A DNA stretch of 64,000 bases. It comes from Bacteroidia bacterium. GTDB taxonomy: Bacteria > Bacteroidota > Bacteroidia > Bacteroidales > Paludibacteraceae. Of this stretch, positions 1-64,000 are shown one piece after another (position 1 is the first letter of the stretch; every line of letters starts with the position of its first letter). The notes under the pieces were generated by a model. That model was not told the origin of the DNA and made no database searches. It was given only the letters and a program-made list of their open reading frames with translations. The position numbers and the translations under genes were made by a program. Location of the stretch: positions 13,885 to 77,884 of the forward strand of contig SAAL01000001.1 of NCBI GenBank assembly GCA_009929445.1, written 5' to 3'.

Positions 1-520
1 CCATCATGTCCAGGTGCTTTTTCACAAAATCGATGGAATAAAAATGACGGCTAACATCGATGTGAACACCCCGATACGGGAAGCGGGGAAAATCGGAAAC
101 TGTAACGGAGGGGACGGTGCGGTCGGCTGTAATCAGTTGAAGCAGGGTCTGAATTCCGTAAAATAATCCCGTTTCAGAGCGGGCTGAAATATTTATTTCC
201 GAAGGATTTACCACGAGCCGGTAACCTTCGTCCGATTCAGGGAATTGTGATTGTTGACCGACTTCGAGCCTGATTTTTGAAACGGCTGTTTTTCCGGTTC
301 CGATGGAGAATCCCGCGCCAATCAAGTAGTCGGTTAACCGGCGACGGGATTTATTCGTTATGTCAGAGAATTGAATATCAGCTGCTTTTGACAGCTGATA
401 GTATCCTTCACCGGCTTTGATGCTGTTGGGCTGTGGAATAATATTGTATTGTGCAACGGCTGACGGTATGCAAAAAAGCAGAGAAACCATCAGCAGTTGA
501 AGAATAAATGATTTTTTCAT
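1..520 (-). CDS. beta-N-acetylhexosaminidase (GH20), N-terminal part; the ORF runs off the window start
   Basis: Hand translation from ATG 520-518 gives MKKSFILQLLMVSLLFCIPSAVAQYNIIPQPNSIKAGEGYYQL... and ends ...VSDFPRFPYRGVHIDVSRHFYSIDFVKKHLDMM, in the same frame. The signal peptide plus PRFxYRG / D(V)SRHF pattern is typical of GH20. It is absent from the ORF track because it is truncated. Confidence 0.65.
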   Translation of the reverse strand, partial: MKKSFILQLLMVSLLFCIPSAVAQYNIIPQPNSIKAGEGYYQLSKAADIQFSDITNKSRRRLTDYLIGAGFSIGTGKTAVSKIRLEVGQQSQFPESDEGYRLVVNPSEINISARSETGLFYGIQTLLQLITADRTVPSVTVSDFPRFPYRGVHIDVSRHFYSIDFVKKHLDMM

Positions 521-566
521 GGTCAAATGATAAGGTATTTGTTGTTCACTAAAAACGTTCAGGGAG

Positions 567-1589
567 CTATTCCAGTGAATTCCATCCCTGTGCTTTCAGC
601 GGAATTTCCTCGCCGTTTCGTCCTGTCAGATTCATACCCAGTTCCGGTTTGGTGATATGTCCCACGATACCCACGTCTTCGAGTGTTATGATTTTTTCGT
701 AATCTTCGAGTTTGCAGGTGAAAAGCAGTTCGTAGTCTTCGCCGCCGTTGAGTGCCGCCGTAACGATGTTCATATTCAGCTCTTCGGCCATCACAGCTGC
801 CTGCATATTAATCGGAATTTTATCTTCGTACACACGGCAGCCTACATTACTTTGTGAGCAGATATGAATCAACTCCGACGATAATCCGTCAGAAATATCC
901 ATCATTGCCGTAGGCTGGATGCCTTTTTCAGCGAGCCTTTCGATGATGTCCTTGCGGGCTTCGGGCTTGAGCTGGCGTTGCAGGATGTACTCTTTTCCGC
1001 TGAAATCGGGCTGGACGTTTTCCTGCTGACCTTCGAAAACAAGTTTCTCGCGTTCGAGCAGCTGCAATCCCATGTAAGCAGATCCAAGATTTCCCGAAAC
1101 ACAGATCAGGTCGTTTTCTCCGGCTCCGTCGCGATACACGATTTTGTCTTTTTCGCCTTCGCCAATGCAGGTGATGCTGATGGTAAGACCTGTAAGCGAG
1201 GCAGATGTATCACCACCCACCAGATCGACACCGTAGTTTTCGCAGGCGAGCAGTATTCCGCTGTAAAGTTCTTCCAGAAACTCTACCGAAAAACGCTTGG
1301 AAACACCCAGCGAAACAGTTATTTGCTTCGGTTGTCCGTTCATGGCGTAAATGTCGGAAAAATTGACAACAGCAGCTTTGTAACCCAGGTGTTTCAAAGG
1401 AGTATAAATCAAATCAAAATGAACACCTTCCAGTAGTAAATCTGTCGTTACAAGCACTTGTTTATCCTTGTAATCCAGCACAGCAGCATCGTCGCCAACA
1501 CCCTTGAGCGATGAAGGATTTTGTAATTTAATTTTTTCGGTCAGGTGTTTGATTAATCCAAATTCACCGTATTTTGATATTTCAGTCAT
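567..1589 (-). CDS. thiL: thiamine-monophosphate kinase
   Basis: 340-aa ORF with GEFGLIKHL, GDDAAVL, TTDLLLEGVHF and GGEDYELLFT, the motif pattern of the ThiL / AIR-synthase-like family. Confidence 0.9.
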   Translation of the reverse strand: MTEISKYGEFGLIKHLTEKIKLQNPSSLKGVGDDAAVLDYKDKQVLVTTDLLLEGVHFDLIYTPLKHLGYKAAVVNFSDIYAMNGQPKQITVSLGVSKRFSVEFLEELYSGILLACENYGVDLVGGDTSASLTGLTISITCIGEGEKDKIVYRDGAGENDLICVSGNLGSAYMGLQLLEREKLVFEGQQENVQPDFSGKEYILQRQLKPEARKDIIERLAEKGIQPTAMMDISDGLSSELIHICSQSNVGCRVYEDKIPINMQAAVMAEELNMNIVTAALNGGEDYELLFTCKLEDYEKIITLEDVGIVGHITKPELGMNLTGRNGEEIPLKAQGWNSLE

Positions 1590-1595
1590 AAGTTA

Positions 1596-1618
1596 GCCCC
1601 TAAACTCCCCGAAGGAAG
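1596..1618 (+). repeat. GC-rich repeat unit, solo, degenerate
   Basis: GCCCCTAAACTCCCCGAAGGAAG, just upstream of the thiL start. Confidence 0.6.
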
Positions 1619-1651
1619 AAAATAACAGTTAGTTGTTAAATATGTTTTTGT

Positions 1652-1891
1652 TTATGTGATAATTTTCCATTCGCCTGATTTTCTCGAACCTTCACGGTTA
1701 ATGATTTTCTTTTTTTTCATTGAAGAAATTAAGCGTTCCACTTGCCGACTTGTAATATTGAGATGTTGAGCAATTTCTAATGCAGTGATTTTGGGATTAT
1801 TTTGAATAAGTTGCACTATCTCGTTTTCATTTATTCCGACATTTGTACCGACATTTATTCCGACATCCTGTTTTTTTTGTAAGTCTTCCAT
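1652..1891 (-). CDS. small winged-HTH protein (orphan C-terminal HTH tail of the AlbA_2/RecG-like regulator type)
   Basis: 79-aa ORF. A VGINVGTNVGIN lead-in is followed by NPKITALEIAQHLNITSRQVERLISSMKKKKIINREGSRKSGEWKI. No N-terminal domain is present. It could be a gene remnant. Confidence 0.45.
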   Translation of the reverse strand: MEDLQKKQDVGINVGTNVGINENEIVQLIQNNPKITALEIAQHLNITSRQVERLISSMKKKKIINREGSRKSGEWKIIT

Positions 1892-2000
1892 AGCCCGAAG
1901 AATACTTTTCAGCTATTTCAGCAGTCAGATTAGCAATTTTTTCTGTGATATGAAAAGGTGGTATGAAGGACATTGTTTACTAAAACTCTTAAGAAACAAA

Positions 2001-2113
2001 CCACCCCAAGCCCCTAAAGGGGATGTGTAATTACTTTCGTCTCTTAATGAAATTAAATCACTTTTTTATTCGCAAACCACTCTTAAACTCCCCCTTTAGG
2101 GGGTTGGGGGGCC
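2001..2113. repeat. Inverted pair of GC-rich repeat units with an AT-rich interior
   Basis: The left unit is 2001-2024, CCACCCCAAGCCCCTAAAGGGGAT. The right unit is 2085-2113, AAACTCCCCCTTTAGGGGGTTGGGGGGCC (inverted). The right unit encodes the RpiB tail. Confidence 0.8.
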
Positions 2114-2556
2114 GCTATTTTATCAATTCTTCTCTGATGTCTGCCGCCTTCAAACCCGGTAGTGAAGAAAGCGTCAATCATCGCCAGTGCCTGTTCTTCA
2201 GTTATAAACCGTGCAGGAAGTGAAAGTACATTGGCATCGTTGTGCAGGCGGGCAAGGCGGGCAATTTCTTCGTTCCAGCAGAGCGCGGCGCGTATTCCCT
2301 GATGTTTGTTCATCACCATGCTGATGCCGTTTCCCGTTCCGCAAATTGAAATTCCGTAATCAAATAATCCTTTTTCGATAGCTTTAGCCATCGGATGGGC
2401 GTAATCAGGGTAGTCGCAGCTTTCGGCCGATTGGCAGCCGAAATCCTGTAATTTGAGCGGCGATTGATTTTGCAGGTAGTCAAATATCTTTTTTTTCAAC
2501 TCAAAACCGGCATGGTCGTTGGTAATGGCTATTCTAAGTTCTGTAACTTGTTTCAT
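2083..2556 (-). CDS. rpiB: ribose-5-phosphate isomerase B
   Basis: 157-aa ORF with NDHAGFELK, CGTGNGISMVMNKHQGIRAAL and GGRHQRRIDKI. The last 10 codons (AAPQPPKGGV) are encoded by a repeat unit. Confidence 0.9.
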   Translation of the reverse strand: MKQVTELRIAITNDHAGFELKKKIFDYLQNQSPLKLQDFGCQSAESCDYPDYAHPMAKAIEKGLFDYGISICGTGNGISMVMNKHQGIRAALCWNEEIARLARLHNDANVLSLPARFITEEQALAMIDAFFTTGFEGGRHQRRIDKIAAPQPPKGGV

Positions 2557-2633
2557 GGGAGCTGTGTTTTTTTTGTGTAATATTTTAACGATTTTTCCTA
2601 AGCCTTTTTATTTGAAGGAATTGGCAGGGCCTG

Positions 2634-3785
2634 TTACGAGAATCTTTCCACATCTTCTTTCGTAATTTTCTGGTTGCCCAGAATGATGAGCCGTTCAACC
2701 ACGTTGCGCAATTCGCGGATATTACCTCGCCAGGCGCGTTCCTGAAGCGATTTAATGGCTTTTGAATCAAACGATTTCAGCTGAATGCCCTGCTCGGTGC
2801 AAATCTGCTCCGTGAAAAAATCGACAAGCAGCGGAATGTCTTCCTTGCGCTCATTGAGCGATGGCACGTGGATTGGGATGACATTGAGGCGGTGGTAGAG
2901 GTCTTCGCGGAAATTGCCTTTCTCGATTTCCGCTTTCAGATTCTTGTTGGTAGCTGCAAAAACCCGCACGTTGATTTTTATTACCTTATCGCTACCCACC
3001 CGTGTAATTTCATTCTCCTGCAGCGCCCGAAGCACCTTGGTTTGTGCCGAGAGGCTCATATCGCCTATTTCATCGAGAAAAATGGTCCCGTTGTCGGCTT
3101 GTTCGAATTTTCCGATTCGTTGTTTATGAGCCGAAGTGAACGAGCCTTTTTCATGTCCGAAAAGTTCGCTTTCAATCAGCTCTGAAGGTATGGCAGCACA
3201 GTTTACCTCCACAAATGGGAATTGTGCGCGGTTGCTGTTTTCGTAAAGCAGGCGTGCCACCACTTCTTTCCCGGTGCCGTTTTCGCCCGTAATCATTACC
3301 CGGGCATCGGTTGGAGCGACTTTACCTATCATTTCACGTACCCGCTCGATGGCTTCGGATTTCCCTATCATCATGTTTTTGGAAGCCACTTTCTTTTTCA
3401 GTGTTTTGGTTTCGGTCACCAGCGTGTTTTTATCCAGCGCATTGCGCACGGTTACCAACATGCGGTTGAGGTCGATGGGTTTTTCGATAAAGTCAAAGGC
3501 GCCTTTTTTGATACATTCCACTGCTGTGCTGATATTTCCATGCCCTGAAATCATCACCACAGGAACTTCCAATCCCTTTTCAAGGAACTGGTCGAGGAGT
3601 TCCATGCCGTCCATTTCCGGCATTTTGATGTCCGAAAAGATGAGGTCAAATTCATCGTTGAGTGCTGTATCCAATCCCACGCGACCGTTTTCGGCCAGTA
3701 CAACCTTATGTTTTTCGAATTCCAGAATGTCTTTCATCGTATTCCGGATGCTTCGTTCGTCGTCTATCACCAGTATTTTTGCCAT
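2634..3785 (-). CDS. sigma-54-dependent response regulator (receiver + AAA+ domains, no C-terminal HTH)
   Basis: 383-aa ORF. It has a receiver domain (ILVIDDE, DIKMPEMDG), Walker A GENGTGKE, the loop ESELFGHEKGSFTSA and NIRELRN. The ORF ends about 25 aa after the AAA+ module. Confidence 0.85.
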   Translation of the reverse strand: MAKILVIDDERSIRNTMKDILEFEKHKVVLAENGRVGLDTALNDEFDLIFSDIKMPEMDGMELLDQFLEKGLEVPVVMISGHGNISTAVECIKKGAFDFIEKPIDLNRMLVTVRNALDKNTLVTETKTLKKKVASKNMMIGKSEAIERVREMIGKVAPTDARVMITGENGTGKEVVARLLYENSNRAQFPFVEVNCAAIPSELIESELFGHEKGSFTSAHKQRIGKFEQADNGTIFLDEIGDMSLSAQTKVLRALQENEITRVGSDKVIKINVRVFAATNKNLKAEIEKGNFREDLYHRLNVIPIHVPSLNERKEDIPLLVDFFTEQICTEQGIQLKSFDSKAIKSLQERAWRGNIRELRNVVERLIILGNQKITKEDVERFS

Positions 3786-3793
3786 AAGAATTT

Positions 3794-3817
3794 ATCCCTG
3801 AATCCCCCGAAGGAGAT
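3794..3817 (+). repeat. GC-rich repeat unit, solo, degenerate
   Basis: ATCCCTGAATCCCCCGAAGGAGAT, 9 nt upstream of the sigma-54 regulator start codon. Confidence 0.55.
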
Positions 3818-3885
3818 ATTTTAAATGTTACAATCTAAAAAAATGTATTTAATTTTATCTCTTTTTTCAAAACATCACTCATCTG

Positions 3886-3916
3886 ATTCGTGTAATTCGT
3901 TCCAATTCGTGTAATT
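3886..3916. repeat. Direct repeat ATTCGTGTAATT x2 (19-nt period)
   Basis: attcgtgtaatt at 3886-3897 and at 3905-3916, immediately downstream of the purD stop. Confidence 0.7.
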
Positions 3917-3922
3917 TGTAAA

Positions 3923-5197
3923 TCACAAATCAAATCCAATATCTCTCCTGAAATATTTCCCTTCAAAACCGATAATTCCGGCATTTTTGTAACAAGCAGC
4001 CAGGGCATTGTTTTTATCATTTCCATACGAACTGACGGCAATGACCCGTCCACCGTTTGTTACGATGTTTCCGTCCTTTTCTTTGGTGCCGGCATGAAAT
4101 ACGATGCTGCCCTGCACCATTTCCAGGCCTGTAATGATTTTTCCTTTCGTGTAATCTTCGGGATAACCACCCGAAACGAGCATTACGGCAGCAGCAGAAC
4201 GGGTATCGAATTCTACCGTTTTTTCATTGAGGTTTTCATTTGCCACCCCTTCGAGCAGTTCCACCAGATCAGATTTGAGCCGCAGCATCACCACTTCGGT
4301 TTCGGGATCGCCCATCCGGGCATTGTATTCGATTACGTAAGGTTCATCGTTCACTTTTATCAACCCGAAAAACACAAAACCTTTGTAAGTAATGCCGTCG
4401 CTTCGAAGTCCTTCAATGGTAGGTTTGATGATTCGCTCCTCTACTTTTTGCATGAAAATTTTGTCGGCAAAGTTTACCGGCGACACGGCGCCCATTCCGC
4501 CGGTATTGAGGCCTGTATCGCCTTCGCCAATCCGTTTGTAATCCTTGGCTTCTGGCAGGATCTGGTAGTTTTGGCCATCGGTAATCACGAAAACAGAACA
4601 TTCTATTCCCGAAAGAAATTCTTCGATGACCACCGTATCACTTGCTTTGCCGAATTTGCCGTCCAGCATTTGTTTTAGTTCGTTTACAGCCTCGTTTAGC
4701 TCATTGATAATCAGAACCCCCTTTCCGGCAGCCAGTCCGTCGGCTTTTAGTACATAAGGTGGTTTCAGGGTTTTTATGAAATCGATTCCATCTGCCAGAT
4801 TCGCAATCGAAACACTTTTATACCTGGCTGTGGGGATGTTGTGTTTTTCCATAAACTTTTTGGAAAAATCCTTGCTACCTTCCAGCCGGGCAGCCGATTT
4901 GTTTGGACCTATTACGGGAATTGCTTTCAGTGCGGCATCATTTTCAAAAAAATCAACGATTCCGTTTACCAGCGGATCTTCGGGTCCTACCACAACCATA
5001 TCAATCTGATTTGAGAGCACAGCCTGCTTCACAGTCTCAAAGTCGGAAACATGGATGTTGAGATTGGTACCTATAGTTGCTGTGCCCGGATTTCCCGGAG
5101 CAATGAATAGTTTGCTGAGTTTCGGGCTTTGAGCTATTTTCCACGCCAACGCATGCTCCCGTCCTCCCGATCCGATAAGTAAGATTTTCATTGTCAA
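3923..5197 (-). CDS. purD: phosphoribosylamine-glycine ligase
   Basis: 424-aa ORF with [26 protein letters not shown] and [10 protein letters not shown], an ATP-grasp PurD pattern. Confidence 0.95.
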
Positions 5198-5267
5198 TTT
5201 AGTTGATTATGTTTTTTTTTATATCTGACAAAACGCTGACTATTAACTGATTACTATAGCTTATAAA

Positions 5268-6506
5268 CTAATATTCCCACACCAGATATGCCGAAACCAG
5301 CCAGTGATTCAGTTCATTGCCCACCGACGACTGTGCCTCCGGAATGGAAATGGTAAGTGTGTGATTTCCGGCCTTCAAATCGCCCAACGGAATAATCTCC
5401 GGAGTAACATCGCTTCCCGGACACCAGTTGGAGCGCGATAAATCAGACGAACCGAGAGGTTCTTCGATTTCTTTTTCGGCACGTCCGTTACGTGAAATAT
5501 AAGCTACCGTTCTTTTCTGCAGCCACACACCGGTAGATGGATTGAACCTGCGGAATGAGGCACAGTCGTTTCTCCAGGGTACGAAGCGGTACACCACGTT
5601 GCCATCCACCGAGAGGATATTTTCCTTCTGCACAAATTCATCACCGCCGGAATGTCCGCCATGACCGGTTACGATGTATTTCAAACGGATATTTTTTGCT
5701 TTTTTCGGAATGGTAAACGGGATAGATACATCCCTGCGTGAAAAGATATCCGGGATGGACTGCCCCAGGTAGAAAACCGTATTGATAAGTGGTTCTACGT
5801 ATCTTCCGGGCATTTTGTCCTGCTTGATTTTGCTTTCACTGAAATCGATTTCCACGCTTACGTTGTATCCTTCCTTTGTCCATGTATCGATGTAAATTCC
5901 TACGTAAACTTCGCCCGAAAGCAGCGGTATTAAATCACTCACTTCCTGTTTCCACACCACTTCTTTTGCCCATCCGTCGATATAAACCGGCATTCTTTTT
6001 TTTGAAACTGAGTCGTTCGTTCCGCTGAAATGTCCAACTCCGAACGGAGTCATGAACCGCATGATTTCCACCGTTGGCTGATAATTGCTATCAGCTGTAA
6101 TTCCGACGAGTTTTTCGAGTTTCGTGGTGTCAACTGCAGGATAACTTGTTTTTCCGGCAGCAATATTTATCATGTTGATAGCTGAAGTTTTCGGAATAAT
6201 GAAGCAAGAACCGGATTTGTCCCACGGATCGCCGTTTGAAGTGAGGGTGATTTTGACAATGGCGGTAGTATTGCGTTTGAAAACCGGAATACTGATTTTT
6301 TTAATGGCTATCCGTCCGTTCCCCAGCCGGATTATACCGTCGGTTTCATTCACTCCGTCGGGAATTGATCCGGGATTGAACTGAATATTCATCTGCTCAA
6401 ACACCTGAATGTTGTGCACATTTTGTGCTGATGCAGGTGAAGTCAGGCAAAATGAGATAGTAGGTATAAGAACGATCAGCAGGATTTGTTTTCTTGAAAA
6501 TATCAT
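5268..6506 (-). CDS. secreted PNGase F-like protein (peptide-N-glycosidase F family)
   Basis: 412-aa ORF with a signal peptide. [25 protein letters not shown] and SNWCPGSDV resemble PNGase F as I recall it (DEWDRYANVYV, GWCPGMAV). This is recollection only. Confidence 0.5.
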
Positions 6507-6515
6507 GATAGTCAG

Positions 6516-7304
6516 CTATTTAACATCTTTCATTTCTTCGGAGAGGAAATGTTCCAGTTCTTCGGGTTTTACATTGATGGTTAGTTTTCCGTTTACAGCC
6601 CAAGAGATATGGCCGGTTTCTTCAGAAATCACAATGGCGATAGCATCCGACTGTTCGGTAATCCCCAGTGCTGACCGGTGTCTTAATCCGAGTCTTTTGG
6701 GTATGTTCTGGTTGCTCGAAACAGGCAGAATGCAGGCTGCAGCAGATAGTCTGCGGTTGGAAATGATTAATGCTCCGTCGTGGAGCGGACTGTTTTTGAA
6801 AAAAATATTTTCGATCAGCCGCGAACTGATTCGTGAATCCACGGTTTCGCCTGTCTGGGTGAAAAACAGCAGGTCGTTTTCGCGCGTAAGCACGATAATT
6901 CCACCTGTGGCGGTTTTCGATAGATTGCGGCAGGCGAGCACTATCTGAACCAGGTCATAATCGGTTTTGGTTTGCTCACTTTCGGTGTTTTTGAAGAATT
7001 TTTTGAAATAATTCAGGATGCCCCAGTTTTTGCTGGATCCCACACGCGAAAAGAAACGCTTAATCTCCGTTTGGAAAAGCACGATAAGCGCAAATGCACC
7101 CACATTGACTACCGCATCGAAAATACCGCCAAGCAGTTCCATCTTGAGCACCTGCGAAACAACGAACCAAACGATTACAAAGGTCATCACCCCGACAAAT
7201 ACAGTGGAAGCACCCGAGCGCTTCAAAACCTTGAATGTGCCGTACAACAGAACAGCCGTCAGGATGATATCTATTATGTCTTTCAATCCGATATTAAATG
7301 CCAT
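6516..7304 (-). CDS. cdaA: diadenylate cyclase (c-di-AMP synthase)
   Basis: 262-aa ORF with N-terminal TM helices followed by a DAC domain (PLHDGALII, RHRSALGITEQSDAIAIVISEETG). It lies directly downstream of folP. Confidence 0.85.
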   Translation of the reverse strand: MAFNIGLKDIIDIILTAVLLYGTFKVLKRSGASTVFVGVMTFVIVWFVVSQVLKMELLGGIFDAVVNVGAFALIVLFQTEIKRFFSRVGSSKNWGILNYFKKFFKNTESEQTKTDYDLVQIVLACRNLSKTATGGIIVLTRENDLLFFTQTGETVDSRISSRLIENIFFKNSPLHDGALIISNRRLSAAACILPVSSNQNIPKRLGLRHRSALGITEQSDAIAIVISEETGHISWAVNGKLTINVKPEELEHFLSEEMKDVK

Positions 7305-7318
7305 CAGCTATTCAGGGT

Positions 7319-8176
7319 TTATGATTGAGGTTGATACGATTTGTATTTTCCGAAAATCTTTACGGCTTCTGCAGCCTCTTTCACATCGTGAACGCGCAGG
7401 ATATCTGCTCCGTTCAGCAGACCCAGCATATTCAGTGCCGTAGTGCCGTTGAGCGATTCTTCAGGGCTGGAATCCAGGAGTTTGTAAATCATCGATTTTC
7501 TCGAGACACCACAGAGAATGGGTAATTCCAGTTGTTTGAAATAGCTCATTTTGGCAAGTAGCTCATAATTCTGATCCAGCGTTTTTGCAAATCCAAATCC
7601 CGGATCGATGATTATGTCCTTAGCACCCAGATGTACAAGCCTGGCTATTCTTTTAGAGAAAAATTCCAGTATCTCGGCAAGCATATTTTCGTACACGGTC
7701 TGTTGTTGCATGGTTTGAGGTGTGCCGCGCATGTGGGTCAGGATGTACGCAGCACCCGTATCGGCTACTGTTTCAAACATTAAATCGTCCAGCGTTCCAC
7801 CGCTTATGTCATTAATAATCTGTATATTACATTCGGTTACCGCCCAGCGTGCCACGCCGGCTCTGTAAGTATCTACCGAAATGATGGCATCCGGAAAATG
7901 TTTCCTGACCGATTTCAGGGGCTCACGCAACCTTTCCTGTTCTTCCGCTTCGGAAATGTGTCTTGCTCCCGGACGGGTGGAATAGGCCCCGATATCAATC
8001 ATGGAAGCTCCCTCTTTCAGTGCATTTTCTACACGGTTCAGCACATCCTTTTCGGTAAATAGCCTGCTCAAACCGTAAAATGAATCCGGAGTCACATTGA
8101 CAATGGCCATAATTGCCGGTTCTGACAAATCAAACAATTTACCGCCCAAATTTAACTGAAAAGGGATGGAACTCAT
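7319..8176 (-). CDS. folP: dihydropteroate synthase
   Basis: 285-aa ORF with IMAIVNVTPDSF, DIGAYSTRPG and DPGFGFAKT. Confidence 0.9.
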   Translation of the reverse strand: MSSIPFQLNLGGKLFDLSEPAIMAIVNVTPDSFYGLSRLFTEKDVLNRVENALKEGASMIDIGAYSTRPGARHISEAEEQERLREPLKSVRKHFPDAIISVDTYRAGVARWAVTECNIQIINDISGGTLDDLMFETVADTGAAYILTHMRGTPQTMQQQTVYENMLAEILEFFSKRIARLVHLGAKDIIIDPGFGFAKTLDQNYELLAKMSYFKQLELPILCGVSRKSMIYKLLDSSPEESLNGTTALNMLGLLNGADILRVHDVKEAAEAVKIFGKYKSYQPQS

Positions 8177-8232
8177 TAGAAATCACAAAATATGTTTGAT
8201 AAAAATGCGTTTCACATTAGAATTATGCTCTA

Positions 8233-8240
8233 CAAAAGTA
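8233..8240 (-). promoter_or_regulatory. Bacteroidota-type -7 box (TAnnTTTG) for folP-cdaA
   Basis: The plus strand reads CAAAAGTA, which is TACTTTTG on the minus strand, 57 nt upstream of the folP ATG. Confidence 0.35.
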
Positions 8241-8445
8241 AGAAAATAAACGCTTTTTCGCTCTGTTTTTGTAGAATTATTAAAAATTTTATAATAAAAT
8301 ATACGTTTTCTGTTTAATTTGAGTTATTTAAAAGCATTCAAAAACAACTGACTGTAAACGTCAGAATTACTTTCCGATAAAAAAACGGGGAGAAATGATG
8401 CATCTGTTTCATAAAAAATAACTTATTATTTATCATAGACATTGT

Positions 8446-10044
8446 ATGAAATTAATGAACGTTGTTAAACTGGCTGGTTTTGTTTTAGCTATTTTGCTTA
8501 CAACCTCCTGTGCATCCCGAACCGGTTCGGCCGAAGGAAAAGCAAGATCAAAACCTCCGAGAAATTCGACTGTATCTACAGCTACCGGATGGACCTATGA
8601 AAACGAAAATTTCACCGGAGCCAACGGATATGCCTCTTCGGGATTTGCAGCCCATGAAAATTATCGACCGCAAATTCCCGCCGGAATGGTGGTAGTGGAG
8701 GGCGGTACCTTTATGATGGGCGAAAAAACAGACATGATGACCGCTCAGCGCAATAACCTCACCCGCAGAGTGTCGGTAGGCTCTTTCTACATGGATCAGT
8801 ATGAGGTGAGCAATCTGAATTGGCGGGAATACGTTCACTGGATGGAGGTGGTATTCGGTGCTACCGCTCCGCGTCTGGTAGATAAGGCAAGACCCAATGT
8901 GGATAAATCAAGTGATCCGATGACCTACAACGAACCTTATCTGGATCGCTATTATTCACATCCGGCTTTCAACAATTATCCGGTGGTAGGGGTAACCTGG
9001 GAGCAGGCCATGGATTACTGCCAGTGGCGTACCGACAGAATGAACGAACTCGTACTCGTAAGAGCCGGAGTGCTGGCTGAGCCCGATTTCTCTTATGTTC
9101 AGAAAGAAAACAACCTGGATTCGATCACAAAAAACTTTGTATTCAATACGGATAAATACCTGTTGCAACGCAGTTACAATCCGAAACCCGGACCCAAGCC
9201 GCTCAAAAATGCATTTGGAGCTACAAGAAAAGCCGATATGGGCGACGGACTGATGTATCCGAATTTCAGGCTGCCTACTGAAGCCGAATGGGAATTTGCA
9301 GCTTATGGCCTGAAAGCCGAAAAAAACGGATTGCTGCCAGAAGGCCGGATTTATCCCTGGACGGGTGATCAGCTGCGTAACTCAGAAAAAGGAAAGCAAC
9401 AGGGACAAATGCAGGCAAACTACGTGAGAGGACGGGGCGATATGATGGGCACTGCCGGCGACCTGAATGACAAGTACACTACAACTGCACCTGTAAACGA
9501 ATACAAACCCAATGATTTTGGGCTGTACAACATGGCCGGAAATGTAAACGAATGGGTAATGGATGTATATCGCTCTTCATCTTCGCAGGATGTAGCCGAA
9601 TATAATCCTTTCCGTGGAAACGTTGACCGCTCGTACCTGGCTGATTTCAAGGATGAAAACGGAAATTATAACCTGAAAATCGATTCGCTCGGAAGAGTAG
9701 CCTACGTAGTGCTGCCCAGCGAGGATTTACGCGGATTCAAAGACGGATCGAATCAACTGGTTACAGATTTCAAGCTTTACACCGATCCTGAAGGCGAAAG
9801 GGCACTCCGGAATAACACACAACTGGATCCCACCGATGTGCTGGCGCCTAAAATCACGAACAAAACCCGTGTTTACAAAGGCGGATCGTGGAAAGACCGT
9901 TCGTACTGGCTCAATCCGGCTACGAGGCGTTACCTCGATCAGGATAAATCGGCCAACGACATCGGATTCCGCTGTGCCATGACCATGCTCGGAAGTATCA
10001 ACGATCAACCGGTGAAGAAAAAAACTACGGTAAAGAAGAAATAA
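8446..10044 (+). CDS. gldJ: gliding-motility lipoprotein GldJ-like (SUMF1/FGE-fold)
   Basis: 532-aa ORF with lipoprotein signal LLTTSC and FGE-type motifs GGTFMMGE, FYMDQYEVSNLNWREY, YPVVGVTWEQA, GNVNEWV and YKGGSW. Confidence 0.6.
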   Translation: MKLMNVVKLAGFVLAILLTTSCASRTGSAEGKARSKPPRNSTVSTATGWTYENENFTGANGYASSGFAAHENYRPQIPAGMVVVEGGTFMMGEKTDMMTAQRNNLTRRVSVGSFYMDQYEVSNLNWREYVHWMEVVFGATAPRLVDKARPNVDKSSDPMTYNEPYLDRYYSHPAFNNYPVVGVTWEQAMDYCQWRTDRMNELVLVRAGVLAEPDFSYVQKENNLDSITKNFVFNTDKYLLQRSYNPKPGPKPLKNAFGATRKADMGDGLMYPNFRLPTEAEWEFAAYGLKAEKNGLLPEGRIYPWTGDQLRNSEKGKQQGQMQANYVRGRGDMMGTAGDLNDKYTTTAPVNEYKPNDFGLYNMAGNVNEWVMDVYRSSSSQDVAEYNPFRGNVDRSYLADFKDENGNYNLKIDSLGRVAYVVLPSEDLRGFKDGSNQLVTDFKLYTDPEGERALRNNTQLDPTDVLAPKITNKTRVYKGGSWKDRSYWLNPATRRYLDQDKSANDIGFRCAMTMLGSINDQPVKKKTTVKKK

Positions 10045-10136
10045 CAAACTAATTGAAAGTTTTAATTTGAATTAACTGCAATTTTCATATTAGAAAAGAT
10101 GACATTTTGTCAAATCGCAAAAATATGTTAATAAAG

Positions 10137-10164
10137 CGCCTGTTTCTAAAGCAGGTGTTTTTTT
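10137..10164 (+). terminator. Putative intrinsic terminator after gldJ
   Basis: Stem CGCCTG / CAGGTG (one G-T pair) with loop tttctaaag, then a T-run. Confidence 0.45.
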
Positions 10165-10200
10165 ATTCCGAATAAATTTAGTTTAATGATTTAAAAGTAT

Positions 10201-10208
10201 TAATTTTG
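10201..10208 (+). promoter_or_regulatory. -7 box (TAnnTTTG) for asnS
   Basis: TAATTTTG, 38 nt upstream of ATG 10246. Confidence 0.45.
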
Positions 10209-10245
10209 CAGTTCAAAACACATTATATCAAAGATTTATTTTTTT

Positions 10246-11643
10246 ATGCAAAGAACAAAAATTGTTGATGCGCTGAAGAGTACAGCGTTTGGATCAGAAG
10301 TAAATGTCAAAGGGTGGGTTCGTACCCGCCGGGGAAACAAAAACGTAAGTTTTATAGCCATAAATGATGGCTCCACAATAAAAAACATTCAGGTTGTAGT
10401 TGATTTAAGCCGTTTTGACGAAGAATATCTCAAACCCATCACCACAGGAGCCTGTATCAGTGTTACCGGAAGTCTGGTGGAGTCGCAGGGGCAGGGGCAA
10501 AGTGTGGAAATTCAGGCTGACGAAGTGCTGATTTACGGATCGGCCGATCCTGAAACCTACCCCCTTCAGAAGAAAGGACACACGCTCGAGTTTCTTCGCG
10601 AAATAGCACACCTGCGTCCACGAACCAATACATTCGGAGCCATCTTCCGCATTCGCCATCAGATGGCATTCGCCATTCACAAATTTTTCCATGATCGCGG
10701 CTTCTTCTATTTTCACACCCCGATTATCACAGCTTCGGATGCCGAGGGTGCCGGACAAATGTTTCAGGTGACCACACTGGACCTGGAAAACCTGACTAAA
10801 ACCCCCGAAGGAAAAGTGGATTATTCCGACGACTTTTTCGGACGCCCGGCCAATCTGACCGTTTCCGGACAGCTCGAAGGCGAACTGGCCGCTATGGCAC
10901 TCGGGGCAATTTACACATTCGGACCAACGTTCCGGGCTGAAAACTCCAACACACCACGCCATTTATCCGAGTTCTGGATGATTGAGCCGGAAGTGGCTTT
11001 CTACGAAATAGAGGAAAACATGCAGCTGGCACAGGAATTTATCCAGTATTGCGTGAAGTGGGCATTGGATAACTGTCAGGACGATCTGAATTTCCTGAAC
11101 GAAATGTATGATAAAGAACTGATTGAGCGATTGAAATTTGTGGTGGAAAATGACTTCATACGACTCACTTACACCGAAGGGATTAAAATCCTGGAACAAG
11201 CCGTTGCCAACGGTCATAAATTTGAATACCGTGTAGGATGGGGAACAGACCTCCAATCCGAACACGAGCGCTATCTGGTTGAACAGCATTTCAAGAAACC
11301 GGTCATCCTGACCGATTATCCGCAGGAAATAAAAGCCTTCTACATGAAACTGAACGACGACGGAAAAACCGTTCGTGCCATGGATGTGCTCTTCCCGAAA
11401 ATTGGTGAAATCATCGGCGGATCGCAACGCGAGGAAGATTACGAAAAACTCAGAACCCGTGCAGCCGGAATGGGAGTGCCCGAAAAGGATATCTGGTGGT
11501 ATCTGGATACCCGCCGGTTCGGTACCGCACCGCATGCCGGATTCGGACTTGGATTTGAGCGTCTGCTGCTGTTCGTCACCGGAATGGCCAATATCCGCGA
11601 CGTGATTCCGTTCCCCCGCACGCCAAATAATGCGGATTTCTAA
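10246..11643 (+). CDS. asnS: asparagine-tRNA ligase
   Basis: 465-aa ORF with class II motifs [25 protein letters not shown] and GFGLGFERL. Confidence 0.95.
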
Positions 11644-11836
11644 CATACGAATTACAATAATTTAGGCAAATTAACGCGAATTACCGGAATATAAAAAAAT
11701 CTGAGTAGTAAATTTTTTGAACAATAAAGAAGCCAGACAAGAATGTCCGACAATTTTAATATAATAATTTGCAATTATTTAAGAATAAAGGATTTTATCA
11801 CTTTGAATTTATCTAAAATCGAAAAAAAATAGTTAT

Positions 11837-13684
11837 ATGGAAAACATTAACGTTGAAGAAATGGACAATGTCGTTGTATTGTTTGCAGGTGATTCCGGTG
11901 ACGGTATGCAGCTTACAGGCACACTGTTTTCAAACATTTCTGCCGAAATCGGTAATGAGATTTCAACATTCCCCGATTATCCTGCCGAAATTCGCGCTCC
12001 GCAAGGTACACTGGGAGGAGTTTCCGGTTTTCAGGTGCATATTGGCTCCGGAAAAATATATACTCCGGGCGACGAAGCAGACGTATTCGTAGCTATGAAC
12101 CCCGCAGCACTGAAAATTAACATCCGGAAAGTGAAAAAGGGAGGAACAATTATTTACGACGAAAACAGCTTTCAAAAAAATGACTTGACAAAAGCCGGTT
12201 TCGCCACCGATAATCCGTTCACTGAACTGGGTGTCTCTGAAACAATAACCTTAGTGCCAACTCCGCTAACCAACCTCACCCAGACAAGTCTTGAAGGTTT
12301 CGGACTGGACAATAAGGATATCCTGAGAAGTAAAAACATGTTTGCTCTTGGTCTGATTTGCTGGTTATTTAACCGCCCGATGGATAAAGCCGAACATTTC
12401 ATTCATAATAAATTCAGAAAAAAACCGGCCGTACTCGAAGCCAATCTCAAAGTGCTGAATGACGGCTTTAACTACGGAAACAACCTGCATTTAGCAATCT
12501 CAACTTACTCGATTGTCCGTTCTGACTCTACGCTCCCGGGAAAATACACCAGTATTTCGGGAAATACGGCTACAGCCTACGGACTGATTGCAGCTGCCGA
12601 AAAAGCCGGATTGCAGCTTTTCCTGGGCAGCTATCCCATTACTCCTGCTTCTGATATTATGCAGGAACTGGCGCTACGCCGGGATCTGGGAGTGAAAGTG
12701 ATGCAGTGCGAAGATGAGATTGCAGGTATTACCACAGCCATTGGCGCTTCATTTGCCGGATGTCTGGCAGCTACGAATACATCAGGCCCCGGCCTGGCGC
12801 TGAAGTCCGAAGCAATCGGACTGGCTGTAATGGCTGAATTACCACTCGTGGTGATTGATGTAATGCGTGGCGGCCCTTCTACGGGTATGCCCACAAAAAC
12901 CGAGCAAACCGACCTGCTTCAGGCATTACACGGACGGAACGGCGAAAGCCCCGTGGTGGTGATTGCTCCCGGAACACCCGACGATTGCTTTCACTATACC
13001 TTCATGGCGTCCAAAATTGCCCTGGAATATATGACACCCGTTATCGTGCTTACCGATGCATTTTTAGGAAACGGTACTTCACTCTGGAGGTTGCCCAAAC
13101 TGGCTGATTTGCCTGAAATCAAACCCAACTACGTACCGGCTGACCTGACAGGCTACAATGCCACTACGCGCAATGAAGACACCAAAGTGCGTTACTGGGC
13201 TGTACCCGGAACAGAAGGATTTGCATACCGCAACGGCGGATTGGAAAAAGACTACTACAAAGGGGGAATTTCCTCAGATCCCGAAAACCATCAGAAGATG
13301 GTGGAAACACGGGCCGCCAAAGTAAAAGGAGTGGAAAACATGATTCCCGATCTGGAAATCTTCGGTAACGAAAATGCTGATTTACTCATTGTTGGATGGG
13401 GAAGTACGCGCGGACACCTGATGAGTTCAGTTGTTTCGATGAATAAAAAAGGTAAAAATGTGGCAATGGTTCATTTCAATTACATTAATCCCCTGCCGCG
13501 AAACACCGAAGAAGTTCTGAAGAAATTTAAAAAAGTAGTAGTATGCGAACTCAATTCCGGGCAGTTTGCCGGTTACCTGCGCGCTGAAATTCCCGGTCTG
13601 AATATCCTGCAATACAACAAAGTGCAAGGTCAGCCCTTTACCGTAACGGAACTTGAAAAACAATTCGAAATCATCTTAAAATAG
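11837..13684 (+). CDS. korA: 2-oxoacid:ferredoxin oxidoreductase, alpha subunit
   Basis: 615-aa ORF with GDSGDGMQ and YPITPASD. It is followed by the TPP-binding beta subunit. Confidence 0.85.
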   Translation: MENINVEEMDNVVVLFAGDSGDGMQLTGTLFSNISAEIGNEISTFPDYPAEIRAPQGTLGGVSGFQVHIGSGKIYTPGDEADVFVAMNPAALKINIRKVKKGGTIIYDENSFQKNDLTKAGFATDNPFTELGVSETITLVPTPLTNLTQTSLEGFGLDNKDILRSKNMFALGLICWLFNRPMDKAEHFIHNKFRKKPAVLEANLKVLNDGFNYGNNLHLAISTYSIVRSDSTLPGKYTSISGNTATAYGLIAAAEKAGLQLFLGSYPITPASDIMQELALRRDLGVKVMQCEDEIAGITTAIGASFAGCLAATNTSGPGLALKSEAIGLAVMAELPLVVIDVMRGGPSTGMPTKTEQTDLLQALHGRNGESPVVVIAPGTPDDCFHYTFMASKIALEYMTPVIVLTDAFLGNGTSLWRLPKLADLPEIKPNYVPADLTGYNATTRNEDTKVRYWAVPGTEGFAYRNGGLEKDYYKGGISSDPENHQKMVETRAAKVKGVENMIPDLEIFGNENADLLIVGWGSTRGHLMSSVVSMNKKGKNVAMVHFNYINPLPRNTEEVLKKFKKVVVCELNSGQFAGYLRAEIPGLNILQYNKVQGQPFTVTELEKQFEIILK

Positions 13685-13690
13685 ACTGCT

Positions 13691-14707
13691 ATGGAAGCTG
13701 TAAAATTAGAATATACTCCCAAAGACTTTAAAAGTGATCAACAAGTGCGCTGGTGCCCGGGGTGCGGCGATTATGCTATTATCAACAGCCTGCACAAAGT
13801 GATGGCCGAAATGGGTATTCCTCCGCATGAAATTGCTGTGGTTTCCGGTATCGGATGTTCCTCGCGTTTGCCTTACTACGTGAGCAGTTACGGATTCCAC
13901 ACCATTCACGGTCGCGGAGCTGCCGTGGCTACAGGCGTGAAAGTGGCTAATCCGGCACTTACAGTATGGCAGGTTACCGGCGACGGCGACTGCCTTGCCA
14001 TCGGAGGTAACCACTTCATTCACAGTGTGAGAAGAAATATTGATATCAACGTATTGCTTTTCAATAATCAGATTTACGGTCTCACAAAGGGACAGTTTTC
14101 GCCAACTTCGCTGAAAGGACAGGTATCAAAATCTTCTCCTTACGGCACTATCGAAGAACCATTCCGACCCGCAGAACTCACATTCGGAGCCCGTGGAACA
14201 TTCTTCGGCCGTTTGCTCGATGTGGATCTGAAAAACGCACAGCAGGTGATGCTTGCGGCTGCAGAACATAAAGGCACTTCAATTATTGAATGTCTGGTTA
14301 ACTGCGTCATTTTCAATGATGGAGCACATAACTGGCTGGCTGAGAAGAATACCCGACCGGATAAAATGGTATTTCTGGAACACGGAAAACCGATGATTTA
14401 CGGAGTGGCAAACGACAAAGGACTTATCCTTGAAAACGGACAGCTGAAAGCCGTAACAATAGGTGAAAACGGCATTACCGAAGCCGATATCCTGGTACAC
14501 GATGCCCGGAACCCAAATCCGACACTGCAATGGGAACTGGCCATGATGAAAGGTCCGGAAATGCCCGTTGCACTGGGAATCATTCGCGATGTTCCTGCCG
14601 AAAGCTACAACGATGCGATGGATAAACAAATAGCCGATATAAAAGCAAAATCCAAAATCAAATGCTTCGATGATCTCGTGGATAGTCTGGAGCAATGGGA
14701 AATATAA
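13691..14707 (+). CDS. korB: 2-oxoacid:ferredoxin oxidoreductase, beta (TPP-binding) subunit
   Basis: 338-aa ORF with WCPGCGDY, GIGCSSR and GDGDCLAIGGNH. Confidence 0.85.
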   Translation: MEAVKLEYTPKDFKSDQQVRWCPGCGDYAIINSLHKVMAEMGIPPHEIAVVSGIGCSSRLPYYVSSYGFHTIHGRGAAVATGVKVANPALTVWQVTGDGDCLAIGGNHFIHSVRRNIDINVLLFNNQIYGLTKGQFSPTSLKGQVSKSSPYGTIEEPFRPAELTFGARGTFFGRLLDVDLKNAQQVMLAAAEHKGTSIIECLVNCVIFNDGAHNWLAEKNTRPDKMVFLEHGKPMIYGVANDKGLILENGQLKAVTIGENGITEADILVHDARNPNPTLQWELAMMKGPEMPVALGIIRDVPAESYNDAMDKQIADIKAKSKIKCFDDLVDSLEQWEI

Positions 14708-14709
14708 AA

Positions 14710-14837
14710 GCCCCCTAAATCCCTCCCGAAACAAGTACGGGACAGGCTCGAAAGGGGACTTTTAAATTGCAACTGTATAAAAAATTCTATAATCCACTCT
14801 TTAAGTCTCCCCCTTCGGGGGAGATTTAGAGGGGGCC
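14710..14837. repeat. Inverted pair of GC-rich repeat units (the left unit carries a nested extra hairpin)
   Basis: The left unit is 14710-14759, GCCCCCTAAATCCCTCCCGAAACAAGTACGGGACAGGCTCGAAAGGGGAC. The right unit is 14804-14837, AGTCTCCCCCTTCGGGGGAGATTTAGAGGGGGCC. The pair lies between convergent korB and birA. Confidence 0.8.
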
Positions 14838-15553
14838 ACTTCTTTAAAATAATACTCTCTTCTTTCACCGGCTTCTGTAATCAGAATTAATCTCCCGTCC
14901 GGCTCCACTTTTTCGATACGAGCCAGGAAATGCTCTTTTGTTTGTGCATCTTTGTAGGGGTGAAATCCATCTTTTCGGTAGAGATTCCGGTGGTATTCTT
15001 TCTGAATATTCTCAAAATCCGGGTTTTGGTATAGATGGAATAGCTGGCTGTGGATATCAAAAAGAATTTTTTCACGATCCATTTCCTTTCCGGTAATTTG
15101 CTTTAATGAAACAGGGTTGGGAGCGTTGCTTGCAAATACTTCCTGATTGATGTTCAGTCCGATTCCGATGATGCACTTATTGATTTTATCCCGTAACAAA
15201 GAATTTTCAATCAGAATTCCGCAAATCTTCTTTTCTTTCCAGTAAATATCGTTAGGCCACTTGATGGAAATATCGTCCGTGTATTCGTCCAGCACTTTTT
15301 TGATGGCCACACAGGTAATCTGAGAGAGAATAAACTGACTTTGAATGGGAATATTTTGCGGAAAAAGCAAGATGCTGAAGAGCAGATTTTTACCTTTTTC
15401 CGATTCCCACGAGTTACCGGGCTGACCTTTTCCGGCTGTCTGAAAATCGGTGTAAACCACATAACCTTCGGGCAGCGATTCTTTGTCGGAAAGTATTTTC
15501 AGCGTACTGTTGGTTGATTCGGTGGTTTCGATGTAGTAATTTGATTCTCTCAT
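14801..15553 (-). CDS. birA: biotin-[acetyl-CoA-carboxylase] ligase (no HTH domain)
   Basis: 250-aa ORF with GKGQPGNSWES and KWPNDIY. The last 11 codons (APSKSPPKGET) are encoded by a repeat unit. Confidence 0.85.
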   Translation of the reverse strand: MRESNYYIETTESTNSTLKILSDKESLPEGYVVYTDFQTAGKGQPGNSWESEKGKNLLFSILLFPQNIPIQSQFILSQITCVAIKKVLDEYTDDISIKWPNDIYWKEKKICGILIENSLLRDKINKCIIGIGLNINQEVFASNAPNPVSLKQITGKEMDREKILFDIHSQLFHLYQNPDFENIQKEYHRNLYRKDGFHPYKDAQTKEHFLARIEKVEPDGRLILITEAGERREYYFKEVAPSKSPPKGET

Positions 15554-17019
15554 TTTGATACATTTATAAGAAATTCTTCTATTTTGCGGGTGGTTGGTGT
15601 GAGTGAGTTTGAGTTTGGATTGTTTACAATGATGGCAAAAGCTATTTTTCTGCCGTTTGTTTGAATGTATCCGGCGTAACTTTTAACCATGGTAAACGAC
15701 CCGCTTTTGGCTGCTACTTTCCCTTCGAGTGGAGTACTTTTCAGAAAATTTTTCAATGTTCCCGATTTTCCGGATATGGGCAGTGAAGCTTTGAATGTTG
15801 CGCTGTTTCCGGATTTATCCATATAACTGAGCAAACTTACAAAAAAGTTGGCCGAAACGGCATTTAAAGGTGATAATCCCGAACCGTCGTACAGAAAAAG
15901 TTCATCCACCGGTAATCCTTTCGACTGCCAGAAATTCCTGATACGTTTTACAGCCGCGGTGGTAGTGACCGGCTTTCCGTTTTTCAGGGTCAGGTGTCTG
16001 AATAGGTGCTCGGCATAATGATTGTTGCTGTTGGTATTTATTTCTTTGATTATCAAGCTTAAAACAGGTGATTTATGAGTGTAAATCACTTTTCTGTTTA
16101 CCGAAAGAAATTCGTCTGTGGCTTTTCCGCTGACAGAGATGCCGGACGATTTCAGTTTCCATAAAAAATCGCGTGCCAAAATCAATCCAGGGCGTGGAAT
16201 ATCACCTTTTATACGAAAAACCGGTCTGTTTGCCGGAATTTCGCCGTAGATGCTACGTTGGTTTTCATACGGTGCTCCGTAAAAATAAGCACTGTCGAAC
16301 TCGATGGTCGTACTTTTCAGGTAATTTTTGAAGGACAGTTCGGGGATATCTGGTGTGATTTTTACAATTTCAGGCGTAGTACCAACTGCTCCCGATTTCA
16401 ACTCCATTTCAAAGGTGTTGTCTTTGTATGAAAGGCCGTAAGCGCCGGCTGCAAAGTAATTTCCAAGATCTTCCCATATCCATTTCGGATTCACACCTTC
16501 GGTGTCATAGGCCGAAGCATCGGCAATGATATCGCCGTTTATCTGCCTGATTCCGGCTTTTCGCACTGCAGCAGTCCAACCGGTCAGAAATCCGGTGTCA
16601 CCGAGTTTTGAAGAACCCAGCGTGGGGTCGCCGCTACCCGAAATGTAGAGGTTTCCATTCAGAATACTGTCGGCAGTGATTTTTCCATCAATTTCCAGTG
16701 TGGTGACGAACTGATAATCAGCACCAAGCAGTTCCAGAGCTGTTGCGGTAGTTATCAGTTTGACGGTAGAAGCAGGAGTGGCGGCATTCCCGGCCCGATG
16801 GCTGTTTAGCACCTTGTCAGTTTTCAGATCCTTAACCAACAGGCTGATAGTGGCGTTTCGGTGAAGATTGTTGTTAAAAAAACCATTAACAGGATTTTGG
16901 GCAACAAGGAGAATATTGAAAAACAGCATAAACACGCCCACTACTCTCCTAATGGAAACACATTCGTGTCGCTTTTGAAAATCATAACTGTTTGATTGAC
17001 TTATATGTTTAATTTTCAT
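15550..17019 (-). CDS. dacB: D-alanyl-D-alanine carboxypeptidase/endopeptidase (PBP4, peptidase S13)
   Basis: 489-aa ORF with SxxK motif PASTVKLITTATAL, SGSGDPTL and AAKSGSF. It has a 4-nt overlap with birA. Confidence 0.8.
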   Translation of the reverse strand: MKIKHISQSNSYDFQKRHECVSIRRVVGVFMLFFNILLVAQNPVNGFFNNNLHRNATISLLVKDLKTDKVLNSHRAGNAATPASTVKLITTATALELLGADYQFVTTLEIDGKITADSILNGNLYISGSGDPTLGSSKLGDTGFLTGWTAAVRKAGIRQINGDIIADASAYDTEGVNPKWIWEDLGNYFAAGAYGLSYKDNTFEMELKSGAVGTTPEIVKITPDIPELSFKNYLKSTTIEFDSAYFYGAPYENQRSIYGEIPANRPVFRIKGDIPRPGLILARDFLWKLKSSGISVSGKATDEFLSVNRKVIYTHKSPVLSLIIKEINTNSNNHYAEHLFRHLTLKNGKPVTTTAAVKRIRNFWQSKGLPVDELFLYDGSGLSPLNAVSANFFVSLLSYMDKSGNSATFKASLPISGKSGTLKNFLKSTPLEGKVAAKSGSFTMVKSYAGYIQTNGRKIAFAIIVNNPNSNSLTPTTRKIEEFLINVSK

Positions 17020-17111
17020 TGATTTTCGATTTATTTCATAAAATTACCAATCTGAATAAAAATACAAACCAGTTCTTCATCTTAAGTATTACAGTGCCTT
17101 GTACTAAGGAT

Positions 17112-18197
17112 TCAAAAAAACACTCCGAACTTCTCCTCAAATCCTTCCGGTAAATTCCCTTTATAAGCTTTCGGTTCCCGACGAACAGGATAATTGGAGC
17201 GCTGTTGCTCAAAGGTATCAGGTGAGGATTTTAGCAAATCACTGTCAGAAAGAATGTTATATGTTTTTTTGAAAAATTCTGTAAAGGAAAGAACGCTGAA
17301 ATCTCCTTTCAATCCGTCAGGTAACGCATTTGGTTCCCAATTATCTGATCCAAGATTGAAAAAACGGCTTACCGATTGCACGCTTTGTGTGGTGGCATTT
17401 GCTTTGCCGTCGGCAGAATAACCGGCAATGTGAGGTGTGGAAATAACCACTTTTCCCAACAATTCCAGGTCAATATTCGGCTCATTTTCCCAGCAATCCA
17501 GCACCACATCTGAGATCAAGCCATTTTTTATCGCCTTTTTCAAAGCAGAAGTTTCAACTACTTCACCGCGTGATGCGTTGATAATGATCGGTTTGCGAGC
17601 AAGTAAACTGAAAAAATCATCGTCCGCCAGGTGGAAGGTTTTATCAATTCCCTCAAAATTCAGAAACGGATGAAACGCTATAATATCAGCGTTTTCAGCA
17701 ATTTCTTTCAAACTTACAAACTGATGACTGCCTTCCACGCGTGCACGAGGCGGGTCGTTCAGAAGTACTTGCATTCCAAAGCCTTCAGCCAACTTAGCTA
17801 CTCGTGAACCGACGTTTCCCACGCCTACAATCCCGAGCGTTTTTGAACTTAAATCGAAGTTGTTTTTTTCGGCTAAATGAATGAGTACCGAAGCCATGTA
17901 CTGAGTCACAGAAAGTGCATTGCAACCGGGTGCATTTACCCATTTTATGCCGTTTTCATTGCAATATTTCGTATCAATGTGGTCGTAACCGATGGTGGCT
18001 GTAGCGATGATTTTCACCCGGGAACCATCCAGTAAATCGTGGTTGCATTTAGTCCGTGTACGGATTATGAGTGCATCAGCATCACGCACTGCATCCGGCG
18101 TCATCTCTTTGTATGTCAGGTATTCAACTTCGGCTTTCCTGTCCAACGCACCCTTGATGTAAGGGATATTTTTATCGATAATTATTTTTATGCCCAT
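17112..18197 (-). CDS. pdxB: 4-phosphoerythronate dehydrogenase
   Basis: The ORF track extends to 18287. I prefer ATG 18197 (MGIKIIIDKNIPYIKGAL...), which matches the PdxB N-terminus. It has GTATIGYDHID and the NAD motif GIVGVGNVG. Confidence 0.8.
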   Translation of the reverse strand: MGIKIIIDKNIPYIKGALDRKAEVEYLTYKEMTPDAVRDADALIIRTRTKCNHDLLDGSRVKIIATATIGYDHIDTKYCNENGIKWVNAPGCNALSVTQYMASVLIHLAEKNNFDLSSKTLGIVGVGNVGSRVAKLAEGFGMQVLLNDPPRARVEGSHQFVSLKEIAENADIIAFHPFLNFEGIDKTFHLADDDFFSLLARKPIIINASRGEVVETSALKKAIKNGLISDVVLDCWENEPNIDLELLGKVVISTPHIAGYSADGKANATTQSVQSVSRFFNLGSDNWEPNALPDGLKGDFSVLSFTEFFKKTYNILSDSDLLKSSPDTFEQQRSNYPVRREPKAYKGNLPEGFEEKFGVFF

Positions 18198-18304
18198 ATC
18201 CGGTTTATCTAAAGAAGAAATTAATTTTTCAACTGCAAATTTACTCGAAAAAATGCTTAACAGTAAATTTTTTTCGGAAATATCCATAATTGAGCCAATT
18301 TGTG

Positions 18305-18312
18305 TATTTTTG
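18305..18312 (+). promoter_or_regulatory. -7 box (TAnnTTTG) for the hydrolase gene
   Basis: TATTTTTG, 22 nt upstream of ATG 18334. Confidence 0.4.
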
Positions 18313-18333
18313 CATGCTTATTTATTTCGAAAA

Positions 18334-19131
18334 ATGGAATTGGAAAACTTCCTGAATGTTGGAGAATACAAATTATTCTACAGATTGCTGAAATACTCAG
18401 AAAATCAGGATGAACCTGTGCTCATTTTTCTGCACGATTCGTGGGGATGCGTAGAAATGTGGGAGAATTTTCCGGAAAAAATATCGGAATTATTTGGTCT
18501 GAATGCCTTGATATACGACCGCCGTGGATACGGAAAATCATCTCCTTTTGCACCCGATCCGCGCACAAAATACTATCTTCACCAATCGGCCGATGAGTTG
18601 ATCAATGTGATGGACGAACTGAAAATAAAAAAAGCGATGCTCTACGGCCACAGTGACGGAGGAACTATTGCTTTGATAGCTGCTGCACTGTATCCTGAAC
18701 GTATTCAGGCAGTGATGGTGGAAGGAGCTCACAGCTTTGTGGAAGAAAAAGGAAAAGCCGCCGTGCGCGAAAGCCGTGATAAAGCCCTTACCAATTCGTT
18801 ACTTCAGTCACTCCGAAAATATCACGGAGAAAAAACGGCAGAGCTTTTCCGTCGTTGGCACGAAGCGTGGCTGGGTGATTTTTTTGCAGACTGGACCATC
18901 GTTCCCATACTGAAAAATATCCGGTGTCCTGTGCTGGCATTTCGGGGTGAGAATGATCCTTTTGACACAATCGGACAGCTGCATGTGCTTGAGAAGGAAA
19001 TAACAGCTCCGGTAATTGCAAAGGTAATTCCGGATGCGGCTCATACACCGAGGAAGGAAAATGAAGAAGAGACGATGGAACTTATTGGTCACTTTTTAGA
19101 TAAAGGGTTGATGAGAGGAAAAATATGCTAA
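18334..19131 (+). CDS. alpha/beta hydrolase
   Basis: The ORF track starts at 18190. I prefer ATG 18334 (MELENFL...), 22 nt after a TATTTTTG box. It has the nucleophile elbow GHSDGG and a C-terminal catalytic His (DAAHTP). Confidence 0.7.
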   Translation: MELENFLNVGEYKLFYRLLKYSENQDEPVLIFLHDSWGCVEMWENFPEKISELFGLNALIYDRRGYGKSSPFAPDPRTKYYLHQSADELINVMDELKIKKAMLYGHSDGGTIALIAAALYPERIQAVMVEGAHSFVEEKGKAAVRESRDKALTNSLLQSLRKYHGEKTAELFRRWHEAWLGDFFADWTIVPILKNIRCPVLAFRGENDPFDTIGQLHVLEKEITAPVIAKVIPDAAHTPRKENEEETMELIGHFLDKGLMRGKIC

Positions 19132-19186
19132 TGTGCCAATGTGCTAATGTGCTAATGTGCCAATATGCTAATGTGCCAATTTGATG
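19123..19186. repeat. Tandem array, 8 copies of an 8-bp unit (ATGTGCYA)
   Basis: atatgcta atgtgcca atgtgcta atgtgcta atgtgcca atatgcta atgtgcca atttgatg. The array starts within the last codons of the hydrolase gene. Confidence 0.85.
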
Positions 19187-19188
19187 TC

Positions 19189-19252
19189 AACTAGTTAACT
19201 AATAAACTAATAAACTAATTAACCAATAAACCAATTAACCAATTAACTATAA
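19189..19252. repeat. Tandem array, 8 copies of an 8-bp unit (AACYAATW)
   Basis: aactagtt aactaata aactaata aactaatt aaccaata aaccaatt aaccaatt aactataa. The array ends 1 nt before the ATG at 19254. Confidence 0.85.
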
Positions 19253-19253
19253 A

Positions 19254-19634
19254 ATGGGAATATTTTCAGCACTTATGGGCAATGCCGGATCCATTGACAG
19301 AGAAAAACTGGAAAAAGAGTACAGTAAACTGTTGATTGAAAACGAAGTGATCGAACTGGGTTTCAAATTGATCCGCGATACATTTATCTTTACCAACAAA
19401 CGTATGATAATGATTGATGTACAGGGCGTTACGGGAAATAAACTGGAGTATTTCTCCGTACCTTACAAGAGTATCTCCCGTTTCAGCATCGAGTCTGCAG
19501 GGACATTCGACCTGGAGGCAGAACTGAAAATATGGATTTCGAGCGAACAGCATCCAAGTATCCGGAAAAACTTCACGCGCTCGGTGGATGTGTACGAAGT
19601 GCAGAAAGTGCTGGCGCATTATGTGATGAAGTAA
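19254..19634 (+). CDS. bacterial PH-domain protein (YokE-like)
   Basis: 126-aa ORF with LIRDTFIFTNKRMIMIDVQG and EYFSVPYKSISRFSIE. Confidence 0.6.
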   Translation: MGIFSALMGNAGSIDREKLEKEYSKLLIENEVIELGFKLIRDTFIFTNKRMIMIDVQGVTGNKLEYFSVPYKSISRFSIESAGTFDLEAELKIWISSEQHPSIRKNFTRSVDVYEVQKVLAHYVMK

Positions 19635-19636
19635 GT

Positions 19637-19721
19637 GCCCCCCAACCCCATAAAGGGGGAGTTTTGGGCTGGTTAATATATAATTTCTATAAGAAATAAT
19701 TCCCCTTTAGGGGTTAGGGGC
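19637..19721. repeat. Inverted pair of GC-rich repeat units
   Basis: The left unit is 19637-19661, GCCCCCCAACCCCATAAAGGGGGAG. The right unit is 19700-19721, TTCCCCTTTAGGGGTTAGGGGC. The right unit ends 4 nt before the folB ATG. Confidence 0.8.
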
Positions 19722-19725
19722 AGAT

Positions 19726-20082
19726 ATGTCAACAATTACTTTACAAAACATGAAATTCCACGCCTACCACGGTTGCCTGGATTTTGAAAAGCGGGATGGA
19801 AATACGTTTTTAGTAAATCTGATCATGGAATTGGATACTGAGAAAGCCGAAATTTCAGACAAACTGGAGGATACGCTGAATTATCAGGAAGTGTATGATG
19901 TGGTGAAACGTGAAATGGAAATTCCTTCCAACCTGATTGAACACGCAGCAAGGCGCATTCTCGATGCTTTAATTGAAAATTTTCCTCAAATATTACACCT
20001 GAATTTACGCTTGTCCAAACTCAATCCACCGCTCGGAGGTGATGTGGAAAGTGTAAGTGTGGTGATGAGAAAAAACTATTGA
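19726..20082 (+). CDS. folB: dihydroneopterin aldolase
   Basis: 118-aa ORF with FHAYHGCLDFEKRDGNTF and LNYQEVY. Confidence 0.85.
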   Translation: MSTITLQNMKFHAYHGCLDFEKRDGNTFLVNLIMELDTEKAEISDKLEDTLNYQEVYDVVKREMEIPSNLIEHAARRILDALIENFPQILHLNLRLSKLNPPLGGDVESVSVVMRKNY

Positions 20083-20145
20083 ATTTTGAAAAATACTCAC
20101 TTCCCAATCGTAAATTGTAAATTATTAATTCGTAAATAGCACCGA

Positions 20146-21678
20146 ATGTCACAATCTATCGCTCAAAAACATCCGAAAGGACTCTATTTTATCTATACCG
20201 TTGCCATTGCCGAGCGTTTCGGTTACTACGGCATGCGGGCATTATTTGTACTGTATATGATCAAGGCGCTGGCTATGGACAAAGAGCTTTCGTCGGTTAT
20301 TTACGGCAATTATACGGGTTTGGTATATCTCACGCCGCTTATTGGCGGATATGTGGCCGATAAATACTGGGGCATGCGCCGTTCGATGTTTTGGGGAGCC
20401 GTGTTGATGGTGGTCGGACAGCTTTTTATGTTTTTAAGTGCGCTCAATTTTCAGCAGGTGGAATTAGCTAAATGGCTGATGTACATTGGATTGGGAGCAT
20501 TGATTTTTGGCAATGGTTTTTTCAAACCGAATGTTTCCACCTTTGTCGGACAGCTGTATGAACCCGGTGACCGCAGGCTCGATTCGGCTTATACTATTTT
20601 CTACATGGGAGTCAATCTCGGGGCATTTATTTCTCCGCTGGTGTGTGGATTTTTAGGCGATACGGGCAATCCGGCCGATTTCAAATGGGGATTTCTGGCT
20701 GCCGCTGTGGTTTCGGTGCTCTGTCTGCTTATCTATGTGATGCAGAAAGAGAAATACCTGATCGGCCCTGACGGGAAGCCGCTTGGAGTAGTGCCTGCAG
20801 GAAAGAAACACACGCTGGAGAATGAAACTAAACCGGTTGTGAAATTCACTTTCAGGGAAATCGGATTCTGGATTCTGGGCGCTGTCGGATTGTTTGCTTT
20901 GTTGCTGTTTACATCTGATTACGATGTGATTGGCTCGTTCATTTATGCCATGTGTATCGTTGTTCCGGCATTTGTTATTGCCGATAAATCGCTTTCTAAG
21001 ATCGAACGTGAGCGCATCGGAGTAATTTACATCATTGCTTTTTTCGTGATTTTCTTCTGGTCGGCGTTTGAGCAGGCCGGTATTTCGCTTACCTATTTTG
21101 CCGAAGAGCAAACCAATCGGAACATCCTTGGATGGACGATGCCAGCGAGTTGGTTTCAGTCGTTTAATGCGGTTTTTGTGGTGATTTTGGCTCCTGTTTT
21201 TGCCAAACTCTGGGTAAAACTTGGTCAGAAAGACATGGAACCGGCATCGCCTGTGAAGCAAGCGATAGGGCTTTTCCTGCTTTCGATGGGTTATCTGCTT
21301 ATCGCTTTTGGGGTGCGTGGCATTGAACCGGGTATGAAAGTGAGTGTACTCTGGCTTACCGGACTTTATTTTATCCACACCATGGGCGAACTTTGTCTTT
21401 CGCCCATCGGACTTTCCATAGTAAATAAACTCGCACCGGTGCGTTTTGCATCGTTACTGATGGGTGTGTGGTACCTCTCGATGGCTACGGCCAATAAATT
21501 TGCCGGTGCGCTGAGTACATTATATCCTGAGGCAGGCAAATCCAGGATGTTTTTCGGAGTCGAAATTTCAAACCTGTTCGATTTTTTTATGATTTTTGTG
21601 GTAATTTCTGCCGTAGCAGCTATTATTCTCTTCGGCCTATCCAAATGGTTGCAGAAGCTCATGCACGGAGTGAAATAA
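20146..21678 (+). CDS. proton-dependent oligopeptide transporter (POT/PTR2 family)
   Basis: 510-aa polytopic ORF with ERFGYYGMRALFVLYM, GGYVADKYWG and FGNGFFKPN. Confidence 0.85.
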   Translation: MSQSIAQKHPKGLYFIYTVAIAERFGYYGMRALFVLYMIKALAMDKELSSVIYGNYTGLVYLTPLIGGYVADKYWGMRRSMFWGAVLMVVGQLFMFLSALNFQQVELAKWLMYIGLGALIFGNGFFKPNVSTFVGQLYEPGDRRLDSAYTIFYMGVNLGAFISPLVCGFLGDTGNPADFKWGFLAAAVVSVLCLLIYVMQKEKYLIGPDGKPLGVVPAGKKHTLENETKPVVKFTFREIGFWILGAVGLFALLLFTSDYDVIGSFIYAMCIVVPAFVIADKSLSKIERERIGVIYIIAFFVIFFWSAFEQAGISLTYFAEEQTNRNILGWTMPASWFQSFNAVFVVILAPVFAKLWVKLGQKDMEPASPVKQAIGLFLLSMGYLLIAFGVRGIEPGMKVSVLWLTGLYFIHTMGELCLSPIGLSIVNKLAPVRFASLLMGVWYLSMATANKFAGALSTLYPEAGKSRMFFGVEISNLFDFFMIFVVISAVAAIILFGLSKWLQKLMHGVK

Positions 21679-21681
21679 GAA

Positions 21682-21722
21682 GCCCCTCTATCCCGATAGC
21701 TATCGGGACCCCAAGGGGAGGC
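21682..21722 (+). repeat. GC-rich repeat unit with a nested palindrome; probable terminator of the POT transporter gene
   Basis: GCCCCTCTA + TCCCGATAGCTATCGGGA (perfect 18-nt palindrome) + CCCCAAGGGGAGGC, followed by TTTTTT. Confidence 0.7.
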
Positions 21723-21775
21723 TTTTTTAGTTGTTTTTGGGGAAAATGCAAGAAAAATTCAAAAAAATCTCAGTT

Positions 21776-22309
21776 TTAAGTCCCATTCATTACTGAGCGT
21801 AATCGAAGTAAAGGGATTTTGGGGTTTAACTCAATTACTTCCAGATTCTGGATTTTATCTCCCTCAATTTCGAACCGGATAAGTGTCTGTACCTGATGAA
21901 ATCCGTATTTTCCGGCCGAACCGGAATTGATGTAGAGCATGTGGAGAGTTTCGTCGTACATCACCCGCAGTATGTGTGAATGACCGCATACGAAAAGTGC
22001 CGGTGGGTTTTTGTAAATTTCCTGTTTTACTTCTGCATCATATTTACCCGGGTAACCGCCGATGTGGGTGAGCCACACTTCTACTTCCTCGCATCTGAAC
22101 CTGTTGTGTTTCGGGAAAGTCATACGGATATCCTGCCCGTCCACATTCCCGAAAACACCCCGTACCGGTTTGAAAGCCCGCAGCTTATTTACCACGTCCA
22201 TTGTACCCCAGTCGCCGGCATGCCAAATCTCGTCCACTTCTTCAAAATGTTTGTAAATACGCTCGTCAAGCAGCCCGTGGGTGTCGGTAATTAATCCGAT
22301 TTTTTTCAT
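21776..22309 (-). CDS. metallophosphoesterase (YfcE/MJ0936 class)
   Basis: 177-aa ORF with GLITDTHG, HAGDWG, FGNVD and CGHSH. Confidence 0.75.
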   Translation of the reverse strand: MKKIGLITDTHGLLDERIYKHFEEVDEIWHAGDWGTMDVVNKLRAFKPVRGVFGNVDGQDIRMTFPKHNRFRCEEVEVWLTHIGGYPGKYDAEVKQEIYKNPPALFVCGHSHILRVMYDETLHMLYINSGSAGKYGFHQVQTLIRFEIEGDKIQNLEVIELNPKIPLLRLRSVMNGT

Positions 22310-22497
22310 ATTTCCGGAGAATGTTTTCCTGTAAAATTTAACATGTCAAATTTACTGTTTTTTTTCGTGTTTTTCAAATTTATACTGAGTCGTCATTTTA
22401 ATGCAAAAAAACCGGTTAGAAACTATTTGTTGTTTTCAGGTAAAAATATTTCAGAAAATACATTCAATATAATATAAATTGTAAGATTTAGTAATAA

Positions 22498-24277
<1,780 letters not shown>

Positions 24278-24279
24278 TT

Positions 24280-27200
24280 TTAGTATTCTCCCCAATGCTT
24301 AATTTCAATATCTTCTTTCTTCAGTTTACAGAAAGCTTTAATAAATGCACTTGCCAAACGGGCATTGGTAATGAGTGGAATATTGAAATCTATTGCCCCC
24401 CGGCGGATTTTATATCCGTTTGTCAATTCCCGTTCCGTCAGATTTTTAGGAATATTGATTACCAAATCTACATTTTTGTTTGCTATAATATCTGTTACCT
24501 TCAAATCGCCTTCTTCGTCGGGCCAGCCCACATATGTACTATTTACACCGTTTTCTTCCAGAAATTTCTGAGTACCACCCGTGGCAAACAAATTATACCC
24601 GTGTAGTACCAGCAGGCGACAGGCATCCAGCAGATCCACCTTCGATTTGGCGCTTCCGGATGAAACAACAATATTTTTCTCCGGAATGCGATAACCCACC
24701 GATAGCATGGCGGTGAGCAATGCATCGTCAAAATGAGTTCCGATGCAACCCACTTCGCCAGTAGAAGCCATATCCACACCCAACACCGGATCTGCTTTCT
24801 GCAGGCGGGTGAACGAGAACTGTGAAGCCTTAATACCTACATAGTCCAGATCGAAAGCAGATTTCTCCGGTTTTTTTACCTCATAACCGAGCATTACCTG
24901 TGTAGCCAGCTCAATGAAATTGATTTTCAAAACCTTGGAAACAAACGGGAATGAACGGGAAGCCCTCAGGTTGCATTCTATTACCTTAATATCGTTGTCT
25001 TTAGCTAAAAACTGGATATTAAACGGTCCGAATATATGAAGTTCTCTGGCTATTTCGCGGGCAATTTTCTTGATACGCCGTACTGTCTGTGTGTAGATTT
25101 TCTGCGGAGGAAACTGTATGGTGGCATCTCCGGAATGAACTCCGGCGTATTCCACATGTTCGGAAATAGCGTAAACCACCAATTCTCCGTTTTGTGCAAC
25201 AGCGTCAATTTCAATCTCCTTGGCTCCTTCGATAAATTCAGAAACCACCACCGGATGCTCTTTTGACACTTCTGTAGCCAGTGTGAGAAATCGTTCAAGC
25301 TCGCTTCTGTTCGAACAAACATTCATTGCTGCACCCGAAAGCACATACGAAGGACGCACCAGTAACGGAAATCCGACTTCATCCACAAACTGATGAATAT
25401 CTTCCAGCGTGCTCAGTTCTTTCCACCTGGGTTGGTCGATGCCCAGCCGATCAAGCATCGACGAAAATTTATGGCGATCTTCAGCATTATCGATGTCAGC
25501 AGCCTGAGTTCCGAGAATGTTTACTCCGGATTGGCTCAATCGTACTGCCAGATTATTAGGAATTTGTCCGCCGGTTGAAACAATCACTCCTTTCGGATTT
25601 TCCAGTTCTATAATGTCCAGTACACGTTCGTAACTTAGTTCATCGAAATACAGGCGGTCGCACATATCGTAATCAGTCGACACCGTTTCGGGATTGTAAT
25701 TAATCATCACCGACCGCAAACCTTCCTTACGAATGGTATTCAGAGCGTTCACCGAACACCAGTCGAATTCCACCGACGAACCGATGCGGTATGCACCCGA
25801 GCCAAGCACAATGGCTGAAACAGCCTCCCCAAGCCCCTCCAAAGGAGGGGATGTAAGAGGTGAGTTGTTGATGTTTTGAGTTTCATGATGCATCGTCCGC
25901 ACTAATTCTCCCCCTTTTGGGGAATTAGTGGGGGTGTCATTGGCTACTCCATTGTAAGTCAGGTACAAATAATTGGTCTGAGCCGGATATTCAGCTGCGA
26001 GTGTATCAATCTGCTTAACCACAGGCACAATTCCCCGTTTGATGCGTTCGTTGCGTATGGTGTCTTTCGGCATTGGTTTTTTGTAAATCAGTTTTTCAAT
26101 CTGATAATCCGAAAATCCGATTTTTTTTGCTTTGGAGAACAGTGCTGTGGGCAGATGTTCTTTGTCCGCACATTTCTCAATCAGGTGCGCTGTGTCAATG
26201 ATGTTTTTAAGTTTGTATAGAAACCAGCGGTCAATTTTTGTCAGATCGTAAATCCTGTTCACTGTATAGCCCTGCTCGAATGCCTGCGAAAGATAGAAAA
26301 CACGTTTATCGGTAGGTGTACTCAGTTCATTGTCGAGTTCGCTGGTGTACAATTCTTTATTTCCGACAAATCCGTGCATGCCCTGCTGTATCATCCGAAG
26401 TCCTTTTTGAAAAGCTTCTTCAAAACTTCGTCCGATAGACATGATTTCGCCCACCGATTTCATCGAAGAACCTATTTCGCGGCTTACCCCATGAAATTTT
26501 GCCAGATCCCAGCGCGGTATTTTGCATACGATGTAATCAAGTGCCGGTTCGAAAAACGCGGAAGTTTCTTTTGTTACCGAATTTTTTAATTCGGGAAGTC
26601 CGTAACCCAGTCCAAGTTTGGCTGCCACAAAAGCCAGCGGATATCCGGTGGCTTTGGATGCCAGCGCTGATGAGCGGCTAAGCCGGGCATTTACTTCGAT
26701 AACGCGGTAGTCTTCAGAAAACGGATCGAAGGCATATTGTACATTACACTCGCCTACAATGCCAATGTGTCTGACAATACGTATAGCTATTTCACGGAGT
26801 TTGTAGTATTCGCTGTTGGAAAGTGTCTGTGATGGTGCTACTACTATACTTTCGCCGGTATGAATGCCCAGCGGATCGAAGTTTTCCATGTTACAAACCG
26901 TGATACAGTTGTCGTAACGGTCGCGTACCACTTCGTATTCAATTTCTTTCCAGCCTTTCAGCGATTTTTCGACCAGAACCTGTGGTGAATAATTGAAAGC
27001 CTTCGTGGCAAGCGTTCTCAGTTCGTCATCGTTGTCGCAAAAGCCGCTTCCGAGGCCGCCCAGGGCATAGGCTGCCCGGACTATTACCGGATAACCGAGT
27101 TCGTTGGCTGCACGTAAAGCCTCCTCCGTAGAGGTAACCGCTTCACTTTGAATGTATTTTACTCCTATTTCAGCGAGCTTTTGATTGAAAATCTCGCGGT

Positions 27201-28806
27201 CTTCGGTATCAATAATGGATTGTACCGGTGTACCGAGTACGCGTACGTTGTATTTCTCAAGTATTTTATTTTTGAATAATGCCACACCGCAATTCAGAGC
27301 CGTCTGACCGCCAAACGACAGAAAAATGCTGTCAGGACGTTCTTTTTCAATCACTTTTTCAACAAAATCTGGTGTAACCGGTAAAAAATAAACCTTATCG
27401 GCAATGCCTTCGGAAGTCTGCACGGTAGCGATGTTCGGATTGATCAATACGGTTTCAATGCCTTCTTCTTTCAGTGCTTTCAGTGCCTGCGATCCGGAAT
27501 AGTCAAATTCGCCGGCTTCGCCAATTTTGAGAGCTCCGGAGCCAAGCAGAAGTACTTTACGCACCTGGCCTCTCACTGATTCTCCCCAAAGGGGAGAGAA
27601 CCCGGGCGAAATAGAGTTTGTTGCGTTTTCGGGAGTGTCACTTTTTTTTCCTTTTGAAGAAAAATCAGATGAGGTTAAATATTCTTGAATGACAGTGTTA
27701 ACATTAATCGCAGTACTTTTTCCTCCTCCTTTGGAGGAGGTTAGGAGGAGGCTAAACACATCAAAAAGAAACTCCGTATCCGTTGGTCCGGCAGATGCTT
27801 CGGGATGAAACTGACAGGAGAACCACGGTTTGGTTTTGTGACGAATACCTTCGTTGGTGCCGTCGTTCAGATTTACAAAAAGCGGTTCCCAGTCAGCGCT
27901 CAACGTGTTGTTGTCCACCGCAAAACCATGATTTTGTGATGTAACGAATGCCCGCTGTGAACCTATCAGTTGTACTGGCTGATTGCAGCTGCGATGTCCG
28001 TACTTCAGTTTGTAAGTTTTGGCTCCCCCGGCCAGTGAAAGCAATTGGTTACCCATACATATGCCGAAGATGGGTTTGTTGGTTTCCATTGATTTGCGGA
28101 TATTGTCCACAGTGATATCACAGTATGCCGGATCGCCCGGCCCGTTTGAAATAAACAATCCATCGTATTCAATTGTATTGAAATCGTAATCCCAGGGTAC
28201 TCTTATCACCGTTGTATCACGTTTCAGCAGACAGCGGATGATGTTGTTTTTCACCCCGCAATCCACCAGAACAACTTTATTATTGCCATTTCCATAGGTG
28301 ATTACTTCTTTGCAGCTTGCCTTTGCCACCTGATTCTCGTCATCGGGATTGACAAACGGGATGTCCGGCTGATCCGGGAAAACCAGTTTTCCGAGCATTG
28401 TTCCTTTTTCTCTGACCAGTTTGGTCAGTTCACGCGTGTCGATGCCGTAAACGGCCGGAACCTTGTTTTCTTTCAGCCAGTCACTCAGGCTTTTTACAGC
28501 ATTCCAATGGCTGTATTCAAATGAAAAGTCGGAAACGATCAGACCGCTTGCCTGTATTTTTTCCGACTCAAAAAAAGCAGAAATACCGTTTTGAACTTCC
28601 TCTTTCGGAACTCCGTAATTCCCGATGAGTGGATAAGTAAGAGTTAAAATCTGACCAAGGTAAGAAGGGTCGGAAAGGCTTTCGGTATAGCCGACCATTC
28701 CTGTGCTGAAAACCACTTCGCCGGCTGCAGGTGCTTCGTAACCAAAAGATTTCCCTTCGAATACTGTACCGTCTTCGAGAATTAATTGTAATGGCTTGTT
28801 GTACAT
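24280..28806 (-). CDS. carAB: carbamoyl-phosphate synthase, small and large subunits fused in one ORF
   Basis: 1508-aa uninterrupted ORF. Residues ~1-350 are CarA (GICMGNQ, QFHPEAS). Residues ~414-1508 are CarB (LLLGSGALKIGEAGEFDYSG, two ATP-grasp halves, MGS-like tail). Residues ~351-413 are encoded entirely by a repeat pair. A second pair adds ~37 aa near CarB residue ~545. Confidence 0.9.
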   Translation of the reverse strand: MYNKPLQLILEDGTVFEGKSFGYEAPAAGEVVFSTGMVGYTESLSDPSYLGQILTLTYPLIGNYGVPKEEVQNGISAFFESEKIQASGLIVSDFSFEYSHWNAVKSLSDWLKENKVPAVYGIDTRELTKLVREKGTMLGKLVFPDQPDIPFVNPDDENQVAKASCKEVITYGNGNNKVVLVDCGVKNNIIRCLLKRDTTVIRVPWDYDFNTIEYDGLFISNGPGDPAYCDITVDNIRKSMETNKPIFGICMGNQLLSLAGGAKTYKLKYGHRSCNQPVQLIGSQRAFVTSQNHGFAVDNNTLSADWEPLFVNLNDGTNEGIRHKTKPWFSCQFHPEASAGPTDTEFLFDVFSLLLTSSKGGGKSTAINVNTVIQEYLTSSDFSSKGKKSDTPENATNSISPGFSPLWGESVRGQVRKVLLLGSGALKIGEAGEFDYSGSQALKALKEEGIETVLINPNIATVQTSEGIADKVYFLPVTPDFVEKVIEKERPDSIFLSFGGQTALNCGVALFKNKILEKYNVRVLGTPVQSIIDTEDREIFNQKLAEIGVKYIQSEAVTSTEEALRAANELGYPVIVRAAYALGGLGSGFCDNDDELRTLATKAFNYSPQVLVEKSLKGWKEIEYEVVRDRYDNCITVCNMENFDPLGIHTGESIVVAPSQTLSNSEYYKLREIAIRIVRHIGIVGECNVQYAFDPFSEDYRVIEVNARLSRSSALASKATGYPLAFVAAKLGLGYGLPELKNSVTKETSAFFEPALDYIVCKIPRWDLAKFHGVSREIGSSMKSVGEIMSIGRSFEEAFQKGLRMIQQGMHGFVGNKELYTSELDNELSTPTDKRVFYLSQAFEQGYTVNRIYDLTKIDRWFLYKLKNIIDTAHLIEKCADKEHLPTALFSKAKKIGFSDYQIEKLIYKKPMPKDTIRNERIKRGIVPVVKQIDTLAAEYPAQTNYLYLTYNGVANDTPTNSPKGGELVRTMHHETQNINNSPLTSPPLEGLGEAVSAIVLGSGAYRIGSSVEFDWCSVNALNTIRKEGLRSVMINYNPETVSTDYDMCDRLYFDELSYERVLDIIELENPKGVIVSTGGQIPNNLAVRLSQSGVNILGTQAADIDNAEDRHKFSSMLDRLGIDQPRWKELSTLEDIHQFVDEVGFPLLVRPSYVLSGAAMNVCSNRSELERFLTLATEVSKEHPVVVSEFIEGAKEIEIDAVAQNGELVVYAISEHVEYAGVHSGDATIQFPPQKIYTQTVRRIKKIAREIARELHIFGPFNIQFLAKDNDIKVIECNLRASRSFPFVSKVLKINFIELATQVMLGYEVKKPEKSAFDLDYVGIKASQFSFTRLQKADPVLGVDMASTGEVGCIGTHFDDALLTAMLSVGYRIPEKNIVVSSGSAKSKVDLLDACRLLVLHGYNLFATGGTQKFLEENGVNSTYVGWPDEEGDLKVTDIIANKNVDLVINIPKNLTERELTNGYKIRRGAIDFNIPLITNARLASAFIKAFCKLKKEDIEIKHWGEY
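25823..25934. repeat. Inverted pair of GC-rich repeat units inside carB, in frame
   Basis: The first unit is 25823-25852, GCCTCCCCAAGCCCCTCCAAAGGAGGGGAT. The second unit is 25905-25934, AATTCTCCCCCTTTTGGGGAATTAGTGGGGG. Together they are translated as TNSPKGGELVRTMHHETQNINNSPLTSPPLEGLGEAVS. Confidence 0.8.
27568..27752. repeat. Inverted pair of GC-rich repeat units forming the carA-carB linker, in frame
   Basis: The first unit is 27568-27600, GCCTCTCACTGATTCTCCCCAAAGGGGAGAGAA. The second unit is 27721-27752, TCCTCCTCCTTTGGAGGAGGTTAGGAGGAGGC. The two units are translated as SSKGGGKS and SPLWGESVRGQ, separated by the interior-encoded residues. Confidence 0.8.
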
Positions 28807-28868
28807 ATGGGTGTGATAATGAAAATGATATGTCTGAAAGAAATGATTTGCACATCAAAAAAGTTTTG

Positions 28869-28876
28869 CAAAATTA
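28869..28876 (-). promoter_or_regulatory. -7 box (TAnnTTTG) for carAB
   Basis: The plus strand reads CAAAATTA, which is TAATTTTG on the minus strand, 63 nt upstream of ATG 28806. Confidence 0.35.
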
Positions 28877-29230
28877 CACATTTTCTTTTAATTGAGGTGC
28901 ATTTATATTCATTTTTCAACTTAAAAAGTATAAAATGGAGCTGTTTTATTCATTCCGGCGAAATGAATACCTGGATGTTAAATAACACAATGAAGGTTCA
29001 GATCAGTTTTTTTATCAGATAATAATCACCATTTTATACTGCTTGGTGTTGTTTTTTTAAGATAGTAGTTGTATTAATTTAATCAAAGGAACGAAAGATT
29101 CAAATCATGATATCTTATGAATGAATAAACATGCAAAGGGGATGCTTATGATAATCTTCTGAATTTTAAATAATTAACGAAATAAAGGATACTTATATAT
29201 TTATGTTTTGTTCATTTTCTTAAAAATAGC

Positions 29231-29238
29231 TAACTTTG
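29231..29238 (+). promoter_or_regulatory. -7 box (TAnnTTTG) for the M23 peptidase gene
   Basis: TAACTTTG, 27 nt upstream of ATG 29265. Confidence 0.4.
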
Positions 29239-29264
29239 CGGGCATTTTTGTACTGAACAGATGC

Positions 29265-30143
29265 ATGAAAAAACAGCTGAAACACATATTTGCTGAGTTT
29301 ATGGAAAAGATGCGGTTTAAGTATCGTATCTCCATTGTGAACGAAAATACGCTCGAAGAAACCTGGTACACCCGCTTATCACGCATTAGTGTTGTATTGT
29401 TTGTGACCGGTTTTTTTCTGCTCACATTTATTTTCCTCACTCTCATCTTTTTTGCAACTCCGCTGAGGCATTATCTGCCCGGATTTGAAGACTCCGGTAA
29501 TCGGGCAGTTATCGTTCAACAATCTATTCGTGTTGATTCGCTGGAGAATCAGTTGCAGTTAATGGGCTCGTACTATCAGGTACTAAAAAATCACATTTCT
29601 GAAACCACATCGGTTGATAGTGTAAAATCACTCGATTCAGTTACCATCAGAGAGCGTGCAACCGTACTGATGGAAAAGTCCAAAAGAGAATCGGAGTTTG
29701 TAAAGCAGTATGAAGAAACCGAAAAATACAACCTCGGATCCATTAATACGATAGAATCTGATAAAAAAGTGTTTGTTTTCTTTCGGCCTGTAGAGGGAGT
29801 GGTGGCTTCAACGTTTAATCCGAAAGAGGAGAAATTCGGAATTTCAATTATTACCTCACCTCAGGAAACAGTAAAAAGTGTACTGGAAGGAAGGGTGGTA
29901 TATGCCGGTTATACATTTGACAACCAATGGGTTATTCACCTGCAACACGACAACGATTATTTATCCATCTATAAAAACAACACCCGGTTGCTCAAAAATG
30001 TTGGCGATTACGTTAAAGCAGGTCAGAGCATTGCCATTACCGGAAGTGATGAAAACGTAGGGACCAACAAGCATTTTTATTTTGAATTGTGGAAAAAGGG
30101 AACTCCCGTGAATCCGCAGGATGTTATTACGTTCAGGTTTTAA
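29265..30143 (+). CDS. M23/LytM family metallopeptidase
   Basis: The ORF track starts at 29208. I prefer ATG 29265 (MKKQLKH...), downstream of a TAACTTTG box. It has a TM helix and a C-terminal LytM-like region (HLQHDNDYLSIYKNN, HFYFELWKKGTPVNP). Confidence 0.7.
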   Translation: MKKQLKHIFAEFMEKMRFKYRISIVNENTLEETWYTRLSRISVVLFVTGFFLLTFIFLTLIFFATPLRHYLPGFEDSGNRAVIVQQSIRVDSLENQLQLMGSYYQVLKNHISETTSVDSVKSLDSVTIRERATVLMEKSKRESEFVKQYEETEKYNLGSINTIESDKKVFVFFRPVEGVVASTFNPKEEKFGISIITSPQETVKSVLEGRVVYAGYTFDNQWVIHLQHDNDYLSIYKNNTRLLKNVGDYVKAGQSIAITGSDENVGTNKHFYFELWKKGTPVNPQDVITFRF

Positions 30144-30209
30144 TCGTGAATGTATTAAATGGAAAGTATCGGATTATTTATTCAGAAATAGAGCAAATTA
30201 AGTAAAAAA

Positions 30210-31376
30210 TTGGCTGACAGAAAGAAAAATATTGCCATTCTGGGCTCCACCGGTTCTATCGGAACGCAGGCGTTGGATGTGGTGCGCTCTAATCCCGAAC
30301 GGTTTGAGGTGTTTGCGCTTACAGCCAACAACAATCTCGAAATGCTCATAAAGCAGGCCGTTGAATTTCAGCCCGAAGTGGTTGCCATTGCCAATGAAAG
30401 TCATTATCTGCAACTCAGGCAGGCAGTTGCTGATTTGCCTGTCAAAGTTTTTGCCGGAAAAGAGGCCATTGCTCAGTTGGTAGAAATGGAACCAATCGAT
30501 CTGGTACTCACCGCCATGGTGGGATATGCCGGTTTGAAACCCACCATCAACGCCATAAAAGCCGGAAAAACCATTGCGCTGGCCAACAAGGAAACCCTGG
30601 TAGTAGCCGGAGAAATCATCAACGAGCTTGCGCTGAAACACAAAACACCGATTCTGCCTGTTGATTCCGAACATTCTGCGATATTCCAGTGTCTGGCAGG
30701 CGAAGGCGACAATTCCGTTGAGAAAATCATACTTACAGCATCGGGCGGACCTTTCAGGACGAAAACCCTGGAAGAACTCCGGTACGTAACGTCGGCCCAG
30801 GCTCTCAAACACCCCAACTGGGATATGGGTGCAAAAATTACAATTGATTCGGCAAGCATGATGAACAAAGGCTTTGAAGTAATTGAAGCCAAATGGCTTT
30901 TCGGTCTGAAACCGGATCAAATCGATGTGGTAGTGCATCCGCAATCCATCATTCATTCCATGGTGCAATTTGCCGACAGCTCTATCAAGGCACAACTCGG
31001 CATGCCCGATATGAAGCTCCCCATTCAGTATGCCTTTACCTATCCGGAACGACTGCCAACTGAATTTCCGAGGGTGGATTTCATGAAGTATCCGATGCTT
31101 ACTTTCGAAAAACCCGACCAGCAAAGGTTCCGAAATCTTGCTCTGGCCTACCGCGCGATGGAAAACGGAGGAAACATGCCCTGTATCCTGAATGCCGCCA
31201 ACGAAATAGTGGTAGCTGCATTTCTGAAAAACAGAATCGGATTTCTGCAAATGAGTGATATTATTGAAAATGTGATGCAGAAAACCACATTCATCAAAAA
31301 ACCAACTTACGACGACTATGTGCTCACCGACGATGAAGCCCGGCAGATAACAGAAAAGGAAATAAACCAGATGTAA
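30210..31376 (+). CDS. dxr: 1-deoxy-D-xylulose-5-phosphate reductoisomerase
   Basis: 388-aa ORF with a TTG start. It has ILGSTGSIGTQALDV, NKETLV, LPVDSEHSAIFQC and HPNWDMG. Confidence 0.95.
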   Translation: MADRKKNIAILGSTGSIGTQALDVVRSNPERFEVFALTANNNLEMLIKQAVEFQPEVVAIANESHYLQLRQAVADLPVKVFAGKEAIAQLVEMEPIDLVLTAMVGYAGLKPTINAIKAGKTIALANKETLVVAGEIINELALKHKTPILPVDSEHSAIFQCLAGEGDNSVEKIILTASGGPFRTKTLEELRYVTSAQALKHPNWDMGAKITIDSASMMNKGFEVIEAKWLFGLKPDQIDVVVHPQSIIHSMVQFADSSIKAQLGMPDMKLPIQYAFTYPERLPTEFPRVDFMKYPMLTFEKPDQQRFRNLALAYRAMENGGNMPCILNAANEIVVAAFLKNRIGFLQMSDIIENVMQKTTFIKKPTYDDYVLTDDEARQITEKEINQM

Positions 31377-31459
31377 AATAATAATCAAAAATACCTTGAT
31401 TGTTAGTTGATTATATTTTTTAAAAAAAAAGAAAACAGTAAAAAAAGAAAATAAAATAG

Positions 31460-32929
31460 ATGGAAACATTTTTAATACGCGCGGCGCAACTCATTCTGAG
31501 TTTATCAATTTTAGTAGTGCTGCATGAATTGGGTCACTTTGCTTTTGCCAGAATTTTTAAAGTAAGGGTGGAGAAATTTTACGTGTTCTTCAATCCGAAA
31601 ATCTCACTAATCAGAGCCAAAAAGATTCTCGGGAAATGGAACATCCGCTTTTTTGCACAGAATGTACTGCCAAACGAAAGGATTAAACTCGACTCAAATG
31701 GCGAACCCTTAATGAATGGTAAAAACCATGTAATGGAACCTGTACCCGAAAGCGAATTGCCCGAAGGCGACTGGCGCCGCTATCCCGAAACCACCGAATG
31801 GGGCATCGGATGGCTTCCACTCGGAGGATACTGCAAAATTGCCGGAATGATAGATGAATCCATGGATAAAACCCAGCTTACTCAGGAACCAAAACCCTGG
31901 GAATTTCGTACACAACCGGTTTGGAAACGACTTTTTATCATTTCAGGCGGCGTGTTGGTCAATTTTGTATTGGCGCTTTTTATCTATTCGGTTATTCTCT
32001 TCACCTGGGGGCGCGAATACATTCCGCTTGAAAATGCCACTAACGGACTGAGTTTCTCTCAAACAATGATTGATGCGGGTTTTCGGGATGGTGATAAAAT
32101 AGCAGCCATCGACGGCAAAAAACCACTCGAACTCTCGGATGCCATCGAAATGATATTGATTGACCATGCCACCACGGTTACTGTGGATCGCAGCGGAACG
32201 CCTGTTACAATTGAAATCCCCGAAAATCTGACCCAGAAAGCACTCGCATCCGAAAAAGGGGTGATGACTTACCGGATGCCCTTTGTCATTGATACCGTAG
32301 TGACCGGTTCACTCGCCTCCAAAGCAGCCCTGATGAAAGGCGACAGCCTTGTAGCAGTCAACGGAAAGCTTATCAACATGCAGCAGGAGGTAATCAGAGA
32401 ATTTTCAGAGAACAAAGGAAAAAAGATTTCTTTTGATTACTACCGGCAGGGAACCCTTTACAGAACGACACTTACGATGGGTGCCGACGGCAAACTGGGA
32501 GTAGGCTGGCGTAATTTTTTGAAAACCGAAAGGGTTGAATACGGATTTTTCGAAGCCATTCCCGCCGGCATAGGCATTGGTGTGCAAAAACTCGTGGGCT
32601 ATGTGAAACAATTCAAACTCGTATTCACCAAAGAAGGCGTGAAATCCATCGGCAGCTTCGGGGCGCTCGGTCAGCTATTCCCTGCCACATGGGACTGGCT
32701 CAGCTTCTGGGAGCTTACGGCACTCATTTCCATCATCCTGGCGTTTATGAACATTCTGCCAATCCCCGGGCTGGACGGCGGTTACATCGTTTTTCTCATT
32801 TACGAAATGATTACCGGACGCAAACCGAGCGATAAGTTCATGGAAGTAGCGCAAATGATTGGTATGACATTGCTGATGCTGCTCTTTGTTTATGCCATCG
32901 GTAACGATATTTTCAGAGCCTTCAAATAA
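31460..32929 (+). CDS. rseP: RIP metalloprotease RseP (M50 site-2 protease)
   Basis: 489-aa ORF with HELGHF in TM1, a PDZ region and NILPIPGLDGG. Confidence 0.85.
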   Translation: METFLIRAAQLILSLSILVVLHELGHFAFARIFKVRVEKFYVFFNPKISLIRAKKILGKWNIRFFAQNVLPNERIKLDSNGEPLMNGKNHVMEPVPESELPEGDWRRYPETTEWGIGWLPLGGYCKIAGMIDESMDKTQLTQEPKPWEFRTQPVWKRLFIISGGVLVNFVLALFIYSVILFTWGREYIPLENATNGLSFSQTMIDAGFRDGDKIAAIDGKKPLELSDAIEMILIDHATTVTVDRSGTPVTIEIPENLTQKALASEKGVMTYRMPFVIDTVVTGSLASKAALMKGDSLVAVNGKLINMQQEVIREFSENKGKKISFDYYRQGTLYRTTLTMGADGKLGVGWRNFLKTERVEYGFFEAIPAGIGIGVQKLVGYVKQFKLVFTKEGVKSIGSFGALGQLFPATWDWLSFWELTALISIILAFMNILPIPGLDGGYIVFLIYEMITGRKPSDKFMEVAQMIGMTLLMLLFVYAIGNDIFRAFK

Positions 32930-32939
32930 AAATTCAACG

Positions 32940-33296
32940 ATGATTACAATCTTGTGTTACCCAACATGCGGCACTTGCCGGAAAGCCGAAAACTGGCTGA
33001 AGGAAAATGGTATAAAATACAATTACCGGCACATTAAAGAGGAAAATCCGGGTTTCGAAGAACTTCAACTCTGGAAAGAAAAAAGCGGACTCCCTGTGAG
33101 TAAGTGGTTTAATACCAGTGGGTTGCTCTACAAAGAACACAATATGAAGGAAAAGGTAAAATCACTTGCCGAATATGAACTGCTTCAGATGCTCGCTTCG
33201 GATGGCATGTTCGTCAAACGCCCCATTCTGCTTTCGGGTGAAACTGTATTGGTAGGATTTAAGCAGGAAGAGTGGGAAAAATTACTGAAAAAGTAA
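32940..33296 (+). CDS. ArsC/Spx/YffB-family reductase-like protein
   Basis: I prefer ATG 32940 (MITILCYPTCGTCRKAENWL...). The ORF-track start at 32886 overlaps the rseP end. Confidence 0.7.
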   Translation: MITILCYPTCGTCRKAENWLKENGIKYNYRHIKEENPGFEELQLWKEKSGLPVSKWFNTSGLLYKEHNMKEKVKSLAEYELLQMLASDGMFVKRPILLSGETVLVGFKQEEWEKLLKK

Positions 33297-33310
33297 CCGG
33301 AGTTCTTCCA

Positions 33311-33357
33311 AAAAAAAATCAGCAGATTCAATGGTTGGAATCTGCTGATTTTTTTTC
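33311..33357. terminator. Intrinsic terminator after the ArsC-family gene (A-tract / 12-bp stem / T-tract)
   Basis: aaaaaaaa ATCAGCAGATTC aatggttg GAATCTGCTGAT ttttttt. Confidence 0.75.
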
Positions 33358-33461
33358 TTAAAAGTTCTTGTTTTTTTGAGTATAAAAAAAGGAAATTCTC
33401 ATTTGCAGACAATATTTGCACTCGTCATTCTGATAATATAAACTAAAAAAAACGAATTAAA

Positions 33462-33896
33462 ATGAAAAAAACACTCTTATCGGTATTTGTGCTTATGTTT
33501 TTAGCTGTATCGGCATCGGCACAGGTGTATAAAATTGTTGGAAAATGGAAAACAATTGACGATAAAGACGGAAGCGAAAAATCAATAGTGAATATATTTA
33601 AAGCTTCAGATGGAAAATATTATGGTAAAGTTGAAAAACTTTTCAAGGAACCCAATAAAAAATGTACCGAATGTGAAGGTGAAAACAAGGATAAACCCGT
33701 ACTTGGCATGACCGTACTAAACAATATGGTAGAGAAAGACGGAACACTTACGGGTGGTACTATTATCGATCCGGCCAATGGAAAAGTGTATAAATGCAAC
33801 GTGAGTCTGGATGCAAATACTGGAAAACTCAAAGTGCGTGGTTCACTGGATAAAAGAGGAGTTATTGGGCGGACTCAGCATTGGGTAAAAAACTGA
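33462..33896 (+). CDS. DUF2147 domain protein (secreted)
   Basis: 144-aa ORF with a signal peptide, GKWKTIDD, a CxxC motif and GGTIIDPANGKVYKC...KLKVRG. Confidence 0.6.
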   Translation: MKKTLLSVFVLMFLAVSASAQVYKIVGKWKTIDDKDGSEKSIVNIFKASDGKYYGKVEKLFKEPNKKCTECEGENKDKPVLGMTVLNNMVEKDGTLTGGTIIDPANGKVYKCNVSLDANTGKLKVRGSLDKRGVIGRTQHWVKN

Positions 33897-33910
33897 TATT
33901 CAAAAAACTG

Positions 33911-33958
33911 AAAAAAATATGGCGGATCTCCCGGTTTGGATTTTCCGCCATTTTTTTT
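33911..33958. terminator. Bidirectional intrinsic terminator between the convergent DUF2147 and M81 genes
   Basis: aaaaaaat ATGGCGGA tctcccggtttggatt TCCGCCAT tttttttt. Confidence 0.7.
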
Positions 33959-33977
33959 ATATCAGTAGTGCTTTATT

Positions 33978-35540
33978 TTATTTTTTCGACTTGCCGGCAA
34001 GCGGAACAAATTCAGCATTCAAATCCGGCTGAGCCATATCTTTATCCAGCGGGTACATAGGCCGCCGGATATTTTTGTAGGGAAGTCGAGTCAAATCCTG
34101 GTCCACACCTCCCGGAGTGAGTGCCATAATCCAATCGCCACGCATATCATACAGTTCAGGCACCAGATAGCCTATTTTAACTACCAGTATGTCTGTTTCA
34201 CGCGGATTCAGCCCTGCCTGTGTGAAGTAACTTTCATAATGATAAGCCTTCCGTTTTTTGGTAACGATTACAGAGACGCTCCCTGTTTTCACTACAACCA
34301 CAGTGTTTCCGTCTTTTTCATCGTTTACAATGGCAGTAATAGTGCCTGCAATTCGCACAGGTGGTGCATAACGGTTATCCACCCGGGCACCAGCTGTGGC
34401 ATCAATTTTTCCTCCGACTCCGATTGCAACAGCTTTTTTTACAAATCCGGAATCGGGAATAGATGCATAAATAACCGTTTTCCCGTTTTCTGACTTAAAT
34501 TCAGGTCGTTTAAGCAGTTCTGTCAACGTCCAGGTCACATCTCCGGCACCACCGGCAGTCGGATTATCGCCCATATCGCTGATTATAAAAGGCTTTTTAG
34601 TACTGGCCAGCGCTTTTTCGATACATTCGGGCAGATACGCGGTAGGAGCCACAAACTCAAACTGATCTCGTACATTCCAAAAATGGTTGGCAAGTTTCTC
34701 AGCTGCTTTACCCACCGCTTCTTTATCGTCGCCGTAAGCCATCACTACCGCATGATTTCGGGGCTCGTCAGCCCATGGATACGACATCCAGATAGCGGCA
34801 TCTATTACTTTTTCTCCATCAATTACAGTAGGAATAAGTTCATAAAGGCTTTTTGCGGGTTCTATCCGGGTACTTGTTTTTTCGCCCGGCAGCAGTATCG
34901 GAACAGGGATAATGGCTTTGAAAGCCGGTTTTCCTTTGCCGTTTTCCAGCCGGTCCAGCAGATTGGTCAAAGCTCTTTTCTTCGAAATCATGGCATCCTC
35001 GTGCGGAGCAAGGCGGTAGCAGGTAATCAGATCCGAGTTCTCAGCCAGGCGGGGCGATACACTGCCGTGTAAATCCATGCTTGTGGAAATAAGCACTTCA
35101 TTTCCAATCACTTCGCGGATACGTACAATGAAATCTCCCTCCGGATCTTCCAAATCCTGCACGCTCATGGCACCGTGAATGTCAAAGAACAATCCATCCA
35201 GCGGAAGTACTTTTCTGAGCATGTCAAGTGTCTGTCCGACAAGTTTTTCATACACTTCCCGTTTCACTATGCCTCCGGGCATGGCGTGAGTACGCAATGT
35301 AGGAAGCCATTCGGCTCGCTGCACTACTCCCGAATCGGGTACAAAGAAATTGTAGTACGAAAAAATACTGTCGCCCACGCGAAGTGGAAACGCAGCTTCG
35401 TCGGTTACGGCAGGAGAGAATGTGCTGCTTTCGATGGCAATTCCGGCTATGGCTACGCGCGGAAGATTTTTTTTTGTGCCCGTACAGCCGAATAAAGCTA
35501 TCAGTACGGCAAAAAGGTAAGTGTAAATGAGTTTTTTCAT
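33978..35540 (-). CDS. M81 family metallopeptidase (MlrC-like), lipoprotein
   Basis: 520-aa ORF with LFGC lipobox and RVAIAGIAIESSTFSP, an N-terminal pattern of DUF1485/MlrC proteins. Confidence 0.55.
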   Translation of the reverse strand: MKKLIYTYLFAVLIALFGCTGTKKNLPRVAIAGIAIESSTFSPAVTDEAAFPLRVGDSIFSYYNFFVPDSGVVQRAEWLPTLRTHAMPGGIVKREVYEKLVGQTLDMLRKVLPLDGLFFDIHGAMSVQDLEDPEGDFIVRIREVIGNEVLISTSMDLHGSVSPRLAENSDLITCYRLAPHEDAMISKKRALTNLLDRLENGKGKPAFKAIIPVPILLPGEKTSTRIEPAKSLYELIPTVIDGEKVIDAAIWMSYPWADEPRNHAVVMAYGDDKEAVGKAAEKLANHFWNVRDQFEFVAPTAYLPECIEKALASTKKPFIISDMGDNPTAGGAGDVTWTLTELLKRPEFKSENGKTVIYASIPDSGFVKKAVAIGVGGKIDATAGARVDNRYAPPVRIAGTITAIVNDEKDGNTVVVVKTGSVSVIVTKKRKAYHYESYFTQAGLNPRETDILVVKIGYLVPELYDMRGDWIMALTPGGVDQDLTRLPYKNIRRPMYPLDKDMAQPDLNAEFVPLAGKSKK

Positions 35541-35948
35541 AGCGTCGATTTTTTTTTGAAAGTCTTACAAAAATAGAAATTTTATTTCTTTCAGAAAGCA
35601 TTTTTGCAATATAAAAATATAAGATAAACAGGTGGAAAATCAAACGGATTAGTTTTAACGTATCAACCGGTATTTTTGCTGAACTCGTCTCGACTTTTAA
35701 ATCATAGAGAACAATAGTCTTATTTTATTGATTTTTTGTGCTGTTTTATTTAATTTCGATAACAATAGTTTAAAAATATCGAAGATATTTTTCACTATGT
35801 TTCCGAATATATGAGAATAAGTATAAATTATTCTATGTTTTCTATTGTTTTAAAAAAAAGTCAGGATGATTTCAAAATAGAAAAATGACGTACCTTTACA
35901 AACTCACTGAAGTTTGAAAACAATGCAATCATTTCTTAAAAACCGACC

Positions 35949-37184
35949 ATGTCAAAGACCATAGCTTTTAATCCGCTTTCACTGCCAACCTATGTGATGG
36001 CAAAACCTGTCGGGTCTACCTGCAACCTGGATTGTGCCTATTGTTATTACCTGGAAAAGGAAAAACTTTATCAGAATCGCAAAAAGATGGAGATGACCGA
36101 CGAAGTGCTAGAAATGTTTACCAAAAGCTACATCGAGGCGCAGCCGGTAAAAGAAGTGCTTTTCACGTGGCACGGCGGCGAAACGTTGCTGCGCGATATT
36201 TCTTTCTATAAAAAAGCGTTGCAATTTCAGAAAAAATACGGAAGGGGAAGGCAAATTGACAATGTGCTGCAAACCAACGGTACCAGGCTGAACGATGAAT
36301 GGTGCCGTTTTTTTAAAGATAATAATTTTCTGGTCGGAATTTCAATCGACGGCCCTGAGCATTGCCACGATGTATATCGAAAAAACAAAGGCGGAAAAGG
36401 CACGTTTGCGGAGGTGATGAAAGGGGTGGGTCTGCTGCAGAAACACGGGGTGGAATTTAACACTCTCTCGGTGATAAACGATTACAATGTTCAGTTTCCG
36501 CTTGATGTATATCGCTTTTTCAAGGAAATCGGGAGCCGCTATATGCAGTTTGCACCCATTGTGGAGCGGATTTCGGATGGGCGAACCGATGGACTGAAAC
36601 TGCTGCCTCCCGACCAAAATATTGATTATCAGCTTGCTTCGTGGAGTGTGAATCCGGTGAAGTTCGGGAAATTCTATATCGAAATATTCGATGAATGGGT
36701 CAGATACGATGTTGGTAACTTTTACGTTCAGCTTTTCGATGCCACGCTCGCCAACATGGTAGGCGCACAGCCCGGAGTTTGTATTTTTGCTGAGACTTGT
36801 GGACATGCTGCTGCCATGGAATTCAACGGCGATGTGTATGCCTGCGATCATTACGTTTTTCCGGAATTCAAACTCGGGAATGTGCGGAATCAAACCATAT
36901 TCGAAATGATGTTTCAGCAGCAGCAGCTTCAATTTGGTGCTGATAAGAAAGAAAAACTCCCGACTCAGTGTCTTCAGTGTGATGTGCTCCGGTTTTGTCA
37001 CGGCGAATGTCCCAAGAACCGCATTGCCCGAACTTCGGATGGCGAACCGGGCCTCAATTATTTATGTGAAGGTTATAAAGCGTTTTTCAGACATGCGCTG
37101 CCTTACATGGAATTCATGGCAAACGAACTGCACAACAAACGTCCGCCTGCCAATGTTATGTATTTTGCAAGGGGGAAAAAGTAA
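35949..37184 (+). CDS. anaerobic sulfatase-maturating enzyme-like radical SAM/SPASM protein
   Basis: 411-aa ORF with KPVGSTCNLDCAYCYY (CxxxCxxC) and two further Cys clusters (CGHAAAMEFNGDVYACDH; CLQCDVLRFCHGECPKN). Confidence 0.8.
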   Translation: MSKTIAFNPLSLPTYVMAKPVGSTCNLDCAYCYYLEKEKLYQNRKKMEMTDEVLEMFTKSYIEAQPVKEVLFTWHGGETLLRDISFYKKALQFQKKYGRGRQIDNVLQTNGTRLNDEWCRFFKDNNFLVGISIDGPEHCHDVYRKNKGGKGTFAEVMKGVGLLQKHGVEFNTLSVINDYNVQFPLDVYRFFKEIGSRYMQFAPIVERISDGRTDGLKLLPPDQNIDYQLASWSVNPVKFGKFYIEIFDEWVRYDVGNFYVQLFDATLANMVGAQPGVCIFAETCGHAAAMEFNGDVYACDHYVFPEFKLGNVRNQTIFEMMFQQQQLQFGADKKEKLPTQCLQCDVLRFCHGECPKNRIARTSDGEPGLNYLCEGYKAFFRHALPYMEFMANELHNKRPPANVMYFARGKK

Positions 37185-37198
37185 ATGCCCGCAATACG

Positions 37199-38209
37199 TC
37201 AGGGAGAGGTGCAGTTTCGGCACATATCGAATTGCTTCCGGTTTTGGAGCAGTTTTTTCCTGAAACCGTAAGCGGCCTCACTTTGCCAGCATTCACCGAA
37301 GGTTTTACTCCTCAGATTTCCGAATACAAACCGACTGTCCTTATCAAAACAGCACGGGAGCACATCGCCGCCCGAGGTGATTACAGCTCCTTTCCATAAA
37401 CGTTTGCAGCGGTTCTTGAGTGTATTTTTGATATGGTATTTTCCATCCTGACGAAGTTCGTAACGCGCATATTTTTTATTTTCGGGCAGGAGTTCATGTC
37501 CGTTTTCAAAATCATAAAGTTGTGCTGATTTGAAAGTCAGTTTGTCCGCTTTCCATTCCCTGGCCAGTTTCTTCATTTCATCCAGCTGGTGTTCGTTGGT
37601 TTTCAGCACCAGAAACTGGATTTCGATCAGCGGCGACGGTGATTTTAATCTGTTTTTCCATTCAGTAAGCGCTTGTATTGCACGGATTGATTGCTCCAGA
37701 CTCCCACCTGCACGATATGCTTCGTAGGTTTCTTGTGTGGTTCCATCCACCGAAATTATCAGCCGGTCGAGTCCCGATTCTACAAGATTTTTAGCCATTC
37801 TGTCATCGATAAGTTGTGCATTGGTCGATGTAGCGGTGAAAATATTTTTGCTGTGCAGGTGTTTTACTATTTCGGTAAAATTTTTGTTGAGCAATGGTTC
37901 TCCCTGGAAATACAGCGTGGCGTACATCAAAGCCGACGAAAGTTCGTCCACCACTTGATGAATGAGCGCCAAATCCGCAAAAACAGGTTTTACAGCTGTT
38001 TGGCGCATTCCTACCGGACATTCCGGACAATGCAGGTTACATACATTTGCCGGTTCTATTGAAATATACTGCGGAGATACATTCCATCGGGTAAGAATCC
38101 CGAAAACCGACAGCCGGTAGGAGAGTTCGAGTTTCGCAACGTTGAGCAGTTTTTGAACACCGAAGCCTGTTTTGAAAATTTTGTACAAATAGTGAATTTT
38201 ATTTCTCAT
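37199..38209 (-). CDS. radical SAM/SPASM domain protein, substrate unknown
   Basis: 336-aa ORF with EPANVCNLHCPECPVG and a SPASM tail (GDVLPCCFD ... CRNC). It is convergent with the preceding radical SAM gene. Confidence 0.7.
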   Translation of the reverse strand: MRNKIHYLYKIFKTGFGVQKLLNVAKLELSYRLSVFGILTRWNVSPQYISIEPANVCNLHCPECPVGMRQTAVKPVFADLALIHQVVDELSSALMYATLYFQGEPLLNKNFTEIVKHLHSKNIFTATSTNAQLIDDRMAKNLVESGLDRLIISVDGTTQETYEAYRAGGSLEQSIRAIQALTEWKNRLKSPSPLIEIQFLVLKTNEHQLDEMKKLAREWKADKLTFKSAQLYDFENGHELLPENKKYARYELRQDGKYHIKNTLKNRCKRLWKGAVITSGGDVLPCCFDKDSRFVFGNLRSKTFGECWQSEAAYGFRKKLLQNRKQFDMCRNCTSP

Positions 38210-38303
38210 TTTTCACCAACGCCGAATTGTAATAATTTATTATAGCAAATCAAAAATATAAAAAACACGACGCAAAGTAAGTTAAAAATTGGTTTAAAAG
38301 GCG

Positions 38304-38311
38304 TATATTTG
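38304..38311 (+). promoter_or_regulatory. -7 box (TAnnTTTG) for the TPR lipoprotein gene
   Basis: TATATTTG, 56 nt upstream of ATG 38367. Confidence 0.4.
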
Positions 38312-38366
38312 CACAAGAATAATAAAAAAACAAATACTATATTACCCAATTATTTTTAAGATCACT

Positions 38367-40070
38367 ATGAGTAAGAAAATTTTATTTTTAGTCACAATCG
38401 CATCAGCTGTCATTTTTACATCATGCAGCAAAAAATTAACGGCTCTGGATGCCGCTTACATCAAAACAAATCCCAATCCGCTCGAAATGAAAGCCGGTGA
38501 GGTGAATGCCACAGTAACAGGTACTTTTCCTCAGAAATATTTCAACAAAAAAGCGGTTGTTACCGTCACTCCTGTGCTCAAATACGGCAACAAGGAAACA
38601 AAAGCTCAGTCTGCCGTTTTTCAGGGAGAAAAAGTACTAGGAAACGACAGAATGATTAGCTACAAAGCCGGTGGTACATACGAAATGAATCCAAAATTCA
38701 TGTTTGACCCCGAAATGGCAAAGTCAGAACTTTATTTGAATTTTGACGTAGCTCAAAAGAAAAAAACCTATAAACTTCCGGCTTTGAAAATTGCTGATGG
38801 AGTTATTTCAACAGCATATCTGGCTTCTACCTCACCCAAAGAACTGCAGCCTGCGCTCTCGCCCGATAATTTTCAACGCATTACGCAGGAAAATCAGGAC
38901 GCCGATATTCTCTTCCTCATTCAGCAGGCACAGCTTCGCAACAGCGAACTCAACAAAGATGATATTAAACAGTTTTCTGCCAAAGTGAAAGATGCCCGCG
39001 ATGCTCAGAACAAGGAAATTTCATCGCTCGAAGTGCTTGGTTATGCTTCTCCCGATGGATCTTTGGATCTGAATACCAACCTGGCAGAAAAAAGACAAAA
39101 AGTTACGACCGATTACATCAACAAAGAATTGAAAAAACTTCAGGCAAACGTATCGGTCGACAGTAAATTTACTGCCGAAGACTGGGACGGTTTCCAGAAA
39201 CTGATGGAAGCATCGAATATACAGGATAAAGATTTGATTCTGCGTGTACTTTCGATGTATCAGGATCCCGAGCAGCGCGAACGCGAAATCAAAAACCTTG
39301 CATCGACATTCCAGTCCATCGCCGGTGAAATTCTTCCGCAATTGCGTCGTTCACGCCTCAAAATGTCCGTAGATGTAACCGGAAAATCCGACGCCGAAAT
39401 AATGAGTTTGGCATCTACTTCGCCTAAAGACCTTACAGCCAACGAGTTGTTGTATGCAGGAACGCTTGCAACCACAACCAAAGAACAAGCCGATATCTAC
39501 GAAAATTTCATCGATCTTCATCCGGAAGATGCCCGCGGATACAACAACCTGGGTTTGATGCTTTATTATGACGGTGACGTGAAGGAAGCTGAAAGATTGT
39601 TCGAGAAATCACTTTCACTCAATCCGGCTTCACCCGATGCAAACTTCAATCTTGGACTGGTGAAACTGGGCAAAGGCCTCCTTACAGATGCACAGGCATT
39701 TTTTGGAAAGTCAGCCGGCACGGCTGGCAATCTGAATGCAGCACTCGGAACAAGCTACATAGCTCAGGGAGATTACACCAAAGCACTGAATGTGATGCGC
39801 GGATCGAACACCAACAATGCTGCCCTGGTACAGATTCTGAATAACGATTACAACGGTGCCAGAAACACGCTGGCTGCTGTGAAAAACCCGAATGCCCTTA
39901 CTGCGTATCTCGGAGCCATACTGGCAGCACGCACCAACGACCGCGATACGGTGTACAGCAATCTGCGCAGCGCCGTACAGCAGGATCGTACACTCATCAA
40001 AAAAGCACTCAACGATCTTGAATTTGCAAAATATTTCGCTGATGCGAATTTTCTGTCAATTTTGAAATAA
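38367..40070 (+). CDS. TPR-repeat lipoprotein
   Basis: 567-aa ORF with FTSC lipobox. The C-terminal third has TPR-like repeats (ARGYNNLGLMLYYDGDVKEAERLFEKSLSLNP...). Confidence 0.55.
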   Translation: MSKKILFLVTIASAVIFTSCSKKLTALDAAYIKTNPNPLEMKAGEVNATVTGTFPQKYFNKKAVVTVTPVLKYGNKETKAQSAVFQGEKVLGNDRMISYKAGGTYEMNPKFMFDPEMAKSELYLNFDVAQKKKTYKLPALKIADGVISTAYLASTSPKELQPALSPDNFQRITQENQDADILFLIQQAQLRNSELNKDDIKQFSAKVKDARDAQNKEISSLEVLGYASPDGSLDLNTNLAEKRQKVTTDYINKELKKLQANVSVDSKFTAEDWDGFQKLMEASNIQDKDLILRVLSMYQDPEQREREIKNLASTFQSIAGEILPQLRRSRLKMSVDVTGKSDAEIMSLASTSPKDLTANELLYAGTLATTTKEQADIYENFIDLHPEDARGYNNLGLMLYYDGDVKEAERLFEKSLSLNPASPDANFNLGLVKLGKGLLTDAQAFFGKSAGTAGNLNAALGTSYIAQGDYTKALNVMRGSNTNNAALVQILNNDYNGARNTLAAVKNPNALTAYLGAILAARTNDRDTVYSNLRSAVQQDRTLIKKALNDLEFAKYFADANFLSILK

Positions 40071-40092
40071 TTTTTTCTTATAGTTTATTTTT

Positions 40093-40131
40093 AATCCCGG
40101 TATTCATGCATGAGTATCGGGATTTTTTTTT
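40093..40131 (+). terminator. Intrinsic terminator after the TPR lipoprotein gene
   Basis: AATCCCGGTATTCATGCATGAGTATCGGGATT is a near-perfect palindrome and is followed by a T-run of about 9 nt. Confidence 0.75.
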
Positions 40132-40397
40132 CGATAAACAATACTGACTTTTAATAAGCTGATGACTTAAAAATAAAAGAAGGTTTCGTGCCTTTTATTA
40201 TTTGTTTCTCACAGTCGAAAACCCTGATTCCACGCTGCCTACGAAATATGTAACACACATTTTTGTTTTCTTAAAATTTTAATCAAGTTTATGTAATAAA
40301 AAATTATTCTCGTACCTTTGTCATTATAAAGAAATTGCATTACTCCGCTTCCACCGGAAACCGATGCAAACAGACAGCACTATAAATTGATAATCAA

Positions 40398-41549
40398 GTG
40401 TTTAGCGATATAATAGCTCAGCAATCCACCAAAGACCGTTTAATCCGATCGGTCAGGGAAAAACGCATACCCCATGCCCAGCTTCTTCACGGACCGGAGG
40501 GTGTGGGCAAGCTCTCGCTCGCTATTGCCTTTGCACAATACATTTGCTGTAAAAATAAAACAGATAAAGATGCCTGCGGTGTTTGCCCTTCGTGCAAGAA
40601 ATACAGTCAGCTGGCTCATCCCGATTTGCACTTTGTATTTCCGGTGATAAAACCTCCCGGCAAAAACACCGTGATATGCGATGATTACCTGCCCGATTTC
40701 AGAAAAATGTATATTGAAAATGCATATTTCAGTCTCGAAGACTGGTACGAACGCATCGGCGACGGAGCCAAACAGGGAATGATTTATTCCGGCGAAAGCT
40801 CCGAGATCATCCGAAAACTGAGCCTGAAGACCTATGAGTCCGATTACAAAGTCATGATCATCTGGATGCCGGAACTGATGCACGAATCCTGTGCCAACAA
40901 ATTGCTGAAAATTCTGGAAGAACCGCCTGCGTTTACCGTTTTTCTGCTCGTATCCAACAATCCCGATACGATTATTCAGACTATACTATCCAGAACACAG
41001 CACCTGAAAGTTCCCCGCTTGGGTGAGGACGAAATTATTGCGGCACTTACGGCTGAAAATCCCGATGCCGAAGCTGCTGAAATTCGTAATGCAGCCCGGG
41101 TGTCGGAGGGCAGTTACCTGAAAACCCGAAAATTACTGACCGAAACAGGTGAAATGTCACTTAATTTTGACAGGTTCAAAGAGCTGATGCGAAAAGCCTG
41201 GATGGTGGGCAACAAAAAAGACCATGACTCACTCAAAACGCTGAAAAAATGGGCCGATGTGCTGGCCGCTGCAGAGGTGGGGCGCGAAAGGCAGAAAAAA
41301 TTCCTTATGTATGCTCAGCGCATGATTCGTGAAAATTACATCTTTAATATCAGTCAGCCCGGTCTGAACTACATGGCCGATTATGAAGCCGGCTTTTCAG
41401 GCAATTTCTCACCATATATTAACGAGAGAAACGTGGAAGATTTGGTACAGGAATTTTCGCTGGCCGAACGACACATCGAACAAAATGTAAATGCAAAGAT
41501 GGTTTTCTTTGACCTGGTGCTCAAGGTTATCATGCTGCTGAAAAGATAA
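40398..41549 (+). CDS. holB: DNA polymerase III subunit delta-prime
   Basis: 383-aa ORF with a GTG start. It has HAQLLHGPEGVGK, the zinc module CGVCPSCKK and SRTQHL. Confidence 0.8.
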   Translation: MFSDIIAQQSTKDRLIRSVREKRIPHAQLLHGPEGVGKLSLAIAFAQYICCKNKTDKDACGVCPSCKKYSQLAHPDLHFVFPVIKPPGKNTVICDDYLPDFRKMYIENAYFSLEDWYERIGDGAKQGMIYSGESSEIIRKLSLKTYESDYKVMIIWMPELMHESCANKLLKILEEPPAFTVFLLVSNNPDTIIQTILSRTQHLKVPRLGEDEIIAALTAENPDAEAAEIRNAARVSEGSYLKTRKLLTETGEMSLNFDRFKELMRKAWMVGNKKDHDSLKTLKKWADVLAAAEVGRERQKKFLMYAQRMIRENYIFNISQPGLNYMADYEAGFSGNFSPYINERNVEDLVQEFSLAERHIEQNVNAKMVFFDLVLKVIMLLKR

Positions 41550-41678
41550 TGAAAATAATAGCAAAGGTAGAAATCCGATACAGGAAATGACGGTTTTTAT
41601 TGAAGAAATCAACATAAATATAAAAACAAAATGCGACCAGGAATATCAATCTTAGGCGAACAAACAATATAAGAATAC

Positions 41679-42845
41679 ATGGAATACAGACTAAATAACG
41701 GGGGCTGCTGCATGAATAAAAAAGGCTGTAGCAAAGCTTCCGGCAAAAAATTAAGTGTTTACGACTGGCTCTGCGATCTGCCCGAAACGATAAAAGAAAC
41801 AGACCTGGTAGAAGTGCAGTTTAAAAATACCCGAAAAGGTTATTACCTCAATAACTCACAGCTCGAACTGCAGAAAGGCGATAAAGTTGCGGTGGAGTCA
41901 TCTCCCGGACACGATATTGGCGAAGTGACCCTCGTAGGGAAACTTGTACTTCTTCAGATGAAGAAAAACAACATCGATACTTCGAAGTACGAAATCAGAA
42001 AAGTGTACCGCAAAGTGCGTGAAATGGATATGGAAAAATACAACGAAGCCAAATCCAGAGAACAGGAAACAATGATCAAAGCACGTCAGATTGCCGAAAG
42101 CCTTCATCTGAGCATGAAAATTGGCGACGTGGAATTTCAGGGCGACGGCAACAAGGCCATTTTTTATTACATAGCCGACGAACGGGTGGACTTCAGGCAG
42201 TTAATCAAGGTTTTTGCCGAAACTTTCAGGGTGCGCATCGAAATGAAACAAATTGGTGCTCGTCAGGAAGCCGGAAGAATTGGGGGAATAGGACCGTGCG
42301 GACGTGAACTTTGCTGCTCCACCTGGATTACCAGCTTTAATACAGTATCCACCAGCGCAGCCCGTTATCAGGACCTGTCGCTCAATCCGCAGAAACTTGC
42401 CGGACAATGCGGCAAACTGAAGTGTTGCATGAACTACGAGCTCGACAGCTACATGGATGCGCAGCGCAATCTGCCTTCACGTGAAATAGAACTTGAAACC
42501 AAAAACGGTACTTTTTATCATTTCAAAACGGATATTTTCAAAGGGCTCATTACCTATTCTTCCGACAGAAATATGGCATCCAATCTGGTTACTATCTCTT
42601 CCGAAAGAGCAAAAGAAATTATAGCCATGAACAAAAACGGCAAAAAACCGGATGAACTTCTTACGCAGACTGTCGAAAAAAAGAAATCAACCGAATATGA
42701 AAACGTGGTGGGGCAGGATAGTCTTACACGATTTGATACTGAAAAAAAACAGGGTAAAAATCCCCGAAAAAAACAACTGAAACCCCGATTCAACAACGAT
42801 AAATCCAAACCGAACCATAATCCGAAAAACAATGAAGGCAAATAA
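41679..42845 (+). CDS. PSP1 domain protein (RicT/YaaT-like)
   Basis: 388-aa ORF with VDFRQLIKVFAETFRVRIEMKQIGARQEA and GPCGRELCCSTW. It directly follows holB, as in many bacteria. Confidence 0.8.
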   Translation: MEYRLNNGGCCMNKKGCSKASGKKLSVYDWLCDLPETIKETDLVEVQFKNTRKGYYLNNSQLELQKGDKVAVESSPGHDIGEVTLVGKLVLLQMKKNNIDTSKYEIRKVYRKVREMDMEKYNEAKSREQETMIKARQIAESLHLSMKIGDVEFQGDGNKAIFYYIADERVDFRQLIKVFAETFRVRIEMKQIGARQEAGRIGGIGPCGRELCCSTWITSFNTVSTSAARYQDLSLNPQKLAGQCGKLKCCMNYELDSYMDAQRNLPSREIELETKNGTFYHFKTDIFKGLITYSSDRNMASNLVTISSERAKEIIAMNKNGKKPDELLTQTVEKKKSTEYENVVGQDSLTRFDTEKKQGKNPRKKQLKPRFNNDKSKPNHNPKNNEGK

Positions 42846-43302
42846 AATTCTTGCTGTTTTTTTGTTGATTGGTATCCTCGCATCCTGCAATCGTAACGAA
42901 GTCTACTTCGATTACAGGACGGTAGATGCTGGCGGCTGGAGTAAGGACAGTCTGCAGGTTTACAACATTGATGTGAAAGATTCGATTTCAAAATTCAATA
43001 TTTACCTTCACGTAAGGCATTACGGCACTTATCCTTATCAGAATTTATGGATGTTTATAGATTACAAGGATATGAAAGACAGTATCCCGAAGCACGATAC
43101 CATTGAATGTTATCTGGCCGATGAATATGGAAAATGGATTGGAAACGGAACAGGTGCTCTCCGGGAATTGCCTGTTTTCATCAGGAAGAATGTTCAGTTC
43201 CCCTCAGGCGGGAAGTATCAGATAAGTATCCGGCATGGAATGCGTGATTCTTTGCTCACCGGAATCAATAAAATAGGTATAAGAGTAGAAAAATCCGAAT
43301 AG
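42832..43302 (+). CDS. gldH: gliding-motility lipoprotein GldH-like
   Basis: 156-aa ORF with ILASC lipobox and YPYQNLWMFI. Its position after holB-PSP1 is the one I associate with gldH in Bacteroidota. Confidence 0.5.
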   Translation: MKANKILAVFLLIGILASCNRNEVYFDYRTVDAGGWSKDSLQVYNIDVKDSISKFNIYLHVRHYGTYPYQNLWMFIDYKDMKDSIPKHDTIECYLADEYGKWIGNGTGALRELPVFIRKNVQFPSGGKYQISIRHGMRDSLLTGINKIGIRVEKSE

Positions 43303-43356
43303 AAATTTCAGGATTCGAATTCTTGTCACCTTTTACATGTTTTCAAAATAAATAAG

Positions 43357-44100
43357 ATGGGAAAAAACAAACTGGCAAAATTTGCCGAGTTGGACACATT
43401 CCGGCACGTTTTTCAGGTGCCTACCTCTGTATTGTTATCCGGCGACGGATTTGAATGGAAGGGAAAATGGAGCGAAATGTTTTTCAAAAACAACAATCCG
43501 ATAGTACTCGAACTGGGCTGCGGCAAAGGAGAATACACCGTAGAACTGGCTGAACGCTTTCCGGACAAAAACTATATCGGAGTAGATATTAAGGGCAACA
43601 GAATCTGGACAGGGGCCACCAAAGCGTTGAAATCCGGATTGGAAAACGTTGCATTCATCCGTACAAACATCGAGATGATTCACCATTTTTTCTCCGCGAA
43701 TGAAGTGAGTGAAATCTGGCTAACTTTTCCGGATCCGCAAATGAAAAAAACCAGCAAACGGCTTACTGCCACAAATTTCATTCGCTCCTATCTGAACTTT
43801 TTGAAACCCGAAGGTGTTATTCACCTGAAGACAGACAGTAATTTCATGTTCACTTACACCGGTGAAATGGTTAAAACAAACCGCTTCCCGGTGGTTGATT
43901 ATCAGGAAGATATATATGCATCCGAATCGGTAAGCCCTATTCTCAATATCAAAACTTACTATGAACAACAATGGCTGGAGCGTGGAATTGCCATTAAATA
44001 TATCAGCTTTATGCCCCTGAAAAACAGCGAATTGCTCGAACCTGACTTTGAAATTGAGCCCGATTCCTATCGGAGTTTCAAGCGCAACAGGAGGGTTTAG
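43357..44100 (+). CDS. trmB: tRNA (guanine-N7)-methyltransferase
   Basis: 247-aa ORF with [15 protein letters not shown] and FPDPQMKK. Confidence 0.85.
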
Positions 44101-44145
44101 ATTTTTTTTTAAAAAATATATCAATTTACCGTTCATCCATAAAAA

Positions 44146-45258
44146 ATGAATATTTACCCAAATTTAATTCTCGAAGCCCTTCAGCATGTACGCTATCCAG
44201 GCACCGGCAAAGATATAGTGTCTTCAGGCATGGTTCAGGACAATATCCGTATTGACGGCAAAAAGGTGAGTTTTTCGATACAATTTGATAAACCAAACGA
44301 CCCGTTTGCCAAATCGGTGGTAAAAGCCGCTGAGCAAGCCATCCTTACATACATAAGTTCGGATGTGGATATCAAAGGAAACATCAGCATTACAACCATA
44401 GAGCAGCCCAAACCTAAACCCTCTTCCATTCTTCCTCAGGTGAAAAATATCATCGCAGTGTTTTCGGGTAAGGGCGGTGTGGGAAAATCCACCGTTTCTT
44501 CCAACCTGGCTATTGCGCTGGCAGCACACGGATATAAAGTGGGATTGCTGGATGCCGATATTCACGGACCTTCCATCCCCAAAATGTTCGGTGTGGAGAA
44601 CGAGCAACCGTATGTAGAAGAAAAAGAGGGGAGTCAGAAGGTTATTCCGGTTGAAAAATACGGAGTAAAACTGCTCTCAATCGGTTTTTTTGTGAACCAG
44701 GAAAGCGCTCTGGTGTGGCGTGGAAGCATGGCCAGCAATGCACTCAAACAACTCATTACCGATGCCGACTGGGGCGAACTGGACTTTTTTGTAATGGACC
44801 TTCCGCCGGGTACAGGTGATATACATCTTACACTCGTACAGACCATGGGAATCACCGGAGCAATAGCTGTAACTACTCCGCAGGATGTAGCACTGGCAGA
44901 TGCACGAAAAGGGATAAATATGTTCACCGGCGATAAGGTGAATGTTCCTGTGTTGGGACTCGTTGAGAATATGGCCTGGTTTACACCCGCCGAACTGCCC
45001 GAAAACAAGTACTTTATTTTCGGAAAAGACGGAGGTAAACGCCTTGCAGAGGAACTCAAAATCCCGCTGCTGGGACAGATCCCGATTGTTCAATCCATCC
45101 GCGAAGGCGGCGATACCGGAGTGCCTGCAGCTGTCAACGACAACAGTATCATCGGGATGGCTTTCAGAAACCTGGCTGCTCATGTAATTCAACAGGTGGA
45201 AATCAGAAATAAAACCATGGATGCTACAAAAAAAGTGGAAATTACAAGGCATTGGTAA
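44146..45258 (+). CDS. Mrp/NBP35 family Fe-S cluster carrier ATPase
   Basis: 370-aa ORF with an N-terminal DUF59-like region, SGKGGVGKST and DLPPGTGD. Confidence 0.85.
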   Translation: MNIYPNLILEALQHVRYPGTGKDIVSSGMVQDNIRIDGKKVSFSIQFDKPNDPFAKSVVKAAEQAILTYISSDVDIKGNISITTIEQPKPKPSSILPQVKNIIAVFSGKGGVGKSTVSSNLAIALAAHGYKVGLLDADIHGPSIPKMFGVENEQPYVEEKEGSQKVIPVEKYGVKLLSIGFFVNQESALVWRGSMASNALKQLITDADWGELDFFVMDLPPGTGDIHLTLVQTMGITGAIAVTTPQDVALADARKGINMFTGDKVNVPVLGLVENMAWFTPAELPENKYFIFGKDGGKRLAEELKIPLLGQIPIVQSIREGGDTGVPAAVNDNSIIGMAFRNLAAHVIQQVEIRNKTMDATKKVEITRHW

Positions 45259-45330
45259 GAAAAAAAAATGACAAATAGAGATATTTTAAGAAAAAAACGC
45301 AGAAAATGTTTGTTTTTTTTAAAAATGTAT

Positions 45331-45338
45331 TATATTTG
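45331..45338 (+). promoter_or_regulatory. -7 box (TAnnTTTG) for the ompA-family gene
   Basis: TATATTTG, 43 nt upstream of ATG 45381. Confidence 0.45.
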
Positions 45339-45380
45339 TGAGTTGTTAATTATTGAAATATTTATCAAAAATAATAAATT

Positions 45381-46730
45381 ATGAAAAAAACAATTATCCT
45401 CGCACTTACACTGATGATGACATTAGGGGTTTTTGCCCAGAATTATCAGGATTGGTCAAGATGGTCAATCGCCATAGAAGGTGGTTTAAATCGTTTTGAT
45501 GGAGACGTGACCCAAGACAAAGGTTATACCTTAGACGTTGTTCCGGGTGCTAAAACAAAATTAGCATTAGGCGGTTTACTGGAGTATAATTTAACTCCTG
45601 TTTGGAGTATTGGGGCAGACTACTATTACCTGCCTTTAGCCGGAACAGGTAGTTATTATAATTTTGAAACGAATATGCATAATGCCGGTTTTTTTACATC
45701 ATTTAATCTGATTAAAGCTTTTTTTCAACATTCAAATACGAGATGGGCTTTGCATGCAAATATAGGTTTAGGTTACTCATGGCATACAATTAATTATCAG
45801 ACAAAAACGGACGATGATTGGGTATCAGGAGTTAAAACGCTGATATCAAACGGAAAACCCATAGTGAAAGGAGCCGGTGGTGTGCTTTTTGAGGATTGGG
45901 ATGTGACAGATACAAAAGGTAATGCTATGGTTATCCCAATGTCAATGCTGCTGGAGTATAATATCTCAAATAGCTTAGCTGTGGGATTGAGAGGACAATT
46001 CCGCGGTTATAATAAAGATGATATAGAAGGAAGGTACAGGTTTAATACCAATGATGCGCTTGAAATGGCAACACTTGGACTTCGTTATAAATTAAACGCA
46101 AATATAAAGGATCATCTGAGAAATATCAGTGTTGCAAAATTCAGAGGCGATGTTCAAAAAACCGATCTGGATCGTCTGCAAGATCAGATCAACGGCATTG
46201 TCATTCCGGCCGATCCGACCGAAAGGCTGGATAATCTCGACAGGCGTGTGCAGAAACTCGAAGACATACTCTGTCCGGATGATCCGGATACAGATGGCGA
46301 CGGAGTACCTGATTGTCGTGATAAAGAACCGAATACTCCGGCTGGTAATCAGGTGGATTTCTGGGGAAGAACCATCAAGACAGCGGTAGCAGATGAAATA
46401 TTCGACGAAAAAGCATTCATTTATTTCGAATTCGATAAAACAGACCTGGACACTGAAGCTCTGAAAGCTGTACAAATTACCGCTGATAAACTGAAAGCTG
46501 ATCCTACATTGATAGTCGAAGTTCGCGGATTTACCGATAATATGGGCACCGACGAGTATAACCAAGGCCTGAGCCAGCGCCGCGCCGATAAAGTGAAAAA
46601 CGAACTGGTAAATACTCACGGAATAGAAGCCGACAGAATTATTGCAAATGGTAAAGGTAAATTTAATCCTACCGACAATATTGCAAAATACAGACCTTAC
46701 CGTACCTGCGTATTCTTCTACAATAAATAA
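45381..46730 (+). CDS. OmpA family outer-membrane protein
   Basis: 449-aa ORF with a signal peptide, a thrombospondin type-3-like DPDTDGDGVPDCRDKEP and an OmpA C-domain (GFTDNMGTDEYNQGLSQRRADKV). Confidence 0.8.
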   Translation: MKKTIILALTLMMTLGVFAQNYQDWSRWSIAIEGGLNRFDGDVTQDKGYTLDVVPGAKTKLALGGLLEYNLTPVWSIGADYYYLPLAGTGSYYNFETNMHNAGFFTSFNLIKAFFQHSNTRWALHANIGLGYSWHTINYQTKTDDDWVSGVKTLISNGKPIVKGAGGVLFEDWDVTDTKGNAMVIPMSMLLEYNISNSLAVGLRGQFRGYNKDDIEGRYRFNTNDALEMATLGLRYKLNANIKDHLRNISVAKFRGDVQKTDLDRLQDQINGIVIPADPTERLDNLDRRVQKLEDILCPDDPDTDGDGVPDCRDKEPNTPAGNQVDFWGRTIKTAVADEIFDEKAFIYFEFDKTDLDTEALKAVQITADKLKADPTLIVEVRGFTDNMGTDEYNQGLSQRRADKVKNELVNTHGIEADRIIANGKGKFNPTDNIAKYRPYRTCVFFYNK

Positions 46731-46755
46731 CCTGAATACTCTAAACTAAACCAGG

Positions 46756-46785
46756 ACCCACCTAATAAGTGGGTTTTGTTTTTTT
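46756..46785 (+). terminator. Intrinsic terminator after the ompA-family gene
   Basis: ACCCAC ctaataa GTGGGT followed by tttgttttttt. Confidence 0.65.
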
Positions 46786-46806
46786 AAATAACAGATAATT
46801 TTTCAC

Positions 46807-46814
46807 TAATTTTG
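46807..46814 (+). promoter_or_regulatory. -7 box (TAnnTTTG) for fmt
   Basis: TAATTTTG, 21 nt upstream of ATG 46835. Confidence 0.45.
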
Positions 46815-46834
46815 CACCATTAATTTTATTCTAA

Positions 46835-47785
46835 ATGAGAAAAGAAGATTTACGTATTGTGTTTATGGGCACACCCGAATTCGCGGTGGAGAGCCTGAAA
46901 GCATTGGTGGAAAATAACTTCAATGTAGTGGGAGTGATCACCATGCCCGACAAACCTGCCGGGCGCGGTCATAAAATGCAATTCTCAGCCGTGAAAGAAT
47001 ACGCCCTTTCTCAGAATTTACCCCTCCTGCAACCTGAAAAACTGAAAGATGAAGCATTTCTGCAAGAGCTGAGAAACCTGCAAGCCGATTTGCAGATCGT
47101 TGTCGCTTTCCGTATGTTGCCTGAGATTGTATGGAACATGCCTCAATACGGAACCTTCAATCTCCACGCGTCCCTTCTGCCGCAGTACAGGGGTGCCGCA
47201 CCCATCAACTGGGCAATCATCAACGGGGAAAAAGAGACTGGTGCCACCACTTTCTTTCTGACCCACGAAATTGATACGGGAAAAATCATTCTTCAAAGGA
47301 CAATTGAAATCGGGGAGGACGACAATGCCGGAACCATACACGATAAGTTAATGGTGATGGGTGCCGGAATGGTTACTGAAACAGTCGGTTTGCTGTTGGA
47401 AGATAAGATTGATGCCATTCCGCAGGAGAAACTGATAAACGACGATATTGAACTGAAAAGTGCACCCAAAATTTTCAGGGAAACCTGTCAGCTGGATTTT
47501 GGGATGACGGTTGAAAATGCTCATAACTTTGTACGCGGTTTATCTCCCTATCCTGCCGCGTGGGCCGAACTGAAATTCCCGGAACTCGAAGAACCTTTGG
47601 TATTGAAAATATTCGAAACAAAACCCGAAATCACCGCTCACAACCTGAAACCGGGCACTGTGTTATCGGATGGGAAGAAAGAAGCCAAAATAGCGCTTGC
47701 GGATGGATATCTGCACCTCATCAGCATACAGGCACCCGGGAAAAAGCGCATGAATACCGGCGATTTTTTACGCGGATTGCATTAA
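46835..47785 (+). CDS. fmt: methionyl-tRNA formyltransferase
   Basis: 316-aa ORF with RIVFMGTPEFAV and HASLLPQYRGAAPINWAI. Confidence 0.95.
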   Translation: MRKEDLRIVFMGTPEFAVESLKALVENNFNVVGVITMPDKPAGRGHKMQFSAVKEYALSQNLPLLQPEKLKDEAFLQELRNLQADLQIVVAFRMLPEIVWNMPQYGTFNLHASLLPQYRGAAPINWAIINGEKETGATTFFLTHEIDTGKIILQRTIEIGEDDNAGTIHDKLMVMGAGMVTETVGLLLEDKIDAIPQEKLINDDIELKSAPKIFRETCQLDFGMTVENAHNFVRGLSPYPAAWAELKFPELEEPLVLKIFETKPEITAHNLKPGTVLSDGKKEAKIALADGYLHLISIQAPGKKRMNTGDFLRGLH

Positions 47786-47858
47786 AACCGTAAAATATAC
47801 CATGTTCATGGTATAAAAATCACACACAAAAGCGATTGTGGCATAACTTCGCTTCCAT

Positions 47859-47866
47859 TACTTTTG
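47859..47866 (+). promoter_or_regulatory. -7 box (TAnnTTTG) for cysK
   Basis: TACTTTTG, 39 nt upstream of ATG 47905. Confidence 0.45.
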
Positions 47867-47904
47867 TATTATTAAAATTCAACAAATAAATAACACAAAA
47901 TAAT

Positions 47905-48852
47905 ATGGCAAAAATAGCGAAAAAACTCACCGAACTGGTTGGTAATACGCCTTTGCTGCAATTGAGTAATTATTCGGACAGCAAGCATCTCCTGGCAAAT
48001 GTAATCGTAAAGATTGAGGCCTTCAATCCCGCCGGTTGCGTTAAGGAACGTATTGCGCTGGCAATGATTGAAGATGCAGAGAAGAGCGGGTTGCTCAAAC
48101 CGGGCGCGGTAATCATTGAACCCACCAGCGGAAATACGGGAATAGGCCTGGCGATGGTGGCTGCCATTAAAGGTTACAAACTCATCCTTACCATGCCCGA
48201 AACCATGAGCGTGGAGCGTAGAACACTGCTCAGGGCACTCGGCGCTGAAATCGTATTGACACCCGGCGTTGATGGCATGAGAGGCGCGATAGCGAAAGCC
48301 GATCAGCTGGCAGCCGAAAGTGAACATGCATTTATCCCACAGCAATTCGACAATCCTTCGAACCCCGAAATACACCGCACCACAACTGGCGAAGAAATCT
48401 GGCGCGATACCGACGGACAGGTCGATATCTTTGTGGCGGGAGTAGGCACCGGCGGCACGGTAAGCGGAGTTGGACATGCCCTCAAAGCGCATAATCCCAA
48501 CGTGAAAATCGTTTCTGTGGAACCTTCGGACTCGCCCGTCCTTTCGGGTGGTAATCCCGGAGCGCACAAAATTCAGGGCATAGGAGCCGGATTTGTGCCG
48601 AAGAATTATTTTCCTTCGGTGGTCGATGAGGTGATACAGGTTAGCAACGATAATGCCATCCTTACCGCGCGTCAGTTGGCGCAGCAGGAAGGACTTCTGG
48701 TGGGAATTTCGTCAGGCGCATCCGCGTATGCCGCGACTGAACTGGCTCTTCGCCCCGAAAATAAGGGAAAGAACATTGTCGCCCTGCTTCCCGATACCGG
48801 CGAACGATACCTCTCCACATTGCTTTACGCTTTTGAAGAATATCCATTGTAA
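47905..48852 (+). CDS. cysK: cysteine synthase A (O-acetylserine sulfhydrylase)
   Basis: 315-aa ORF with [25 protein letters not shown] and GTGGT. Confidence 0.9.
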
Positions 48853-48855
48853 TGT

Positions 48856-49005
48856 GGCCCCCCGGCCCCCTGAAGGGGGAGTTGTTGAGCATTAATACAA
48901 AGTTAATACGCAATTAGAATGTTCATTTTAAAGACACTTTTATAAAACTATATATCTTCAATATATGCTCTGTGAGCCCCCCCCTGAGGGGGATTTAGGG
49001 GGGCC
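48856..49005. repeat. Inverted pair of GC-rich repeat units between cysK and metY
   Basis: The left unit is 48856-48881, GGCCCCCCGGCCCCCTGAAGGGGGAG. The right unit is 48976-49005, GCCCCCCCCTGAGGGGGATTTAGGGGGGCC. Confidence 0.8.
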
Positions 49006-49042
49006 GTTAATAGTAAATTCATAAATTATAAATATAAATATT

Positions 49043-50317
49043 ATGTCAGACAAAAAATTAAAATTTGAAACGTTGCAAATACACGCAGGACAAACGTTAG
49101 ACCCCACAGGCGCACGCGCCGTGCCTATTTACCAGACAACATCGTATGTATTCGACAATGCGGAACAGGCAGCAGGGCGATTTGCTCTGACTGATGCCGG
49201 AAATATTTACACCCGGCTTACCAATCCCACCACTTCGGTGGTCGACGAGAGGGTGGCAGTACTCGAAGGCGGAACTGCCGGTATTACAGTGGCATCCGGT
49301 TCGGCGGCCATTACCTACGCCATTCTCAATATTGCCGAAGCTGGCGACAACCTCGTTTCTGCCGGTACGCTCTATGGAGGTACATACAACCTGTTCAGCG
49401 TTACCCTGCCAAAACTGGGAATTACCACCACATTTGTTGATCCAGACGATGTTAGTAACTTCGAAAAGGCCATCGACGACAAGACCAAAGCGCTTTACAT
49501 CGAAACCATCGGAAATCCCGGCGCTAATCTGGTCGACATTGAAGCCGTTGCCGAAATCGCGCATCGTCATAACATTCCGCTTATCGTGGACAATACTTTT
49601 GGTACTCCCTACCTCATCCGTCCGATAGAATACGGAGCCGATGTCGTGGTACATTCTGCCACCAAATTTCTGGGCGGACACGGAACAACGCTGGGCGGCG
49701 TGATTGTCGAAAGCGGTAAATTCGACTGGAAATCGGGTAAGTTCCCGGGCTTCACCGAACCCGACAGCCATTACAACGGACTGGTTTTCGGCGATCTGGG
49801 CGGCATTGCCTTCACCACCAAAATTCGCGCTCAGGTCTTGCGCGACACCGGCGCGTGCATCAGCCCAATCAATTCATTCCTCCTTTTGCAGGGAATTGAA
49901 ACGCTCTCACTTCGCGTGGAACGGCATGTGGAAAATGCCCGCAAAGTGGTCGATTTTCTGGTCGCTCACCCCAAAGTTGCCTGGGTGAATTATCCTAACC
50001 TCGAAGGAAGCAAATACAAGGCCTTGGCCGATAAATATTTCCCCAAAGGCGCAGGTTCCATCTTTACATTCGGTGTAAAAGGGGGCAAGGCTGCCGGAGG
50101 AAAATTCATCGATAACCTGGAACTGTTCTCCAACCTGGCCAACGTAGCCGATGCCAAGTCGCTGGTTATCCATCCTGCTACCACCACACATGCGCAGCTC
50201 AACGACGAAGAACTGATTGCAGCAGGTGTAAGCGCCGACATGATACGCCTGTCGATAGGCATTGAAAACATCGACGACATCATTGCCGACCTGGATCAGG
50301 CACTGTCGCAGATTTAA
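49043..50317 (+). CDS. metY: O-acetylhomoserine sulfhydrylase (aminocarboxypropyltransferase)
   Basis: 424-aa ORF with YQTTSYVF and [11 protein letters not shown] (PLP lysine). Confidence 0.9.
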
Positions 50318-50375
50318 TCAGACTTATTCTCACACACAAAAAAACAGTGGTTCAAAAAACGGATCGCTGTTTTTT

Positions 50376-51341
50376 TTATGTGTTAATGTAACCTTTCGAG
50401 TGCAGATAACCGGCCAGATATTCCTGCTCGGTTTGCCCGGGGGTGGGTATCAATCGGGCTTTATTCAGACAATTCAGCGCGTTCAGGTCCATGATGGTGG
50501 TGTAACCCGAACGGGAAATAATTTCTTCGCAGCCCATCAGTACAGCTGTCAGTTCGGTGGTATTCATATACCGAACCACGGTCAGATTTCCGGTTATTTC
50601 TTTTCTGAACGGTTCGGAACCCGGTTTCCCCTGAACAATCAGCGTCTTCTTATCCGAATTTTTATAGGCAGCGATTAATTCGTTTTCAAACAGTGTCCGT
50701 TGCGGTTCCATTCCCGAAAGTACCGCTACAATCTGAAAACCTGCATCAGCTGCAGTAAGTTTACAGTCATTAAATCTCGACAGTGTTCCAATAAACTTCG
50801 CGTTGGCAGGCAGCGCGTATTTATGCGACAAATCTCCCGAAAGTCCTCCATCTTCTGCAAAATCGGGTATCCAACATTCATCATATTTGTTGATGATTTG
50901 CTTGTGCATTGCGTATCCGAGTGGTTCAAGTCCCTTCAATCCTTTCGGCATTTTTACCATCACCTGATGCGTGATGTAAATGGAATGAATGTCCCGGTTC
51001 CACAGTCCGAACCGGTTGTCGGAAATAATCACATCGAAATGTTCCCGCCTGAGCAGTTCTTTCAGCCACTTGTTTTCGGCATAAATCCCTTTCAGGAGTT
51101 TGGGTAGGAATTGCACCATAGCCATCACCTGCGATTTCCGTTTCGAATAGCGTATCGGGTACGAGGGAAGTTCAAGGGTTCGCAAACCGGGAAATTCCTG
51201 CCGGAGAAATTCCAGCGGATAACCGTCGGCGCAGATCACCACTTCGTTTCCCGCGGCAAGCTCATCGCGGATAACCGGCACACACCGTGTGGCGTGTCCC
51301 AGCCCCCAGTTAAGCGGACAAACCAGGACTTTCTTTTTCAT
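50376..51341 (-). CDS. glycosyltransferase (GT28/MurG-like fold)
   Basis: I prefer ATG 51341 (MKKKVLVCPLNWGLGHATR...). The ORF-track extension to 51437 overlaps the pdxH end. It has a C-terminal ISRSGYTTIMD. Confidence 0.6.
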   Translation of the reverse strand: MKKKVLVCPLNWGLGHATRCVPVIRDELAAGNEVVICADGYPLEFLRQEFPGLRTLELPSYPIRYSKRKSQVMAMVQFLPKLLKGIYAENKWLKELLRREHFDVIISDNRFGLWNRDIHSIYITHQVMVKMPKGLKGLEPLGYAMHKQIINKYDECWIPDFAEDGGLSGDLSHKYALPANAKFIGTLSRFNDCKLTAADAGFQIVAVLSGMEPQRTLFENELIAAYKNSDKKTLIVQGKPGSEPFRKEITGNLTVVRYMNTTELTAVLMGCEEIISRSGYTTIMDLNALNCLNKARLIPTPGQTEQEYLAGYLHSKGYINT

Positions 51342-51402
51342 GATTATTCTGAAACTCTTATGGAGATTGATAGTTGAAAGTTCAGACTGATTTTTTATAT
51401 CC

Positions 51403-52044
51403 CTACGGCGCCAACCGTTCAATTTTCCAGCTTCCATCTTCCTGCAAGGTATAAAGCAGGCGGTCGTGCAGGCGGTTTGGTCGCCCCTGCCAAAACTCGA
51501 TGGCGGTTGGTTTCACCCTATAACCTCCCCAGTGCGGCGGTTTTGGGATTACACCCCGTTTGAACCGTTCGTTGTAGTAGTCAAAAGTTTCTTTCAGCCA
51601 GCTTTTACCGGCTATCACCAGGCTTTGTGTCGATGTCCACGCCCCGAGCTTGCTTCCCTCCGGACGGCTGTTGAAGTAGTCGATGCTTTCCTGAGTACTT
51701 GTTTTTTCGGCTATTCCGGTGATACGGATTTGTCTTTCCAGTTCTTTCCAGAAAATTACCAGACACACATTCGGATTTTCTTCCAGCTCATGACCTTTGG
51801 TGCTTTTGTAATTGCTGAAAAACACAAACCCACGCTCATCAAACGCTTTCAACAGTACGATGCGGGCATTCGGAACTCCTTTGCTTACGGTGGCAAGTGT
51901 CATGGCATTTACTTCCGATATGTCGGAGTGGATGGCTTCGTTCCACCAGATTTCAAACATATCGAAGGCATTCCGTGCGGCATCTGCTTCGTCAAGACTT
52001 TTTTTGGAATAATTGATGCGTATATCAGCTATATTTTCGTGCAT
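51403..52044 (-). CDS. pdxH: pyridoxamine 5'-phosphate oxidase
   Basis: I prefer ATG 52044 (MHENIADIRINY...). It has ARIVLLK and IEFWQGRPNRLHDR. The ORF-track extension (MHLNSPFRGLGGS...) is a read-through of a repeat unit. Confidence 0.9.
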   Translation of the reverse strand: MHENIADIRINYSKKSLDEADAARNAFDMFEIWWNEAIHSDISEVNAMTLATVSKGVPNARIVLLKAFDERGFVFFSNYKSTKGHELEENPNVCLVIFWKELERQIRITGIAEKTSTQESIDYFNSRPEGSKLGAWTSTQSLVIAGKSWLKETFDYYNERFKRGVIPKPPHWGGYRVKPTAIEFWQGRPNRLHDRLLYTLQEDGSWKIERLAP

Positions 52045-52062
52045 AAATAATGGACTTGAGCT

Positions 52063-52202
52063 GCCCCCCAACCCCCTAAAGGGGGAGTTTAGGTGCAATA
52101 TATTATATTTTGAAAAAATGAATGTTGCAGTTTTATTACTACATCAATAAATATTATAATTTTTCATACCCTCCAATATTCCCCCTTCAGGGGGTTGGGG
52201 GC
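52063..52202. repeat. Inverted pair of GC-rich repeat units between the pdxH start and the DUF3267 gene end
   Basis: The left unit is 52063-52087, GCCCCCCAACCCCCTAAAGGGGGAG. The right unit is 52178-52202, TTCCCCCTTCAGGGGGTTGGGGGCC. Confidence 0.85.
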
Positions 52203-52833
52203 CGGTAGCTTTTCTCTTATAAAAATACGTTTTCCCTTCTTTTTTTACATCGAAGGTGTAAATTTCATCGTCTTTCTGGTTTTCGAAAAAGCACAGCAGT
52301 CCAAAATCACCTCCGCAAAACAATCCGTGAAGTCCGAACAGGATCATGAAAAAATAATACAGCGGCTGTCCGTAAAAGAAAATGGCTCCTGCAAGCGATA
52401 CAAAACCAACTACAACAGCCGGAGCAAGTGCTACGAACATGAACTGTTTGTAATTCAATACTTTTTTGTCGGCTTGTACATAAAACATGAATTTTCTCAG
52501 GTTCATCCCGAACGAAAGTTTTTTTGCCCCGACCAGCAGGTATGCAATGGCATGCAGCAGTTCGTGCAGGACAATCAGAACAGTAAATGAGAACAGAACA
52601 CCCATTCCCAACCCTTCGAGCGACGCGGTATCACGCCGTGTCATGTACGGAGCAAACGCCTTTATCAATGCGAAACCGACAAGCAGAAGCCCTATGCCCT
52701 GATACATCTTGGCTATCAGCCCCCAACCCTGATTTCCTGCAATTTCACGGCGGAGAAATGGTTTGAGGTTCGAATGCTCAATTACCTCAATTTGTTCGAA
52801 AGAAGGATTGTTTAGAAGTTCTAAGTATTTCAT
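52144..52833 (-). CDS. DUF3267 membrane protein (putative zincin, HELLHA)
   Basis: 229-aa ORF with TM helices and LHELLHAIAY. The last ~20 codons (GPQPPEGGILEGMKNYNIY) come from a repeat unit plus element interior. Confidence 0.6.
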   Translation of the reverse strand: MKYLELLNNPSFEQIEVIEHSNLKPFLRREIAGNQGWGLIAKMYQGIGLLLVGFALIKAFAPYMTRRDTASLEGLGMGVLFSFTVLIVLHELLHAIAYLLVGAKKLSFGMNLRKFMFYVQADKKVLNYKQFMFVALAPAVVVGFVSLAGAIFFYGQPLYYFFMILFGLHGLFCGGDFGLLCFFENQKDDEIYTFDVKKEGKTYFYKRKATGPQPPEGGILEGMKNYNIY

Positions 52834-52880
52834 TGTAATCGTGTTTCGAAAAATATTAAATGATCCTCACGGAATCTTAA

Positions 52881-52946
52881 AGTCCCCCAAGGGGGACCTG
52901 CCTGCCGCCCCGACAGGTCGGGATAAACCAGGCAGGTTTAGGGGGC
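52881..52946 (-). repeat. GC-rich repeat unit with a nested extra hairpin, solo
   Basis: AGTCCCCCAAGGGGGAC + CTGCCTGCCGCCCCGACAGGTCGGGATAAACCAGGCAG + GTTTAGGGGGC. It lies between the DUF3267 gene start and the PNP gene stop. Confidence 0.7.
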
Positions 52947-52949
52947 TTA

Positions 52950-53762
52950 TTATATCTCCGCCACCAGTTCCATCATAATTTTCGTCATCAGCGGTTGCGC
53001 GGCGTTGCCAATTTGCTGAACTTCTTCGTGCGAAACTTCCACAATTTTTCCTTCCACTCCCAGATCGGTGATGATGGACATCCCAAAAACTTTCATTCCT
53101 GCATGGTTGGCTACAATTACTTCAGGAACAGTACTCATTCCAACTGCATCACCGCCAATGATTTTAAAGTATTTATACTCAGCCGGCGTTTCGAAAGTTG
53201 GTCCCTGAGTGCCCACATACACGCCTTCCACTACCCGGATGTTGTTGCGTTTGGCAATGGCTTTTGCTTTAGCGATGAATTCACGGTTGTAGGCTTCGCT
53301 CATATCGGGGAAGCGTACGCCGAGCTCCTTGTAATTTTTTCCGTGCAGCGGATGTTCCGGGAAGACATTGATGTGGTCGGTAATTATCATCAGATCACCG
53401 ATTTCAAAGTCGGCATTCATGCCTCCGGCGGCATTCGAAACCATCAGATTTTCAATTCCCAATGCTTTCATTACACGTACCGGAAATGTTACCTGTTTCA
53501 TGTCGTATCCTTCATAGTAATGGAAACGTCCCTGCATGGCAAGCACATCAACATCACCGAGTTTTCCGAAGATGAGTTTTCCGCTGTGACCTTCAACGGT
53601 CGATACCGGGAAATTCGGGATGTTTTCGTACGGAATTTCCTGTTTGTCGGTTATTTGTGTCACTAAATTGCCCAGGCCGGTTCCCAGAATAATGCCGGTT
53701 TTGGGAAGTACTTGTACCTTTGATTTGATAAAATCAGCGGTTTCCTGAATTTTTGCTAACAT
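52950..53762 (-). CDS. purine nucleoside phosphorylase (trimeric PNP family)
   Basis: 270-aa ORF with [30 protein letters not shown] and VGMSTVPE. Confidence 0.9.
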
Positions 53763-54810
53763 AATCTTGAATTTTTTGGATAAATTTATCTTGTTCGTTG
53801 TTTGATATTTTCACTTCTAAAGGCATTGCATAGAGGTTTTTCTTTAGCTTTTCAGTGAGATATGGATTTGACTTTAAGCGCGCTGCGTCCTTCTCGGTAG
53901 TAAGAATTATTTTGAATCCAGTCATTTTTTCAAATTCTTTTTCAATATCGTTCAGTTCATTTTTTGAAAAATCATGATGATCCGGAAAAAATTTTGTCGT
54001 GATTTTCGTGGTGAAATTCTTCAGATAATTCAGCAAGGGAGTTGGGCTCACAATGCCTGTAACCAGCAAAATGGCCATTCCCTCCGCTGTTTTTTCTAAT
54101 GACAAGTTTTTACCTTCCGAAAAAACCGGATAAATATTTCCGTACTCAAACCTGGAGAAAAACAACTGCTGATGTGTTGCCGGGTTTAATTTTCGCTCAA
54201 TTTTGCTGAATTCCTCGAGTTGGATTTCATCGGGACATTTTGTTACCACGATGATATCCGCCCGGTTGCTGTTATTTTTATGCTCGCGCAGGTTGCCATA
54301 AGGCAGTATAAAATCATCTGCATACAATGCGGAGTAATCGGTCAGTAAAACGGACAGTCCGGCTTTTACATGACGGTGCTGATACGCGTCATCGAGTATA
54401 ATCGCTTTAATTTCAGGGCATTGCTCCATGAGCCGTCCGATTCCCCGCACACGTTTTTCGTCCACTGCTACTGTCACCTCCGGAAATTTGCTGAAAATCT
54501 GAAATGACTCGTCGCCTATGGTTTTGGCGGTGCTTTCTTTTCCGGCAAGAACAAAACCCTTTGTCGCACGTTTGTATCCGCGGCTTAATACAGCAATCTT
54601 AATGTTTTTGCTTAATTGTTGTATAATAAATTCAGTGTGCGGCGTTTTTCCTGTGCCCCCCACTGCCAGATTTCCAATGCTGATAACCGGTATCTCAAAT
54701 GATTTTGATTTCAGAATACCGCGGTCAAACATTCGGTTTCGAATTTCAGTGACTATTCCATAAAGGAACGAAAAAATATTAAAAACGATATTTTTATCCG
54801 GTTTTACCAT
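53734..54810 (-). CDS. lpxK: tetraacyldisaccharide 4'-kinase
   Basis: 358-aa ORF with [12 protein letters not shown]. It has a 29-nt overlap with the PNP gene start. Confidence 0.85.
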
Positions 54811-54931
54811 TGTATCTACAAAGATAAAAAATGTTTTCGTATTTTGAACGAGGTATAGGGTGGTGAGAACTGAGTTTTCTGAAATTCAGTTTTATAAGTT
54901 CGCAGATTGGATTTTCGGCTTGATACAAATA

Positions 54932-54964
54932 GAAAGGTATCGCAAACATGCTGCGATACCTTTC
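54932..54964 (-). terminator. Hairpin downstream of sppA (putative terminator)
   Basis: GAAAGGTATCGCA aacatgc TGCGATACCTTTC, a 13-bp stem. Confidence 0.5.
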
Positions 54965-54989
54965 TTTGAATGATTTTCAAGTCTCCGTA

Positions 54990-56753
54990 TTAGTTCAGCG
55001 TGATATTCACGGGCATCAGTGCCTGAATTCCGTTGAAGTATTTGGCTTGTTCAATTTGTTTGAGCAGTCGGTAGTTTTCGTCTCCGAGCCTGGATTTCAG
55101 TATTTTGGTTTCTACCGTGGAGTTCATGTCTTTGAACAGACGAGTCATGATATCTTCTTTGGCGGGGAATTCTTTTACCATGTAATTTTCCAGTTTTGCT
55201 TTTCCGGCGGCTATTTTTATGGCATCGCCGAGTCCTCCGAGTTTGTCCACCAATCCTATTCTCATTGCATCTTCACCGGTCCATACACGCCCTTCGGCAA
55301 TGGCTTTCAGCGAGTCGATATTCATTCCGCGGCCGTCGGCACAGCGCTTTGTGAAGAGCTCATAACCACGGTTGATGTAACTTTGCATCAGATTACGCTC
55401 ATCGGGTGTGAATGAGCGGTTCAGAGAGATGGCATCGCTCATTTTGTTCGTTTTCACCCCGTCGTGTGTCAGACCGATTTTTTTGTTCAGTCCTTCAATA
55501 TTCGGAATGGTTCCGAAAATTCCTATCGAACCGGTCAGTGTATTTGGCTGTGCAATGATGCTGTCGGCAGCGCACGAGATGTAGTAACCGCCCGAAGCTG
55601 CATAGTCGCCCATAGAAACGATTACCGGTTTCACTTTTTTCAGTTCGGTAATCGCGTGCCATATTTGTTCCGATCCGTAAGCACTGCCGCCCGGTGAATT
55701 TACCCGGAAAACCACGGCTTTGACAGATTTTTCATCTTTCACTTCGTTGATGGTTTCTACCAGGTCTTCGGAAGTAATTTCGTCAGTCTGACCCATGTCA
55801 ATGCCTCCCACGCCGTAGATAACTGCAACTTTTTGTTTTTGCATTTTTTCAGAGTGAGGTACTTTGTTCATATCGGAGTGCGAAATAAAATGAATGTCCT
55901 TGAAATCTTCCTGTTTTGTGAGTTTTTTGAATACTTCATTCATGCCATCGGAATACACAAGCGAGTCAACCAGCTTATTTTTCAGTGCCATTTCGGTTGG
56001 TTGAAAAGTCATCATAGCATCGGCGTACCTGTTGAGCGAGTCCACGGGGATGTTGCGCGATTGAGAAATTTCTGTCAGCACATTTTTCCAGATGGAGTTG
56101 ATAAAAACGGTTACCTGCTCCTTGTTGGCTTCACTCATTTTGGTGTCAATGTAAGGCTCTACGGCAGATTTGTAGGTTCCCACTTTTACTATTTGCATTT
56201 CCACACCTAATTTATCGAGCGTATTTTTGAAGAAAGTGGTGTTGGCAGCAATTCCCTGAAACTCAAGCATTCCCTGCGTGTTCAGATACACTTTGTCGGC
56301 TATGGAAGAGAGGTAGTAGTTTTTCTGACTGTATGTATCGGCGTAAGCCACAATAAACTTACCCGATTGCCTGAAATCGGCCAAAGCGTCACGTATTTCC
56401 TTGACAGAGGCATAGCCACCTGTCAGCATGCCGCCTTTGAGATATATTCCCTTTATGTTTTCATCGGCTTTCGCTTTGCGGATGTTGGCCAGCACATCAT
56501 CCAGCCCGATGATTTTAGCTGCGTCCTGTCCGAATGCATTTGAGAAAATCTCGGTGAACGGATCGTCTTTTGAACGTTCAATCAGCTGACCGTTCAACTC
56601 AAGTTCATAAACAGAATTAGGCTGTATTTTTACAACTTTTTCTGCAGAACCGGCTATAGCTCCGATTATTCCAAACATCAATAGCATTCCGATAACGGAT
56701 GTAATGATAATGCCAACAATTGTGGCCAGAGTAAATTTAAGAAATTGTTTCAT
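54990..56753 (-). CDS. sppA: signal peptide peptidase SppA, 67K type
   Basis: 587-aa ORF with an N-terminal TM helix and two S49 domains (SPGGSAYGSE, AASGGYYISCAADSI). Confidence 0.9.
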   Translation of the reverse strand: MKQFLKFTLATIVGIIITSVIGMLLMFGIIGAIAGSAEKVVKIQPNSVYELELNGQLIERSKDDPFTEIFSNAFGQDAAKIIGLDDVLANIRKAKADENIKGIYLKGGMLTGGYASVKEIRDALADFRQSGKFIVAYADTYSQKNYYLSSIADKVYLNTQGMLEFQGIAANTTFFKNTLDKLGVEMQIVKVGTYKSAVEPYIDTKMSEANKEQVTVFINSIWKNVLTEISQSRNIPVDSLNRYADAMMTFQPTEMALKNKLVDSLVYSDGMNEVFKKLTKQEDFKDIHFISHSDMNKVPHSEKMQKQKVAVIYGVGGIDMGQTDEITSEDLVETINEVKDEKSVKAVVFRVNSPGGSAYGSEQIWHAITELKKVKPVIVSMGDYAASGGYYISCAADSIIAQPNTLTGSIGIFGTIPNIEGLNKKIGLTHDGVKTNKMSDAISLNRSFTPDERNLMQSYINRGYELFTKRCADGRGMNIDSLKAIAEGRVWTGEDAMRIGLVDKLGGLGDAIKIAAGKAKLENYMVKEFPAKEDIMTRLFKDMNSTVETKILKSRLGDENYRLLKQIEQAKYFNGIQALMPVNITLN

Positions 56754-56850
56754 AGGTTTTGTGTTTCAATAATTGATGGTGCAAAGAAACGAAAAAAAAG
56801 GGAAATTAAGTTGTTTAGTAACAAATATCAACCGAAAAACATTGATTTTC

Positions 56851-57147
56851 TCAGAGATGCGACAGGAGTGTTCTCAGAAGTGTTTGTTTGTCGGTTCCGC
56901 CGGGTTGCCTCCACACGATTTGGCCGTTTTTGAAAATGACAAATGTAGGTACAGCCTGAATCTGGTATTTGGCAGCCAGCAGCTGATTTTTATCCACATC
57001 TATTTTCAGTACACGTGCTTTGCCCTGCACTTCTTTGCCCACTTGCTCTATGATGGGCGACATGGCTTTGCACGGACCGCACCAGGTAGCGTAAAAGTCT
57101 ATCAGAACGGGTTTCCCGGAATTAATTATATCGTTGAATGTTTCCAT
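56851..57147 (-). CDS. trxA: thioredoxin
   Basis: 98-aa ORF with the WCGPCK active site. Confidence 0.9.
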   Translation of the reverse strand: METFNDIINSGKPVLIDFYATWCGPCKAMSPIIEQVGKEVQGKARVLKIDVDKNQLLAAKYQIQAVPTFVIFKNGQIVWRQPGGTDKQTLLRTLLSHL

Positions 57148-57160
57148 GAAAGTATGATAT

Positions 57161-57194
57161 AAGAAAAAGGGAAGACGAACTTTCCGTCCTCCCT
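57161..57194 (-). terminator. Intrinsic terminator after the hsp20 gene
   Basis: Stem AGGGAAGACG / CGTCCTCCCT pairs at 9 of 10 positions. On the minus strand it is followed by TTTTCTT. Confidence 0.6.
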
Positions 57195-57213
57195 TTAACA
57201 GTTAGAAATTCAG

Positions 57214-57648
57214 TTACTTAATCTCAATAGCCCGTGGAGCTTTCGGTTTGGCTTCTTCTTTTTTCGGAATTGAAACAGTCAGAATACCTTTGTCGTATAC
57301 GGCTTCCACTTTGTCGCCATCAGCGGTAAGTGGTAAACTGAACGAACGGCTGAACGACTGATAGCTGAACTCGCGTTTTGTGTAACGTTCGCTTTCGTCT
57401 TTGGTTTCGTTTTCAGTTTGTTTTTCAGACGAAACCGTCAGCACATCGTTGTGAACTTCAATTTTGAAGTCAGTTTTATCAAATCCCGGTGCAGCTACTT
57501 CAATGCTGAATTCGTTGTCACTTTCTTTCACATTTACCGAAGGTAATGTTGTGTTTGTTCTGGAATAGTTTTTTGAAGTCCAGTCGAATAAATCGGTGTC
57601 GAAAAAACGGTCAATCAACGGATTGCCTGTAAATCTTACGAGTGTCAT
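57214..57648 (-). CDS. Hsp20/alpha-crystallin small heat-shock protein
   Basis: 144-aa ORF with an alpha-crystallin domain (FSIEVAAPGFDKTDFKIEV ... GILTVSIPK). Confidence 0.9.
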   Translation of the reverse strand: MTLVRFTGNPLIDRFFDTDLFDWTSKNYSRTNTTLPSVNVKESDNEFSIEVAAPGFDKTDFKIEVHNDVLTVSSEKQTENETKDESERYTKREFSYQSFSRSFSLPLTADGDKVEAVYDKGILTVSIPKKEEAKPKAPRAIEIK

Positions 57649-57854
57649 AGTTGTTTTCCTTTCTTATTTTTTAGTTTGTTTAATGATTTGTTTTTTTTGT
57701 CTTACGACCTCATTAATACAAATAAAATACCAACAGGAAAAAACTGACAAAATGGCATGTTTGAAAACGAATATTATTATTCCAAATAGTTAAACGCTGT
57801 TTCCAATGCCGAGGATCCCTTTTGTGAGTATGACAAAATGACCGATATATTTTT

Positions 57855-59522
57855 TTAATACGTAAAACTGCTACCGCCTACAAATTCGCGCAGGAGCGAT
57901 GTGGGTGGAATTTCGCTGTCGTTGATGGCTACAAAGTAACGCAAAAACCGCAGCAACCGGTGAGTTTCGGTATATTCATCGCAATATTTCGGCACTTGTT
58001 CCAGGATGGGCATTACGTGACGTTTTAGCACGGCAAGTTCAAAAATCAGTGCCGAGTTGAACATGATGTCGGCATTTTCCTGGAAAGGGAAAATCCATTT
58101 GTCCTCTCCTTTACGCACGCTGCTCCATCGTCCGATGGTATCGCGGGCTGAGTATCCGCGGTAATGGTAGTCGCGGATGATGCGTCTCAGCAAACGGGTG
58201 TCGGCTGTGGGTATCCAGTTGTGTTCGTCGATGGAAATGGTGGTGAGTGCCGATACGTATATTTTGAACAAAGCTTCCGGCGGAATGCTTTTGGTGAGTT
58301 CCGGATTGAGTGCATGGATGCCCTCCAGGATGAGGAGCGTATCTTTTTCCAGTTTCAGCTTTTCGCCTTTGAAATATCGTTTTCCGCTTTCGAAGTTAAA
58401 AAACGGCAGTTCGATTTCTTCTCCGGCAATTAATTGCTGCATCTGGAGGTGAAAAAAATCGAGGTCGAGTGCATAGAGCGATTCAAAGTCCCAGTCGCCG
58501 TTTTCATCGCGGGGAGTAGCTTCTCGATCCACAAAGTAATTGTCGAGCGATATGCTTTTGGGTATGAGTCCGCTCACCATCAGCTGCACGGACAATCGTT
58601 TGCTGAAAGTGGTTTTACCCGACGATGAAGGCCCCGAAATCAGTATGACTTTCACCTCGGGCCGGGCTTGTATCATATCGGCTATCGATGCTACTTTTTT
58701 CTCGTGCAGCGCTTCGGCAATTTTTATCAAATCAAAAGCACGGTTATCCAGGCAGGCTTTATTGAATGCGCCGACTGAATTAAGCCCCATAATTTTATTC
58801 CAGCTCAGAAACTCTTTGAAAATCTCAAACATTTTCGGTTGTTGCACCATTTCCTCGAGGTCAACCGGATTTTCTCTGTCGGGTACCTGCAGCAGCATTC
58901 CGTCGTAGTAGGGTATCAGGTTGAACACATCCAGATATCCGGTAGAGGGCAGCAGGATGCTTGTGTAATAATCGATGAATTTTCCGATGCGGTAATAGCG
59001 CAGGTAGGGCTCAGCCAGGCTGTCGAAAAGCGAATCTTTCGAAGTGTTGTTGTTGCCGTTTCGGAATAATTCCTTTACTTGTTCGGTTTGTTTTTCTTCC
59101 AGAATCACAGGTTCATTGCTGTTAATGATTTCCTGCATTTTCGTTTTTATACTGTTAACGACTTCCGAAGTAACCGGTTGATCTGAATTTTCAAAGTTAC
59201 AATAATATCCTTTGGAGATGGGGTGCTCAATCCGGATAACTGAATGTGGAAAAAGCTCCGAAACTGCTTTTGAAAGCACCATAGAGAGTGTTCGAACGTA
59301 AACACGCATGCCCGATGAAGTGCCGCTGTCGATAAATTCAATGTCTTTCGGTTTGTAGATTAAAAAATTCAGGTCTTCTACCTTGTAATTTACCCGGGCA
59401 GCAACCACTTTGTATTTTAGCGTGATATTCAGCGAATTGTATATTTCAAGCAATGATGTGCCCAATGGGAAGGAATGGTAATCCTGCGTGTTTTTGCAAT
59501 AGATGACGACGGTTTTTTTCAT
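57855..59522 (-). CDS. nucleoside/uridine kinase-family protein with an N-terminal TGS-like domain
   Basis: I prefer ATG 59522 (MKKTVVIYCKN...). It has the P-loop GPSSSGKTT and a PRK/uridine-kinase-like C-half. Confidence 0.65.
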   Translation of the reverse strand: MKKTVVIYCKNTQDYHSFPLGTSLLEIYNSLNITLKYKVVAARVNYKVEDLNFLIYKPKDIEFIDSGTSSGMRVYVRTLSMVLSKAVSELFPHSVIRIEHPISKGYYCNFENSDQPVTSEVVNSIKTKMQEIINSNEPVILEEKQTEQVKELFRNGNNNTSKDSLFDSLAEPYLRYYRIGKFIDYYTSILLPSTGYLDVFNLIPYYDGMLLQVPDRENPVDLEEMVQQPKMFEIFKEFLSWNKIMGLNSVGAFNKACLDNRAFDLIKIAEALHEKKVASIADMIQARPEVKVILISGPSSSGKTTFSKRLSVQLMVSGLIPKSISLDNYFVDREATPRDENGDWDFESLYALDLDFFHLQMQQLIAGEEIELPFFNFESGKRYFKGEKLKLEKDTLLILEGIHALNPELTKSIPPEALFKIYVSALTTISIDEHNWIPTADTRLLRRIIRDYHYRGYSARDTIGRWSSVRKGEDKWIFPFQENADIMFNSALIFELAVLKRHVMPILEQVPKYCDEYTETHRLLRFLRYFVAINDSEIPPTSLLREFVGGSSFTY

Positions 59523-59668
59523 AAAAAAAAAGTGATTTGTTTTTTCGAATCCGACTGTCTGTGAATCGTTCGGTTGAGTTTCGTTTTTGCACATAATAAT
59601 AATTCCACCACAAAGTTAGTGGAATTATTATAAAAAGAGTTGATCCTGGAAGTCAATTACTTTTTTTG

Positions 59669-60961
59669 CTATTTATCCAGCTGTTTTTTGATTTTGTTGA
59701 TAGCGTTTTCGATGGATTTATCGGGTTCAATTATGTTGTATTCTCCCCAAAACTCGGGATCCGAAAATCCCGATGCTTCATTTTGAATCACTACAGTAGG
59801 ATTAATTCGGTCTTTGGAGCGGAAAGTTCTTCTGTCCATATCGTCCGACCAATCGGTGGCAGCCATTTCGATGATTGAATTGTAATAGGTGTTTAAAAGC
59901 CGTTTTCTCCAGTCAATTTTCAATCCCAGATCAATGCGGCTGTAAGAGTAATACCATAAATCGTCCATTAACCGGTATTCAATCAGATAGTGTGCCTTGT
60001 AGGTGCTCACTTTGGCGTTGAGCGGTTTTTTGCGCACAAATATCCGGGTAGCTTCATCGTTGTTTGTCAGGTCCATGTCAAATTCGGCCCTTGCCAGTGC
60101 GTAAGTTTCGGCATCAATATACAGCTGGCCGTAAAACAAAGGTTCCACAATGTGTCTGAGTTGTTTGAAGTCAATCACATAAACAATACGATCGTTTATC
60201 TGGTCTGTTTTGAGGAACTTAAATTCATAATTTTCAAAAATATTTTCCGAAAAAATATAATCCGGATAACGCATTACATCCAGATAGATATTATTGAAAG
60301 GCCCTCCCATCAGTTTGAAAACCAACGTATCGAGTTTATTGTAATCAGTGCTTTTGCGGGATTTATACAGTGATGCCATATCGTGCAGGCTGCTGTTGTA
60401 AGCCCGTTTGTACACTTCGGTAATGGCTTCCGAAAGTGATACGTTCGTGTTTCTCTTTTTGATAATCTCACGGTAGAATGCCGTCATCATCATGTCTTTG
60501 TTGCTGTAATTCTTGTCCTTGTTTTCCATCATTTTCCGGATGATTGACTCCGGGTCTTTTGATATGACTTCAAGCGGTGGAAGTGTAAACTGGAGTGGCC
60601 TCATCGAGTATTTGTTTCCACGAGGCATCATTGCTGCCAGCGGAATACGCAGATTTTCGTACCCGAGAAATGAAACCAGTACGTTTTTGTCCATTTCTGA
60701 TTTTGGTACTTTGAGCAAAAACTCACCATCCGCATTGGTTACGGTAGAGATATTTGTTTTCTCAACCGAAAGCACTGCGTAAGGCATTTTGTCGCCTTTT
60801 TCACCTGTAATTACACCTGAAAATACATTTATAGCAGTATCCTGCAACTGTGAAAATGGTTTATTTTCAGCTTTTAGGGCCTGATATCCGATAAAAAAAA
60901 CAAACAGAACGCAGTATGTTTTCGCGAGATTTGTCATTTGAATTGATCGAATTGATTTCAT
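59669..60961 (-). CDS. carboxypeptidase-regulatory-like domain protein (secreted)
   Basis: 430-aa ORF with a signal peptide and GVITGEKGDKMPYAVLSVEKTNISTVTNADGEFLLKVP, typical of CarboxypepD_reg. Confidence 0.5.
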   Translation of the reverse strand: MKSIRSIQMTNLAKTYCVLFVFFIGYQALKAENKPFSQLQDTAINVFSGVITGEKGDKMPYAVLSVEKTNISTVTNADGEFLLKVPKSEMDKNVLVSFLGYENLRIPLAAMMPRGNKYSMRPLQFTLPPLEVISKDPESIIRKMMENKDKNYSNKDMMMTAFYREIIKKRNTNVSLSEAITEVYKRAYNSSLHDMASLYKSRKSTDYNKLDTLVFKLMGGPFNNIYLDVMRYPDYIFSENIFENYEFKFLKTDQINDRIVYVIDFKQLRHIVEPLFYGQLYIDAETYALARAEFDMDLTNNDEATRIFVRKKPLNAKVSTYKAHYLIEYRLMDDLWYYSYSRIDLGLKIDWRKRLLNTYYNSIIEMAATDWSDDMDRRTFRSKDRINPTVVIQNEASGFSDPEFWGEYNIIEPDKSIENAINKIKKQLDK

Positions 60962-61064
60962 GATTGTGTATTTTGTTAAAAAAGTCAGATTAAAGTTGTT
61001 TTTTTTATTTGTAAAATTTCATTCCATAATACAAAACAAACATACGGATAAAATGTTGAAAGTA

Positions 61065-61790
61065 TTATTCCCAAAGTTTATGAAGCACCTCCACCGAGTG
61101 AAGTGTTTGAAAATCAGGCAGGTGAATTTTGTAATATTCAATGAAATAATTCAGCATCTCACCCCTTTGTTTTCTTGTCATGGGCAGTTGGCTCAGCATG
61201 CTGTAATCCATCATCGTTAGTTTTCTGAAAACATCCCCTGTTTCGGGTATCAGATAATGTGTGTGAGCCGGTTTGCTATATTCAAAAACACCGTTCAACA
61301 GATCAAAGTACTGAGCAGTTGGAGCTTCTGTTGTATCGGGTAAAAATCCAAGCCGCCCGGCAAGCTGCGCCATGAAAACCAGGTGAAAATTGCCCACGCC
61401 CTCATCACATTCATCCAGCCTGCAGACCGACGATTCGATGAAAAAGTACAAATTTTCGTCACATTCCGAATGTTTCAGCGTTTTTTGCAGCAATTCAGTC
61501 ATAAACAGCGCCAGCCCATTCTTCACCGGATCATACGGAATGTGATAAAAAGGAATGGCTATCCGCATATCCTTAATGGTCTGAATATCCTTCTTCGGAT
61601 TGTGAGATACATCAATTTCCACGATAGAAAGCGGTTGAAGCAGAGCCGAACGAGTGGCTGATTTCTTCCGGTTCGCACCACGCACCATATAGGACATTCG
61701 CCCGAATTCCCGCGTATAAATACTAACAATGCTCTGACTGTCCGAGTATTTTACTTGATGAAGTATGATGCCTGTGGTTTTTGCCTGCAT
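61065..61790 (-). CDS. recO: DNA repair protein RecO
   Basis: 241-aa ORF. N-terminal OB-fold pattern GIILHQVKYSDSQSIVSIYTREFGRMSYMVRG. Confidence 0.75.
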   Translation of the reverse strand: MQAKTTGIILHQVKYSDSQSIVSIYTREFGRMSYMVRGANRKKSATRSALLQPLSIVEIDVSHNPKKDIQTIKDMRIAIPFYHIPYDPVKNGLALFMTELLQKTLKHSECDENLYFFIESSVCRLDECDEGVGNFHLVFMAQLAGRLGFLPDTTEAPTAQYFDLLNGVFEYSKPAHTHYLIPETGDVFRKLTMMDYSMLSQLPMTRKQRGEMLNYFIEYYKIHLPDFQTLHSVEVLHKLWE

Positions 61791-61876
61791 AGTTCTATTC
61801 TTTCACAAATTTAATGAATTAAGCTGACAATACTTATTCTTTCCAATTTAAATTTCTATAAAAAATTCATTTTCAC

Positions 61877-61884
61877 TATCTTTG
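61877..61884 (+). promoter_or_regulatory. -7 box (TAnnTTTG) for valS
   Basis: TATCTTTG, 121 nt upstream of ATG 62005. This implies a long, repeat-rich leader. Confidence 0.4.
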
Positions 61885-61893
61885 CGCTTTTAA

Positions 61894-61921
61894 AAATCAG
61901 AAATCAGAAATCAGAAATCAG
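61894..61921 (+). repeat. Tandem 7-bp repeat (AAATCAG x4) in the valS leader
   Basis: aaatcag aaatcag aaatcag aaatcag, then aatttctga, which completes the palindrome TCAGAAAT/ATTTCTGA. Confidence 0.8.
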
Positions 61922-62004
61922 AATTTCTGAAAGAATAAACTGTGATTGTAAAATTCTGATTTACAATTCACTACAAACTATTAACTGCTTACTATAAACT
62001 AAAC

Positions 62005-64000
62005 ATGGAACTTTCAAGCAAATACAATCCCGCAGAGGTAGAAGACAAATGGTATCAATACTGGTTAGACAATGGATTTTTCCATTCTGAGCCTGACGAA
62101 CGCGAACCTTACACCATCGTCATCCCACCGCCCAATGTTACGGGAGTACTGCACATGGGTCACATGCTCAACAATACCATTCAGGATGTGCTCGTTCGCC
62201 GCGCCCGAATGCAGGGCAAAAACGCCTGCTGGGTTCCCGGTACCGACCACGCTTCCATTGCCACCGAAGCAAAAGTTGTGGCTCGTCTGGCTGAAAAAGG
62301 GATCAAAAAAACCGACCTTTCTCGCGATGAGTTTTTGAAACACGCCTGGGACTGGACACACGAACACGGCGGAATTATCCTGGAACAGCTGAAAAAACTC
62401 GGCGCCTCCTGCGACTGGGAACGCACAGCCTTCACGATGGACGAAATTCGTTCTGAAAGCGTGATTAAAGTTTTCTGCGATTTGCACGAAAAAGGCTTGA
62501 TTTACCGTGGTGTACGGATGGTTAACTGGGATCCAAAAGCACTTACAGCCATTTCCGACGAAGAAGTTATTCACAAAGAAGTGAATGGAAAGTTGTACTA
62601 TTTGCGTTATAAAATTGTAGAAAGCCCCTCCACCCCCCAAGAGGGGGATTCTGGTAGCTACGGCTATCAGACTTCGAAAAGTGGAAGTTACGAATTACTA
62701 AAAGAAAACGCTAAAGTAATGCGTAGCTTTTCAACAGATGCTGAAAGTGCACTTTGGCAAATGCTTCGTGGGAAAAATTTAGGTGATAAATTCAGAAGAC
62801 AACACATCGTAGGTGAGTATATTGTTGATTTTGTATGTTTGACTAAAAAATTGATTGTTGAAGTTGATGGAAAATATCATGATACTCCTGAAATGCAAGA
62901 GGCTGATAATTTCAGAACAAATTATCTGAATTCATTGGGTTTTAATGTGATTCGTTTTACAAATGAAGAGGTAATTGGAGATACTGAAAGTGTGCTCAAT
63001 AAGATTGAAAACGCACTTCAAATCCCCCCTTCGGGGGGTGGGGGGGCTTTTGTTGTCATTGCAACTACGCGTCCCGAAACGATAATGGGCGACACGGCTA
63101 TGTGTATTCACCCTGAAAACCCGAAAACGGCACATTTGAAAGGTAAAAGAGTGATTGTTCCGCTTATCAACCGTGTAATTCCTGTGATTGAAGATGAGTA
63201 CGTGGATATGGAATTTGGAACGGGATGCCTGAAAGTTACTCCGGCGCACGATGTGAACGACTACGTATTGGGCGAAAAATACAACCTGCCTTCCATCGAT
63301 ATTTTCAATGAAGACGGCACGCTCAACGAGCACGGAGCGATGTATGCCGGAATGGATCGTTTTGAGGTTCGCAGGAAAATAGTGAAAGACCTGGAAGAAG
63401 CCGGACTCATGGAAAAAATCGAAGATTACACCAACAAAGTGGGTTATTCCGAACGTACCGATGTGCCTATCGAGCCCAAACTTTCGATGCAGTGGTTTCT
63501 GAAAATGAGCGATTTAGCTAAGCCGGCACTTGATAATGTGGAAAACGACACGGTGAAATTTCACCCCGAAAAATACAAAAACACCTACCGCTACTGGATG
63601 GAAAACATCAAAGACTGGAACATCAGCCGTCAACTTTGGTGGGGACATCGCATCCCGGCGTGGTATGTAGCCCCCTCTAACTCCCCCGCAGGGGGAGAAA
63701 TTCCCGAAGATTTTCCCGTACAAGGAAATCAATACGTAGTGGCCGAGAATGAAGAAAAAGCGCGTGAAATCGCACTTTTGAAGTTTCCCTCTCTGGGAGG
63801 TTTCAGGGGAGGCTTTTCACTACGACAGGACGAGGATTGCCTCGACACCTGGTTCTCATCCTGGCTATGGCCTATTTCTGTTTTTGATGGAATAAAGAAT
63901 CCGGAGAATAAAGATATCAGGTATTATTATCCGACTAACGATTTGGTTACAGCACCCGAAATTTTGTTTTTCTGGGTGGCACGTATGATTATTGCCGGGT
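62005..64000 (+). CDS. valS: valine-tRNA ligase (5' part; continues beyond the window) carrying four in-frame repeat units and a DUF559 module
   Basis: Hand translation from ATG 62005 is open to position 64000. It gives [33 protein letters not shown] (HIGH motif), [37 protein letters not shown] and [10 protein letters not shown]. It is absent from the ORF track because it lacks a stop in the window. Confidence 0.95.
62624..63047 (+). mobile_element. Inverted-repeat-bounded cassette (~423 nt) carrying the DUF559 module, inserted in frame in valS
   Basis: The left unit is 62624-62649, GCCCCTCCACCCCCCAAGAGGGGGAT. The right unit is 63022-63047, whose reverse complement is GCCCCCCCACCCCCCGAAGGGGGGAT. 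By hand count the core is ~33% GC (62701-63000) against ~55% in 62161-62220. Boundaries are +/-2 nt. Confidence 0.75.
62689..63018 (+). other. DUF559 / Vsr-like PD-(D/E)xK nuclease module translated in frame inside valS
   Basis: [110 protein letters not shown] matches the DUF559 pattern as I recall it (LW..LR...G.KFRRQ..IG.YI.DF.C...KL.IE.DG..H ... G..V.RF.N.EV). There is an internal ATG at 62719 and no own stop codon. Confidence 0.8.
63670..63697 (+). repeat. GC-rich repeat unit inside valS, in frame
   Basis: GCCCCCTCTAACTCCCCCGCAGGGGGAG, translated as [10 protein letters not shown], right after GHRIPAWYV. Confidence 0.8.
63787..63813 (-). repeat. Degenerate GC-rich repeat unit inside valS, in frame
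   Basis: CCCTCTCTGGGAGGTTTCAGGGGAGGC, translated as PSLGGFRGG, just before [10 protein letters not shown]. It resembles the unit at 24249-24277. Confidence 0.6.

Follow-up and report, generated by a model that had tools for sequence, protein, structure and literature searches.

One question raised by this locus is what the short GC-rich repeats are that lie, mostly as inverted pairs, between and inside the genes of a 64,000-nucleotide stretch of a Bacteroidia bacterium genome (the window). An initial annotation described them as a dispersed family and could tie them to no named repeat class. Our analysis supports that interpretation but finds it incomplete, the units being the terminal inverted repeats of an element that carries a nuclease. 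It is likely that they belong to a family of small selfish elements found across Bacteroidota, which spreads by homing-like copying. The window holds one complete copy, in valS (62624–63047), nine pairs without a nuclease and several solo or degenerate ends; these ends are located in surface loops and linkers of the carAB and valS products, or in intergenic DNA beside stop codons.

Form and number of the repeat units

Each end is built from an outer box, (A)GCCCCC..AA, a C/T-rich arm of 5–8 bp, a loop of 3–6 nt and a complementary G/A-rich arm. The core CCCCC-N4-GGGGGAG, with at most one mismatch, is found 15 times in the window against 0.08 expected from shuffles, and a scan for strict hairpins, with a C/T-rich 5' arm, a loop of 3–6 and a perfect stem no shorter than 5, gives 16 loci, where 30 third-order Markov simulations average 0.5. 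Such counts, far above shuffles and simulations, show that the family is real and not a product of composition alone. Near-identical 29-nt units are present at the unrelated sites 2113 and 52063. The covariance model R1, trained only on the ends of DUF559 elements from other genomes, finds all 20 paired units (10 at E ≤ 0.015, 14 at E ≤ 0.11 and the remainder at 0.28–3.8), with the left unit on the plus and the right unit on the minus strand in every pair, and so recovers the ten inverted pairs proposed earlier, in position and in strand. At Rfam gathering thresholds the repeat units match no RNA family and no intron family appears, and we found no published description of the element or of the repeat class in the full-text literature; the absence of a named class therefore stands.

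Twelve units of the window are translated in frame, as had been claimed: eight lie inside carAB and valS, and the other four provide the final codons of rpiB, a biotin-ligase-family gene, pyrG and a DUF3267 gene. The AT-rich interiors reported for the pairs hold for the intergenic ones (GC 0.20–0.28) but not for those in coding sequence (GC 0.34–0.41). The density, which had been called unusual, is so only in relative terms, at ~0.25 strict loci per kb in the window, ~0.07 per kb in the flanks of other DUF559-bearing Bacteroidota loci and ~0.008 per kb by chance.

That the partners of a pair share variants and behave as a unit is borne out by the CCTCCC stems common to both ends of the pair 24172–24277, and by CCACCCCCC, common to both ends of the valS element. 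The same holds for 62 elements elsewhere: ends that belong together resemble each other more than they resemble the ends of other elements, to a degree matched by 0 of 2000 permutations, and in 20 of the 62 the two stems are identical, against 3 expected. The matching among the four arms of one element is a regularity that stands outside the model proposed below.

The complete element in valS

The valS element (62620–63051, plus strand) is made of a forward end (62620–62650; R1 E 0.015), a leader, a nuclease domain (62698–63018, plus strand) and a reverse end (63021–63051; E 0.0023). Judged against the empty allele L004, the inserted DNA spans about 62618–63060, and the right end is confirmed by an ectopic copy in L088, which stops at 63047. 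Between the two units lies a full-length DUF559 domain, which matches Pfam with E 3.7e-35 at ValRS residues 232–338 and corresponds to a Vsr-like PD-(D/E)xK endonuclease; this complete domain was missed in the initial annotation. In the PDB it matches 3hrl (E 5e-24) and 3r3p, the catalytic domain of I-Bth0305I (E 0.037), a proven homing endonuclease in the same fold family (PMC3239194). The residues D47, E58, D60 and H64 are invariant across 20 homologues. In the AF2 model the DUF559 region has the highest confidence (pLDDT 70–82) and the adjoining linkers fall below 50. The complete element, here inside an essential gene, is translated in the host frame and adds an internal domain to the protein, and the hairpin DNA encodes Pro/Gly-rich linkers on either side of the nuclease. 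Neither an intron nor an intein is involved, and a Pfam search found no Hint/intein domain.

A second pair lies in frame further along valS (63667–63816, plus strand), with a forward unit at 63667–63700 (R1 E 1.9e-7) and a reverse unit at 63785–63816 (E 1.9). Based on the alignment of homologues, the stretch between them (63698–63785) encodes native ValRS residues. Both units are missing from P0121 and P0205 and likewise from L003 and L004, and identity to the latter two falls from 96–98% to ~80% exactly at 63661.

Nuclease-less copies in carAB and between genes

In the CarB part of carAB a mini element without nuclease is read in frame (25820–25938, minus strand; R1 E 1.8e-7 and 0.0023) and encodes TNSPKGGE, 18 further residues and SPPLEGLGE. 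Most relatives have no element here (NDVK-YLGDHRS), and P0242 and P0294 carry other versions at the site; in L085 the final 31 nt of the carB mini are identical to the 3' end of the valS element of the window. Two more in-frame units lie in the CarA–CarB linker (27568–27753, minus strand; E 0.041 and 0.0011). Alignment and DNA comparison with L085–L087 indicate that they flank partly native linker residues and that solo units were inserted here on their own in several lineages. A single F-x-R insertion does not explain the arrangement of native residues between units, here or in the second valS pair.

The other pairs, listed without strand, lie between genes or at gene 3' ends. Between the convergent pyrG and carAB (24169–24280; E 0.011 and 1.6e-5) the left unit forms the last codons of pyrG and only 2 nt separate the right unit from the carAB stop codon; this pair is orthologous in L086, the L087 site is empty, and when folded as single-stranded DNA the pair forms a panhandle (z −3.9). 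Between the convergent genes for a TPP enzyme and the biotin-ligase-family protein (14706–14839; E 0.28 and 2e-4) the left unit contains an extra inserted segment and the right unit forms the last codons of the ligase-family ORF, and L087 has at the equivalent place a single unit reading TAG+AA+GCCCCC. At the 3' end of rpiB (1997–2117; E 0.11 and 0.069; panhandle z −4.3) the last nine codons, APQPPKGGV, are encoded by the right unit. The pair between a bPH_1 gene and folB (19634–19727; E 1.1 and 0.28) begins 2 nt past a stop codon, and L087 has one degenerate unit there. The pair between a PALP (cysK-like) gene and a Cys/Met PLP enzyme gene (48854–49007; E 3.8 and 1.1e-4; panhandle z −3.8) begins 3 nt past one. 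At the 3' end of the DUF3267 gene (52060–52204; E 0.1 and 0.46; panhandle z −3.7) the ORF continues through the right unit into the interior.

Of the four solo units described earlier, two hold up as composite units with nested stem-loops. One (21678–21721, plus strand), 3 nt past the stop codon of a PTR2 transporter gene, has an inner perfect palindrome, TCCCGATAGCTATCGGGA, and a weak R1 match (E 2.5); the other (52883–52947, minus strand; partial R1 matches at E ~3) ends 3 nt from the PNP_UDP_1 stop codon and consists, in order, of a hairpin, a nested 40-nt stem-loop and the outer box TTTAGGGGGC. The remaining two, at 1596–1625 and 3794–3822 (plus strand), are degenerate, unit-like sequences whose membership is uncertain and which R1 did not recover at E ≤ 10. 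The spacing of 2–3 nt from stop codons, seen in 6 of 6 intergenic cases, is a further regularity outside our model.

Related elements in other Bacteroidota

A search of genome contigs gave 581 DUF559 relatives. In the loci of the best 80 of these, with 81 DUF559 copies, we looked for a perfect C/G hairpin within 150 nt and found one upstream in 69 and downstream in 74 copies, against a background of ~0.07 loci per kb. Since the same ends are found at these 80 other loci, the units of the window are not the only copies. Both ends are again inverted repeats with a common GCCCCC..AA box, and the complete element, 0.4–0.56 kb long, contains a short leader and the DUF559 endonuclease ORF, which lacks its own start and stop codons where it lies inside a gene. 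In 52 copies the domain is in frame with at least 150 residues of host ORF on each side. At least 10 host sites are used overall, with ValRS, RecG, IleRS, LeuRS, MetRS and guanylate kinase recurring; in ValRS, one fixed site is occupied in Dysgonomonas, Prevotella, Paludibacter, Tannerella, Draconibacterium and Tangfeifania. The domains cluster by host site, the nearest neighbour being of the same site class in 44 of 56. The hairpins, whose pair and codon counts are circular owing to preselection for perfect ones, are found in each of the three codon phases; what is conserved is therefore the DNA palindrome and not the peptide. Distant DUF559 relatives in viral contigs have no hairpins at 79 of 80 loci.

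Evidence for mobility

The ValRS sequences P0121 (filled) and P0205 (empty) are 97–98% identical outside the insert. Comparison of the window with L003 gives 1 difference in 424 nt for the element and 77 in 1393 for the flanks (P 9e-10), and the window valS allele resembles an L004-type background carrying an L003-type tract of ~860 nt with the element at its centre; ordinary homologous recombination could, by chance, also yield such a mosaic. The ectopic copy in L088 is 5'-truncated and contains the 3' 205 nt of the element at 98% identity in unrelated DNA, up to exactly the element end. The IleRS editing-domain site is occupied in L058 by a full element and in L038 by a mini without nuclease. 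No target-site duplication was found at six junction comparisons; filled and empty sites differ by the replacement of 14–24 nt of host sequence, so that insertion was not clean, which fits old or imprecise events as well as homing.

Possible explanations

One option is that the units are non-mobile modules selected in place by the host, as terminators or stabilisers of mRNA 3' ends past stop codons and as Pro/Gly linkers in proteins. Their regular position past stop codons agrees with this, as do the T runs that follow several units (e.g., GGGGAGGCTTTTTT at 21712 and, on the minus strand, GGGAGGTTTTTG at 24250), the encoded stretches, predicted to be floppy linkers, and the differing structure of units in orthologous L087 spacers. 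Yet the same box and hairpin occur in coding and non-coding DNA and flank a nuclease gene in 69–74 of 81 copies, identical copies sit at unrelated sites, close relatives vary in the presence of units, the use of all three phases means that no single peptide is selected, and a terminator-pattern scan of 14000–30000 flags no unit (17 sites, 16.9 expected). We therefore consider this improbable. More improbable still is that paired ends form a long mRNA stem whose looped segment is spliced, processed or skipped by the ribosome, leaving a host protein without the insert. GC-rich mobile inserts bypassed by ribosomes exist in yeast mitochondria, and matched pairs do fold into ~25-bp panhandles (z −3.7 to −4.3) with co-variation of the two ends of one element. 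But all inserts keep the host reading frame open and unshifted, the nuclease ORF depends on host translation, conserved native protein lies between the ends at valS 63670–63813 and in the CarA–CarB linker, and the searches for introns and inteins were negative.

Another hypothesis, which we regard as rather unlikely, is that the replicating entity is the ~30-nt hairpin unit or the inverted doublet, and that the DUF559 gene, with a unit on either side like a RAYT gene between its REPs, is a helper that itself hardly moves. The nuclease would then mobilise units in trans through a single-strand or structure-specific pathway; no target-site duplication would be expected, and none was seen. Inverted hairpins around a gene, many solos and inverted doublets recall the REP/RAYT layout (PMC3116915, PMC3337134); the near-identical units at 2113 and 52063, the single insertions in the CarA–CarB linker and the position of units at gene 3' ends, as for REPs, point the same way. 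However, the nuclease gene is itself mobile (at least 10 host sites, filled and empty alleles, an ectopic truncated copy), the units have no GTAG or CGTC tag, the window doublets have no common spacers, and many units lie inside coding sequence, from which REPs are absent by definition. The Pfam scan, which covered 40 window genes (all except the first ten, 1–13684, and recO, 61065–61790), found no transposase, HUH/Y1 or other.

We thus return to terminal inverted repeats of a nuclease-carrying element, whose mechanism is probably homing-like copying. The activity of the nuclease, its substrate and the copying pathway are predictions: the nuclease would cut either an allele without the element or a site with a hairpin, and repair of the cut would use a filled copy as template, as in homing. 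Truncated, mini and solo forms may then arise when such copying is incomplete or ectopic, and through internal deletion. Among the interiors of the ten window pairs we found no similarity of one to another, or of the nuclease-less ones to DUF559; because of this, the reading of the nine other pairs and the solos as nuclease-less derivatives of full elements is argued by analogy with L038/L058, L085, P0294 and P0235. Some minis may amplify through a resident nuclease acting in trans: one Prevotella contig (L018) contains three minis of ~110 nt, 97–99% identical and in different ORFs, which share 35 nt at 97% with the end of the resident DUF559 element.

The repeat units and their placement

The GC-rich repeats of the window prove to be the end sequences of a selfish element that carries a nuclease, is read in frame and occurs widely in Bacteroidota. 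A dispersed repeat family was already proposed in the initial annotation, and the family is real. Its core, CCCCC-N4-GGGGGAG with at most one mismatch, is matched 15 times in the window against 0.08 expected from dinucleotide shuffles, and a stricter scan (perfect stem of at least 5, C/T-rich 5' arm, loop of 3-6) finds 16 hairpin loci where third-order Markov simulations give a mean of 0.5 by chance. All ten inverted pairs, each made of a forward and a reverse unit of ~30 nt, were found again (starting at 2001, 14710, 19637, 24172, 25823, 27568, 48856, 52063, 62624 and 63670). Of the four proposed solo units, 21682 and 52881 are composite units with nested stem-loops, and those at 1596 and 3794 are degenerate and doubtful. 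Copies inside coding sequence had also been claimed, and 12 units do lie within ORFs: 8 in the interior of carAB and valS, and 4 at gene ends, where they provide the final codons of rpiB, a biotin-ligase-family gene, pyrG and a DUF3267 gene. The repeats had not been tied to a named repeat class. Rfam is empty at gathering thresholds over the whole window, in which ARAGORN also finds no tRNA. The initial reading of the repeats is supported.

In all 6 intergenic cases the unit starts 2-3 nt past a stop codon, and some of these units are accompanied by T runs. A terminator consensus scan of 14000-30000 flagged no unit and gave no excess of sites, and a terminator role is impossible for the coding units. 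The hypothesis that the element always ends in a TAG that acts as the host stop codon is only partly supported, TAG sharing its G with the unit box in 18% of ends compared with 5% in a control window. Base -1 is A in 57%.

A complete element in valS

The valS ORF, which extends from 62005 to the window end, runs open through the pair 62624-63047. The interior of this pair is a full-length DUF559 domain (PF04480, E 3.7e-35 in Pfam, ValRS residues 232-338), whose place there went unnoticed in the initial annotation. The insert matches the solved DUF559 structure PDB 3hrl with E 5e-24 and, weakly (E 0.037), PDB 3r3p, a structure of the catalytic domain from I-Bth0305I, a homing endonuclease (PMC3239194). 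Residues D47, E58, D60 and H64 are invariant in 20 homologues of the insert. DUF559 has a Vsr-like PD-(D/E)xK nuclease fold.

The AF2 model of ValRS 1-665 has an overall pLDDT of 47, which is too low to position the insert against the enzyme. Local confidence is best in the DUF559 part (pLDDT 70-82) and is below 50 in the unit-encoded stretches 207-224 and 340-347, a prediction that fits a folded domain on floppy linkers. The protein junctions of the insert (marked ^) are ..KI^VESPS.. and ..GGGGA^FVV... Pfam gives no match to a Hint/intein domain in ValRS, and the Rfam scan of the window contains no intron family.

Anatomy of the element ends

In the DUF559 loci of other genomes the element is 406-565 nt long. 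Its two ends form a genuine inverted repeat, whose consensus is (A)GCCCCC-tc-aa-[CCTCCCC]-loop-[GGGGAGG]. A covariance model of the unit was built from 42 of these ends, from other genomes only, and the window was searched with it with filters off. The model recovered 20/20 paired units, the left unit always on the plus strand and the right unit on the minus strand, with E <= 0.015 for ten units (E 2e-7 for both 25820+ and 63667+, 1.6e-5 for 24247-, 1e-4 for 48974- and 2e-4 for 14804-). The window units belong to the ends of the DUF559 element family. Stem pair counts of the ends were set aside as circular, since the hairpins had been selected as perfect.

In the in-frame elements the hairpins are read in all three codon phases (27/11/9 for forward ends and 19/2/29 for reverse ends) and therefore the conserved feature is a DNA or RNA palindrome, not a peptide; the use of all three phases also rules out a single fixed reading frame for the coding units. 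The suggestion that partners share private variants is confirmed and can be extended to elements elsewhere: stem variant and loop match far more within elements than between them, to a degree reached in 0/2000 permutations, and identical stems are found at both ends of 20/62 elements where 3 are expected. Taken as single strands, matched pairs form panhandles of ~25 bp with z of -3.7 to -4.3, and the four arms within one element stay matched. In some elements the end units are tandemly repeated or nested, as in P0240 (a ValRS homologue), L007 888-1492 and L065 10365-10435 (for example LPSGEVGGAKSSPSGGVEGASGEIGGAKSSPSGGVEGA), and therefore the ends can multiply locally.

DUF559 elements across Bacteroidota

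Homologues of the insert are mostly ~125-aa Bacteroidales proteins, and several are embedded in RecG, LeuRS, guanylate kinase or a sugar-modifying enzyme, each bounded by P..P.KGGE-like and LP.GE.GGA-like peptides. ValRS proteins with DUF559 at the identical site, LYYLRYKI^..^ATTRPET, are found in Dysgonomonas, Prevotella, Paludibacter, Tannerella, Draconibacterium and Tangfeifania, and empty ValRS alleles of 874 aa have just a short Gly/Glu loop there.

A scan covering one genome per species gave 581 DUF559 relatives, and the counts that follow are from the best 80 loci, with 81 copies. Nearly all of these loci bear Bacteroidota labels, and two come from bins with another label. Host ORF sequence of at least 150 aa flanks 52 in-frame copies on each side; ~15/81 are free-standing. 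The recurrent host sites are in ValRS, RecG (DEQHRFGV..^..MTATPIPRT), IleRS (two sites), LeuRS, MetRS, MetH and guanylate kinase. Of the 81 copies, 69 have a perfect C/G hairpin in the 150 nt upstream of DUF559 and 74 have one downstream, over a background of ~0.07 loci per kb. As a control, such hairpins are absent in 79/80 distant DUF559 relatives of viral contigs, the exception being a host ValRS. Phage vectors were considered as well and rejected, as close relatives are essentially absent from viral contigs, where the single match is the host ValRS.

The nuclease clades follow the host sites: DUF559 sequences cluster by host site, with a nearest neighbour of the same site class in 44/56, and the RecG clade of 15 DUF559 sequences is monophyletic.

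The two bins with other labels are L010 (Acidaminococcaceae, DUF559 in LeuRS) and L045 (Limnohabitans, DUF559 in RecG), and the L045 nuclease falls inside a RecG clade that otherwise comes from Flavobacteriales and unnamed Bacteroidia bins; these labels point to binning contamination or transfer. Locus L082 has two separate DUF559 elements within 16.5 kb, one of them at 10001-10333, situated at the N-terminal ends of leuB- and leuC-like genes as judged from short motifs only. In L018, a Prevotella MAG, a glycoside hydrolase-like ORF (8375-11479) harbours a full DUF559 element together with a composite unit cluster and a nuclease-less forward-reverse pair (a mini), and therefore the family extends beyond housekeeping genes.

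Filled, empty and mosaic alleles

The ValRS proteins P0121, which is filled, and P0205, which is empty, are 97-98% identical outside the insert. In valS DNA the sequence of the empty site is AAAATTG^AGGGAGAGGATGGT^TAC.. and that of the filled site AAAATTG^TAGAAA[GCCCC...GGGGGGC]^TTT..., with 14 nt replaced and no target-site duplication. Between the window and the filled allele L003 the element differs at 1/424 nt and the flanks at 77/1393 (P 9e-10). Over 61970-62234 the window equals the empty allele L004, where L003 differs by ~37 nt; over 62410-63095 it is identical to L003; and over 63096-63300 it is nearly identical to L004, where L003 differs by ~20 nt. Judged by these differences, the window's valS looks like an L004-type background with a ~860-nt L003-type tract that bears the element. 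Such a mosaic is the exact prediction of homing with co-conversion, and ordinary recombination could also yield it.

Further into valS, identity to both L003 and L004 falls from 96-98% to ~80% exactly at 63661, which is 9 nt 5' of the forward unit at 63670, and remains low until the window end (64000). A recombination breakpoint and a unit coincide here.

Sites that carry a full element in some loci have truncated, mini or solo forms in others. The IleRS editing-domain site, ..CVAQFR^..^FLAWTTTPWTLP, is occupied in L058 by a full DUF559 element and in L038 by a nuclease-less mini, in which 22 aa separate the forward and reverse ends. At the ValRS site of the Petrimonas protein P0235 only VDDAV-SPSSEGGQGEV remains, which can be read as a remnant of the last few DUF559 codons and the reverse end. 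The CarB site is empty in most relatives; where filled, its insert is 36 aa long in the window (a mini), 21 aa in L085 (a micro version) and 50 aa in P0294. Over its terminal 31 nt the L085 version matches the 3' end of the valS element of the window exactly. Locus L088 has a 98% identical copy of that valS element's 3' 205 nt, ending exactly at ..GGGGTGGC; the copy lies 5' of a transporter gene, and the AT-rich DNA around it is unrelated. This copy is ectopic and 5'-truncated, and with it the right end of the element is fixed.

Amplification within one genome is seen in L018, where three ~110-nt minis are 97-99% identical, with an identical interior and unique flanks. Each is in frame within a large ORF, and over 35 nt the minis match, at 97%, one end of the DUF559 element that lies on the same contig. 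No target-site duplication is found in six junction comparisons (valS, carB, the pyrG/carAB spacer and the three L018 copies), and in valS and carB the insertions replace 14-24 nt of host sequence.

Comparison with known systems

No prior description of in-frame DUF559 insertion or of the repeats was found in open-access papers or preprints, and one may exist elsewhere. The element behaves most like a Vsr-like homing endonuclease gene, without the intron or intein that defines the usual intragenic lifestyle of such genes. The likeness lies in the Vsr-like PD-(D/E)xK fold, which is known to support homing (a strong match to 3hrl, a weak one to 3r3p), in the fixed conserved sites of essential genes with host-site-specific nuclease clades, and in the presence of filled and empty alleles with a flank tract common to another filled allele. 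The element differs in having no group I intron or intein, its ORF being continuous with the host in 52 loci and kept in the mature frame between hairpin-encoded linkers, and also in having GC-hairpin terminal inverted repeats and nuclease-less progeny. To our knowledge, neither hairpin terminal repeats nor nuclease-less progeny are known for homing endonuclease genes. I-Bth0305I, the prototype of the Vsr-like 'EDxHD' homing endonuclease family (PMC3239194), has an N-terminal NUMOD/HTH DNA-binding region that the element lacks. Inteins, like the element, are selfish nuclease-bearing inserts, translated in frame at conserved sites of essential proteins (for the element, aminoacyl-tRNA synthetases and a RecG helicase), with alleles that have or lack the insert; however, the element has no Hint domain, and its junctions lack both Cys/Ser/Thr and His-Asn. 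The insert presumably stays in the host protein.

Among small repeats, the Rickettsia palindromic elements are short palindromes that occur in frame in unrelated housekeeping genes without destroying the host protein (PMC10969869). They are alike in this in-frame insertion and in having intergenic copies too, a likeness in behaviour only, since the phylum is different and the sequence families are presumably unrelated; they are ~100-150 bp long with no known autonomous partner, whereas the units here are ~30-nt GC hairpin ends with a nuclease-encoding full-length form. The REP/REPIN-RAYT system shares more of the architecture: ~30-nt GC-rich imperfect palindromes, single or in inverted doublets and often just 3' of genes, one enzyme gene between two inverted units, and no target-site duplications. 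Yet the enzyme here is a PD-(D/E)xK nuclease (DUF559) and not an HUH tyrosine (Y1) transposase, its gene occupies many sites, and the units are often intragenic and translated (8 window units are internal to ORFs). REP palindromes are reported to bear a conserved GTAG or CGTC tag at one end (PMC3733652), and the units begin (A)GCCCC and have no such tag. The conserved doublet spacer is absent in the window pairs, yet identical in the three L018 minis. MITEs, too, have terminal inverted repeats, small size and AT-rich interiors, with non-coding copies that share their ends with an autonomous element and near-identical copies amplified in one genome, as in L018. What separates them is the fixed-length target-site duplication, absent at every junction compared, the replacement of 14-24 nt of host sequence on insertion, and the lack of a DDE or other transposase for the units; no transposase occurs among the 40 window genes scanned with Pfam, a scan that leaves outside the first ten genes (1-13684) and recO (61065-61790). 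Recently amplified MITEs are ruled out in the window, as the interiors of its ten pairs show no similarity to each other or to DUF559. By this comparison the window pairs appear to be old, independent derivatives and not a recent burst.

Proposed mechanism and significance

In the most likely mechanism, the host protein would contain the nuclease as one of its internal domains, and this nuclease would cut either an empty allele or a site with a hairpin; a filled copy would then serve as the template for repair. When such copying is abortive or ectopic, with priming at the G/C-rich ends, it may leave 5'-truncated copies, minis or solo ends. A parallel would be the abortive gap repair through which eukaryotic transposons give rise to internally deleted derivatives. 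The hairpins may also serve as linker-coding DNA.

We tentatively suggest a third intragenic lifestyle for homing-type nuclease genes, beside introns and inteins: an in-frame element with dual-purpose hairpins, whose nuclease acts on hairpins or empty sites and which spawns minis and solo ends. We rate this possibility somewhat short of an even chance. The GC hairpins would be terminal repeats as DNA and would also code for flexible Pro/Gly linkers that make the nuclease domain tolerable. The Vsr-like nuclease would act on hairpin/cruciform ends or on empty sites, and the element would move without target-site duplication; the minis and solo ends that it spawns may gradually scatter Pro/Gly loops over Bacteroidota proteins and gene 3' ends.

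If this is true, selfish nuclease genes colonise conserved sites of ValRS, LeuRS, IleRS, MetRS and RecG phylum-wide without any splicing machinery, and DUF559, a large domain of unknown function, gains a testable role. It would account for the annotation of many Bacteroidota housekeeping proteins as 130-180 residues longer than their orthologues and containing "DUF559", and for many short Pro/Gly-rich inserts and C-terminal extensions. For protein engineering, the elements would show where essential enzymes naturally tolerate insertions, as a ready catalogue of sites, and would provide a compact linker design. On the practical side, the repeats can break assemblies, mislead gene calling into false fusions or truncations, and mark points of recombination such as the one at 63661 in valS.

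carAB and other genes of the window

The carAB gene (24280-28806, minus strand) is one CarA-CarB ORF of 1508 aa. That the fusion was caused by the 27568-27752 pair is ruled out, because the fused form is normal in the clade (1437-1456 aa in Petrimonas and Paludibacteraceae). The mini at 25820-25938 and the two linker units (27568-27753) make the window protein ~55 aa longer. Native residues are flanked by forward and reverse units in the CarA-CarB linker, as they are in valS. The pair in the pyrG/carAB spacer is orthologous in L086 and absent in L087. The window genes scanned with Pfam are housekeeping genes, GldH included. The window as a whole matches Logan metagenome contigs at 100% identity, and its similarity to Petrimonas sequences suggests that it comes from a relative of Petrimonas, presumably in the Dysgonomonadaceae.

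Several smaller features were also seen. The left unit of the 14710 pair (14720-14760) contains an extra segment, TCCCTCCCGAAACAAGTACGGGACAGGCTCGAAAGGGGA, that resembles a nested or rearranged insertion, and L087 has a single clean unit there. Two solo units hold further, unrelated perfect stem-loops, at 21690-21707 and 52898-52937 (TCCCGATAGCTATCGGGA and CCTGCCTG...CAGGCAGG, respectively), which may be nested insertions of other small palindromes. The GC content is 0.51 over 48001-50000, which spans the cysK-like and Cys/Met PLP-enzyme genes, compared with ~0.43 elsewhere in the window. Two long ORFs overlap on opposite strands, 30198-31469 (minus) and 30210-31376 (plus), the former with no Pfam family. 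In the syntenic locus L087 a DXP reductoisomerase gene is called between the same neighbours (M23 and M50 peptidases), and therefore the plus-strand ORF 30210-31376 is probably the real gene (dxr).

Follow-up and report, generated by a model that had tools for sequence, protein, structure and literature searches.

In REPtrons, a small gene for an HUH/Y1 tyrosine transposase is bracketed by inverted GC-rich palindromic repeats (REPs), which are also dispersed singly and in inverted pairs. REPs carry a GTAG or CGTC tag and lie mostly just downstream of genes, sometimes inside them. Some REP families have been reported without a dedicated transposase (PMC3733652). Rickettsia palindromic elements (RPEs) and intragenic REPs are palindromes that sit in frame in still-functional genes and are translated as an extra surface peptide; no protein of their own is encoded, and no enzyme is linked to them. 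Homing endonuclease genes (HEGs) occupy conserved sites of essential genes and are patchily distributed among close relatives. Those of inteins and group I introns come with a Hint domain or an intron RNA and are spliced out. The EDxHD/Vsr-like homing endonuclease I-Bth0305I possesses an N-terminal DNA-binding domain (PMC3239194). IS-derived bacterial MITEs have short AT-rich cores between terminal inverted repeats common to a longer coding element, which encodes a DDE transposase. The GC clusters and double-hairpin elements of fungal mitochondria are GC-rich palindromic mobile units in an AT-richer, organellar background. Both kinds may lie in frame within protein-coding genes and adjoin endonuclease ORFs.

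The DNA analysed here, termed the window, is a stretch of 64,000 nucleotides. Its valS gene, encoding the valyl-tRNA synthetase ValRS, contains an in-frame element that resembles each of these systems in part. As in REPtrons, a small enzyme gene is bracketed by inverted GC-rich palindromic repeats, here called arms, that also occur singly and in inverted pairs. Like REPs, the repeats usually follow a gene closely on its downstream side, and some lie within genes. Unlike in REPtrons, the enzyme is a predicted Vsr-like PD-(D/E)xK nuclease, its gene is often embedded in frame in host proteins, and the hosts belong to the Bacteroidota. The arms form C-run/G-run hairpins and lack the GTAG or CGTC tag of REPs. 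Membership in the REPtrons was rejected because DUF559 is the sole domain between the arms and there is no HUH tyrosine transposase. The element shares with RPEs and intragenic REPs its in-frame palindromes in a still-functional gene, but contains a complete folded nuclease domain; the solo units of the window are the closer RPE analogue. The REP/RAYT and RPE comparisons drawn in the first-pass annotation are apt as analogies; the element is a member of neither group. Short AT-rich cores between inverted repeats common to a longer coding element are also seen in IS-derived MITEs. A MITE or DDE transposon of IS origin was nevertheless rejected: the inverted arms are present, but they contain internal hairpins, no transposase domain was found, and the ends of six elements display neither a target-site duplication nor a common target motif. 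The fungal mitochondrial GC clusters and double-hairpin elements are unrelated in sequence to the DUF559 elements and, as far as we are aware, form no defined arm-nuclease-arm unit.

The valS reading frame is open from the ATG at 62005 to the end of the window at 64000, with zero stops in translation. The insert at 62624-63047 spans 424 nt, which lengthens the frame by 142 codons, and it lacks a start and a stop codon of its own. The gene is sequentially composed of the following features.

62005-62623, + strand: 5' part of valS, ValRS residues 1-206, the Rossmann-fold half, which carries the HMGH motif; its end is the loop that follows strand KLYYLRYKI.
62624-62649, + strand: left arm, identified by inverted repeat and arm architecture; terminal run GCCCCTCC, spacer A, hairpin CCCCC-CAAGA-GGGGG; peptide SPSTPQEGD.
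62650-62688, + strand: N-terminal lead of the nuclease, which in alignment and junction listing matches the N terminus of free-standing homologues (M..YQTA..), without the start codon.
62689-63018, + strand: DUF559 / Vsr-like PD-(D/E)xK core of 110 codons, assigned from Pfam, PDB, Foldseek and conservation; all family-invariant residues are present.
63022-63047, + strand: right arm, identified by inverted repeat and by the boundary of the partial copy L084; hairpin CCCCCC-TTC-GGGGGG, spacer T, terminal run GGGGGGGC; peptide IPPSGGGGA.
63048-64000, + strand: valS continuation, assigned from translation, NCBIfam and orthologue alignment; start of the CP1 editing domain, running off the window.

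The insert is located at a turn that has strand KLYYLRYKI before it and strand (Y/F)xVVATTRPET after it; the latter strand leads into the CP1 editing domain. The NCBIfam valine--tRNA ligase models match the ORF with 765 bits, and their matches are broken into two stretches around the insert. A Pfam search of the same ORF found tRNA-synt_1 and PF04480 (DUF559).

A repeat search places the inverted arms at 62621-62650 and 63021-63050, as 30-nt sequences that are 87% complementary and 370 nt apart; the arm length is given here as 26-30 nt. The exact 26-mer of the valS arms is unique in the window, against a chance expectation of 0. No further copy of it within 3 mismatches is present in the window. 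On the sense strand, the right arm resembles a terminator, with a hairpin and a T-run. The GC content of the core is 31-38%, compared with 50-57% in the flanking valS sequence. The first-pass annotation had described an open valS frame, an extra stop-free segment, an AT-rich core, a 26-nt unit with an inverted partner, and a full-length DUF559 domain expected at about residues 229-338. All five observations were borne out by these searches and by the domain match described below.

The PF04480 match covers residues 232-338 and profile positions 3-108 of 109 (E = 3.7e-35; 120.5 bits, with a cut-off of 20.6). Sequence matches in the PDB include 3HRL (E = 1e-30) and the homing endonuclease I-Bth0305I (3R3P; E = 1e-6). 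The AF2 model of the module has a core pLDDT of 87-94, whereas the arm-encoded ends fall below 50. Foldseek superimposes it on 3HRL and 3R3P with TM scores of 0.85 and 0.75, and also lists 1VSR. Residues 1-17 of the module have a pLDDT below 50, and the arm-encoded peptide is predicted to be a disordered Pro/Gly linker. A ValRS fragment with the insert was predicted poorly in its host part (mean pLDDT 53.7) and serves here for a single point: even so, the insert itself is modelled as folded, with a pLDDT of about 88-93, between low-confidence linkers. By sequence and model, the insert encodes a complete DUF559 domain with a Vsr-like alpha/beta fold, a predicted nuclease.

D47, E58, D60, H64, and D73 (core numbering) are invariant in 81 cores of the family; R89 and N92 also count among the family-invariant residues, and the valS core has all seven. 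There are 18 invariant columns in total, and stop codons are absent from all 81 cores. PADLOC returned a weak 'homing endonuclease' match for the nuclease. The dN/dS of embedded cores is 0.04-0.13. Such purifying selection might have no other cause than that an insert in an essential enzyme has to fold well.

The best 120 ValRS orthologues are all 643-915 residues long. As the first-pass annotation had anticipated, orthologues up to 91% identical, P0121 among them, lack the segment. At the empty site, P0121 reads KIEGEDGYAVVATTRPET, where the window has KIVE followed by the 142 inserted residues. The site is likewise empty in L081. Other orthologues retain remnants there: L083 has GGTGGGGGGGCT, and L082 has a solo hairpin. 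Elements occupy the same ValRS loop in at least 11 further taxa. The valS insert is also present in another strain of this species: a contig from another sample, L088, is 97.6% identical over window positions 52953-62928 and has the same left junction. The contig is broken at both ends within repeats of this kind.

A partial copy 98% identical to the valS element, comprising the 3' half and the right arm, is present elsewhere (L084). The similarity stops exactly after ...GGGGC, which sets the right boundary of the element at 63047. From its translated N terminus, the gene downstream of this copy reads as an MFS-type transporter, not valS. The sharp end of the copy at the arm terminus suggests that arm and gene move as one unit.

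A genome scan with the nuclease returned 581 relatives, and the family was surveyed through the best 80, the closest of which is 68% identical; the genome that the window comes from is not one of them. Going by the genus labels of their contigs, these 80 loci belong to the orders Bacteroidales, Marinilabiliales, Flavobacteriales, Chitinophagales, and Sphingobacteriales. Complementary arms with the architecture of the valS arms are found at nearly all of them, at in-frame and free-standing copies alike. Of 162 arms at DUF559 cores, 134 form a perfect hairpin of 5 bp or more, all pyrimidine on one side and all purine on the other, as do only 3 of 324 control segments. The association of the arms with DUF559 genes, at first noted in valS, thus extends to other loci. 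More than 40 different stem sequences remain complementary through C-G to T-A changes, a count biased by the pre-selection of arms for perfect stems, and the enrichment over controls is relied on instead. No gene other than DUF559 lies inside the arms at the loci examined.

Of these 80, about 65 are in-frame inserts within long open frames, at fixed loops of each host. The hosts include ValRS, IleRS, LeuRS, MetRS, RecG, MetH, alpha-xylosidase, MazG, WecB, a LegC-type aminotransferase, the CCA-adding enzyme, IspF, and Gmk. SpoIIE phosphatases, glycosyltransferases, SpoIID, adenine deaminase, CinA, lipoate ligase, and an Eco57I-type methylase are also occupied, and more than 20 host proteins are known beyond ValRS. 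By sequence comparison, the valS insert is one copy of a Bacteroidota-wide family embedded in dozens of proteins. Stop codons occur in the arms at 14% per reading frame, about half the 28% of random window sequence.

The in-frame inserts group by host gene, and those of ValRS form one clade. Inserts occupy the same site in each host and diverge together with it (r = 0.72 for RecG, 0.46 for IleRS, and 0.38 for ValRS), and no high-identity inserts are shared between distant hosts. Across 362 same-host pairs, the similarity of the inserts equals or exceeds that of the host flanks in only 5, and ValRS contributes none of these. Given this co-divergence and the rarity of similar inserts, most in-frame copies look old, vertically inherited under purifying selection, and not currently mobile. 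A scan of viral contigs gave one close match (61%), all other relatives being 29-50% identical, and phage-borne spread was rejected on this basis. As a sign of recent transposition, identical copies of a free-standing protein, P0026, were sought in differing contexts; the eight places listed all lie between rsmH and ftsL.

The window itself contains five MITE-like copies without the nuclease core and several solo hairpins, some of them in frame within other genes. These and a variable filler are as follows.

2001-2112, unstranded: MITE-like copy, two arms with a short AT-rich core, no ORF.
14710-14836, unstranded: MITE-like copy.
19637-19721, unstranded: MITE-like copy, exactly filling the gap between two + strand ORFs.
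25897-25935, - strand: solo palindromic unit in frame in a 1508-residue ORF, peptide TPTNSPKGGELVRT; another such unit is found at about 27571-27600.
48857-49004, unstranded: MITE-like copy.
52063-52202, unstranded: MITE-like copy, left arm GCCCCCCAACCCCCTAAAGGGGGAGT.
52817-52951, unstranded: variable intergenic filler, ending in the arm terminus TTTAGGGGGC.
63670-63700, + strand: solo arm-type unit in valS, GCCCCCTCTAACTCCCCCGCAGGGGGAG, in frame; a degenerate partner lies at 63786-63816.

The 1508-residue ORF is presumably a fused carbamoyl-phosphate synthase, judging from its N-terminal sequence alone. The left arm of the 52063-52202 copy is identical to that of a DUF559 element in a Paludibacteraceae IleRS (L053), and one of the breaks of contig L088 falls inside this copy. 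Between the flanks of 52817-52951, the sister strain (L088, 97.6% identical) has another MITE-like filler. The solo unit at 63670-63700 is variably present among valS orthologues. Dispersed hairpins share the stem variant of DUF559 arms at the same locus in 15 of 35 cases, compared with 6.6 +/- 3.0 by permutation. Along with the partial copy L084, the remnants at the valS site and the breaks of L088, the identical arm, the differing fillers and the shared stem variants point to mobility or turnover. No second DUF559 gene is present within the 64-kb window. The first-pass annotation had assigned the valS arms to the dispersed repeats of the window. This assignment needs correcting: the architecture is common to both, but by hand count the sequences are only about 73% identical, and the valS arms constitute a sub-variant distinct from the MITE arms of the window. 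The link between the two inside the window is loose.

The insert at 62624-63047 is probably a selfish element, like a REPtron and like a homing endonuclease gene, that is translated rather than spliced out and whose nuclease acts on its arms. An element of the family comprises about 410-520 bp, with a gene for a Vsr-like (DUF559) nuclease of about 125 residues between two inverted arms. From the end inward, each arm starts with a terminal GCCCCYCC run; an A-rich spacer of 1-3 nt follows, and then a pyrimidine/purine hairpin of 5-9 bp. The conservation of frame argues strongly that the element is kept at the RNA and protein level and translated within ValRS. The C- and G-runs of the arms would be read as disordered Pro/Gly-rich linkers, from which the nuclease would be looped out of the synthetase as an independent domain. 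Nuclease from in-frame and free-standing copies may then act on the arms as hairpins or cruciforms, a step for which the evidence is moderate, by analogy with the action of RAYT on REPs. This action would promote the spread, by copying or by movement, of full elements as well as of derivatives without the core, the MITE-like arm pairs and solo palindromes. Insertions would land widely; within genes, those in frame, in sense orientation and in permissive loops would survive and then be inherited mostly vertically.

Mobilisation of the arms by the DUF559 nuclease, which the first-pass annotation had rightly labelled an inference, remains one. PD-(D/E)xK/Vsr nucleases hydrolyse DNA, and we know of no strand transfer by them. 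For this reason, and because the module has no separate DNA-binding domain such as that of I-Bth0305I, the nuclease is unlikely to be a transposase.

A classical homing endonuclease gene would instead recognise and cut the empty host site and be copied in by homologous repair from a filled allele, the arms being irrelevant to mobility. The relation in fold and sequence to the catalytic domain of I-Bth0305I, a proven homing endonuclease (PMC3239194), is consistent with this reading. So is the fact that each host gene is occupied at a single, highly conserved position, in typical hosts of inteins and HEGs: as HEGs do, the elements occupy conserved sites of essential genes (aminoacyl-tRNA synthetases, RecG, MetH) and are patchy among close relatives. 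In addition, the inserts of ValRS group as one clade, and its nearest orthologues have no insert. Nevertheless, we consider homing unlikely. The arms are universal, structured, and co-varying, and they also flank free-standing copies and ORF-less pairs at many unrelated sites; HEGs have neither structured terminal inverted arms nor such ORF-less derivatives, and a homing mechanism would not predict them. More than 20 unrelated hosts would each need a new target specificity. The module contains no extra DNA-binding domain, and the N-terminal NUMOD/HTH region of HEGs is absent. The co-divergence of inserts and hosts, with no near-identical inserts across distant hosts, also argues against homing. 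Moreover, unlike the HEGs of inteins and group I introns, the element has no Hint domain and no intron RNA; nothing splices, and the nuclease would stay in the mature host protein.

The arms could alternatively be REP-like sequences moved by another enzyme or by a replication or repair process, with DUF559 as a passenger, for example a toxin or defence nuclease. Solo units and ORF-less arm pairs far outnumber nuclease copies within the window, and the valS arms differ from the MITE arms there; both points favour this reading. REP families without a dedicated transposase also set a precedent (PMC3733652). A passenger would, however, hardly remain linked to its arms across many families of the phylum, with the arms diverging along with the element, and never be replaced by another gene between them. 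The enrichment of hairpins over controls and the end of the 98%-identical copy at an arm terminus point the same way, and the passenger reading is improbable.

It is more doubtful still that the insert is a domesticated domain, no longer selfish, that serves the host, for example as a nucleic-acid-binding or regulatory module of ValRS; this we regard as very improbable. Strong purifying selection, intact catalytic residues, and long vertical retention, especially in RecG of Flavobacteriales, would fit such a role. The distribution is patchy, however, with closely related ValRS proteins lacking the insert and others bearing remnants. Over 20 proteins with unrelated functions contain this module, and the arms are kept even where they merely encode linkers.

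An artefact or non-translated feature (assembly chimera, programmed inversion switch, intron, or intein) has next to no probability, even though the segment is flanked by inverted repeats and 'DUF559 domain-containing protein' is enriched (odds ratio 14) among predicted programmed-inversion targets (PMC9881135): the independent contig L088 shows the same left junction, which also answers the first-pass concern about a chimera, an inverted core would bring multiple stops into the essential valS, and a spliced insert would not need the strict conservation of frame and stops seen in about 65 embedded copies. An intron or known RNA element was further rejected because no Rfam match at E <= 1 was found in 61800-64000. 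An intein was rejected because Pfam found only tRNA-synt families and DUF559/MTES_1575, with no Hint domain. Nor do the junction residues fit an intein: at its end, ...GGGGA|F, the insert lacks both the His-Asn pair and a nucleophile at +1.

Returning to the reading as a selfish, translated element, we tentatively raise the possibility that DUF559-hairpin elements represent an undescribed, translation-adapted class of prokaryotic mobile element, whose sole protein would be a Vsr-like nuclease acting on its own structured arms and in which nucleases embedded in housekeeping genes would spread hundreds of repeats in trans. No description of such an element was found in the searchable literature. 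The element would be built for translation, with arms that can be read as Pro/Gly linkers and contain few stops, and with a compact, self-folding nuclease. Nuclease made from valS, ileS, leuS, metG, and recG would spread MITE-like and solo units through the genomes and proteins of Bacteroidota. If correct, tolerated translated domain insertion would be a third strategy for selfish DNA in essential genes, beside self-splicing introns and inteins. It would be in use across the phylum, in many enzymes that include four class I aminoacyl-tRNA synthetases, RecG, and MetH. The nuclease would also be a candidate enzyme for REP- and RPE-like in-frame palindromic repeats, a group for whose related families the mobilising activity has long been unknown.

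The insertions map naturally permissive sites for added domains in well-studied enzymes, which may be of use in protein engineering. The compact predicted nuclease, possibly structure- or sequence-specific, is a potential tool. In practice, DUF559-hairpin elements break metagenomic assemblies, inflate protein lengths, and may pass for programmed inversions or fusion proteins during annotation. Finally, the empty valS contains G-/C-rich Gly/Pro codons such as GAGGGAGAGGATGG, and a preference of insertion for such codons is one conceivable target rule.

The valS reading frame is open on the plus strand from the ATG at 62005 to the end of the window. Valine--tRNA ligase models match this frame at 765 bits but split into two pieces, and a full-length DUF559 domain is located between them (Pfam, aa 232-338, E = 3.7e-35). 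The insert is bracketed by 30-nt arms at 62621-62650 and 63021-63050, which are 87% complementary, and its core has a GC content of 31-38%, against 50-57% in neighbouring valS. The first-pass annotation had read this anatomy from the sequence alone, as a complete DUF559 module with an AT-rich core, bracketed by inverted repeat units in an open valS frame, and is borne out on each point. The protein reads KIVE, then 142 aa, before ValRS resumes. At the insert position the insert-free orthologue P0121 reads KIEGEDGYAVVATTRPET, and the DNA of the syntenic recO-valS contig L081 contains the empty loop GAG GGA GAG GAT GGT. Alignment confirms that the segment is extra: full-length ValRS orthologues of 870-915 aa, up to 91% identical, all lack it.

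The insert junction is real, since L088, a contig of a second strain of the same species from a different sample, is 97.6% identical to window 52953-62928 and has an identical left junction. The assembly chimera that the annotation had considered is thereby dismissed at this junction. One end of L088 lies inside the nuclease core and the other inside a MITE-like repeat. The right end of the element is 63047, because a second contig, L084, contains the 3' 205 nt of the element including the right arm (98% identical), with similarity stopping exactly at ...GGGGC. The L084 copy sits upstream of a gene read from its translated N-terminus as an MFS-type transporter, which places the valS element lineage at a second kind of locus. 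At the valS site, two orthologues hold remnants: in L083, 12 nt match the end of the right arm, and Petrimonas L082 retains a solo hairpin.

The module matches the DUF559 protein 3HRL (sequence E = 1e-30; predicted fold TM 0.85) and the catalytic domain of the proven homing endonuclease I-Bth0305I (3R3P; sequence E = 1e-6; predicted fold TM 0.75). In the predicted model, the core has a pLDDT of 87-94, and the ends encoded by the arms (residues 1-17 and 139-142) are disordered. Homologues that stand alone, about 125 aa long, start with M..YQTA..Y.LLKENA and stop just past the last helix. By this comparison, the valS insert is an entire nuclease gene without start and stop codons of its own.

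When one genome per species was scanned, 581 relatives were found, and the best 80 loci were analysed. About 65 of these 80 loci lie in long open frames. Whether embedded or free-standing, nearly all have inverted arms of a single architecture on both sides. Read inward, an arm consists of (A)GCCCCYCC, RAR, a stem strand of 5-9 pyrimidines, a loop of AAA, GAA or CAA, and the complementary purine strand. Such a hairpin is perfect in 134 of 162 arms, against 3 of 324 control segments taken from these loci, so the association of such arms with DUF559 genes is a general one. More than 40 stem variants, all still complementary, differ by C-G to T-A exchanges only, a covariation count inflated by the prior selection of perfect stems. 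An exhaustive search of representative proteins gave 24,960 matches at E <= 1e-3, of which 10,033 reached E <= 1e-10; among the best 150, a large share are long with an internal DUF559, judging from their lengths.

Host proteins were identified with NCBIfam or Pfam. The first six lines below give the number of loci.
ValRS, 12 loci
IleRS, 17 loci
LeuRS, 5 loci
MetRS, 4 loci, one with two inserts
RecG, 19 loci
MetH, 4 loci
Other hosts: alpha-xylosidase, MazG, WecB, LegC-type aminotransferase, CCA-adding enzyme, IspF, Gmk
From the exhaustive search: SpoIIE-type phosphatases, GT1 and GT2 glycosyltransferases, SpoIID, adenine deaminase, CinA, lipoate/biotin ligase, Eco57I-type methylase, MetH activation domain

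The insert often splits a host Pfam domain in two. Junction comparison reveals one fixed site per host, adjoining a conserved motif.
ValRS and LeuRS, immediately ahead of TTR(P/A)(E/D)T
IleRS, HYPFE|..|FPADFIAEGVDQTRGWF
RecG, KLWxKG|..|PPHILVMTATPIPRT

In the metagenome contig L086 (core 1111-1434), a DUF559 insert precedes ...TTMPGWAGSSWYYLRYMD, differing from the pre-TTRxDT LeuRS site; from flanking motifs, its host appears to be LeuRS with the insert at a second site. The Ferruginibacter MetRS gene (L056) carries two separate in-frame DUF559 elements, 5085-5417 and 6309-6641, and each of the two has arms of its own.

The main grouping of the inserts is by host gene, and the RecG clade mirrors Flavobacteriales taxonomy. 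Host and insert identities are correlated (r = 0.72 for RecG, 0.46 for IleRS and 0.38 for ValRS), and the insert equals or exceeds its host flanks in similarity in 5 of 362 same-host pairs, none of them in ValRS. All embedded cores are stop-free and under purifying selection (dN/dS = 0.04-0.13), and they retain 18 invariant residues, among them the acidic/His set. Host-wise clustering, co-divergence, stop-free cores and low dN/dS together suggest that the in-frame copies are mostly old, vertically inherited and selected at the protein level. In Chitinophagales and Prevotella, inserts of different hosts group by taxon, which implies that new insertions arose within these lineages.

The insert is probably translated as part of ValRS, because the stop-free frame of about 65 copies would be needless if it were spliced out, and because neither an Rfam intron/RNA search of 61800-64000 nor Pfam found an intron or intein feature. 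The arms probably serve as Pro/Gly linkers; about 86% of their frame readings are stop-free, against 72% for random window sequence.

ORF-less derivatives, with an arm pair around an AT-rich core, occur at five places in the window.
2001-2112, MITE-like copy
14710-14836, MITE-like copy
19637-19721, MITE-like copy
48857-49004, MITE-like copy
52063-52202, MITE-like copy

Among these copies, conservation covers the arms and the sub-terminal 12 nt, but the interiors vary. The left arm of the 52063-52202 copy shares all 26 nt with an arm of the DUF559 element that a Paludibacteraceae genome carries in IleRS. Dispersed hairpins have the stem variant of the DUF559 arms in their own locus more often than expected, in 15 of 35 cases against 6.6 +/- 3.0 by permutation. 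The proposal that the valS arms belong to the dispersed repeats of the window holds for their architecture but not for their sequence, which differs from that of the MITE arms. Between identical flanks, window 52817-52951 (135 nt) and L088 9977-10154 (178 nt) contain different fillers, both MITE-like, in strains 97.6% identical elsewhere; elements seem to turn over at this site.

The minus-strand ORFs 2083-2556, 14801-15553 and 52144-52833 read through a MITE-like right arm. The first and third stop in the AT-rich core and the second just inside the arm. All three C-termini are thus encoded by element sequence. In valS, two unit-derived in-frame segments (63670-63700 and 63786-63816; 10 and 11 aa) flank a host segment, and orthologues have variable versions at both sites. 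A 1508-aa ORF (24280-28806, minus strand), probably a fused carbamoyl-phosphate synthase from its N-terminal sequence, contains several GC hairpin units.
~25897-25935, minus, in-frame unit, peptide TPTNSPKGGELVRT
~27571-27600, minus, in-frame unit, peptide SPGFSPLWGESVRGQ
24250, 25834 and 27722, pyrimidine/purine hairpins; a further one at 24183, just outside the ORF

Signs that this lineage is mobile are the L084 copy, the remnants at valS sites, the ORF-less arm pairs, the arm shared with the IleRS element, the differing fillers of the two strains, the solo in-frame units and the stem variants shared within loci. The nuclease may act on the arms, and such action would drive the spread of the family, as RAYT does on REPs; we place the odds for this near even. 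Counting against it are the lack of a target-site duplication at the element ends examined, the mostly vertical history of in-frame copies, and the dissimilarity of the valS arms to the window MITE arms. Nor is strand-transfer chemistry known for this nuclease fold, a further point against it. The alternatives weighed were classical site-specific homing, movement of the arms by another enzyme, domestication, and an artefact or inversion switch. As known systems, intein, intron, RAYT/REPtron, DDE-type MITE and inversion switch were each rejected on their defining test. In the way it works, the element resembles a hybrid of a REPtron and a homing endonuclease gene that has no intein, and its solo units act much as Rickettsia RPEs do. 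No description of the arm-DUF559-arm arrangement was found in the searched literature that mentions DUF559, and the mobilisation mechanism has a substantial chance of being new. DUF559 proteins are enriched, without comment, among predicted programmed-inversion targets (PMC9881135), as inverted arms would explain.

Several minor observations were made. Just upstream of valS, at 61894-61962, the heptamer AAATCAG occurs four times in tandem, accompanied at a distance of 10 nt by an imperfect inverted partner of 26 nt with 73% complementarity. On the sense strand, the right arm (63026-63056, plus) forms a GC-rich hairpin followed by CTTTTGTTGT; its terminator-like score is a single match where shuffles give 0.9, about chance level, and the hairpin could attenuate valS transcription. 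L087, from the sample of L088 and of similar coverage, encodes an IleRS that carries a DUF559 insert in frame, with 54% identity to the one in valS; the window organism may carry a second embedded copy. At loci L091-L098, a free-standing element encoding the protein P0026 separates rsmH from ftsL in the dcw cluster. The annotated length of the upstream RsmH is 424 aa, and one contig has it in two parts of 306 and 115 aa; because 424 aa exceeds the expected length of RsmH, the element region may extend it. Finally, the proteins P0241 (377 aa) and P0249 (1214 aa) contain two or three DUF559 stretches, P0249 being an Eco57I-type methylase with two.
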